DNA of 44,604 bases, taken from assembly GCA_048213135.1 (NCBI GenBank), contig PS015129.1, positions 237,090 to 281,693 of the forward strand. The letters run 5' to 3'. Of the stretch, positions 1-44,604 are shown piece by piece. Source of the DNA: Reclinomonas americana ATCC 50394. Taxonomy: Eukaryota. Numbering within the stretch: the first letter of the stretch is position 1; each line of letters begins with the position of its first letter. The notes under the pieces are model-generated. The model saw only the letters and a list, made by a program, of their open reading frames with translations, ran no database searches and was not told where the DNA came from. A program made the position numbers and the translations under genes.

Positions 1-795
1 GCTGGCCACCCTGCTGCTGACCGCCCTGCTGCTGGCCACCCTGCTGTTGGCCACCCTGCTGCTGGCCACCCTGCTGCTGGCCACCCTGCTGCTGGCCACC
101 CTGCTGCTGGCCACCCTGCTGCTGGCCACCCTGCTGCTGGCCACCCTGCTGCTGGCCTCCCTGCTGTTGGCCGCCCTGCTGCTGGCCGCCCTGCTGCTGG
201 CCACCCTGCTGCTGGCCACCCTGCTGTTGGCCACCTTGCTGCTGGCCACCCTGCTGCTGGCCACCCTGCTGTTGGCCACCCTGCTGTTGGCCACCCTGCT
301 GTTGGCCACCTTGCTGCTGGCCACCCTGCTGCTGGCCACCCTGCTGTTGGCCACCCTGCTGTTGGCCACCCTGCTGTTGGCCACCCTGCTGCGGGGGCTG
401 CTGCTGGCCGCCTTGCTGGCCCTGCTCACCACCTTGCTGCGGAGGCTGCTGGCCGCCCTGCTGACCGCCCTGCTGGCCGCCCTGCTGACCACCCTGCTGG
501 CCGCCCTGCTGACCACCCTGCTGGCCACCCTGCTGACCACCCTGCTGGCCGCCCTGCTGACCACCCTGCTGGCCGCCCTGCTGACCGCCCTGCTGGCCGC
601 CCTGCTGGCCGCCTTGTTGGCCACCCTGCTGGCCGCCCTGCTGACCGCCCTGCTGACCACCCTGCTGGCCACCCTCCTGGCCACCCTGTTGACCGCCCTG
701 TTGGCCACCCTGCTGGCCGCCCTGCTGGCCACCCTGCTGGCCACCCTGCTGGCCGCCCTGCTGGCCGCCCTGCTGGCCGCCCTGCTGGCCGCCAG
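1..795 (-). repeat. Coding minisatellite: 12-bp GGQQ units (~440-795) and 15-bp GGQQQ units (1-~390)
   Basis: Plus strand reads ctgctggcc(a/g)cc and ctgctgctggccacc. Variation falls mostly at synonymous positions of the minus-strand Gly/Gln frame. A linker QPPQQGGEQGQQ lies between the two blocks. Confidence 0.92.
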
Positions 796-1184
796 CCTGC
801 GCGTTCAAAATCGACTGCGCACCAACAAGTCAGCCCACGCGCACAGACTAGACTTGTCCTTTCACGAGACACACACACACACCTGCACTGCCACAGTCTG
901 CCCGTCCACCTGCACCGACAGCGACGACACACTCAGTGTGCCAACACACGAGGCCGCCGTCAACACCTCCGTCGACGACACCATCACACCCGCTGCGCGC
1001 AAGAAAGAGTGATGAGAGAAAGCTCAAGGGTGAGCACACACACTCACACACATTCGCACTCACCACACAAGAGGGTGGATCCATTGTAGATTTGCACAGC
1101 GGGTGTGCGCGGTGCCGCCAGTGCCACCACACTGAGAAGCACGAGGAGCACCACCACCGATGTCACAGAATGCGAGCGCATCAT
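1..1184 (-). CDS. Secreted trypsin-like (peptidase S1) pseudoprotease with a long Gly/Gln repeat; 3' end outside the window
   Basis: Exons 1184-1064, 992-883 and 814-<1 have GT-AG borders and join in frame: MMRSHSVTSVVVLLVLLSVVALAAPRTPAVQIYNGSTLLCAGVMVSSTEVLTAASCVGTLSVSSLSVQVDGQTVAVQSILNAQAGGQQGGQQ... A hydrophobic signal peptide is followed by the C-x-G-x6-V-L-T-A-A-(H>S)-C pattern of S1 proteases. Confidence 0.75.
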
Positions 1185-1602
1185 GTTGAGAAGAGAGGAG
1201 AGGAAGAGGTGTTGGTCTTGGCTCGCCAGAGAGTGTGTGAGAAAGTTTACGGGTTGCGCTGCATGCTCAAATCAACGAAGACGCCGGTGGTCTTCGCGAC
1301 GCGAGGGTGCATTGCGGTGAGGTTGTTTGTTCGGTTTTCTCCCCTCAAATTCGTTTGAATGTGATGCAAATGACGAGATGGAAGGCATCCGGGCCTGGTG
1401 GGTGGAGATAATAGAGGTGGTGGGGAGTAGGCTGAGATAGCCGCAGCGGTGGTGGTGGTGATGGCGGTGTCAGAATAAATATTGCGTACATGTACACTTC
1501 GATTTCGATATCGTAACGTCGCGGCTCGGCCGCGGAAGAAATCGACGTCGCAGCGACTTGATCCCACCTCCCGCCTCGTATATCTATCGCCTATGTGGTA
1601 CA

Positions 1603-4086
1603 TTATAACAGGTTTGCCTTCATCTCTATCATCTCTGTTGACTCCGATATCAATCGTACGTAAATCGGCGACCGCAGGAATCGCTGCGCACATCCGCGAC
1701 GCAAGTGAGTCGACTGCACTTGCAGACGGCACAACTCGTCTCACTCACCGAGAAGCTGTCACTGCGCATTAATCTGAGCACCGACAGCAGAGCCGGATCG
1801 AAGACTGCACAGCTGTGTCAAGGCCACGCAGCTTCTTTCATCTCCCCTTCTTCCCACTCACCACACGGCCACTCGTCACTCTCCCTACTTGTGCCCTTGA
1901 GTGAGGTCTGCGATTCCGACGGCCACTCATGCCGCCGCATAAACACATCCGGCCCGCCCACTTCGATTGCGCTCATCACCGCCCTCCGCGACTTGCTCGG
2001 CAGGTTCAGCTCGAACGGTGCATTGTCGGTGAGAAAGTCGTCGACAATCGCCTGCCCGAAGCGACGCAGCTCGGCACTCTGCTCCGCCGACTTGGTCGCC
2101 AGCTCCTCGTAGGCTTGCTGTCAGGAGTGCGTCAGAGACAACTGAACAGCACACACAGAATCAGCACGCACGCGCACGCACCCCCTTCTCCTTGTACTCC
2201 TGCACACGCTCGTAGAACTGGAGGTTTTCCACAGCAAACTCGGTGGCTGTTTTTGCATAACGGTGATGAGTGTAACGACGACACAAGGCAGTTCGAGTGC
2301 GCCGGTCACTCACCCAGGTACTCCCGAAACGCCTGGCGCCCGTCGATGGATTGCAGGATGTCCAGGAACGACGGCTCCGGTCGCTCGATCATGCGCTGTG
2401 AGAGTGTCTGCGATCCCCACGTGGCACTCCGCTGTCGCGACGAGTGCTCTCTCAACACTTCGCGTCGCCAGTGGCGAAGAATGGCGGCCAGCGGCGTGAT
2501 TGTCACCGCCTGCGATGCATGTGCGCAATCAGAATTTAGGAACGGTCAAAGAAGTCAGCGACGGCAAGCAGGGCCCACCAAGTAGAACACGCCAGACAGT
2601 GCCTGCTCAAAGGGCGCCAACCACATTTTCTCCGACGGAGGACCGGCCAGTCGCGTAATGGCGAAAGGCAGCGCGGTCAACGCGATAATGCACGAGAGAA
2701 CTTTCAACCTGCACGCCAGGGTGAGCAATGAGCGTTCCTCTCTCTCTCTCTTTCCACATCCAGCAAGCACGCAACTCGGAGGCCACTGAAAACGCGTCGT
2801 TGACACGCCGCAGGAGGACCAGGGCAATGACCGTGTACGCCACACCAAAGGCAAGGGTCTGCACTTACATTCGTCAGAGGGAGAGTGCGTGTGTGTGCGC
2901 GTCGACAAAGAGTCGCTCGACACGCACCAGCGCACAAGCAAAGATCACCACCGCATGCTGGGCGTTGAAGAAGGGGCAGTACACTTCGTCCAGATGCGAG
3001 CAAAAGTACTCGAGCTCGACAGTCGGCACACTTGGTCTTGTAAAATACGAACTCAGGAACGCAATCTGCCGCACGAGTGAGCGAGGCGTACGCACGCAGT
3101 CCCTGATGAGACACACACACACCATAAAGGGCGTCATGGCCGTGGGATACCAGAAGGCCAACATCACATTCTCCCTGCCATGCGGCAGTGGTGAGCGGCA
3201 GGCATGAAGAACATGCGCAGAGGAGCGAGACACACCTCAGACGCTTGCTCAGCCGCGTTCGTTTCATCATCTTTTCCACGGCGCGCGCCTCCTCTCGCTC
3301 GCTATTGGCGTTCCGAGCAGCAGCGGCGGTCGACCTGGACGCCCGTGCGGCAAGAAACACCCGAATCGCGCGCAGCTGCGCGGTGGGAGAGGAGTGAGGG
3401 CGGATCCACAACTATGCAGCATGCGCAAGGACGACGCTCACCAGTGGCACGAGAAGCACGGCGGGGAGCGAAATGTACGACTCCACATAGTCGATCCAGA
3501 GAAACTGTGCGCGCAGGGGGCGGCGGATGAGAAAAAGCGGTCTCGGAACTTCGTGAAAAGGGGCGGGTGCTGACCTCGTCGCGCGCGAAATCAGAAGCCA
3601 GGCGAAGAGACATCACGATGATGCCGACAATATACTGCCATATACGCAAGCGGTAATATGTGCGGTGGGGAGGGAGGAGGGAACGAATGATAATGAGCGT
3701 GGAACCAAAAATCCGAACACGCATGCAGAGCGATGAATGCACCAGCAGAATAAGCAGCCTTGGCGACCTGTTCCTCACAGCATCGCGCTTTCTGAACCGG
3801 AAGACCAGCTGAACAGCAGCAGTGATTGCGCGTGTGAGAGAGAGGGTGTGTGTGAGAGTGTGAGTGTGTCCACTCACCAGCAGTCCTAAAACACAGAACC
3901 CCAGCGCCACACCCCTAAACACCGCATCCACCGTGAACTGCACAGTCTTTTCGTTGTAGATGAACGCCTGCTGCAACGACTGCGTGGCAAGTGTGAGTTG
4001 CAATGATCGCTGCGCGCGTTGCAATCAGCGTTGTGCGCGACTGCACACACCCAGTTGCACGAGGTACCCGAGAACACATCCACCAT
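1603..4086 (-). CDS. 7TM-RGS protein (multipass membrane domain fused to a C-terminal RGS domain)
   Basis: Spliced TM exons include VALGFCVLGLL / RFRKRDAVRNRSPRLLILL / YISLPAVLLVPL-LRAIRVF / LVLLRRVNDAFSVASELR. RGS motifs follow: ILQSIDGRQAFREYL, EFAVENLQFYERVQEYK, IVDDFLTDNAPFELNLPSKSR, VFDPALLSVLRLMRSDSFS-RFLRSPIY. Stop TAA at 1605-1603. Start is either 4086 (MVDVF) or 4134 (MAPFL). Confidence 0.88.
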
Positions 4087-4670
4087 GGCATCAATGGACG
4101 TCCACTGGCTGCAGAAGTACAGGAACGGCGCCATCCCTCGTGCCACGAAGGCACGTCTGTCCGAAAAGATCTTGAGGACGATATTAACGCGCCTTCTCCT
4201 CAACTGCACAGCCCTGGAGCAAGAGAGGAGGAAAGAGAGGCACGAGTTCTGCCAGTGATCATGGAAATACGGCAGCAGCAGGCCTCGTGGGAAGCATTTG
4301 CAATTGGAAAACGTCGACGTCGACGTCGAGATAGACTTGGCGATCGGAGAGGCGAGGATCGCACATGGGAAGCCTACCGTGCTGCCGGCCATCTGTACTT
4401 GACAGGTGTGTACGCCTTCCAAGCACAGCCGAAGCAAACAGAGCCTCGTTCTCCGAACACAACGTCGACGTCGTGCGCAATTAATTCTGCAAACGCAGCG
4501 TCCACCACCATGAATTATGTTGTGAGCAATGAAGCCAAGCAACAACACAATGCCGTTCTTCAACGATGGATAGCTGCATGTTCCGCCGACAATCCAATAA
4601 CGTCCGATTGCGGCACATGACGAACGGATTGATTTTCATTCGTCGTGAGTGAGAGACGAAACGCAACAAA

Positions 4671-5142
4671 ATGGGCTGTGGTGGCAGTGTTCCCGTGCAA
4701 CAAGCGCCACCCAGCACCGCCAACAAGCCCACCAACGCCCCCTCCCCTGCGCAACAGAAACCCCAACAAGAGCAGCANNNNNNNNNNNNNNNNNNNNGCA
4801 ACCGCCGCCGTCGTCCCAGAAACCTCAACCGACCGTTGATGTGGCGGCTGTCAAGGCGCCGCTCGACAGCCCCGCGCACACCAGCCACGCCGCGTCCTCG
4901 TCCTCCGGCGACTCGCCATTGGCCGCCGGTGGAAGCGACGCACACTCGCCACCGGCCTCGCGCGTGACATCGCCTCCTCCTCCTCCACCACAAACGGCTC
5001 TGTCTCCTCCGACACACTCTGCGCCTCCGCCCACACTCCCCGCCTCCTCTGCCAGCAGTGTTGGAAGTCTACAGGTGAGAGTCGCACACACTCGGTGACA
5101 CTCTTTTGCACTGGCATACTTGCTCTCTGTCGGACACTCCTC

Positions 5143-5176
<34 letters not shown>

Positions 5177-6568
5177 CAACACCACTCATCGCTGCAGTCA
5201 CTCACTCACTCACAAAGTGCTGCAGTCACTCACTCACTCACAAAGTGCTTCAGTCACTCACGATCATCACTCTCTCACTCACTCCCTTCCCACGCTCTCC
5301 ACCCCTCTCCACCCCTCCCTTCCCTCCCCTCTCCCCAGCCCCCCACATCCGCTCGTGAACTGCCACCCGTGTCACCCAACACACAGCAGCAACGTCGCCT
5401 CTCTGTGCACAAGCCACTCCCACCGTTGCTAGGCGAGCAGCAGCAGCACCAACAGCAGCAGCAGCACGATGCACCTCGTCAGCAGCAGTATGAGAAGCCG
5501 CCGACTGGTGACTCACCCGTGTCGGCGACGGCCATGCAGCAGGCGGACGAGCTGATTATGATGTCGGCGTCGGCCGCCGATGAGATCCCACCCGAGGCGC
5601 TCCTGCAGCGAAGAGACTCGTACTACACGCGACTGGTGCAGGCGCAGGTGGTGGAGTCGCCACTGTTGGCGCGTGCGTTTGAGAAGCTCGGCAAGCTGGC
5701 GCTCTTTGTGTCGGAGGAGGTGCCGACCACGGAGGAGTTCTCGGCGGTGTGGAGCAAGGTATGTGTGTGCGCGATGTGTGCGGGAAGTGTGGAGGCTGCG
5801 TCTCACACTCCCTTCCCCTTAGTACTCGTCGGGGTCGTACATGGAGCTTACGGGACTCAAGTCGTTTATTACGGATCTGATGGAGAGTGCCATGAAGGTC
5901 GACTGGGTGCCGCAGCGCATCAAGCACACGTGGCAGTCGGCGACCAAGGAGAACTTGGATGATCATGCGGCGCTGTTGTTTGCCGACATGGATCCCGCGC
6001 GACGGGGGCATGTGTCGCGAGCCGATTTCGAGACGAGTGTTCCTCGTGTGTTTGCGTCAAAGGTGCCCGACGTGGACTCACCGCCGGACCCCATTGCGGC
6101 GGCGTTCATGAAGTTTGGATTGTTGGCGTTGGCCATCAAGGCAGAGAAGCCGACGGCGCAGGAGTGGACCGCGTTGTGGCACAAGGTGAGAGCGAGTGCT
6201 GACTCGATGGTGCTTCCTTTTCCTTGTTTCTCATTGCACGTTCGCACACAGTACGCCTCGCCCGACGGCACACTCAATCAATCTGGCTTTGAGCGATTGT
6301 ATGTCGACATGCGCGACTCGTCACTGCATGTCGACTGGGTGCCGGCGGCCAGCAAGGAGGAGTGGCAGGCGATGCGACCGCACGCCTCGTCAATCGTCGC
6401 CCAGCTGTTCCCGGTAAGATGCAGTTGTGGTGATCTGCTGCACACTGTTGAGAGAGGACTCATTGTGTGGTGTCCTGTGGTCAGATGCTCGATACGCGAC
6501 ACGCTGGCTCGGTTCAGCAGCCCGAGTTCGAAAAGGGCTTCTGGGCGCTGCTGAAGATGCGCGAATAA
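4671..6568 (+). CDS. N-terminally acylated (MGCGGS) EF-hand-like protein with two internal ~110-aa repeats
   Basis: Starts MGCGGS, followed by a Pro/Ser/Gln-rich linker spanning a 20-N gap. EF-hand-like loops: FADMDPARRGHVSRADFE, YASPDGTLNQSGFERLY and LFPMLDTRHAGSVQQPEFEKGF. Stop TAA 6566-6568. GT-AG introns at ~5075-5386, 5759-5822, 6186-6251 and 6414-6484. Confidence 0.72.
5191..5261 (+). repeat. Intronic 28-bp tandem repeat (about 2.5 copies) of gctgcagtcactcactcactcacaaagt
   Basis: Copies start at 5191, 5219 and 5247 (partial). Confidence 0.85.
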
Positions 6569-6790
6569 CTAGGAAATATAGTAGTGTGCTGTTAGTCGCA
6601 AGAAAAAAAGACGCCCTACGTGGCCACCACGACGTCATGCAACGGAGAAAACGGAGTGATGCTGAATTGAAAGAATTGTTGTTTCGTATGTATTTTTTTC
6701 ATCGCACACGTACTAAGTCGTAGTGGCATGCACTTGAAAATATTGTAAGTCGAACTCCAGTTCCCTCGTTGCTGCACGAGGGTCTCACTG

Positions 6791-9700
6791 TCACCTGCGC
6801 TCGCCCGCTGCTCGCATGTCACCCGTGCTGCTATTCGTGGAGGTGCCGGTGGTCGACTCGTCGAGCGACGAGCCGCCCCCGGTGACTTTGACTGCCGGCG
6901 TGTTGACGGCGAGCGCTTCACGGCTGCTACTGCGGCTATGTGCGCGCGATCCCGCTCCCGTGTTGCTGCTGTTGCTGCCGCCGCTGGCGGCAAGAAGGCT
7001 ATCGCGGCCGGCGCCACCTTCGCCAGAGCTTGAGCGACTGAAATGGGGGAGGAAGGTGAGGGGGGTTGTGAAGCACACACAGACGCCGCGGCATACACAC
7101 ACCGGTGGTGATGGACGCGACGGTGCTCTGTCGATCCAGCGGTCTGGTGAGAGCGCGCACACGCGGGGTGCTCGCCGACACGCATCGGTCGCTTGCCGAG
7201 GCGCAGCAAGAACATGATGGCACAGCCGACAATCACAGCAATGGTGAAACCGAGGGCGAAAGGGTAATTGCCGCGGCCAGAGTACACCAGCAGGCCCACC
7301 ACGCACACCGTGCCGCGGAGGCACAGAATGAGGAATTCACCAATGGCGTGGCCACAGCTGCGGAACGCAGTGGGAAACAAGCAAGAGGCCCACTGTCTTC
7401 CAACACCCTCACCTGATACGCGTTCCGGTCGGACTGTTGCGCTGAGCGCGCAGTCGTCCCGCCTCGAACGGGAACATGACGTCGACCAGCAAGTACCACA
7501 CCAGCAGCACAGCGCGCACCGCCATGGACTGATCGGGCGGCCGTCCAGATGAGGAGACCACTGCCGAGTGGTGCTGTGCCACCAGCGGGCCGCCCACTGC
7601 CGGCACATCGTCGCGCGAAGAGACGCGACGCATACCGGGCTCCGCGAGTGCGGCGTTGGCTGGAGCAGCGGCGGCAGCAGCGACTGGAGCGCTCGACGAG
7701 GCACCAATGCCGGCGCCGCTCTGCTCCACGTCGTCGGACTCAGACTCGGTGTAGGATTCCGAGTCTGAGTCGGAATCGCGGCGCTCCGGGTGCTCCGCCA
7801 CCCACTTGTCCCAGTCGCCTGGCGAACTGGAGCCGGCCGCGAACTCCTGGTTGTTGCCATCCGACTGCGACCCGGAGGAATTCAGGAGGGCCGACGTGAA
7901 GAAGATGGAGAGCTGGAGCGAGCCAATGACCACGTTGATCTGCAGCCAGTGGAGAAGAGTGAGAAGGAAGAGGAGGATGGGGCTAGTACGGCATTGACAA
8001 AACGCAACAGCCAGTGGAAACACGTAGAATCCAATCGACAGATGCACAGAGGTCAGCGCAATGCTAAACACGGCGTGCATGCCAATCTCCCAGTTGCTGA
8101 ATCCGCTGGCACCACACAGACCCGTCCCCGTCAGCTGCAGCGCGCAGGTGAGTGTGAGGGAGCACAAACGAGACGGACGGTGGAGACAGCAAACGTCCAC
8201 GCACCACCACATGGCGCACGAGCCAGTTCAAGCTCGACGACATCATGATGCCAATGTGCAAGATCGAGAAGATGACCGAGATGACAAAGAGCGGCGTCAC
8301 CGTTTCGCGGCGGAAGATCATGTACATTTGCAGGCACAGCATCGCTTGCACGGCTGCGGGGAGGAAATGAGAATGGGAATGACAAGGAACAGCAGACAGA
8401 TGGGTAGGCGCTCACCACAAATGGTGGTCACCATGACCCACGCCGACGGGGTGGTGATCTCGGCATCGCGCTGAAACTCGTACAGCTCGGAGCCGATGCC
8501 GCGCGGGTCCATCAGACCCTCGCTGCTCTTCTCGGACGACATGAGAGCTTTGCGCGGTCCGCGACGGTGAAAGTCGCGAATGTCCAGCACCGTGCGGTAG
8601 AGTGGAATCACACCGCCGAGGGCCACTGCGTCAGAGGAGGACAGAAGGGTGGATGGTTCAGAGAAGGAGAAGATGTGTACGCATAAGAGGAAGAGTGCGA
8701 CTCTTCAATTCAAGAGGTCAGGTCAAAGTGCACGTGGCATTCCCACGCCCCGAGATTGCACAACTCTTCTCTTCAAGAAGGCAAATGAAACAACACGCTG
8801 AATTCCCACACCCCACTATCCAACAACCAAGAACAGAGGGGATATTGCGACTCTTCTCTTCAAGAGGGCAAGCGTTGCAATCCACACAGAAGGTGAATGA
8901 GTATGGCAGAAGAGGGGGAGACTGCAACTCTCCTCTTCAAGAGGGCAAGCCATAGAACACGTTACAATCCACACACCCCGAGATTGCACAACTCTTCTCT
9001 TCAAGAAGGCAAGTCAAACAACACGCTGAATCCCCACGCCCACTATCCAACAACGGTGCAGAACCAAGGAGATGAATGGGAGAATGCAACTCTTCTCTTC
9101 AAGAGGGCAAGCCATAGAACACGCTACAATCCACACACCCCACTATCCAACAACGATGCAGAACCAAGGCAGAAGAGGGGATATTGCGATTCTTCTCTTC
9201 AAGAGGGCAAGCGTTGCAATCCACACAAAAGGTGAATGAGTATGGCAGAAGAGGGGGAGACTGCAACTCTCCTCTTCAAGAGGGCAAGCCATAGAACACG
9301 TTACAATCCACACACCCCACTATCCAACAACGATGCAAAACTAAGGCAGGAGAATGGGAGATTGCAACTCTCCTCTGAGAGGGCAAGCCACAGAGCACGG
9401 TGCCCCACAATTGTGCAAGCGAGGGGAGCCTCGGCAAACAAGACAGGGAACAGAGAACAAGCAAGTCAAAGAACTGCACCCTACGACTATGGTAGACAAA
9501 GAGTTGATTGCCACTCTTCTCCCCAAGTACCCCTTCCTCCCCTGCTGTCTGCATCCCCCGCGTACGCAACAAAAGAAGAGCAACCAGTCGGAACAGCGCA
9601 GATTGCGCACGTACGCCACGGTGACAATGAGCGGCCCGAGGTACGCAAAGCCAATGAACGAGAGCGCCACGCCAAACGGCGCCTTGTCGGGATCCTCAAA

Positions 9701-9875
9701 GAACGTCGCCGTCACCCACACATCGGTGACAAAGTTGCCGACGCACACAAACACCGTCAGCAGCGACCAGAAGTAGAGGCCTGCGCGCGCGCGAGAAATT
9801 CTCGAAATGTGAGAGGAATATACTGTCGTTATTGATTAGGGAGGGTGAGAATATACCGCTAACGAGTGAGAACAT
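6791..9875 (-). CDS. Multipass membrane protein, possibly XK-related (XKR scramblase-like)
   Basis: Spliced exons: MFSLVSGLYFWSLLTVFVCVGNFVTDVWVTATFF...; LALGGVIPLYRTVL...; AVQAMLCLQMYMIFRRETVTPLFVISVIFSILHIG; an acidic Ser-rich loop; further TM exons; a Ser/Gly-rich tail ending at TGA 6793-6791. 'TDxxV' in TM1 and 'LxLQxY' resemble XK motifs, but the usual E-S-x-P-Q is not conserved. Confidence 0.55.
8690..9530 (+). repeat. Degenerate ~99-bp tandem array (ankyrin-like relic) inside the ~940-bp intron of the XK-like gene
   Basis: The core (t/c)tcttcaaga(g/a)ggcaa recurs at about 8772, 8859, 8936, 9000, 9098, 9198 and 9275, with variants near 8710 and 9375. Full-length spacings are 98-100 bp. 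The block 8841-8980 is repeated almost exactly at 9180-9320. Confidence 0.85.
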
Positions 9876-10559
9876 GCAGCGAAAAAATGGAGAGAGGCAG
9901 AGAGAGAAGGGGGGAAGCAGAGAAGGAGCAGAGTGTGTGCGTGGGAGAGAGAGTGCCCAGAGAGACCAGAGAGAATGTGTGTGTGAGAAGAAAACAGACA
10001 AGCACACTTTCTATGAATGAGGTGGGAAGACTAAGTGAGCGCACACGCGCGCATGCATGAGTGCGCATGTGAGATGCATCGCACACAGAGAGAGAGCGCG
10101 CATGAGAATGAGAGAGTGCGCGCGTGAGTGTGTTCAGTCAGTCAAACCTCACTTCGCGAAACCCTTCACTTATCTCCCCTCTTCTCACTCTCCCCTCGCC
10201 CCTCGCCCTCTTCCACTCACCCACAGGGAACCAACACGCCTCCATTCCCTTTCCATACGACACAAAGCAGCATTCGCGACACGAGAAACACTCGACCAAA
10301 CACCGACCATTTGCACAGGAGAATGCCACTCGCGAGTCACCTCGTTGCCCACTGCCACCACCACCACTGTGCGCACGATGATTGTGACTGTGATGGTGGC
10401 CGTGATGACTGTGGTGGTGAGTGTGATTGTTGTTCTTTGCTGCTGTTGGTGTTGCTGCTGTTGACACTGGTGTTGGTGATGAGGTGGCAGCCGATGCAGC
10501 GGCCTCCAGGTCGCTGGTGGAGCGACGATGGGCGGAGGCCTGCATCTCTCCTGTCGCAA

Positions 10560-11990
10560 AAGGTGCGTGGGTGGAGAGAGAGAGTACGGTTGTCCTGTGA
10601 AGTTTTTACGTGGATGCGCTGCTGTATGTTGCTGCTGTGTACGCGGACCGGTGGGTATGGTGTAAGAGTGTGCCCTGGAGAAGCTCTGTGCACGAGAAGG
10701 GCGGCTGCAGGCGTTGTTATTGGTGTTTTTTGAGAATCCGAACGCTCATGATCAGCTGAATGCGAAGTTGGATGGTCTCTGTGCGGGCCTGTGTGATACG
10801 GAGGAGAGGGATGGATGCAGAGGATGTATATGTGAATTGGGTTCGTGGTTGAGCTTCGACTGTTTGTTGCGGTTGAGCAGGTGGCGAGCGCGGCCCATGG
10901 CCAATTGCAACTTCGTGGTCGAATTATCTACGTGCATGCCTGTACAGGGTAGTTTGGCTGAGCACGGACGATCAGCACGTGCACTGGCTCGCACCGTTGC
11001 CGACCGGTTGCACCTCGACATGACTGCGAATATCGGGATCTTCGCGACGTTGTTAGTCAAGCGCCGGGGGGGGGAGGGGGCGGNNNNNNNNNNNNNNNNN
11101 NNNNNNNNNNNNNNNNNNNNNNNNNNNNNNNNNNNNNNNNNNNNNNNNNNNNNNNNNNNNNNNNNNNNNNNNNNNNNNNNNNNNNNNNNNNNNNNNNNNN
11201 NNNNNNNNNNNNNNNNNNNNNNNNNNNNNNNNNNNNNNNNNNNNNNNNNNNNNNNNNNNNNNNNNNNNNNNNNNNNNNNNNNNNNNNNNNNNNNNNNNNN
11301 NNNNNNNNNNNNNNNNNNNNNNNNNNNNNNNNNNNNNNNNNNNNNNNNNNNNNNNNNNNNNNNNNNNNNNNNNNNNNNNNNNNNNNNNNNNNNNNNNNNN
11401 NNNNNNNNNNNNNNNNNNNNNNNNNNNNNNNNNNNNNNNNNNNNNNNNNNNNNNNNNNNNNNNNNNNNNNNNNNNNNNNNNNNNNNNNNNNNNNNNNNNN
11501 NNNNNNNNNNNNNNNNNNNNNNNNNNNNNNNNNNNNNNNNNNNNNNNNNNNNNNNNNNNNNNNNNNNNNNNNNNNNNNNNNNNNNNNNNNNNNNNNNNNN
11601 NNNNNNNNNNNNNNNNNNNNNNNNNNNNNNNNNNNNNNNNNNNNNNNNNNNNNNNNNNNNNNNNNNNNNNNNNNNNNNNNNNNNNNNNNNNNNNNNNNNN
11701 NNNNNNNNNNNNNNNNNNNNNNNNNNNNNNNNNNNNNNNNNNNNNNNNNNNNNNNNNNNNNNNNNNNNNNNNNNNNNNNNNNNNNNNNNNNNNNNNNNNN
11801 NNNNNNNNNNNNNNNNNNNNNNNNNNNNNNNNNNNNNNNNNNNNNNNNNNNNNNNNNNNNNNNNNNNNNNNNNNNNNNNNNNNNNNNNNNNNNNNNNNNN
11901 NGGGGGGGGGGCGGTGCATGGTGATAGAAAGCCGAAAAACTTAGTCATTGGGCTGGCGGCAACGGCACAGTATGACGACGCTGGCGCCTG
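10560..11990 (+). pseudogene. Degenerate protein kinase-like remnant spanning an 818-N gap
   Basis: After the gap: VHGDRKPKNLVIGLAATAQYDDAG, resembling HRDLKPxN...DFG. Before the gap: VYADRW..ECALEKL and FVVELSTCMPVQGSLAEH, resembling subdomains I-II and V, with frame breaks. Confidence 0.4.
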
Positions 11991-12236
11991 TCCCTCCGTC
12001 CGTCCGGCGCAATCCCATTCTCCGTCTCCCATTCTCCGTCCACGCACCCCACCCGAACGGGAATCAACCCACTCCATACAAGACCGCGGCCGAATAGCAT
12101 CTCCCCCAGATCGCAGTTCGCAATGGTCTGGGTGTCGTACCCTCTTCTACGTCTGGGTTGTGCTTCACACTCTCACACTTTGTGCAACAGTCACTCTCGT
12201 CAGCGGCACCGTTGCACGCTAGTAGTCGAAGCCAGA

Positions 12237-13200
12237 TGTCGGGTGCTTTCAAGAAGGATATAATTTCTTCTTTCACGATGTTGGTTTGTGTTTGTGTAAG
12301 TGTGTTTGTGTGCGTGGTGTCCACCGTTTCGAACTGTCGTTGTTGTGCCGCAGAAAGAGAACTTGCGGCCTATCTATGCTCGCGAGTCGGCAGCCCGGTC
12401 GTCGTCGGGGGCTGCGTCGAGTGTCGAGGAGGGGTCCGTGGCGGATGATGATTCAGTGTTGACAGTCATGGATCACCTGATCAAATCCTACTCGCTTTAT
12501 GGCGAGCACGACGAGTCGCCGCCGTCCTCTCCACTGACGCCGGATGTGGGGTCGAGTGCCGTCTTGGTGTCAGAAAAAGCGCGCGAGCAAACGCACGCTG
12601 CGCCATCCCTGGAGCCCGATCAAGCTCCGTTCTGCCATCCCACAATGGGGCCGTCCCACGCACAGGAAATGGCCGTGTCGTCGGCTGCAGCGCCAGTGGC
12701 GTCTGCCGTAGAACTGCCGGCAGACGGCCACGATGTCCACGATGTCGTACGTGCACCGTCACCCGCGGAAGACACGACTCTGCAGTCCTTGGAGGGGCCG
12801 GTCTTCGAAGCTTGCGTGGAAGTGCTCGACTGTCTCAAGCAGCGCTCCCTCGAACGCGTCGCCATGATGTCGGAGGGCAAGTTCACTACGGAGGAACTGC
12901 GCACCCGCCTTGCCCTTGTGCGGGCTATATTAGGCGATGTCTGGCACCTGCTGCACCCGCTCTGTGCCAAAGTCACCCACCAGCTCTCCACAGTTTCTGG
13001 CAGGCTCGCCAGATTGATCGAAGAGCTGCCATATCTGAGTTACGTCGATCTTTGGCACAATTTACTTGAAGGCTTTTCTCTCATTCTGACCAGTCCACGG
13101 TGCACTTGCTCCCGAGCACTACTCGTTGGAGGCCACCCTGCACGTGCCGGATGCTGAAGAGTTGGCGGTGTTGGAGCTGTTTGAAAGCTTTCGCGATTAG
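12237..13200 (+). CDS. Hypothetical protein; the frame continues through in-frame stops to ~13780, so it may be a pseudogene
   Basis: Exon MSGAFKKDIISSFTML, intron 12285-12353, then a ~680-nt exon-like frame (KENLRPIYARES...ARLIEELPYL). No family recognised. Confidence 0.45.
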
Positions 13201-14091
13201 CAAGATATGATGTTTCCACTGGTACGCACACACTTGCAGGTGACTGACCAATCACTAATCAAGTTCAAAAACTCCATCAAGTGCTGCCTTGTGAACGCTG
13301 AGGATGGCCGCAATCAGGTTCTTCAACACAGGGCCATGTGGGCACACAAGGAGTATAATGCTGATAGGAGGAAGCTCTCGTCAACCGGGGTGCCGGGATC
13401 AGACAGCCTTCGCACTTGATTGGTCTTGGTGACTTCGCCGAGGGGCGGACTGCTGCGGAACCACTACATGTGGGTCGGCCCACTGCCGGATCCAGAGGCG
13501 CCCCCACGAGCACTCTCGGCGAGCTTGACTTGCAACTTCACCACCTCGAACGTTGAGCGCCGAGTTCCAGTACGCATGTCACGTCGACGACCAGCGAAAC
13601 GGGTGCATGCGCAAGTGGAGAGTGCGTCGACGTCGTCTATGTCCATCCTCTTGATATCGGCAGCAGTAAGGTGTTGCACTCCGTGTGCGTCGTGCCAACG
13701 CCGTTGCAGGCTGCCATCACGCAACGGCGCGACCATTCTGAGTTCAGAGCTGCCAGTGTGGTTGATGATCAACAGTGGATGAGCACAAGCGTCGTGCTGT
13801 ACATCGGGAAGCGGGACATGCGGGCCTACTTGAATTGGCTCTGACAGCCAAGTAACGGAAAATGACTTGGCTCCCCCAGCAAACTTCGTCCTGGCATGAC
13901 CATCCTGATTGCGAGTGATACGTAAGAGAAGTCTTCGTGCGACGTCCGTATTGTGCGACGTTCTTGGTAGGGTTGGACACCTCTCTCTCTCTCTGCGCCA
14001 CTCAGCTCGTCGCCATTGCCTACTCTTCTTCTCCTCCCTCAACTGCTGCAGCTTCAATGAAGGCGTCCATACACGTGAGTTGTCCCACACA

Positions 14092-14101
14092 TTTCCCGCG
14101 C
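14092..14101 (+). promoter_or_regulatory. Candidate E2F site (TTTCCCGCGC) upstream of CDC23
   Basis: Matches the TTTSSCGC consensus about 25 nt before the ATG of a cell-cycle gene. Confidence 0.4.
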
Positions 14102-14124
14102 ATTCACAAAAACCTCACTCAGTG

Positions 14125-17100
14125 ATGGAAGAGCGCGCGCAGGAGTGGTCCACACAACTGCGTCACGCTGCGCACGACTGTGGCACACGCGGTCTGCGCA
14201 ATGCTGCGCGTTGGTGCGTGAAAGAGAGAGAGACAAAAACAGTGAGAGTGTGAACAACTCACACACACTCAACACACACAGGGCGGTGCAAGTGCTGCAC
14301 GATGTGAGCACACAGTTTCCCTCATGTCGACCATCTGCTGCTGCACCAGTCGCGCAAGAGGAAGTTGCGCGACACAGTGTGTGTGTGTGAGAGAGGGAGA
14401 GAGTGAATGCTCACTGGTGCAATAGGCGAGTGATTTCTGGGCGGATTATGACACATACGCGCTGGCCTTGTCGTACTTTGAGGGCGCAGAACTGCGTCGC
14501 TGTTCATATAGTCTCCGCCAGTGTCGTTCACAGAAGGTGAGTGCGTACTGAAGGAAGGGATCTGTGACTTCCTTGTCTCCCTCCTCTCTCTCTCTCTCTT
14601 TCTCTCTTTCTCTTGTCTCTCCCTCTCTTGTTTGCCACTCACAGCTCTTCTTCTCCTCCTTCTCCTCCTCCTCTCTCCCTCTCTCATGTTTGTCACTCAC
14701 GGCTCTTCTCACCTGTCTCCCTCTCTTTCCTCTCTTCTCTGTCTACNNNNNNNNNNNNNNNNNNNNNNNNNNNNNNNNNNNNNNNNNNNNNNNNNNNNNN
14801 NNNNNNNNNNNNNNNNNNNNNNNNNNNNNNNNNNNNNNNNNNNNNNNNNNNNNNNNNNNNNNNNNNNNNNNNNNNNNNNNNNNNNNNNNNNNNNNNNNNN
14901 NNNNNNNNNNNNNNNNNNNNNNNNNNNNNNNNNNNNNNNNNNNNNNNNNNNNNNNNNNNNNNNNNNNNNNNNNNNNNNNNNNNNNNNNNNNNNNNNNNNN
15001 NNNNNNNNNNNNNNNNNNNNNNNNNNNNNNNNNNNNNNNNNNNNNNNNNNNNNNNNNNNNNNNNNTCTCCTCCTCCTCTTCTTCTTCTCCTTCTTCTCCT
15101 TCTTGTTCTTCTTCTTCTCCTTCTTCTCTTCCTCATTCTTCTTCTCCTTCTCCTTCTTCTTCTCTTGCTCTTTCTCTCTTCCTTGCCAATCACTTCTCCT
15201 CCTTCCAGGCTCGCTTCCTGCGCCGCTACTCGCGCTACTTGGCTGGCGAGGAGCGTGCTCGACAGGAGCAAACGGAGCGCCACTCAGGTGTCCTCGCTGG
15301 CGTGCACGAGCCGAATCGAGAGCTGCAGGAGCTGGCCAATGATTTGGACTCGGATGCGAAAGGTCTTGGAGTGTGTGTGAGAGAGAAAGGACTGAGAGGC
15401 GGGCAGCACTCACGCGCATCTCGCAGCCGGCGACTTGGACGCTTTCAACTCGTACCTGTACGGCGTTGTACTATCGCGCCTGGCCGAGTACGAACGAGCC
15501 GCGCGCTGCCTGTGCACGGCGCTGCAAATGTATCCTTGTTTGTGGTCGGCGTTTGTCGAGTTGTCGACACTCGTGTCGCAACAGCGCGTGCATGTGCGTT
15601 GCTCTCCCGTGCGCCAGCTCTGTTTCCCACCTCTCATTGTCGCGCGTCGCACAGTTCGCCACACTGGATTTCGGTGCCGTGCGCCAGCACTGGGCATTTC
15701 AGTATTTTATCGCGCACCTGAGCGTCGAGCTGCAGCAGCCGCGCGATGCGTTGCTGGCCGTGCAGCAGCTCATGGCGCCGGAGGAAGGTCCACCGTCGGC
15801 GGAGACGCAGTTGTTGGCGACATCGGCGCTGACGTTGTTGAGGCCACGGGCGACGGCGCACTCGATTTTGCGAGGTGAGTGCGCATCACGCCAATACTTC
15901 CGTTTCCCGTGACTCATGCTGCTGTGCCGCAGATTTTGAGGCCAGCAACGAGTGCTTTGAGGAGTTGGTGATTCGCGATCCGTTCGCCGTGGAGCTCATG
16001 GACATGTATTCGAACATTCTTTACGTGCGCGAGGAACGCAGTGCCCTGGCGCGACTGGCGCACGCGTGTCACGCCGCGAACAAGTACCGCCCGGAGACGT
16101 GCTGTGTGGTCGGCAACTACTATTCGCTGCGGAGACAACACCAGAAGGCACTGGTGTACCTGCGCCGCGCGCTGCAAATGGATCCCACGTTGCGTCTCTC
16201 CCTTTTGTTTGGTGACGCAATGGGTTGGTTGAGTCTCACTGACACTTTTCTGCAGCTACGTGTCGGCGTGGACACTGATGGGCCACGAGTACATTGAGCT
16301 GAAGAACATTGGTGCCGCCATCTACGTGTATCGCAAGGCTGTTGGTATGTGTGTGTGTGTGCATCAAGGCCAGCTCGTGTCTCCCTTGCTCACTCACTAT
16401 TGTGCACTCTCCCACAGACATCAACGTGCGGGACTACCGCGCCTGGTACGGCCTGGGTCAGACGTACGAACTGCTGCACATGCCTCTGTATGCCCTGTAC
16501 TACTACCGCAAGGCTACCACGTTGAGACCAGACGACTCGCGCATGTGGTGTGCGCTCGGCGGCTGCTACGAGGAATTGCGTCGATTCGGCGAGGCGTTGG
16601 AATGCTATCGGCGCGCCCATCCGGTATCGCACGTGGTGATGGCGCTACCGTCGCAACCGTCTGCGGCGGCCGCGCCGTCAGCCTCGTCCACGTCGCGCAC
16701 GACGCCGGCTGTGGGAGTGGATTCGTCGGCCAATGAGGACGCAGGAGGCAAGGAGTCGCCGACTGCGGGCGCAGCCAGCGCAGCCGCTGGGGGAGCAACA
16801 GGGGCAGCGCGCGAAGAGGACGGGCTGGATGACTCGAAACCCGACAATTGGCTGCGCATGTACGATCCCGTGGCGCTGGCCAAGCAAGCGGCGTTGTATC
16901 GGCAGCTGAACGACTTGAACACGGCTGCGCACTGGTACACAAAGCTGGTGTTCGTGCAGAGACGACTGCAGGGTGACGCCGCGGTCGAGCCACCGATTCT
17001 TATGTTCCTGGCCCAGTACTACCACATGTGCGGTGAGAACGACGAGGCGATCAGCTACTGCATGCAGCTGCTGGACACCGGAGCGCCAGTTGCGTGCTGT

Positions 17101-17308
17101 AATGCGATGCGCCACCTGATTCATACTCTCAATGTCGTCGACCATCTGCACGCAGGAAAAGGAGGAGGCCAAGGCACTGCTGCGCGACATTCGCAGCCAA
17201 CAGAGCGCGACCAATCGACTGCCACTGGCGTCGCCGGCGCCACCGTTTGTGCGAGACGACCTCGAGTCGCCAGGCTTCATGTCGCCGGCATGGCCCTCAG
17301 GCACGTGA
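14125..17308 (+). CDS. CDC23: Anaphase-promoting complex subunit 8 (Cdc23), TPR protein
   Basis: [140 protein letters not shown]. Stop TGA 17306-17308. Confidence 0.96.
14570..15208 (+). repeat. Polypyrimidine (CT/CTT)n tract with a gap, in a CDC23 intron
   Basis: Visible CT-rich runs on either side of Ns 14747-15064. Confidence 0.9.
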
Positions 17309-17495
17309 GGTAGAAATGGTGGGCGGCGAATGGAGTGGATGTGGGGGGGAGAGAAGAGAGATAGTGAAGAAATGAGTGAGAAAAAATCGACCGGCAACAG
17401 GCACAAGAGGAGCGTTCGTTGATCGTTTTACTGTGGGGCCACTCGGGGAACTCTTCTTCTCACAGTATCATATCACGTGCCGGCGATGCGCCGGC

Positions 17496-19979
17496 TTACT
17501 TGTTCTTGAAGGCGGCAGGGCGCTTCTCTGCAAACGCGGCCATGCCCTCCTTTTGATCCACAGTGCCAAAAGTCGACCAGAACAGGCGGCGCTCGTACTT
17601 GAGACCCTCGTTCAGCGACAGTTCCTCTGCAGCATTGACCGCGTCCTTGGCAATGGCCACTGTTTACGGGGGAAATAGATGAGTGTCGGGGACAAGAGAA
17701 AGATGCACATGACCATGGACGGCGCACCAGCAATCTGCGAGTAGCCGGCAATCTTTTCGCCAATCTCCACGACCTTGTCGACGAGCTCCTCGGCCGGGAA
17801 AATCTGTGCGCGAGATAACAAGGGTGAGGCGCGTACGAGTTCAGACCATGTCTGCTTCCCCACCACCGCCTCGCACCTTGGCCGCCAAACCCCACTCCGC
17901 CGCCTCCTTTGCCGAGATAAAATCGCCCGTCAAATTCATGTGCATCGAGCGGAACTTGCCAATGGCGCGCGTCAGGCGCTGTGAGCCTCCCATGCCGGGG
18001 ATGGTGCCGAGCTTGATCTCGGGCTGTCCGAATTGTGCCTGCACGGATCGGTGAGCATTCAAGAAAAATCACGCGGTATAATTTAGCGCCCCCGCAGCGC
18101 ACCTTGTCGCCTGCATAGATCACGTCGCAGCTCATGGCCAGCTCACAGCCACCGCCGAGCGCAAAGCCGTTCACGGCAGCCAGCACTGGCTTGTGAATCC
18201 CGCGAATGCCGTAATCGAACTCGTCAAACATACGCTGCGAGTACACATCGGCAAACGACTTTGGCTGCATCTCCTTGATGTCGGCACCGGCTGCGCGCGC
18301 AAAATAAGGCAACGAATGTGAGACTCGTATCTGTCCGCCTCGCATGCGGTGTCTGCGACATGGGCGGTCATTCTGTAATCTCTCGCTCTGTCGCCCTCTC
18401 CCAGGCCTCCCAGTCTCTCCTGCTGTCCCTCCACCGACCCCTCATGCCCGAGCGGGCGCGCCGGTGAAGCGCGCACAAGCACCCATGTGCATTAAAGGCC
18501 AGAGGAGAACGAGCAGGCAAAGAGAAAGCGAGGACCGACAGAGAAAAACAGAGCATGGTATGTTCTGCCAGCGCAAATGACGTGCAGCGAGGGGGTCTCG
18601 GAGAGCGCTGCACGGCGGCTTGAAGCGCTGGGGACAGGAGGAAATGGAGGAGGAGGAGGAGGAGGAGGAGGAGGGAGGGGGAGGAGGAGGAGGAGGAGGA
18701 GGAGGAGGAGAGAAGAGATAGAAGAAGAAGAAGAAAAAGAACAAGAAGAACAAGACCAAGACCAAGACCAAGAACAAGACCAAGAAGAAGAAGAAGAAGA
18801 AGAAGAAGAAGAGAGAGAGAGAGANNNNNNNNNNNNNNNNNNNNNNNNNNNNNNNNNNNNNNNNNNNNNNNNNNNNNNNNNNNNNNNNNNNNNNNNNNNN
18901 NNNNNNNNNNNNNNNNNNNNNNNNNNNNNNNNNNNNNNNNNNNNNNNNNNNNNNNNNNNNNNNNNNNNNNNNNNNNNNNNNNNNNNNNNNNNNNNNNNNN
19001 NNNNNNNNNNNNNNNNNNNNNNNNNNNNNNNNNNNNNNNNNNNNNNNNNNNNNNNNNNNNNNNNNNNNNNNNNNNNNNNNNNNNNNNNNNNNNNNNNNNN
19101 NNNNNNNNNNNNNNNNNNNNNAAGGATGAAGAGGGGAACCAGGCGAGTACCTTGGGCGACGCTCCTGTGCAAAGGCACAGCTTGCCGTAGTGTACCACTC
19201 GGCCGCTGGTGCATTGCAGCTGTCATGGCAAAAGAGGGTGTGATTAAAGGAGAAGGAGGAGGAGGAGGAGGAGGAGGAGGAGGAGGAGGAGGAGGAGGAG
19301 GAGGAGGAGGAGGAGGAGGAGGAGAAGAAGAAGAAGAAGAAGAAGAAGAAGAAGAAGAAGAAGAAGAAGAAGAAGAAGAACAAGAAGAAGAAGAAGAAGA
19401 CGAAGAAGAAGACGAAGAACAAGAAGAACAAGAAGAAGAGGAGGAGCTTGTCTCTTTCATTCTCTTTCATATTCACTCACCGGCGAATGCCTTGAGGGAT
19501 CCGGTGATGACAATGGCTCCCACTGCGGGGTTGGCATCCATGGCACGCAGTTGCTCAAGCAGCTGCGTCAGCAGTGGCGCACAGAGGGCGTTGAGGGCTT
19601 TCGGGCGATTGAGAGTCAGGAGGCCCACGCGACCGCGGATCTGGTTCAATACCATGGGTTCTGAGAGAAGGAGAGCGAGAAGAGGAGAAGAGTGAGAGGG
19701 AGGGAAAGAGAGTCAGACGATCATTCGACTTGTCATGCATCGCATCGGAGAATCAAGAGAGTGCAGCCACGCACACATGCACTCTCTCTCCCTTCTCTCT
19801 CACACACACAGTCACAGCAATGCATGCACGTGTGCGTGAGAGAGAGGAGACAGAGAGAGACTCATGATTGCATCACTGCGTTTCATGCATGCACACACAC
19901 ACACAGACAGAAGCGTTGTCTCACCAGCTGCAGCTGAGGCCGAGAAGAGGCGCTGCACTACACGCGTGCTCCCAAACAT
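17496..19979 (-). CDS. ECHS1: Mitochondrial short-chain enoyl-CoA hydratase (crotonase)
   Basis: Presequence-like [117 protein letters not shown]. Both catalytic Glu residues are present. Confidence 0.96.
18645..19445 (+). repeat. (GGA)n/(GAA)n purine tracts flanking a gap in the ECHS1 intron
   Basis: Runs at 18645-18824 and 19250-19445. Confidence 0.92.
19151..19219 (-). other. Orphan 69-nt exon resembling a PYROXD1-type pyridine nucleotide-disulfide oxidoreductase
   Basis: CAG|ctg...aag|GT borders enclose [23 protein letters not shown], which fits the Y-x-K-L-x-L-x-T-G-A-x-P motif of FAD-dependent oxidoreductases. Confidence 0.55.
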
Positions 19980-20191
19980 TCGTTCTTGTTGATGATAATG
20001 TGACGGGACAGTCCGCTGACGCACTTCACTCCTCTCATTTCTCCTTCCATTGCTGCTCTCACAAGCAGTCTCTCTCACTGCACACGCACACACACACTCT
20101 GTTCACGAGGGCGGCGGCACAGGCTTGGGCAGACGAGCGGGACCTGCAGCAGCGACAAGAGCAGTGAGTGATCCTCTCACGAGAACTCGTG

Positions 20192-21862
20192 TCACACAGT
20201 GGACGAACCGCGACCGGGCTTCTTTGGACGCTGCTGCATGGCGGCTTGAGCGGCGGCGTGGACGTTCGAGTTGCGGCTCTGTGGGTGCAGGCGATCGAGA
20301 ATGTTGTCGGGTGACAAGCCGTCGGCGTCGGTGGCTTCCATCTGCGCACAGCACACAAGCACTGTGTCAGTCGATGGGAAGCAAGTGAGTTCAGCGCGTG
20401 TGTGCGCAACATTGAGTGCCACCGGCGTGGAGGCGATGCGCTCGATCTCGGCCACGAGGCCGGCCTTGGCAGAGCTGGCCAGCATCTTCTGGCGCACTGG
20501 CACGTCGTCCGGGCAGACGTAAATCACCACTGCGAGCGACAAGTGGTGTGAGAGAGCGGGAAGACAGAGAGTGAGGGCCAGATGGCGCACTCACCCAGTG
20601 GCGACTCGTTGCTGCCCTCAAACTGGTGCGTGTAGCGCACGACAAAGAATGACGGCCGGCCAGCAGGCATGTGGTTCGGCAGCTCCTCCGGTCCCACCGC
20701 TGCACGGCGTCCGTCAATGTTGATGACTTCGTTGTCGAACACCTGCAACGAAAGTGGGCACCATAGGCGAAGGCGGATCGCAACAAGAAAGAGGAGCGCA
20801 CCAGCTTGACCAGGTTGCCCGAGGATGGATCCGACGCCACGCTCTCCACGGCCGCCACGGCCTCGCTGGAGAGCGGGAAGGCGAGTCCGGAGCCAGCCGA
20901 GGTGGCCACGGGACCCGACGAGCTGGCGCCTGAGAGCATGGCGTTCTGCAAGCAGAAGTGAGTGAGCTGCGTGAGCATTTCTATCGCCTGTCTCTCTCTC
21001 TCACACACACACCTCGGCACGAATCGAGCGCTCCTCCTCCGACATCAACGCATTGCGATGCTCGGCCGTCACCGGCGACACATCCTCCGGCGCCAACGAC
21101 TGCACGTCGTTGACGGTGATCCAGTGCCACAGCGCCGGTCCAAGAACGCGCTTCACCGGCTCCACGGATGAGGAGTAGATCTGTGTGTGGGGGGGTGAGA
21201 AGTGAGAGGGAGGAGAGGAGAGGAGAGGAGAGGAGAGGAGAGGAGAGGAGAGGAGAGGAGAGGAGAGGAGAGGAGAGGAGAGGAGAGGAGAGGAGAGGGA
21301 GGAGAGGGAGAGGAGAGGAGAGGAAAGGAGATGAACGGAGAGGGAGGAAAGGGAGGAGAGGGAGGAGAGGGAAGAGAGGGAGGAGAGGGAGGAGAGGAGA
21401 GGAGAGGAGAGGAGGACGTAGAGCAGTGGCGAAGGACACCAAGGAAGAGAGTCGCGAAGAAGGTGAGAAGGAAACACGAAAGGAGAGCAATGGAGAAGCA
21501 ACGCGCACGGGGGACGGAGCAGTGAAGAAGAAGCAGAGGGGAAGAACGAGGAGACGATCGCACGATCGCACGTTTGAAGACAAAGAGAGTGAGAGAGACA
21601 AACCATCTTCTGCCGCACATGCGCCGAATCGGGAATGTACGTCACGAGCACCCACCGCTCTCCAGAGGCACTGGCACGCAACAAAAAGTAGCTCGACGCA
21701 CCTAAAGAAGAACAAGAAGAAAAACACGAAAAATTGTTCCGATCACAGTCAGCTCAAACAAAATGCATGTCTGATGATGATCGATCACTCATGATAAAAT
21801 GCATGTCGCCGTGTGAGCATGAGAGCAAGAGAGTGCAACTGCAAAAAGCACACTTTGCATGT

Positions 21863-21917
<55 letters not shown>

Positions 21918-22158
21918 TGTGTATGTGCTCACCCGGTGCCTCCGCCACGACTCCTCGCGCAGTGGCACACGCCTCTGCCAGCTCGCCCTCTCCATTGAGA
22001 GCGCGCACCACACGCACTGCCACTCCCTGCTGATCATCATCCGCCCCCGAAGGCTGCTCAGTGATCTGCAACTGCACGAGCAAGGCGCCGTTGCCAGAGC
22101 GCGCGGCCGCAAAGTGCGAAGTGACCGTGGAGGAGAGAGGAATGCCCGTCAGTGACAT
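20192..22158 (-). CDS. TWF: Twinfilin (two ADF-H domains)
   Basis: MSLTGIPLS; WVLVTYIPDSAHVRQKMIYSSS; LMSEEER; GLAFPLSSEA; PAGRPSFFVVRY; VVIYVCPDDVPVRQKMLASSAK; C-terminal tail RPKKPGRG. Confidence 0.93.
21208..21415 (+). repeat. (GAGAG)n pentanucleotide and purine tract in a twinfilin intron
   Basis: Visible aggag repeats. Confidence 0.92.
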
Positions 22159-22319
22159 GAGAAAGTGTGAAAAGTGTGTGTCCTGCTGGCGTGAAGTCGC
22201 GCTTGTTTGCGCTGATGAGTCGCGTGGAAGCGTTTTCTTAGATAAGATGCAAGCTCGCCTCTCGTTGATTGATTGGAAAAAGTCGTTCATTGGTCGCAGG
22301 AGGAGCCCTTGAAACAGTT

Positions 22320-22990
22320 CCGACCTCGACAGAGATTGCCTTCGACCTTCGACCACCAGCATCCCACCCGTTGATCGACCCGCAAGCCGTCCACAACCTC
22401 GTACGAACTCGAGGAGATCGGGCACAGCCCTGCCATCCAGAACCTGCATTTCTTCTGCACATCGACCGTACTGCGTCGTCCACTGCCTGTGGCACAGCGC
22501 CGACACCTGCATCTTCGCCGTCGACCATCGACGCACAATGCAGTCCAGTACGCCGTAGAAACTCGAGGAGATCAGGCACAGCCCTGCCATCCACCAAGAG
22601 TAAAGTCTGCAAGTCTCCTTCGTCTGTCGATCCACTGCGTCGTCAACTGCCTCGTTCGAACTCGAGGAGATCAGGCACAGCCCTGCCTTCCACCAGAACC
22701 TGCAACGTTTTCCTGTCCATCGACCCACTGCGTCGTCCACTGCCTCGGGCACAGCCCTGCCCTGCACCGACATCTGCAGCTTCTCCTCCTGCCCATCGAC
22801 GCACAATGCAGTCCAGTACGCCGTGAAACTCAAGGAGATCGGGCACAGGCTTGCCTCCTTCGCCAGTCGATTGACAACATCGTCCACTGCGTTGTGCGAC
22901 TCGAGGAGCCTGCTATCCGTATCGGTATCGGCAACTTCTTCTCCTGCTCATCCATCGATCCACAGCGTCTTCCACTGCCCTGTAAGACTG
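22320..22990. repeat. Degenerate intergenic tandem array (unit up to ~99 bp, higher-order unit ~255-265 bp)
   Basis: actc(g/a)aggagatc(a/g)ggcacag at 22407, 22561, 22660 and 22828. The motifs ctgcgtcgtc(c/a)actgcct and catcgacgcacaatgcagtccagtacgccgt also recur. Confidence 0.85.
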
Positions 22991-23071
22991 AGCGCGACCC
23001 TGCCACACACACACACACCAGCATCGTGCGATTCGAGCAGATCAGCGCGAGCCCTCCACTCGGGGTTTCGT

Positions 23072-24349
23072 TCACGTCAGCGGCGCTTCGAGGGATGCAA
23101 TGAGGCCGACGCCGACTACCACCGACGCCGTGGCGTACCACAGTGCCAGCCAAAACGGCAGTGTGTGCAGCTCGGCAATCAGTGTCGACACTGTCGACAG
23201 CGAGCCGCAAAAGCCCACCAGCAGCGCTGTCACCACGGCGGTGGAGAGCGGACACCTGCAGCGCCTGCGGTGAGCAAAGGAGATACGCCAGCGCGCCAGT
23301 GCATGGTCGGAGCACGCAACGGTGCGGGGGAGGAGGCGGGCAGGTGTGCGAGAGCCACGCGAACGGCGCCGGTGCACAGGCACGCCACGGTGTTGGCAGT
23401 CCACGTGAAGAGCGGAAAGCGCGGATACCGAGAGTTGTACGTGGCCAGGTAGAAGCGAAGAGAGGCACCAGTGGGCGCGACGAGAGCAGACCACCACTGT
23501 GTGGGGAGAGAAGGTTGGCAACCGTAGCTCAGAGTGCTACTCCTTCTTGCGATACGCACCTCCACGCGAAAGCGCATCTCGAATGCGGCGAGCATGGCAA
23601 AGAGACACAGTGGCACCAGGCCGGCCACCACTACGACAATCCATTGCACCACTCCTGCCTGCAAAGTGAGCAGCAGATTCGTCGGCAGCGACTGTGGCAC
23701 ACGAAACTCGGCGATTCCCTGAACGGCGCCGCCACCGAGGTCACCCGCTGCAGGGAGCGACCGATAAAGGCACTCGCCGCCGGCGACGCCCGTACGCACT
23801 GCTCGCCCACCACAAAGCACCCGTAGGCCAGCGCCATCCCACTCGCCAGCTTCCACGCAGCCGCATACACGTCAGCATCGAGGTCGCGTGCCACCAGCTC
23901 CATCCACCCCGAAAAGGTCGTCAGTGAGCCACAAAACCCACTGCTGAGCGCCACCAGCAGATGCGGCGATTGCAGGAGAAGCGACTCACGCAGCGCAAAC
24001 AGCACGCCCATGAACAGACAGCCGACTGCAAGCGAGCGATGGTCGGAAGAATAGCTGCTGGTGGCGATCAGCAGCAGCAATGATGAGACGAACCCATGTT
24101 GGGCAGCAGCGTCACATGAAACATGTCTCTGTCACCACTGCTCCCGTGCAGCTGCAGCACCGACGACGTCAACAGCATGCGCGTGAGCACGCCGGCAGGA
24201 GCTGTCCAGGCGATCAGACTGAGCACGCGAGGAGTCCACATTGTCGACGACTGCTGCTGCTGTTGCTGTTGCTGTGGTGGTAAAGGCAACAGCTGGTGCA
24301 CCACGGGTACCTCATGGTGCACGTGGTCCTCTTCCTCCTCGTCGTGCAT
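23072..24349 (-). CDS. FEX: FEX fluoride export channel (two fused CrcB/Fluc domains)
   Basis: Domain 1: GVLTR...LLPNMVGCLFMG...GFCGSLTTFSGW. Domain 2: APTGASLRFYL...TWTANTVACL...GFCGSLSTVSTLIAEL. The start codon is uncertain. Confidence 0.93.
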
Positions 24350-24769
24350 CCGTCGCAGCGTTGAGTCGATCGAGGATCTGGTGTCCTCTCAAGTGTATGT
24401 CTCAGGCCAGGTATAGGCGTGTTTCTATCGCATGGCATGTGTCGTGCAAGCACGACTACTCAGCTCCAGCAGCTTTGCAAGCCCAGTGAAGTGTCAGTGA
24501 TCGATCTCGACGTTCGACGAGCGCGAAGTTGAACCGCCAGGTGTCATCGCCGAGTTGAATGCACACTACTGCATATATGAGCGCCTACATACAAGCTGTT
24601 ACTGTTGCAGCTGCAGTGACCAGCACAAGTTAAGTCGGAATATTATCAGCATGTCCTGCGCATGCAAACTCACTCACACTCGCGATCGCCAGCTCGTCTG
24701 CAACGCAATGGCGGTGTCGTATCCCAGTGTGATGCCCTCGGTGAGTGAGCAGCGAAGAGTGCATGAGAA

Positions 24770-24824
24770 ATGAAGTGTGAAGAGAGAATGAGTCACACGC
24801 ACTTGCTCTCTCACACTCATGCAC

Positions 24825-24861
<37 letters not shown>

Positions 24862-24977
24862 TCTCTCACCTGTGTCATACTGCACTGTANNNNNNNNNNN
24901 NNNNNNNNNGCGATGAGAAATAGAAGTAGTGAGAGAGAAGTAGAGTCACACGCACTTCGTCTCTCTCACACTCATGC

Positions 24978-25019
<42 letters not shown>

Positions 25020-25050
25020 CTCACACCTGTGTTGCATACTGCACTGCTGA
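24770..25050. repeat. Imperfect ~120-bp direct duplication around a 20-N gap, each copy containing (GT)n
   Basis: gagtcacacgcactt...ctctctcacactcatgcac...(gt)n...cacctgtgt..catactgcactg at ~24790 and ~24943. Confidence 0.8.
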
Positions 25051-25220
25051 GCGCAGTTCTGTGGAAATCTCGTTCCACGTTCACACTCTCTCGCTCACTC
25101 ACACTCACCCTCACACACACACTCTCTCTCTTTCTCACACTCACACTCACTCTCTCACTCTCTCACCCTCTCACTCTCTCACACTCTCACTCTCTCATTG
25201 ATTTGTTGCATTGATTTCAG

Positions 25221-25374
25221 CTCTATGTCGGCGACTCTTCTTCGTCTTCGTCATCGGCGGCTTTGGCATCCGCGGCCGCTGCTGTTGCGATCAACGGAAT
25301 GGGCAGTGAGCAGCCGCTGGTTCCGCGACGAGGCAGCTGCTGGTTCCCGGATGAGTTGGAGAATGCGCTGTTTC
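25221..25374 (+). other. Exon-like segment of an unidentified plus-strand gene
   Basis: CT-rich tract, then TTTCAG| LYVGDSSSSSSSAALASAAAAVAINGMGSEQPLVPRRGSCWFPDELENALF |GTATG. A similar short exon lies at 24693-24740 (LVCNAMAVSYPSVMPS|GTGAGT). Confidence 0.35.
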
Positions 25375-25409
25375 GTATGCGAAAGGAGATGGGAGAGAGG
25401 AAGAGGAAG

Positions 25410-25860
25410 ATGGTCTCGTGAGAGAATGACACTCGCTGCAGGGTCTTCCATGCTCTCTGTCTCGCTCTCCTTCTTCCACTTGCATCCCTATAAGAGAAGG
25501 GAGAGAGATGGAGAAGATGAAGAAAACAAGAAAGAAAACGAGGTGGGAAATGAGACTGAGAAGAAAGGCTCGGATGCATGTACCTCAGGTTCTCCTCTCG
25601 TTCTTCTTCTTCCGTCTCTGAAAGGGAAGAGGAGAAGAGCTCGTTAGAGAATGACACTCGCTGCAGGGGTTTTCACTCTCTGTCTCCCTCTCCTTCTTTC
25701 CCTGAATGACACTTGCTCAAGATGTACGTCCCGCTCTCCGTAAGAAGGAAGTACGGCTAGAAACGGAAGAGTGAGACGAAGAGAAGAGAGACTAGCAATC
25801 GGTACTGGATGTGCCTCCTGCTCTCCTCTCGTTCTTCTTCTTCCATCTCTGAGAGACAGA
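25410..25860. repeat. Diverged ~230-bp tandem duplication
   Basis: agagaatgacactcgctgcaggg at ~25421 and ~25646; ctcctctcgttcttcttcttcc(g/a)tctctga at ~25592 and ~25823. Confidence 0.8.
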
Positions 25861-26475
25861 AAAGTGCCCGCAAGATCGCTGGACGAGCTCGCTGAGCAAA
25901 TCTCTCTTTCTCTCTTCTCATGCTGAGAGAAAGCCAATCGCTGCTTCGTTTTCATCCCCTCTTGAGAGAGTATCGAAGCCCTCTCCCTCACCCTCTCCCT
26001 CTCCCTCTTCCTCTCCCTCTCCCTCTCCCTCTCCCTCTCCCTCTCCCTCTCCCTCTCCCACTCCCTCTCCCTCCCCTCTCCCCCTCCCTCTCTCCCTTCT
26101 CCCATCCCCCCTCGCCCTCACCCCTCCCTTCCCCCTCTTGTCCCCNNNNNNNNNNNNNNNNNNNNNNNNNNNNNNNNNNNNNNNNNNNNNNNNNNNNNNN
26201 NNNNNNNNNNNNNNNNNNNNNNNNNNNNNNNNNNNNNNNNNNNNNNNNNNNNNNNNNNNNNNNNNNNNNNNNNNNNNNNNNNNNNNNNNNNNNNNNNNNN
26301 NNNNNNNNNNNNNNNNNTCCTCCCCCCTCCCTCCTCCTCCCTTCCTCCCATCCCCCCTCCGCCCTCACCCCTCCCTTCCCCCTCTTGTCCCTCACTCTCC
26401 CCCTCCCCCTCCCTCTCCCTCTTGTCCCTCTCCTCTCCCTTCTCCCTTCTCCCTTGCCTTTTCCTCCCGCGCAGA

Positions 26476-28547
26476 ATGGGCAAGCGCCCCGCCCCACGCC
26501 ACCCCGCCTCCGACACCATGGCCGCCTTTTGCATCAACACCACCGGCCTCATTGCCCGTCTGCGTGAGAAGCGTCGTGAGCAGCTGGCGCAGGTGAAGCA
26601 CCACCACCACCACCACAGTGCCTTCCTCCCCTATCACCTCACTTCGCCACCCTGCAGCTCCGCTCCCAGGACTCGTCAGGCGGCAATGGTGCCGCAAGTG
26701 CAGCGGCAGCTGCGGCCGCCGCCGCCGCCGCCCTCCCGCACATGGAGGACAAGACGCCCGAGGTGACGCCCTCCACTCCCGGCGGGTCCGACAATATCTT
26801 CCAGACCGAGTTGCGCGAGGAGGAGCGCACGCTGATTGAGAAGAAGCTGGAGGCTAATCGCCGTCTGCACGATGCGTTTGCGCGCAAGGCACAGCGCGAG
26901 AAGATTCAGCGTGTGCGAGAGGCACTGAGGTGTGTGTCAAGCTAGAGACGCACTGTGTGTGCGTGACTTCACTCTCTCACATTCCAACTCCCTGTCACCT
27001 ACAGCTGGCCCTCCGACGACGAAATTCTGGTCGCGCTGCGCATGTGTCGCGAGGATGAAGGCGAAGTGCTGCAGAAAATGNNNNNNNNNNNNNNNNNNNN
27101 NNNNNNNNNNNNNNNNNNNNNNNNNNNNNNNNNNNNNNNNNNNNNNNNNNNNNNNNNNNNNNNNNNNNNNNNNNNNNNNNNNNNNNNNNNNNNNNNNNNN
27201 NNNNNNNNNNNNNNNNNNNNNNNNNNNNNNNNNNNNNNNNNNNNNNNNNNNNNNNNNNNNNNNNNNNNNNNNNNNNNNNNNNNNNNNNNNNNNNNNNNNN
27301 NNNNNNNNNNNNNNNNNNNNNNNNNNNNNNNNNNNNNNNNNNNNNNNNNNNNNNNNNNNNNNNNNNNNNNNNNNNNNNNNNNNNNNNNNNNNNNNNNNNN
27401 NNNNNNNNNNNNNNNNNNNNNNNNNNNNNNNNNNNNNNNNNNNNNNNNNNNNNNNNNNNNNNNNNNNNNNNNNNNNNNNNNNNNNNNNNNNNNNNNNNNN
27501 NNNNNNNNNNNNNNNNNNNNNNNNNNNNNNNNNNNNNNNNNNNNNNNNNNNNNNNNNNNNNNNNNNNNNNNNNNNNNNNNNNNNNNNNNNNNNNNNNNNN
27601 NNNNNNNNNNNNNNNNNNNNNNNNNNNNNNNNNNNNNNNNNNNNNNNNNNNNNNNNNNNNNNNNNNNNNNNNNNNNNNNNNNNNNNNNNNNNNNNNNNNN
27701 NNNNNNNNNNNNNNNNNNNNNNNNNNNNNNNNNNNNNNNNNNNNNNNNNNNNNNNNNNNNNNNNNNNNNNNNNNNNNNNNNNNNNNNNNNNNNNNNNNNN
27801 NNNNNNNNNNNNNNNNNNNNNNNNNNNNNNNNNNNNNNNNNNNNNNNNNNNNNNNNNNNNNNNNNNNNNNNNNNNNNNNNNNNNNNNNNNNNNNNNNNNN
27901 NNNNNNNNNNNNNNNNNNNGCAGACGATGTGTCTTCGGAGAACTCGGACGGGTGTGTTGTGTCCCACCACTCCTTTTTCTACTCCCGTTGTTGGTCTCAT
28001 CCCGCCCCCTTCTGGCATGGCAGCTCCGACTCGGATGCCGCGTACCGACCTCACAAGCGTGTCTCTGGGTCGATGTTGTCGGCTCCTGGACAGATGCCGG
28101 TTATCGACTCGTATATGACCACATTGGGCAGTGCGGCGTGGCGTGCATTCTGCGAAGGATTCCTGGACCCCATCACACTCGACCCGGTGGTGAAGCCGGC
28201 GCTCTCCCCGCAGGGCTTTGTTATGGGGTTGCGTTGCCGCTGGTGTCTCGTATCTTTTTTCTTCCTTCTCCGCGCGTGCTCATTTGTCACACAGTTACGA
28301 CACGTGGTTGAGCGTGCTGATGCACTCGGAGCCGAAGAACACGTGCCCCTACTCGCAGCGTCGGGTGACCAAGCGCGAGCTGGTCATCCTCACTCCCGAC
28401 AACTTTGACGACTACCGTGATCGGATTGTCACTTGGCACTACGACGAGGCCACTGGCAAGGGCGAGCAGCAAGAGGTGAAGATGGCTGCGCCGGCCGAGA
28501 AGCCCACACAGGAGCAGAGTATCGTGGAGGGCGAGGAGGCCGAGTGA
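26476..28547 (+). CDS. Protein with an N-terminal coiled coil, a CUE/UBA-like helix and a C-terminal U-box-like domain; middle part in a gap
   Basis: SDDEILVALRMCREDEGEVLQKM (CUE/UBA-like). EGFLDPITLDPVVKPALSPQGFVMGYDTWLSVL...KNTCPYSQRRVTKRELVILT (U-box/RING-like). Stop TGA 28545-28547. The 5' end may extend upstream. Confidence 0.75.
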
Positions 28548-28614
28548 CAGTGCAGCAGTGGGGTGTGGCAAATATACACACAATCATTTACAGCGCATTA
28601 AACAATTAACAACC

Positions 28615-31600
28615 TCACCGACCACCGCGTGTCATGCGCACGAAATGACCAAAGGCACGCAGCAGGGTCTCCACAAACAGTAACATGCCCTCCTCGTCGG
28701 CCTCCGACGACGCATGCAGCAAGATGCGACGCTCAAAGTGCGGATACTGCAGCGGGCCGGTGGTGTACGGGTTGCGCAAGGCCAGCGTCAGCGTATCACC
28801 GAGCACACTAATGTTGGACACATCTGCGACCGTGACTGTGAGTCGACGGACATCGGTGACCACAAACAAGCGCAGCAGCCGCAACTGCTGAATTCATCCT
28901 CGTCCTCCATGTGGTTATCTTCCTTGCGCACACGCAACAGACGACGATCCGTCACCACAAACCATGAATTGGAGTTGGCAAAGTCGCAGTGGAACAAATA
29001 CTGCGCATGGCGGCATGAGAGAGAGATAGAGAGAGAGGAAGGATGCGACAAAAAATCAGTGAGTCTGTCTCACCTCATCGTCGCGGAACTTGCCGTCTCT
29101 CGTAAACTGCAGAATCAGTCGCCCCTCGGCCATCATGTCCGAGTACGGCTGCCAAACACACAACAGAGGTCAGCAACACGGCACAATTACGCCAGAAGCA
29201 TCATCCATAGCAGCCACCAACCAGCAGCACGCCCGATTTATCAAAGCCGCGCGGATAGCGCTCGCGTCGCACCTCGTCGCCGCGCCGGGAACCCATGGTG
29301 AAGGTATTGCCGAAGCCCTCGGTGGTCTTCGACACAAAGTCAATGGCACCCGCCACTGGCTTAACGACCACTGCAAATATGAATGGCACGTCAGCCGAAG
29401 CACACGACTCACATGAAAAACTGCGTAAACAAACCGCCCAGCAATCCGGTGCCAATTCCACGCAGCAATCCGAGTGGACCATCTCGCCGCGCTCCACGAA
29501 TCGGATCCACCTGTGTCGTTGAGGCGAACAGTCAAGGAAAAGGCAGGCAGTGCACGAACATGAACCCCTTCCTGTCTCCTACGGCCCCTTCCCGTCCCCT
29601 CTCTTCTCATTTCAATGGCACAACGCACCACCACACCGCTGATGCCGTGAACCTGCGTAGTAACGGTGAAATGAGTCGACGAATCCTTGACGAATAATAC
29701 CCTCCTCACCCCCATCACTTCACGAACCAGTCCACTGCCGAAACTCATGCCACCCTGTGCCAGTCCTTCACCAATGTGCCGCGGCCGCGCTCGCTGATAG
29801 TCCAGACGCCGTGCAATGTACTCGGGGTCCATGGACAGCATGGAAATGCCTGCTCCAAAATTTAGTATGAGACCTCACCCTCTGCGGTCACTCGCCGGCT
29901 TACCTCTGCCCAGATTGCCGGTGATTTTGCCGACAGTGGAAAACGCTCCACGCATGCTATGCCGCACGAGATTGAAGGCGCCCGAGGCGAGACCCGCACC
30001 AAACTGCGATGGACTGCGCACACCACCTCCGCCACTGCCACTGCCCGAACTGGAGAAAAGCGTGCGCACTTGACCGACAGAGCGCAACATGCTGATTGGG
30101 TTGGCGAGAATGTCAAGCGAGCCAATGATCTTGTAGAACTGGCCGGTGACCTCGCCCTGCAATCCTCTGCAACGTGAGGATGGCGGAGAAGACCGGCATC
30201 CTGTGCATCCTGTCCCCTGCGTANNNNNNNNNNNNNNNNNNNNNNNNNNNNNNNNNNNNNNNNNNNNNNNNNNNNNNNNNNNNNNNNNNNNNNNNNNNNN
30301 NNNNNNNNNNNNNNNNNNNNNNNNNNNNNNNNNNNNNNNNNNNNNNNNNNNNNNNNNNNNNNNNNNNNNNNNNNNNNNNNNNNNNNNNNNNNNNNNNNNN
30401 NNNNNNNNNNNNNNNNNNNNNNNNNNNNNNNNNNNNNNNNNNNNNNNNNNNNNNNNNNNNNNNNNNNNNNNNNNNNNNNNNNNNNNNNNNNNNNNNNNNN
30501 NNNNNNNNNNNNNNNNNNNNNNNNNNNNNNNNNNNNNNNNNNNNNNNNNNNNNNNNNNNNNNNNNNNNNNNNNNNNNNNNNNNNNNNNNNNNNNNNNNNN
30601 NNNNNNNNNNNNNNNNNNNNNNNNNNNNNNNNNNNNNNNNNNNNNNNNNNNNNNNNNNNNNNNNNNNNNNNNNNNNNNNNNNNNNNNNNNNNNNNNNNNN
30701 NNNNNNNNNNNNNNNNNNNNNNNNNNNNNNNNNNNNNNNNNNNNNNNNNNNNNNNNNNNNNNNNNNNNNNNNNNNNNNNNNNNNNNNNNNNNNNNNNNNN
30801 NNNNNNNNNNNNNNNNNNNNNNNNNNNNNNNNNCCTTGTACTTGGCCAGCACTCGCTGCCAGAATCCCTGTGCCGTGTCGTGAATGTCGGTTGCCTGCCA
30901 GCCGGTGAACTTGAAGTGACAGCGCTGCAGGTTTTTGAAGAAACTGCCCGCCAGCGAGATAAGTGGATTCGAGGCACTGGAGAGACTAATGTCGCCAGCA
31001 AACGACAAGTACAGCGCCAGCGGCTGAATGTCCATCTCGCGAATGAACAGTCGTTGTGGGCGCTGAGGGAGTGGCCCGCACCGCTGTGTGAGGAGCAACG
31101 TGCTGTTCACACAAAGCAGCGCACCAAAGTCAGTGTTCCGCTCCATGGTTCAGCGAGCAAAGCATGTGCGCAACTTGGCCAGATCAACATCGCCGGTACC
31201 GTGTGCGACACCAGCGGCTGCGAGGCGCGCATCGACACCACCATCGCCTGTCGACTTGGCCACCGCATCGATTGTCTCCAGAGCCACATTCAGCAGGCGC
31301 TCGTCCAGGCGCACTTCGAGCTCTTGTACCGAGCAGCCGACGTAATCCAACGCCAGCGAGTTGCTCGTCGATTCTGCGACGCACACATGAGATGCCGCAC
31401 ACGAGCGATCACTGGCCGCCCAACGCGCACCTTTCATGTTGCGGACAAGGGCAGCGTGCACCACGGGCCGATTGGGGTTGAGTGAGTGCGCGCACGGTCG
31501 CAGCGCCACCGGGTGGATGCAGTCGTACAGCATGTTGTCGATCTGAATGTCGGCCACAAAGAACTCGGCACTCTGCGCCCGCAGCGACGACGACCACTGG

Positions 31601-34600
31601 AACACCGGCGACTTGACCGACAGCAGTAACACTTCCTGCGATAGTCGTGCGGATGTGAGTATACATACGTGACGTGTCGTGAACAGCAATGCAAGCAAAT
31701 GCAACTTGAGGCACTTGGTTCACGAGCGACACGCGTAGAACCGGCAGGCAGCAGGCAAACTCCACACTCGACACATACACATCCGAGTCCACCTCCTCCT
31801 CGGCAGCACGATTGGCCAAGGCGTCAAGCGACTGCTCGTGCACAGAGTACGTGAGTGGCAGCACACAGGGGAGGATGGATGCAGAGCAGACTGACTGACT
31901 CACCGGTGCTCGTCGGTGTCTCTCGACAACCAGCACGCGATGCCCGCCACGGTTCAACATGATGGCATAGGCGGCGCCCTGAGCTGGTTGCGGGTCTCCG
32001 TCACTGCCAGTAATGCGCACACATTGCGGCACCTGGTCTGTGTCCACCTCTGCTCGATCGTCGGTCAGCGACACGCCGAGCTTGTGCGATGGCGACGAAG
32101 GGTCGAAGCAGAATGGCAAGCGACAGTGCGGCGGCAGTGACCACACCGCGTCCGGACCCTAGCAGTTGCAGCGGCGGCGAGTGAGCATCATCATTCAGCT
32201 TGTGACATACAAGCACACGTACCTCCTCGGCAATAAAGAGACGCGAACTCGTGTCATTCTCGATCAAGAGATCCGGCCGCAGTTCGTTGACGTCGTAATC
32301 CACAAAGCTGATGAATGTGGTGGAGGCCGACTCATAAATCACCACGCGCATCATGGCGTAGCCGCCACCGGCCAGCGAGCGGAACTTGAGCACAAAGTCG
32401 GACGACGAGCGGTCGACAGCAAACGGCGTGCTCCTGTGCGATGCACACATGATGAATGACTTCATAGTGTGACAGGGGTATGCTCACACACTGCTGGCGA
32501 ACCAGTCAAACGGTGGTGCTCCGTCGACCACCAGCCGACACTGCAGCAGCTGGTGCGCGGGCTCGTCCGTCATCCACTGCAAATCACACTGCGGGGAGGA
32601 GCCGTCGAGGACCACCAGCTGCGTGCAAGCATGGAACATGAGAGCTGGAACACAAGCAGGAGTCGGCGAGTCGAAAAAGTCACCTCCTCGGCAAACTGCT
32701 GTCGCACTTGCACAACTCCGCTCGACTGATTCACAAGTACGTGTGCAGAGCGCAGCGTCACCAAGCGCGTTCTCGTAAACTGACAAATCAAATGAGTGCA
32801 CAAAGGTCATGCCGATCTCACTCATCCCCCTCCCTCTCCCATCGTCCACTCACCAGCCCAGTGGCCATGGTCACCGAGCACGACACTCGCACCTTGGCCG
32901 CATGTGTCTCACACTCCAACATTCCAGAGGTTCTGTGCGCAAGGGAAAACATGTCAATCACCAGTCCCACGTGCCTCCGCCACTCGTTCGCACGCACCCA
33001 ATGGCATCAATGGAGAACGGCGACGAAAACGAGTCGCCACCGTCGATACTGACGGCAATCGTGTGTCCGAGTGCCGCGTCATGGAACGAAAAGGGAATCA
33101 CCGCAGTCGGTTCAGTGCAGCCCGCTGGTGTGGCATGCATCGGGTCGTTTTGACCGGCCGCCAAGTCACCACCACCACGCGTAACAATGAGCGGCAGGTC
33201 ACATCGGGTCACAATCCAATGGCTCACATAGAGCGTGCACAGTGGCACAAGTGACGTGGAGGAATCTTCGTATGCCAGCAGCACGTCCAGTCGGCGCCCG
33301 GCTCGGTCGACAATGGTGTAGCGCGAATCGAGACTGTTGCCCTGCGGATCAAACACGCATGCGCCGTGATGTGTCACGTGCCAGCGGCCAGTGGTTGGTG
33401 TGGCCAGAAGGAACAGTGGCTGCTCAGCGGCACTGTACAGTTCGGCACGTGCTCCGCCGTCGATGGCACTCTCGTACACTGCATGCTGAGCAGCCGGTGA
33501 ACCCGCCATCACCGTCACGTCCATCCACGACGGCATGGCATTGACCAGCACCATCAGCGGCGATACCACCAGACGATAGGTCCTGCGACAAAGGATCACG
33601 TGAGAAGTACCTACGGGAGGCCACACTGGGAGGGGACGGGTGTGCAACTTGAACTCCAAGATCGAATCGAGAAGATCGGTGGACGAGTGCTGTCTCACCA
33701 CACTGCGCACCGTGAGGTGCGACTGCTCGCCCCACCGCTGCTGGTACACGGCCGAGAACTGCGAGACAGAAGGAGGGGGTGAGCGACAAGTGACAGTCAC
33801 TCTTCTGTGTCCTGAATGGCGCGACGTGACTGGGCGTTTGCGTTTGATCGCCTGTCGCAGAGCGCACATCTCCGAGAACTCAAGCGCACCCTCCTTGCAC
33901 AGAGAAAAGTCGTCGGCGCAGCGCTCTACCGGCACACACAGTCTACCACCCGGCGCTACGTAGTTTTGCACGCCGTGCATTAGCAACACAGCGACCACGT
34001 AACACATGCGAGCACACGAAACGAATTGCTTCCGGAGTGAAGCGATCAGGACGACCGCGCGCACGCAGGCAGACGCGCAACGGGTGCGAGGTCGCATTGT
34101 AGACCTCAATTGGTGACTTCAGTTCCACAATACGCTCGCCCTTGCTGCTGGTCGTCGACTGATTGATACCACACGGAAACTCTCAGATCACACGAGATCA
34201 GTCGGCTTCACCCGCGGCGACGCAACTTCGACAATCAGTGCACGGCCATTGGTCCCAAGAATGTGCTTGTGGACGACACCATTCTTGCGAATGGACATGG
34301 GTCCAATCACTGCCGGCTCCGTGTCCGGGAAGGCGGCGTGCACAGTGAGCTCGAACTGCGTCTCCGCCTGCAAGAAAAAACGCGCACAAAATATCAGTCT
34401 CTCTCTCTTTCTCATCTTCTCATCGTAATCTTGGACACTCAACGTCGAGCCCTGTCGCGCGCAAATCCACCGCCATCTGCTTCCTGTCGTCCGGGTCGAC
34501 CACAACGTATTCACGATCCTCGCCGCGACCGACTCGCGACACCACCAGCGGTGCGCCAGTCAAGTTCAACAGCGTGAATGAGTGGCACGTCGGTGGGTGC

Positions 34601-37600
34601 ACGTACATGGCCGCTGTCAGCTCCGTCGGACCTACGCAAACACAGAGAAGTGAGTGACAATCCAATACGCAAGCTGCGCAAAGAGCTGCTGCATACGCAC
34701 TCGATGCGAGCAGTGCACGCTGCAAGCGATCCAGCGTCGACAACAGGCCCACAGTGATGTTGATGTCGAGTGAGTCGGAAGACGCCAGCAGTGTGACAGT
34801 GCGCTGCGCGCGACCACGAATCAAGCCACTCCCTCCGGCACCAGAGGTCGACATGGGACCTCCAGCGCCCAGTGTGCGGTACGGGTCTGGTACAACACCA
34901 ACTTGCTCCGATGCCAACATGTCGGCAAGAATGGCATCCACGGGCTTGAGCGAAAGCACAGAACCACGGGCGATCTGCGGAAGGGACAGACCGTAATATA
35001 ATGAGAGGTACTAGTGAGGTGGGAAGCAGTCGCATTGTTGGTTGCCCAACCGTCAGAGTGGGAGTCCACGTCTCGATAAACGGTTCCCAGGCCTCGACGC
35101 GAGTATTGAATGTGTACACATCGACTTGCGTGTGCAGCGCCGACGAAGACTGCTCTCTCACGCAAGGCTCTCATCAGCCACTTACTGGGGAGTGAGGGTA
35201 CAACTCTCTCTCTCTCTCTCCTGCGCTCACCGTATCAGACGTGGAAGTGTGCTCCCACAGCACGTTGGTGAGCTGGGCCTCGACCAGTGGCAGAATAGTG
35301 TCGGAAACGTCCACGCGCACAAGCGGGCACGAAAAGCGCACCGCAGTGAGAAGCTGAACGGTGCTGGCAGCGGGTACCACTGGCTCAGCTGGGTTGAGAG
35401 CGGCGGCAGCAGAGCTGTCGGGCCGACCTTCCGACACCACTTGCAACGCAAGTGCCGTGCGAGCAACAATGGCGATGACACGGGCCAGAACCGTCACATC
35501 CTGTGCACACGCGCGGCGTGAGACAAGCACTTCCCTGCGTGTGTGTGTGTGCGAGACTCAACATGATGCGACATGTGCGCCTCGAAATTCTCCGCCTCGA
35601 CATCCGTGTGCATCACTCGGCACTCTTCGATGAGTTCTGCGCAAAACCCCCATGTGGCTTACGGTTGAGCACACGCAACGCTGACGAGCAGCACACCGAC
35701 GAAACTGTTGGAGATTGAAAGTGACACGGACAGCGGTCCAGCCATGGTCTGTTTCGATGCCAATGCTGTGCTCTCCACGGCCAGAGACATGCTACCAAAG
35801 GTGGCATGCAGGTCCATGTCCAGTGGCACCCTGCCACCGTCGGCTGACGACGGCAGCGGGCAGGGTGGTGAGAATGACACGGAGACCGTGGCGTCGCCGG
35901 TGGCGGTGAGCGCGAGCGATGCGCGGTCCGACGGAGTCAGCGGCACGCGGAAAGTTGTCGAAGCCACTGTGATGTTGACAGTGCGGCTGATGGCAGACAC
36001 CGTAGACGGTGGTGGTGGCGGTGGCGGCACACCTTCACCTGGTGGAGGGACCAGCAGTGCACGGCGTTCGTTTGGTTCGTCAGGTGTTGATGACAAGCGC
36101 GATGGCATCGGTGGTGGTGGTGGTGGTGGCGGTGGCGGTTGTTGTGCGTGTGGTACAGATGGCAACAGCGACACGAGAGGTCCGTGATCGACGCCGTCGG
36201 CGAGAGCAGCGCGCAGCGAACCAGCATCATCGTCGAAAGCTACCATGGCCGCCAATGGAAGGTTCTGGTTGTACAGCAAGCGCACATTGCGTAGAACCAG
36301 ATGCTGCACAACACGCGACCATGACTACCATATTTGGAGAAGTTTTCTCTTCCACTTGCAGCAACACTCACCACTCCTGGACCCAGCAAGAGCAGAGGCC
36401 AACTCGTGCCCATGTCGTCGAGAATCAGATCGTGACCGTCGCCATCGAGAATCACTGGTCGGCCGTGCGGTCGCTCGGCTGATGGCAACACACGAAGTCG
36501 CCGCACAGGCGACAGTCGCAGTGTCTGCGCACATGGACACGTTTGTGTGAGAAGCGATTGTCGCAATGCCGACCGTGCTGCCACGTTCATACACGCAAAC
36601 CTCCTGCAGTCGCAAGTCGCCCACCAGCAGGAGAACATCGTCGGACGACTCGTCGACAGCCAGATTGCGTGCATCATGCATGCATGGCAGCGACTCTTCG
36701 GCTCTCGCATGCTCCCTTTCCTTGCTGCTGATCGATGCCGATGACGACGCACTCTCCGGCGCAGCAAGCACAGACGACATGACATCCTGTACAACCAGCA
36801 GCGATGAACATATTTCTCGCGCGGCATCTGCGCCCCCCCGCAGGAACGAAACAAACCGAGAACAGCTCGATGCACGCCGGCAACACCGTGATACGCACGT
36901 CGCTGACAGCAACCGACACCTCCTCACTGTCCACGATGCGCCACATGAACTCGAACTGCGGTCCACCATCACCGTCCACACCGACGGCGCGCTTACGAGC
37001 AACCACACTGGCGAATTCGGCATCCACGTCCACGTCGTCGTAGTGCACGCCAAATTCGTCGGCACGTAAGCGGCAGCGGCGAGCCGCCGGCAGTCGCACG
37101 CCGTCGAGACAGCCATAGTTGATGTGGGAATGAATGCCGCGCACAAACACTGTGCATGAGCGGTTGGCAGACGGAGCTACACGGAAGAGGCAACACACAG
37201 AGGGGCGAATCAGCCAAAACAACAGCTACATCAAGTGACAATGACAAGCTTCTGATTGACGCGCATACCGGCCACTGTCAGCGACACCTCCTCCAACACA
37301 CTCGTCAGTGACAGTGACCACGGCGACATGCTCGATTGCGGCATGGGTGTGCGCTCTGAACCACTTGCATCGGCTGTGGCTCGCTTCGGCGGTGGTCGCG
37401 AACGTAATGTGGGCGTGCTGAACAGGTCGACAGAGTCGTCCGCCGCCGCCGCCGACGCAGCCGCAGACGCACGGTAATGCAGCGCTTGAGCATCGACAAA
37501 TTCCATCACTGACGTGGCGGCAGCATGTGCATGCAGGCTAGCAGGTCGAGGAGACAGCGCTGCGCTCACAGCAAGCAGCTGGTGAAGCACTGAGGCGAGC

Positions 37601-40600
37601 AGCAGGTCCACGATTCGCCTCTCCAAGTGCAACGCAAACGGCGACAGTGATGCATGCACGTCCAGGTGTTGCGCTTGCGAAAGCAGCAATGACCTGAACG
37701 ACGATAGTGTAATGAGCAACACCAACATCTTTCGTCACAAGTGCAGCGACAAAAAGCCTCACCGCGACACGTCCATTGTCAGGTGCACATTCATCACCAC
37801 AGCCACGCGCTCCGACAGTGTCGCCATCGCAGCGTCAACATGCACATTGTTGAGACGTAGTCGCCACATCTCCACCATCGTGCCATCTCCAGCAGCCTTC
37901 AGCATCAGTCAGACGGTGCGGTGTGTGAGCATGGAGCACATCAAGAACACATCAACTGTCGCGAGCTCACCGATAATGCAATGGTGTTTTCGGCAGAAAA
38001 GTCGCCGAGGCGCACATGAATGCTGTCGGTTCCGGCCTCGCACGGCACTTCGATCACCGGCGCGGCCATGGTGACNNNNNNNNNNNNNNNNNNNNNNNNN
38101 NNNNNNNNNNNNNNNNNNNNNNNNNNNNNNNNNNNNNNNNNNNNNNNNNNNNNNNNNNNNNNNNNNNNNNNNNNNNNNNNNNNNNNNNNNNNNNNNNNNN
38201 NNNNNNNNNNNNNNNNNNNNNNNNNNNNNNNNNNNNNNNNNNNNNNNNNNNNNNNNNNAAGTCGCCGAGGCGCACAGTGAATGCTGTCGGTTCCGGCCTC
38301 GCACGGCACTTCGATCACCGGCGCGGCCATGGTGACACGCATGAGCCAGTAGGGTCGCGAGCTGCCGCTGAGAGAGGAAAGCACTGCAGACGATTCGGCC
38401 GCTGTGGTGTCGACCATCACGCTAGGAACTGCACGACTGCGCGACAGCGGCGGCTGCTCCCCCAACGAGCGTGCATCCATCAGCACTCGCATGGTGTGAG
38501 TCCACGCTGCTCCACAGTACGAATGCAAGCGCTCCAATACGCTGGCGACCAGCAGCACGCGAAGGGAGCGAATGCGTGCCACCAGATTGCCTTGTGCAGC
38601 CGGCACACCAGCAAGTGGAACGGGCAGACGGTCGTTGTCGGTGTCGAAATGCAAGACAATAAACGGCTGCGCACGATCGGTATCCTCCCCCGACACGTCC
38701 TCCACACTGAGAAGCGTGCGCAGGCGATTGTCGCCGACTGCCACCACCGATTGCACAACCACACTGCCGAGAGATGCTCTGTGCACCACGCCACGTGCAT
38801 ATAAAGTGAGCGATCTCGACGACGAGTGTACTGTAGAACATGTGAACGCAACTCAAGCTGACGAAGGGAACCATGCTGAAGCGTGGCCTCGGCAGCCATT
38901 GATGACAATGTACACACGGCTAGCTGCACATCCTCCTCCACACAGTGCACTGTGAACTGTGATAGCTCCAATCGAACAGAATGCACCGCGGGCATTAGAA
39001 CAGACGCCGCCGCCGCCTGTTTCTTCGACAAACGCAGTGACGGCTCTGCTGATCACACACACACGCAACAGCATCAGTAGCCGACGCACGGAGTGACTCG
39101 ACAGCGTGTCGTGCCACACACCTCGTTTAGATGCTGCTGCATCGGCAGCGGCCACATGCCGCTGGTACAGCATGCCATGTCGCGCACAGTGCAGCAGACG
39201 GCGCGTGATTTCCAGATTGGTCGGTGGATGCAAGCGTGTGGTCACGCCCGACACTCGTACGTGCAATGTGCTTGCCACAGGACCCTGGCGTGTGACATAA
39301 AGCGATGAGCGACGAAGGAAGAAGAAGAGAAAGACGTAGGCGATGACCAATGTATACACACCGACGTATGTGTCACGTATTGCACACGAAGTACATGATG
39401 GTCGTCGCCATGTGCCACAGCCTCCACGCTGTGCGACATTTTCTCTGTGTCAAGGTGAGTGAGCAACGACAACGCGACAGCTATTAGTGACCGAAGTGTC
39501 AGAACAAACCGTCGGCACATCGCGCGCGGTGCAAGAGATCAAAGACGTGGGCGGACTGCACGTCGAGCCGAGCGGAAAACGTGCGGCTGGTTCCGCTCAC
39601 ATCAAGGGACAAGTTATCTGCCGATCCCACAACCAGCTGTCGTGTCTCCGATTCTACACCAGGTGCTCGTGAGAACCACACAACATCAGTAGTATCCTCG
39701 CACGAAAGATCACCTTGAACGAGCACGACAATGGTTCCGCAGGAGAACTTGGTCTGATAGCGGACCTGAGCGAGAGAGAGATATACACACACACTGTCAG
39801 CAGCAGACGGAGCATGCTCACATGGCTGGTGCACGCTACCTGCTCAACGAGTGATCGTGATGAAGTCGACAGTGACGAAGAAGAAGAAGGCGTCGCCCCA
39901 CCAGACGCATCCACAGCAGCAGCAGCCGCCGACGATGTGCGGGTCTCCGTGGCCATCAGGAAGCTGTGCAGGTGGACAACGAGTGAGAGACAATCCAACA
40001 TGCGCACACGCGCGCGCGCGTTCATCATGCGCAACTCGATGCTGGTCTCGGTGTCGTCGACAGCAGAGGGTGAGCGCCCGAGTTGCGACCACAACTCCAG
40101 TGGAGCCGCAGCGCATGACAGCGCAGACAGCCAACGCTGTCGCTCATCAGCGTTGGCAGTGCAAAGTCGCAACGCGCGCGACTCAACACCGAGTGCCGAC
40201 GATGGCCAGGTGATGCACAGAATCCAATCGTCACCGGAGGACTCCTCAGCAACGCATTGCACCGACGGATCCAAAGTGAAGCACTCCTCAGCGTTGCGGG
40301 CGTGACTGCGCGCAATAAATCAAAGCGTGATGAGAGGAGAGAAGCGGATGATGACATGAAGCATTGCCGTTGCGCAACGGTCCGGTGTAAATTGACAGCA
40401 CATTCCGTCGCAGTGCACAGTAGCGGCGATGCCATATTTGCAGCAAGGGCTGATATACGTCCACCACCCCGGCGTGCGATACCTCGTCGAAAGTCGATAA
40501 ATCACCTGCGCACACTCCTCATGTAAATGGCTGCGACTTCTACCAACTGTCGCGACAGACNNNNNNNNNNNNNNNNNNNNAGGACCTGGCGTTCGGTGCA

Positions 40601-41232
40601 GTCGACGACGACGACGACACCGTCGTGCCACCACTCGCTGCCATCGCCGCCGCCTGCTCCAACTGCGCGTCCAATCGCTTCTCAAATGAAGCCAGTTGTC
40701 GCTGCTTGGATTGCATGCGAAGGCGACTCTCGCGCTGCACGACACAGTGTGCGTGGGAGGGTGGCTCGGTCGGCAGGTGATGGACAACAACAAGCACTGA
40801 CCTCCTCAAATGTCAGAGGTCGCACGACCACGTACACGCCGTCGATGTGCACCTCCACCGGCTGCGAGTTGAGCGACAGCAGACTGAAGTTGGCGTTCAC
40901 AGAAGAGATGTGGCCTGCGGAGGGAGAGTGAGGACGAGATAGTTGTCATCGATCATTTGCTTGTGTCGTCGCTCGCTCACCAAACACCAACATCAGAGGC
41001 CAGTCGCACAGTCGCTGGAGCGCATCGGAACGGAGTCGCAGATTGTTGAGGCGAATGTTGCCTTTGAGAGGGCGGAGGATGAGTTGTTGTGAGAGACGGA
41101 GAGGGGGAGATGGAGAGCAACGAAACCCGAGAGCACACTGACGCCGAGCTGATCGCCTCCGATGATGCCACCATTCTCCACGTATTCCCCGAGCCAGCGG
41201 TTCAGCAGGCGGGCCACTGTGCCCTCCAGCAT
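28615..41232 (-). CDS. VPS13: VPS13-family bridge-like lipid transfer protein
   Basis: Chorein-N: MLEGTVARLLNRWLGEYVEN...NIRLNNLRLRSDAL...QPVEVHIDGVYVVVRP. Further motifs: FNTRVEAWEPFIETW; VAB-type repeats (LKSPIEVYNAT, SPLMVLVNAMP, LYVSHWIV, LLIENDTS); IQIDNMLYD; FYKIIGSLDILANPI; VVKPVAGAIDFVSKTTEG. Many introns and three gaps. Confidence 0.95.
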
Positions 41233-41572
41233 CCGATGGAGAAGTTAGAGTCCTGTGTGACCTTCCGAAGTTGGAGAATACTGCTGAGGAGGCTCACAGG
41301 TGCTACTGCTGTGCAGTCAAGGATGTTCTACACTCGTCTCTTCCCTCTGCACGATCAACAGCGAATGCTACATACAGGACGATCGAAGTCGGTGACAGCG
41401 CCAAGCCCATCATGCCAAATACGCGTCTTTCGAATTCAGCATCAGCATAACAAGCGTTTCACTGAATTACATCAACACACTCACAGCGACACGAGACAGC
41501 TGGAGAAGGAACAGAAAAAAACAATTGTGATATCGAAAACCGAAAACTGGTGTGGACACATCCATGGCCACT

Positions 41573-42798
41573 TTACCCCAGCGGGTCAAACACGGCGGTC
41601 GTGCCCGAAATGATGCGCGGGATACCGTAGTTGCCAGTGGCAAGGCGATGACCCGATCCAGGCGCATGCCACCAAGCGCGATTGCGCGGCAGCCACTGGT
41701 ACAGAGCCTGGTCGGTGCCGATGGCCCACACAATGTCGTCGTTTCCGACTGCAATGTCATTGCACGAGCCCGACAGCTCCTGCCACGGCTCGCCGAAGCC
41801 CAGTGCCGACCACACGCCCGTGTCAGTGGCACAGAACCACACTTGACCCTTGCGGCCGACGGAAACACGCTTGGCATTCTTGCTGGAGAGCAGCCACTGC
41901 TTGTCGGTGCGCGACATGAACATCAGGTTGCCGTTCTGGCGCACCATCCACAACGAGTTGTCACCACCGACAGCAATGTGCTGGGCGTCGCTGGCAAACT
42001 CTTTCTTCATTGAGCGCCACAGCTCAGCAGCGTTGCCGGTGCCTGGGCGCGAGAAGCAGTGAGCAAGTGTGGCGCAAGAAGCAGCAAGACGACAGCGTGT
42101 GCTCACCCTTGCCGCAGCCGGGCTCCACGCTGCGCGAGATGGTGCCGTCCACGTTCGTGGTCCAGATCATGCCGTCGGGGCCGACAGCAATGGAAGCGGC
42201 CGAACCGTGAGGAATGCCTCGCCACGCCGTGTTGAACTCCTCCCACACGTACACGTTGCGGTCGGTGCCGATGGTGTACAGAGAGTTTTGTGCGCCACCA
42301 ATCGCAATGTCCAGTGCCGTGCCCGGCAGCTGGCGCCACTTGATGTCGGGGCCGACGCCAAATCGACGCATGATGGCGCACTCGTCGGCGTCGAGGGCGC
42401 TGCCGGAGTGGACCGCAGACTGACTGCGCATGGGGTGGAAGGAGGAGTGAGAGATCCCCACACAGAGTCAAAATAAAATCGACGCAGCGCCAAAACGCAA
42501 CGCAAAAGTGCTGGCCTCTGACAGCACGGTGTCGTAGCTGATCGCTTCAGCGGCACACATGTGTGCATCCTGCTCACTCGAGACGAATGTCGTCTGCGCA
42601 GTGACTGTAGCGATGTATGTGTATGTGTGTGTGTGTGTGCGTGTGCGTGCGTGAGAAAGCGGGAGGATGAAAAGCGACTACAGAAACGCACTCGTACTCA
42701 CCAAAGGCGCGGCAGACCGGCGGCAGCTGCGAATCGCCACACACCGCAAGCAGGGCGAGTGACAACAAGACGACGGCAAAGAGGGTCACGCGCGACAT
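41573..42798 (-). CDS. Secreted tectonin/tachylectin-1-like beta-propeller lectin
   Basis: Signal peptide MSRVTLFAVVLLSLALLAVCG, four exons in frame, and about six repeats of type W..LPG....IAVG.D..VW (KWRQLPGTALDIAIGG, AWRGIPHGSAASIAVGPDGMIW, PWQELSGSCNDIAVGNDDIVWAIG). Confidence 0.85.
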
Positions 42799-42891
42799 GG
42801 TTGTATGCGAATCCTCTTCTCGCTCGAAAGCAGAAACACAAAAAAAAGCGCGCGCGCGAATGAGAATGGATTTTCTAGACAAACGGCCGAC

Positions 42892-42903
42892 TTTGGCGCC
42901 AAA
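42892..42903. promoter_or_regulatory. Palindromic E2F-type site TTTGGCGCCAAA in a bidirectional intergenic region
   Basis: Perfect 12-bp palindrome matching TTTSSCGC on both strands, between divergent ATGs at 42798 and 43103. Confidence 0.45.
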
Positions 42904-43102
42904 CATCGTGTACGTCGACGTCGCGCATGCGTGCTTGCGGCAGAGCAGCAATGGGCATGAGACTGTTAAGCAGTGGGGAGTGGTCGAGGCCAGTGCCCGT
43001 AGTGTCGCATGCAAAGCAGTCGTGATGCGAGTTGTCCCGAACTTCGACTCTCTATCCGTCTGACTCATTGCCGACGCAAACACACACGCAGCAGCATCCG
43101 TC

Positions 43103-43240
43103 ATGGAATATCTGTTCTACACTGTGGCTGCGGTGCTGACCATTGCAATCATCTGGGTCTTTATCAAATTCGCGGCACCCAGCGGCCCGAGTGACCCGAA
43201 AAAGAACACAAACCCAGGTGCGTGTGTGTGCACTGAGGCG

Positions 43241-43272
<32 letters not shown>

Positions 43273-44604
43273 AACAGTTGACAGCGACATGATAATTCAT
43301 TCTTGCGTGCATGCATGCATGCAGAGCGCGGCTGGTCGACTTCGCAAGACAAGTCGAAGAAGAAGGGCAAACAGAGTGCAAGTGCTGAAGAAGCCTCGTC
43401 GTCATCATCGTCCTCTTCCACTGCTGCTGCAGCGGGCGGGAAGAAGGCGCCGGCCGGAAAGGGTACCAAGGCGAGTGTATGTGTGATACAGAGAGAATGA
43501 GCACAATGCTTACCGCCTTGTGTCTCACATTCTTCGGTCACATGACACAGGTCAAGAGGCACGTGCAGGCACCGGACCCAGTGGAGGATGCGCACTTCTA
43601 CGCCTCGCTGCGTGGTGGGCATCAGGATGACATTGTGTATGCGGCGATATCGCCCGGCGGATCGTTGCGTGTGTTGTTGGGGTGTCGCTCTCCTCTCGTG
43701 CTCACGTGCAAGTGGCTGGCAGGTTCGTTGTCACGGTGTCGCGCGATCGCACCGGCCGCTTCTTCCCGATGGACGAGCTGCTGCCGCGAGGCAACTCTAC
43801 TCGGCTGGAGGCGAAGCCAGAGTTGCGTGACGAGAGAAGAGGAGAGCAAAGAAGGGAGAAGTGTGCTCATTCTCTCCCGCTCGCAGGGCCGCCAAGTTCA
43901 CCATGGACGACCGCCCCACGTGCGGTGCGTTGTGCTCTGACGACCGTGTGCTCATCCTCGCCGTGGAGGACAAGCCAGAGATTCAGCTGTGGGGCATTCG
44001 TGAAAATGTGCGTACGTCTTGTCGCCACCTCCCGCATTCTTCTCTCTCACCGCGATGCCGTTCACAGGTGTTTGCCAAGTCGAAGCGCCAGCCTGCGGAG
44101 CTCGTGAAGAAGCTCATTGTTGCGTGGGTGTCTGTCCTCTGTCTGCATGCCACACAGTCCTCTCGAGTCTCAATGATGTGGTGCAGCGACCGTCGGAGTT
44201 CCGTCTCGCCCCGCCGGTGGTGGCAGTGGGTATCTCGGGCGATCGTGCGGTGGCCATGGCAGTGGCGCGTGATGAGGTGGTGACGCTGTGGGATGTGCGC
44301 AGTGGCGACGTGGTGCACTCGTTCACCACCAAATCAGGTACGAGCTGCTGTCAATTCCCACGCAACCACGAGGAAGCGCTCATACTGTCGACGTTGCTGC
44401 AGGCGTGCCTCGCGGTGCCACAATGACACTCGATGGCGCTCTCTTCTCGGTCGTCTGCGCCATGCCGGATCTGCCAGTGTTCCACGTGGTGCGCAAAGCC
44501 AATGCCTTCCACAGCTGCGACCGAGTCATGGTGTTGCCGGGTGATCAGGTTTGTTGTGCTCCACGTCGATGGTGCGATTGTGCACTCCTGCTGCCAGCGC
44601 TCAC
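43103..44604 (+). CDS. TBL2: TBL2-like N-terminally anchored WD40 protein; 3' end outside the window
   Basis: N-terminal TM segment MEYLFYTVAAVLTIAIIWVFIKF, a Lys-rich linker, then HFYASLRGGHQDDIVYAAISPGGSFVVTVSRDRT, DDRPTCGAL and VTLWDVRSGDVVHSF. Confidence 0.72.

Follow-up and report, generated by a model that had tools for sequence, protein, structure and literature searches.

A minus-strand gene at the left end of the window, the 44,604-nt stretch of Reclinomonas americana ATCC 50394 DNA analysed here, very likely encodes, as a single gene, a signal peptide, a catalytically dead S1A domain split by a Gly/Gln polymer, a Ser/Thr linker, one membrane helix and a cytoplasmic tail of about 180 residues, as judged from its sequence. 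Our working model, to which we give a probability of about 0.5, is that the product is not an enzyme but a pseudoprotease scaffold that displays a self-associating polymer as a surface coat or adhesive.

Gene structure in the window

In the window (G000:C121:237090-281693) the gene is read on the minus strand from three exons at 1184-1064, 992-883 and 814-1, which together give 348 residues without a stop. Both introns are of the GT-AG type: intron 1 (993..1063) is 71 nt long and in phase 1, and intron 2 (815..882) is 68 nt long and in phase 0. Exon 1 (1064..1184) encodes a predicted signal peptide (about residues 1-23) and the opening S1A strands as far as the equivalent of Cys42. The signal peptide had been proposed in the initial annotation, and residues 6-24 are indeed hydrophobic, with a mean hydropathy of 2.67. 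Exon 2 (883..992) carries the VLTAASC motif, in which His57 is replaced by Ser (codon at 951-949, followed by the Cys58 equivalent at 948-946), and the subsequent strands. Exon 3 starts with seven residues (794..814) which, when placed against the paralog L024, complete the strand whose paralogous counterparts end in an HP motif before the 99-loop. The polymer follows. Block 1 (446..793) consists of 29 copies of a 12-nt unit (GGQQ), a short spacer with two Pro-Pro pairs lies at 393..445, and in block 2 (1..392) a 15-nt unit (GGQQQ) is repeated at least 26 times, up to an assembly gap.

A plus-strand reading of the repeat, which is Leu/Ala/Thr-rich and open for 336 codons, was rejected because the variation falls at minus-strand third positions and because the spliced signal peptide feeds the minus frame. 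An intron shared with the paralogs was likewise rejected, since intron 1 lies, by eye, one codon ahead of the matching intron of L022 and L024.

Sequence beyond the window and the probable membrane anchor

The window begins at a gap of 1584 N (L003:7007-8590, minus strand, left of base 1). A second copy of the gene lies on G000:C11, collinear over 18.7 kb at 94.9% identity, and is most simply the other haplotype of the same assembly. There the polymer stops at a gap of 677 N, beyond which lie a piece of 508 nt, a further gap of 473 N and the last part of the gene. The 508-nt piece translates to 168 residues and contains the C-terminal S1A half, the Ser/Thr linker and the start of a membrane helix (L004:2760-3263); used as a query, it was found only on C11, apart from four weak matches. 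The first gap is in frame when its ends are joined, with repeat-like bases in polymer phase on its far side. The second gap closes within one Gly codon of the membrane helix. The third base of this split codon differs between the haplotypes, which suggests that the assembly merged both haplotypes into the 508-nt piece and that the length given to the second gap is not real. The continuity of the gene thus spans unsequenced gaps, and its C-terminal half is present on one haplotype only. The distance from the repeat to the end of the helix is about 1.6 kb on both scaffolds, which leaves 1076-1150 nt unaccounted for; if this is all polymer and the scaffold distance is right, the polymer would total about 620-650 residues.

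The end of the helix, an RRRRR cluster and the tail up to a TGA stop are present on both haplotypes, about 1.6-2.2 kb left of base 1 and on the same strand as the window gene (L003:7005-6430; L004:3740-4312). The helix, which spans the gap, has a mean hydropathy of 2.44. The tail (182 residues to the end of translation) is Ser/Pro/Ala-rich, with a PPPPP run and four PxxP matches, and gave no match to Pfam. The protein had been described as secreted. Since the membrane helix, RRRRR and the tail come after the trypsin domain on both haplotypes, this description is contradicted, and the protein is probably a type I membrane-anchored protein with a signal peptide, a single helix, a basic cluster and a cytoplasmic tail.

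The N-terminal half and loss of the catalytic residues

The motif TAASC (residues 52-56) stands for the TAAHC of S1A proteases; TAAHC, DIAL and GDSGGP are the S1A motifs as quoted in PMC1761132. As the initial annotation pointed out, the Ser codon TCG is more than a single-base step from a His codon, and all three of its positions differ from CAT and CAC. The flanking Cys pair is retained (Cys40 and Cys56 of the model, equivalent to Cys42 and Cys58), with 15 residues between the two and hence S1A-like spacing. IVGG is absent from the gene, also in agreement with that annotation. The remaining S1A positions are given in chymotrypsin numbering.

The absence of an S1 profile match for residues of about 25-80 had been named as refuting this assignment. 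An HMM built from 17 S1A proteins scored the N-terminal half at 21.6 bits, a value reached by none of 1000 shuffles, and hhalign with exon 2 alone gave 79.8% and an E-value of 1.5e-5. The S1 likeness of this half thus exceeds what chance would give. In a scan against Pfam Trypsin (PF00089), the best of six separately scanned pieces reached 14.2 bits (E 0.04; cut-off 20.6), and a PDB sequence search with exon 2 returned 0 matches.

Of the catalytic triad, His57 is replaced by Ser and Asp102 by Pro, and Ser195 is kept. Asp194 is replaced by Ala, so that with IVGG missing the Ile16-Asp194 activation pair is absent and the features of an active S1A protease are lacking. The G-W-G motif is also lost. 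The proposal that a Gly/Gln polymer breaks up an S1A scaffold without catalytic function is supported, with two of the three triad residues replaced and the insert just ahead of the Asp102 strand. As far as catalysis can be judged from sequence, the protein is a serine protease homolog (pseudoprotease), that is, an S1A sequence in which at least one triad residue is replaced.

The C-terminal half as the probable rest of the trypsin domain

The search for DIAL- and GDSGG-like segments after the repeat, suggested previously, located both on the second haplotype. In a MAFFT alignment, residues of the C-terminal half match the columns of Cys168, Cys182, Asp189, Gly193, Ser195, Pro198 and Cys220, and GASGAP replaces GDSGGP. 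Exactly six Cys occur across both halves, in S1A order (pairs 42-58, 168-182 and 191-220); five lie on conserved columns, and one Cys of the third pair sits one position before the Cys191 column. A Thr run occupies the site where an S1A helix is expected.

The semiglobal score of the C-terminal half against 16 S1A proteins was equalled by 2 of 500 shuffles (z 2.9), and in a control against 16 actins by 94 of 200. Against two exons of the paralog L024, in segments picked by eye, none of 2000 shuffles scored as high, and BLASTP gave E-values of 0.083 and 3e-4. The ESM Atlas placed the C-terminal piece, searched on its own, in the Peptidase_S6 and Trypsin clusters at 0.95, a level which according to the tool shuffles reach once in 100, and all of the 10 best matches belonged to the trypsin clan. 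The shared-feature counts were 134-136 against 170 typical of matches within a family, which is compatible only with a distant relative.

Profile scores were low. The HMM gave the C-terminal half 0.8 bits, which is not significant (equalled by 66 of 1000 shuffles), and hhalign gave 1.2% with an E-value of 0.045. The joined halves scored 18.4 bits and the halves in swapped order 17.9, a comparison that carries no evidence on collinearity. The Pfam scan of the C-terminal half gave no Trypsin match, and the PDB sequence search gave two weak unrelated matches and no S1 protein. AlphaFold modelled the half with a pLDDT of 36.2 alone and 49.0 with 20 alignment rows, too low to inform on the fold. 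With the second of these models, Foldseek returned 0 matches and VIA-align returned three trypsin-family rows (Z 2.0-2.6, rmsd 5.1-6.5), which carry no weight because that model was itself built from a trypsin alignment. Taken at sequence level, there is moderate evidence that the C-terminal half is the remainder of the trypsin domain. The S1A fold may be loose in this protein, because the third-pair Cys is shifted and the G-W-G motif and the activation segment are lost.

The Gly/Gln polymer and its insertion site

The Gly/Gln stretch had been estimated at more than 260 residues, and 264 were counted up to the edge of the window. They comprise 143 Q, 115 G, 4 P and 2 E, so that 258 of the 264 are Gly or Gln. 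The sequenced polymer contains no Cys, Tyr, Lys, Ser or Thr, and the sequenced ectodomain as a whole contains no Lys. The ESM Atlas gave no usable match with the polymer. An assembly search with 100 polymer residues, in which simple repeats are under-searched, gave five matches, of which three were at the locus and two were weak and had no clear GQ tract.

The polymer had been placed about 30 residues after the Cys pair, and its first residue is number 85, which lies 29 residues past the second Cys. In the paralog L024, 9 residues separate the HP-ending strand from the Asp102 strand. Of 16 database proteins, 15 could be matched here and have a loop of 7-13 residues; in L008 it has 10. In the present protein, residue 84 is the last of the strand equivalent to the HP strand. 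The Asp102 strand, which shares the segment LASAVT with L024, begins directly past the gap. By this alignment, therefore, the polymer is predicted to occupy the 99 (kallikrein) loop, inside the trypsin domain and just ahead of the Asp102 strand.

This position bears on the roles that had been offered for the polymer. As both ends attach to one domain, the polymer would not bear load in series. Comparison with a glutenin- or Cnidoin-type elastomer keeps its basis in the long Gly/Gln-rich repeat, but it is weakened by the absence of GXGQQ and of Cys, Tyr and Lys and by the attachment of both ends to one domain. A self-crosslinking transglutaminase substrate would find 143 Gln residues in the polymer but no Lys there or elsewhere in the sequenced ectodomain, and this idea is weakened too; Transglut_core has 10 matches in the assembly. 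Cytosolic prion-like behaviour fits poorly with a polymer placed in an extracellular loop. Because Ser, Thr, Tyr, Cys and Lys are missing from the polymer, and Lys from the sequenced ectodomain, the polymer by its composition would be neither a mucin nor self-crosslinking.

Variation between haplotypes

The N-terminal coding sequence (exons 1 and 2 and the start of exon 3) is identical between the haplotypes over all 252 nt, and the two introns together show four mismatches and three indels (two mismatches and one indel in intron 1). Over the 573-576 nt of the helix end and tail, seven bases differ and one codon is inserted or deleted; all seven differences are synonymous, an outcome reached in 3 of 20001 simulations. 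In the repeat, 70 codons are other than the most frequent one for Gly or Gln, and 64 of them are synonymous; on the other haplotype, 58 of 65 such codons are. Of 72 changes, 65 are at the third position. Among possible single changes in the repeat codons 21% are synonymous and 79% non-synonymous; as the repeat units share ancestry, the synonymous count is non-independent and is descriptive, carrying no probability. The two haplotypes have the same two-block layout, with identical Pro-Pro spacers, and differ in the copy number of block 1 (29 versus about 23). Since 64 of 70 repeat variants and all seven tail differences are synonymous, the codon pattern argues for a protein under maintenance.

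Paralogs, homologues and genome context

A Pfam family search of the assembly gave 23 matches to the trypsin family, and the present locus was not among them. Exon 2 matched only the two copies of the gene in the assembly. Searches for homologues of the C-terminal half gave none at E<=1 when 8000 candidates with lengths of 295-2000 residues were scored, and none at E<=0.001 in 1.84 billion representatives, and so no cross-species conservation stands behind a function of the polymer.

S1A loci with introns occur in pairs. L007/8, L015/16 and L017/18 look intact, with triads read across introns by eye in two of the three pairs. L024 (L024:1023-2692; pair L025) has a Pfam Trypsin E-value of 2.3e-6 for one exon and a probable C-terminal membrane helix. 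This pair, too, encodes a dead S1A protein: read by eye, its triad positions hold Glu, Asn and Leu. It resembles the polymer gene in carrying LASAVT and, at the C-terminal end, a stretch that looks like a helix together with a cluster of basic residues. Unlike the polymer gene, L024/L025 keeps IVGG, lacks a polymer, and has a loop of 9 residues and a tail that is very short. Another S1A pair, L049/L050 (G000:C3812 and C61), keeps IVGG and Asp102, has Lys and Thr at the places of Gly193 and Ser195, and ends in a Thr run and a hydrophobic stretch resembling a GPI signal.

The upstream neighbour on the same strand contains an RGS domain at 1923-2117 (minus strand; Pfam E 7.6e-4, below the cut-off). 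Its exons extend up to about 4600, and hydrophobic exons precede the RGS domain, giving the look of a multi-pass membrane RGS protein. The downstream neighbour (L003:6340-4500, minus strand) has many exons, is coiled-coil-rich by eye and is present on both haplotypes. Elsewhere in the window, a 100-nt tandem unit is present in 2.3 copies at 8989-9212, where the haplotypes align in overlapping pieces, and an exon at 15842-16294 (plus strand) resembles a TPR subunit of the anaphase-promoting complex. The genome is intron-rich and GC-rich and has many divergent actin genes. The actin family gave 132 matches in the assembly (C60, C29, C551, C3827 and others), many of them in tandem; a tested actin exon showed identities of 51-69% to many groups and at most 69% to the 120 listed database actins. 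The contigs G000:C1 and C2 exceed 1.8 Mb, carry HtrA-like genes free of introns, have loci of 44-50% GC and are probably co-assembled bacteria.

Working model and alternative explanations

Gly/Gln chains tend to collapse and self-associate. In the working model, the two halves of the domain would fold together and form a stable stand that grips both ends of the polymer. We infer such folding because the six Cys and the core pattern persist. The polymer, almost uncharged and not open to glycosylation, would then form a collapsed, self-associating loop at the cell surface and could serve as a coat or adhesive, and the tail may connect through PPPPP and PxxP to cytoskeletal or trafficking partners. 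An adhesive role was already part of the initial annotation; coat or adhesive is still the best guess, and the secreted form of the idea has been given up.

An unlikely but serious alternative is that the repeat is a coding minisatellite tolerated in a permissive surface loop, where it need only keep the frame, and that the function belongs to the pseudoprotease domain as a ligand binder and to the tail, as in a receptor. Block 1 does differ in copy number between the haplotypes, and the closest paralog, L024, is dead as well and has a membrane-helix-like end with no polymer in its loop; in kallikreins the 99-loop accepts insertions, according to PMC4256358. Against this, drift restricted only by frame would let amino-acid changes in, yet no more than 6 of the 70 variant codons alter the amino acid, when 79% of possible single changes would do so; the two-block layout and the Pro-Pro spacer are unchanged between haplotypes, and a loop so large beside the cleft would be expected to impede ligand binding. 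It is less probable again that the trypsin fold is gone and its halves are decaying remnants, so that the protein would in effect be a linear Gly/Gln polymer tethered to the membrane and capped by a small N-terminal piece. The weak profile scores of the C-terminal half, the lost G-W-G, the Thr run in place of a helix and the shifted Cys would suit such decay, but the six Cys remain in S1A order, the core hydrophobic pattern can still be aligned, and the N-terminal exons are identical across haplotypes when the introns are not.

Other readings are more remote. The two halves might act as a force-released latch, parting under pull, paying out an entropic tether and docking again, which would make the protein a reversible, extensible adhesin for the capture of prey or substrate. 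This reading arises because no predicted disulfide links the halves, so that the polymer, with computed contour lengths of 95-220 nm, is the sole covalent join between an N-terminal half of about 60 residues and the anchored C-terminal half; we regard it as improbable. The chance is slimmer still that a stop or a gene boundary lies within the gap, the window gene being a secreted half-domain with polymer and the downstream part a separate gene. The unsequenced 1584 N on its own haplotype and 677 and 473 N on the other leave room for this, but the sequence after the gap opens with repeat-like bases in polymer phase and at exactly the strand that the N-terminal half misses, the second gap falls inside a single Gly codon of the helix, and the C-terminal half has no signal peptide of its own. 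A residual or unusual hydrolysis through Ser195, gated by the giant loop, is extremely improbable: the protein does retain Ser195, Gly193 and, in column 189, an Asp, and the 99-loop regulates activity in kallikrein (PMC4256358), but His57 and Asp102 are both substituted and the Ile16-Asp194 pair is missing.

Relation to known proteins and significance

The pseudoprotease scaffold of the working model has several known counterparts. Arthropod S1A serine protease homologs, as described in PMC1761132 and PMC3665817, likewise have catalytic substitutions, and some have a transmembrane region and some are adhesive. Those described there carry extra modules or repeats beside the protease domain, whereas here the polymer is inside it, a clip domain is missing and the anchor lies on the C-terminal side. 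The Phytophthora glucanase inhibitor proteins (PMC3091767) also come from a microbial eukaryote and are trypsin-like but inactive, and their family includes active paralogs; they are secreted inhibitors, whereas the present protein appears to be anchored and carries a giant insert as well as a cytoplasmic tail. Dead S1A domains that act as binders or mediators of adhesion are thus known (PMC3091767, PMC3665817).

The classical kallikreins KLK1-3 have an insertion at the same site, from residue 95 to the Asp102 strand, and their loop is largely disordered (PMC4256358). It adds 11 residues to an active enzyme, whereas here at least 264 residues are added to a dead one. Cnidoin and Spidroin-2 share with the present protein a long extracellular Gly/Gln-rich repeat with GQQ units (PMC4321713). 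Their motif is GXGQQ and the present units are GGQQ and GGQQQ. In Cnidoin, Cys-rich cross-linking domains flank the repeat and load is borne in series, in contrast to a polymer without Cys, Tyr or Lys that has both ends on one domain (PMC4321713 for Cnidoin). A word-matching search of open-licence papers found no insert of several hundred residues inside an S1 domain.

Dead trypsins are common, and it is the polymer that sets this protein apart, being at least 20 times as long as the 11 residues of the kallikrein loop. If confirmed, the protein would mean that the 99-loop is able to carry a polymer bigger than the domain itself, and it would make it possible to test, in a naturally occurring protein, how a domain folds around a disordered loop of such size. 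It would also represent a new route to a protist surface coat or adhesive, starting from an enzyme scaffold.

What the first reader, a model, noticed from the sequence alone, without database searches (positions are those of the whole stretch)
8008..44124. Recurrent atypical 5' splice site /GTTGCG: a one-base-shifted donor class used across many genes
Seen: keeping conserved reading frames puts donors at GTTGCG at 9570(-) in the XK-like gene, 16189 and 17089(+) in CDC23 (joins MDPT-YVSAW and GAP|EKEEAK), 20410(-) in twinfilin, 28228(+) in the U-box gene, 40378(-) in the VPS13 PH domain, 42501(-) in tectonin, and 43664 and 43822(+) in TBL2. Probable further cases are 8008(-), 23320(-) and 44119(+), plus GTTGCA at 31705(-). 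These sites have +3T and +5C, and all but one lack exonic -1G, so they should pair very poorly with U1/U6 in the normal register. Most other donors here read G/GTG(A/C/T)G. GTTGCG aligns to G/GTGCG with a one-base shift. Established: shifted U1 pairing (/GUUAAGU type, Roca and Krainer) exists but is rare in mammals. Inference: at roughly 1 in 10 introns (my estimate), this organism may have a distinct major donor class, with shifted U1 pairing or variant U1/U6 snRNAs or specificity factors.
Basis: partly seen in the sequence, partly recalled or inferred. Interest (0 to 1): 0.85.

Follow-up and report, generated by a model that had tools for sequence, protein, structure and literature searches.

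The report
Abundant off-register GTTGCG splice donors
In this stretch of an unidentified eukaryote, about one short intron in five starts with GTTGCG rather than the usual G|GTGNGT; the signal looks like the normal one read one base out of step, and no RNA data were available to confirm it.

Summary
GTTGCG occurs 47 times on both strands. Sixteen copies lie 55-80 nt upstream of the window's intron 3' module (CTCA[ACT], then YAG), against 6.7% of all positions (p=3e-8). When the reading frame is chosen independently on each flank, 15 of those 16 fit exact removal of GTTGCG...YAG; other GT sites with a module fit in 35% of cases. A gene finder that knows nothing about donors beyond GT picks GTTGCG more often than any other hexamer, and forbidding it costs the most score. 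CDC23 homologs fix two junctions to the residue. CrcB and PH domain halves flank two more. The class makes up 13-25% of short introns here, where independent donor positions predict 0.5 of 65. It matches the canonical (A)G|GTGCGT(G) moved by one base: G at -1 is almost absent, +7 is T, and intron phases are displaced by one. The mechanism is untested, because no genome, U1/U6 genes or RNA runs were available. Predicted pairing to a standard U1 is weak in every register, and the better-pairing GTTGAGT is hardly used. A shifted or bulged U1 register is my leading reading, and a dedicated variant snRNA or factor remains a live rival.

The parts
16189..16255 (+). GTTGCGT intron, 67 nt, phase 2, in the CDC23 gene (joins MDPT|YVSAW)
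   Evidence: The spacing is identical in 60 of 60 homologs, and a donor 3 nt downstream (GC) would add a residue that none of them has. 72 of 80 metagenome CDC23 loci are contiguous here with the same spacing. Module and phase tests.
17089..17155 (+). GTTGCGT intron, 67 nt, phase 0, in CDC23 (joins [17 protein letters not shown])
   Evidence: Collinear with 41 of the 42 homologs shown; P0040 is a fragment, and columns occupied by 3 or fewer rows were dropped. By reading, this is the only phase-0 GT that restores the conserved C-terminal frame.
28228..28294 (+).
   Evidence: CTCAT module and independently chosen, compatible flank frames. Chosen by the donor-agnostic parse. Pfam found no U-box in the flanking exons.
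43664..43722 (+).
   Evidence: Module and phase tests. In-phase GTT alternatives 9-18 nt downstream exist by reading, and the agnostic parse took one of them.
43822..43886 (+). GTTGCGT intron, 65 nt, phase 2, in the same gene
44119..44186 (+). GTTGCGT intron, 68 nt, phase 0, in the same gene
2709..2775 (-). GTTGCGT intron, 67 nt, phase 2, in a multi-pass membrane gene
7940..8008 (-). GTTGCGT intron, 69 nt, phase 0, in the XK-related-like gene. It is in frame, so read-through stays open.
20342..20410 (-). GTTGCGC intron, 69 nt, phase 0, in the twinfilin-like gene
   Evidence: The upstream exon matches Cofilin_ADF positions 75-106 of 125 (E 4.8e-6). Chosen. The agnostic parse chose GTGGCA 12 nt upstream with the same acceptor. 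Sequence read.
23256..23320 (-). GTTGCGT intron, 65 nt, phase 2, inside a CrcB domain
   Evidence: The flanking exons match Pfam CRCB positions 2-44 (E 2.2e-6) and 49-98 (E 9.4e-8).
28824..28885 (-). GTTGCGG intron, 62 nt, phase 1, in the C-terminal part of the VPS13-like gene
   Evidence: The upstream exon weakly matches VPS13_C (E 0.026).
31103..31174 (-). GTTGCGC intron, 72 nt, phase 2, CTGAC branch
   Evidence: One search chose the same donor with a 112-nt acceptor.
34159..34226 (-). GTTGCGT intron, 68 nt, phase 0, CTGAT branch
38779..38852 (-). GTTGCGT intron, 74 nt, phase 2
   Evidence: Module and phase tests. Lies outside the automatic gene models.
39964..40035 (-). GTTGCGC candidate intron, 72 nt, in frame with no stop codon, so its removal is not forced by the reading frame
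40306..40378 (-). GTTGCGC intron, 73 nt, phase 2, inside a PH domain
   Evidence: The flanking exons match Pfam PH positions 17-34 (E 0.042) and 54-101 (E 0.012).
42424..42501 (-). GTTGCGT intron, 78 nt, phase 2, near the N-terminus of the tectonin-domain gene
   Evidence: Searches took a 102-nt acceptor instead. The Tectonin domain lies in a later exon (E 2.9e-8).
31636..31705 (-). GTTGCA intron candidate, 70 nt, phase 0
   Evidence: CTCAC module and compatible flanks. The automatic parses chose other donors with the same acceptor.
33583..33648 (-). GTTGCA intron candidate, 66 nt, phase 2
38957..39069 (-). Possible GTTGCGT intron, 113 nt, CTAAT branch
   Evidence: only; the frame was not tested.
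8627..9570 (-). Unresolved: GTTGCGT after an XK-related-like exon. Only a ~944-nt intron containing a 100-nt tandem repeat is frame-compatible.
21675..21682 (-). Exonic sense copy of GTTGCGTG (codes FLLRA in the first ADF-H exon), apparently not used as a donor
   Evidence: Read.
28931..28938 (-). Exonic sense copy of GTTGCGTG inside the exon that matches VPS13_C, apparently not used

Best explanation
GTTGCG, usually GTTGCGT(G), is a genuine and abundant 5' splice site of ordinary short (59-78 nt) GT-AG introns in this organism. Cleavage falls immediately before the GT. These introns share length, interior composition, branch motif (CTCAY or CTGAY) and YAG acceptor with the canonical introns, so they are most likely removed by the same major spliceosome.

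The motif is the organism's commonest canonical donor, (A)G|GTGCGT(G), displaced by one base to (A)|GTTGCGT(G). I infer that the site is first recognised one nucleotide out of register with the cleavage site. U1 would pair either in the shifted register (G+1 taking the place of G-1) or with the extra U at +3 bulged out, and the GU would fix the cleavage point later.

Shown in silico: the introns, their boundaries modulo 3 (to the residue at two sites), their frequency, and the one-base offset in composition and phase.

Inferred: every step that involves snRNAs.
For: - Tests that use no coding information. 16 of 47 copies precede a CTCA[ACT]..YAG module by 55-80 nt, against 6.7% of all positions (p=3e-8, rank 2 of 3388 hexamers). 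GTGAGT scores 10 of 60 and GTGCGT 10 of 54.
- Frame test. Frames were chosen independently on each flank, with a codon table trained away from all GTTGC[GA] sites. 15 of 16 are compatible (P=7.7e-7), against 10 of 11 for GTGAGT and 220 of 627 for all other GT+module sites.
- Donor-agnostic gene finder. GTTGCG is the top donor hexamer, 8 of 70. Forbidding it lowers the optimum most: 14.5, rank 1 of 120 GT hexamers.
- Residue-level homology at two junctions.
- Split CrcB and PH domains at two more junctions.
- Independence model: 0.53 of 65 expected, 16 observed.
- One-base offset. G at -1 occurs in 1 of 16 variant donors against 39 of 47 others (Fisher 5e-8). In the agnostic parse it is 1 of 8 against 23 of 26. 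Variant +7 is T 11 / C 4, mirroring canonical +6.
- Phases are 5/1/10 against 24/17/6. They fit the distribution moved by one (p=0.59), not the same distribution (p=1e-8).
- The two classes share median length (67.5 vs 67), CTCA frequency (13 of 16 vs 35 of 47) and interior composition.
- For the CA|GUUGCGUG context, the best predicted duplex with the U1 5' end is the shifted register.
Against: - No RNA evidence of any kind was available.
- Everything rests on one 44.6-kb window and a weak codon model.
- Two of the 16 module-associated copies are probably not introns: 14364(+) has incompatible flanks, and 40082(+) is antisense to a gene.
- Predicted pairing to a standard U1 5' end is very weak in any register: -0.3 to -2.2 kcal/mol, against -8.6 to -13.0 for the canonical donors.
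- The class is rigid. GTTGCG has 16 or more donors, GTTGCA 2, GTTGAG 0-2 and GTTGTG 0-1, although canonical +4 is A 15 / C 17 / T 13 and GUUGAGUG would pair better. A plain thermodynamic register shift does not predict this.
- The -1 counts for canonical donors come from a parse whose donor matrix includes -1. The agnostic counts are the uncontaminated ones.
- The phase displacement has no demonstrated cause.
- Sense exonic copies at 21682(-) and 28938(-) show that the motif alone is not sufficient.
Confidence: 0.55

Rival explanations
1. The introns are real, but the class is read by a dedicated recogniser: a variant U1 snRNA whose 5' end is complementary to GUUGCGU, or a sequence-specific protein. 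U2-type introns would then come in two donor dialects that share the branch site and 3' splice site.
For: - The heptamer is rigid, and the better-pairing GTTGAGT is almost absent.
- Predicted pairing to a standard U1 is very weak in all registers.
- The class is large, 13-25% of short introns.
Against: - No snRNA gene could be examined: Rfam found none in the window and no genome is held.
- The close one-base-offset match to the canonical consensus at -1, +7 and +8, and the phase displacement, are what use of the same U1 would predict. They would be coincidences under an unrelated recogniser.
- From recall, the U1 5' end is almost invariant across eukaryotes.
Confidence: 0.25
2. The true donor lies three bases downstream (GTT|GCGT...). 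These would then be GC-AG introns with a conserved exonic GTT.
For: The GC at +4/+5 is always in phase with the GT, so reading frames alone cannot separate the two.
Against: - At 16189 the GC donor would insert a residue absent from 60 of 60 homologs, and the 72 contiguous metagenome loci show the shorter spacing.
- At 17089 the GT product is collinear with the homologs shown; the GC product would carry one extra residue.
- A conserved exonic GTT in all three codon phases has no coding rationale.
- The predicted U1 duplex is no better, -0.6 kcal/mol.
Confidence: 0.03
3. The class is an artefact: chance motif matches combined with mis-drawn exon borders, or a recurrent assembly error that adds a T to GTGCGT.
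For: - The gene models are my own and noisy.
- The scaffold is a draft with 10 N gaps.
- A first knock-out test showed nothing.
Against: - The module association, frame compatibility, corrected knock-out test and homolog spacing are mutually independent and all significant.
- An added T would not remove the G at -1 or shift the phase distribution.
- One search was flawed by a score threshold and was superseded.
Confidence: 0.05
4. The GTTGCG introns are relics of a burst of a mobile intron-generating element (an introner) whose ends carried GTTGCGT, rather than a separately recognised signal.
For: - The 5' end is uniform and the length range narrow.
- The phase bias is odd and could reflect an insertion-site preference.
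Against: - An all-against-all search of 65 introns gave only 11-16-nt matches. These fall in low-complexity stretches or the shared signals, and are no more frequent within the class.
- Length, interior composition and 3' module are the same as in the other introns.
- An origin by burst would still leave today's recognition of the donor unexplained.
Confidence: 0.07

Closest known systems
Shifted-register 5' splice sites of mammals. These are described in Tan et al. 2016, PMC4856993 (passages read), which cites Roca & Krainer as its reference 10; I did not read that original paper and recall it only.
   Same: A GU donor followed by an extra U, with the rest of the consensus one base further downstream. 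All 5'ss/U1 base pairs are described as shifted by one position, and cleavage still falls at the GU.
   Different: In humans all validated noncanonical registers together are estimated at 1.5% of 5' splice sites. Here a single rigid heptamer makes up 13-25% of short introns in the window. The human examples have strong shifted complementarity, whereas GUUGCGU pairs poorly with a standard U1 in any register. No U1 suppressor test exists for this organism.
5' splice sites with a one-nucleotide bulge at +3 (or +2). Shown in Figure 1C of Tan et al. 2016 (legend read), citing their reference 16; I did not read that original paper.
   Same: GT-T-GCGT can be read as GTGCGT with one extra U looped out, which keeps G+1 and U+2 paired.
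   Different: A bulge model predicts that G at -1 stays favourable. Here it is almost absent: 1 of 16, or 1 of 8 in the agnostic parse.
Rigid GTGCGTG donors of Ostreococcus lucimarinus outside chromosome 2 (Irimia & Roy 2008, PMC2483917; passages read)
   Same: The canonical partner motif here is the same atypical GTGCGTG, in short introns with a strong branch motif. That paper also raises the idea of divergent snRNAs or two kinds of spliceosome.
   Different: That paper holds no GTTG string at all (0 occurrences). Its branch motif is ACTGAC and its genome is intron-poor. This window is intron-rich (at least 6 introns in 2.1 kb of CDC23), uses CTCAY, and has no close relative among the proteins searched.
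U12-type (minor spliceosome) introns
   Same: A minority intron class with an unusually rigid donor motif that coexists with the major class.
   Different: From recall, the U12 donor is RTATCCTT and the branch motif TCCTTAAC; neither is seen here. The GTTGCG introns carry the same CTCAY branch and YAG acceptor as the canonical introns.

Membership tests
U2-type GT-AG spliceosomal intron | GT at the 5' end and AG at the 3' end, with removal restoring the reading frame | tested here: met
   15 of 16 module-associated copies are frame-compatible. Two junctions are exact against homologs.
U2-type GT-AG spliceosomal intron | Branch-site motif and acceptor like those of the organism's other introns | tested here: met
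   CTCA occurs in the last 40 nt of 13 of 16 variant introns and 35 of 47 others; median lengths are 67.5 and 67.
U2-type GT-AG spliceosomal intron | Spliced junctions seen in RNA | not testable with these tools
   No RNA run was listed.
Shifted-register 5' splice site | The donor consensus downstream of GU and the exonic consensus are both displaced by one base relative to canonical donors | tested here: met
   Position-by-position comparison: variant -1 resembles canonical -2, +7 resembles +6, and G at -1 is lost.
Shifted-register 5' splice site | More stable pairing to the U1 5' end in the shifted register than in the canonical one | tested here: inconclusive
   The shifted register is the best duplex in one of the three sequence contexts tried, but all three give only -0.3 to -2.2 kcal/mol. 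The U1 motif was recalled and the organism's own U1 is unknown.
Shifted-register 5' splice site | Rescue by suppressor U1 in the shifted register only | not testable with these tools
   Requires an experiment.
Bulge(+3) register 5' splice site | Canonical pairing on both sides of one looped-out nucleotide, so G at -1 should remain favoured | tested here: not met
   G at -1 occurs in 1 of 16 variant donors and in 1 of 8 variant against 23 of 26 canonical donors in the agnostic parse.
GC-AG intron | Exon ends immediately before GC | tested here: not met
   At 16189 the GC alternative inserts a residue absent from 60 of 60 homologs. At 17089 the GT product is collinear with the homologs shown.
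U12-type intron | RTATCCTT donor and TCCTTAAC branch (motifs recalled) | tested here: not met
   The donor is GTTGCG and the branch CTCAY.
Introner-like element | Sequence similarity among copies beyond the splice signals | tested here: not met
   Only 11-16-nt matches among 65 introns. The test covers this window alone.

The most novel reading that the evidence does not exclude
This lineage has split 5' splice-site recognition in two. A second, dedicated recogniser, most simply a variant U1 snRNA whose 5' end is complementary to GUUGCGU (with or without a matching change in U6), serves a fifth of all introns. Those introns otherwise use the same branch site, acceptor and catalytic machinery as the rest. 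It would be a 'two-dialect' major spliceosome.
Probability: 0.2. Interest if true: 0.9.

Novelty: new variant of a known kind. Interest (0 to 1): 0.7.

Why it matters
Noncanonical U1 registers are known from human genes as rare exceptions; one paper I read puts all validated registers at about 1.5% of sites. An organism in which one off-register heptamer is the most common donor would be a natural system for two questions: how the cleavage site is fixed independently of U1 pairing, and how much the otherwise near-invariant U1/U6 recognition can drift.

It also matters in practice. Gene finders trained on a single donor matrix would mis-splice a large share of this genome's genes, because a position-independent model expects 0.5 such donors where 16 are seen.

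The one-base displacement of intron phase is, as far as I know, undescribed. It links splice-site register to coding frame.

Tried and rejected
- **RNA evidence.** No RNA holder was listed for 40581-44604.
- **Whole genome.** None is held, so no genome-wide donor tally and no U1/U6 search were possible. Rfam at gathering thresholds found nothing in the window.
- **Earlier notes of this scan.** Nothing for this genome, its look-alikes or the CDC23 exon. No note contains GTTGCG.
- **Close relatives.** The best CDC23 hits are 60-77% identical in the TPR core only, and none is near-identical. The 80 metagenome CDC23 loci reach at most 63%. None of the 72 loci with a readable motif has an intron at the 16189 position, so orthologous introns could not be compared.
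- **Searches that found little or nothing.** The VPS13 exon against protein representatives gave 2 weak hits. The tectonin exon with lengths 'longer' gave none.
- **PDB search with the two twinfilin exons.** It gave only weak ADF/cofilin hits for one exon and chance hits for the other, which is no use at the junction.
- **Pfam on flanking exons.** No family was found for the exons flanking 43664, for the exon upstream of 28228 or for the exon downstream of 28885; the exon downstream of 28228 gave only chance-level matches. The XK-like downstream exons gave nothing relevant, only one chance-level match.
- **First knock-out test.** GTTGCG was not among the 25 largest score drops. The test summed only gene fragments scoring 10 or more, which made it non-monotonic. 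Redone on the true objective, GTTGCG ranks first.
- **Enumerating alternative GT/GC-AG pairs within 90 nt.** There were too many alternatives to be decisive without homologs.
- **An automatic 'curated' intron set.** It was too noisy and I did not use it.
- **Related motifs.** GTCGCG, GTAGCG, GTGGCG, GTTGCT, GTTGCC and GTTGTG show no clear donor behaviour.
- **Pairing within the intron.** Complements of the motif are found in 2 of 16 variant introns and 10 of 47 others.
- **Introner similarity.** None was found.
- **Literature.** No paper in the library uses GTTGCG or GUUGCG as a splice donor. There were 8 and 4 papers holding the strings respectively; I judged them from the listings only, and none concerns donor consensus.
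- **Organism.** It was not identified.

Full report
**What the window is.** The window is 44,604 bases with ten N gaps and 58% G+C outside the gaps. It is a draft scaffold of an intron-rich eukaryote.
- No whole genome is held for it, no RNA run was listed, and Rfam finds no RNA gene in it.
  - CDC23/APC8;
  - an enoyl-CoA hydratase;
  - an ADF-H (twinfilin-like) gene;
  - a CrcB-domain gene;
  - a VPS13_N start and a weak VPS13 adaptor-binding match;
  - a Tectonin domain;
  - a weak XK-related match.
- U-box and TBL2 were not confirmed by Pfam.
- The organism is not identified. The best CDC23 relatives are only 60-77% identical in the TPR core, and none is close.

**Intron grammar.**
- Reading the CDC23, twinfilin, tectonin and WD-repeat genes shows short introns, mostly 55-80 nt. 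They carry a conserved CTCA[C/T/A] (sometimes CTGA[C/T]) about 10-30 nt before a YAG acceptor.
- Canonical donors read G|GT(G)N(G)(T): -1 G in 39 of 47, +3 G in 33 of 47, +5 G in 45 of 47, +6 T 26 / C 14, +7 G in 31 of 47.
- The 3' module gives a handle on introns that owes nothing to donors or to coding.

**Is GTTGCG a donor? Tests that use no coding information.**
- GTTGCG occurs 47 times on both strands, an unremarkable frequency for a hexamer (rank 306).
- Sixteen of the 47 copies lie 55-80 nt upstream of a CTCA[ACT]..YAG module, against 6.7% of all positions. That is a 5.1-fold excess (p=3e-8) and ranks second of 3388 hexamers. Only GTGTGT ranks higher, and it is inflated by (GT)n runs.
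- The familiar GTGAGT and GTGCGT reach 10 of 60 and 10 of 54. A looser first version of the test gave 19 of 47 against 16.6%.
- Of the 20 copies of the heptamer GTTGCGT, all six on the + strand are intron starts in my models.

**Tests that use the reading frame.**
- For every GT followed by a module, I chose the best frame on the upstream flank and on the downstream flank independently, then asked whether the two fit exact removal of GT...YAG. Chance is one in three.
- With a codon table trained only on sequence more than 220 nt from any GTTGC[GA], GTTGCG scored 15 of 16 (P=7.7e-7). The positive control GTGAGT scored 10 of 11, and all other GT+module sites 220 of 627 (same count with the other table).
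- Two of the 16 are probably not introns. 14364(+) is the incompatible one and lies outside gene models. 40082(+) is antisense to a gene and compatible, presumably by chance.
- I wrote a dynamic-programming gene finder that scores only codon usage, the 3' module and length, and accepts any GT as a donor. It chose GTTGCG more often than any other hexamer, 8 of 70 introns.
- Forbidding each of the 120 commonest GT hexamers in turn, GTTGCG caused the largest loss of the optimum: 14.5, against 8.3 for GTGTGT and 6.4 for GTGAGT. An earlier version of this test was flawed by a score threshold and showed nothing.

**Homology at the junctions.**
- I aligned the spliced CDC23 product with 60 homologs. 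The join MDPT|YVSAW at 16189 has exactly the spacing of all 60.
- The only other in-phase option close by, a GC donor three bases downstream, would add a residue that none of them has.
- Of 80 CDC23 loci fetched from metagenomes, 72 are uninterrupted there with the same spacing. In the other 8 the motif was not found in one frame.
- The join [17 protein letters not shown] at 17089 is collinear with 41 of the 42 homologs displayed. One is a fragment, and alignment columns held by three or fewer rows were dropped.
- The exons flanking 23320 match Pfam CRCB positions 2-44 and 49-98.
- The exons flanking 40378 match PH positions 17-34 and 54-101, each weakly.
- The exon before 20410 matches Cofilin_ADF positions 75-106. 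There, an in-phase GTGGCA 12 nt upstream cannot be excluded with the tools.
- 9570(-) stays unresolved.

**How common.**
- GTTGCG accounts for 8 of 60 short introns in the agnostic parse.
- With donor scores taken from the module association, it accounts for 15 of 80.
- In a parse that favours it, it accounts for 16 of 65. This parse over-calls: 4 further calls were over 130 nt and are dubious.
- By hand I count 17 well-formed cases plus two GTTGCA.
- The class is found in the membrane gene at 2-4 kb, the XK-like gene, CDC23, the twinfilin-like gene, the CrcB gene, the 28-kb gene, the VPS13-like gene, the tectonin gene and the WD-repeat gene.
- A model with independent donor positions expects 0.53 of 65.

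**The one-base offset.** Position by position, the class matches the canonical consensus moved by one base.

| Variant position | Variant counts | Canonical position | Canonical counts |
|---|---|---|---|
| -1 | A 7, C 5, T 3, G 1 | -2 | A 20 of 47 |
| +1 | G | -1 | G |
| +3 to +7 | TGCGT | +2 to +6 | TGCGT |
| +7 | T 11 / C 4 | +6 | T 26 / C 14 |

- The near-absence of G at -1 also holds in the parse that never looked at -1: 1 of 8 against 23 of 26.
Phase 0/1/2 is 5/1/10 for GTTGCG and 24/17/6 for the others (Fisher p=2.5e-4 for phase 2).
- The agnostic parse gives 2/1/5 against 15/9/2 (p=0.0035).
- The GTTGCG counts fit the canonical distribution moved by one base (p=0.59) and reject the unmoved one (p=1e-8).
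- I have no demonstrated cause for this. Preferences at the -1 base seem too weak to produce it, though I made no formal calculation.

**Mechanism.**
- Length, interior composition and 3' signals are the same in both classes, so the same spliceosome is the economical assumption.
- The offset points to recognition one base out of step with cleavage. Human 5' splice sites are described as doing this by shifted U1 pairing or by a bulge at +3; validated noncanonical registers of all kinds are put at 1.5% of human sites (Tan et al. 2016, passages read).
- The loss of G at -1 fits the shifted register better than the bulged one.
- Two results do not fit simple pairing with a standard U1. Nearest-neighbour duplex energies with the recalled U1 5' end are -0.3 to -2.2 kcal/mol for GUUGCGUG in three exon contexts, against -8.6 for GUGCGUG and -13.0 for GUGAGUG. 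The unused GUUGAGUG would give -4.9.
- The class is also rigid. GTTGCA supplies 2 candidates, GTTGAG at most 2 and GTTGTG at most 1, although canonical +4 is A 15, C 17, T 13.
- A dedicated recogniser, most simply a variant U1, therefore remains a serious rival. It cannot be tested without the genome.
- The motif is not sufficient on its own: sense exonic GTTGCGTG copies at 21682(-) and 28938(-) are apparently not used.

**Other rivals.**
- GC-AG placement is contradicted at both junctions where it could be tested.
- Chance, or a recurrent extra T in the assembly, does not explain the missing G at -1 or the phase shift.
- Introner relics are not supported. Sixty-five introns share only 11-16-nt matches, and the introns hold no excess of complements to the motif.

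**Comparison and novelty.**
- The canonical partner motif GTGCGTG is the 'atypical' donor reported for most of the Ostreococcus lucimarinus genome. That paper contains no GTTG string (Irimia & Roy 2008, passages read).
- Full-text searches for GTTGCG and GUUGCG together with splice terms returned 8 and 4 papers. None concerns a donor consensus, judged from the listings only.
- I file this as a new variant of a known kind: noncanonical-register 5' splice sites raised from a rare exception to the most frequent donor hexamer, with an unexplained rigidity and a frame displacement.

**Limits.** The evidence comes from one window, my own gene models and a weak codon model, with no RNA, no snRNA genes and no identified organism.

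Noticed in passing
window 1-793 (+): Two adjoining tandem arrays: a 15-nt unit repeated about 26 times, then a 12/48-nt unit repeated about 29 times. They read as an open frame with extreme third-position G+C (LLLAT repeats). This is probably a minisatellite and not a gene, yet my gene finder scored it highest.
   Followed up: partly
window 40038-40518 (-): A PH domain, split by the 40378 intron, lies about 0.6 kb downstream of a VPS13_N-type start at 41122-41232 on the same strand, with a 20-N gap between them. A PH domain this close to the N-terminus is not, from recall, the usual VPS13 layout. These may be two genes, or an unusual chorein-family architecture.
   Followed up: partly
window 39964-40035 (-): This candidate GTTGCGC intron is 72 nt, in frame and free of stop codons. 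Retaining it would add 24 residues rather than break the protein, so it may be an optional intron or not an intron at all.
   Followed up: partly
window 8700-9400 (-): A tandem repeat of about 100 nt (2.3 copies by TRF; further degenerate copies are visible by eye) fills the gap between the XK-related-like first exon and the next exon. If 9570 is the donor, this is a ~944-nt intron in a genome whose introns are otherwise about 65 nt.
   Followed up: partly
window 21204-21414 (-) and 19323-19439: There are long CT/GA-rich and AGA microsatellites. One lies inside the intron after the first ADF-H exon, and another lies between the enoyl-CoA hydratase exons next to the N gap at 18825-19121. That hydratase gene seems to span the gap: its N-terminal exon is near 19476-19649 and the rest at 17499-18306.
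   Followed up: no
window 23099-24196 (-): Two CrcB-like halves lie in tandem on one strand (gene fragments 23099-23715 and 23721-24196). From recall, this is the layout of eukaryotic two-domain fluoride exporters (FEX).
   Followed up: partly
window 21757-22947 (-): The longest stop-free frame in this part of the window (397 codons) has no Pfam match. It reads like repetitive non-protein sequence and ends in a (CA)n run, so it is probably not a gene.
   Followed up: partly
window, all canonical donors: Canonical donors favour G at +7 (31 of 47), giving GTGAGTG and GTGCGTG. GTGCGTG is the 7-mer reported as atypical for Ostreococcus.
   Followed up: partly
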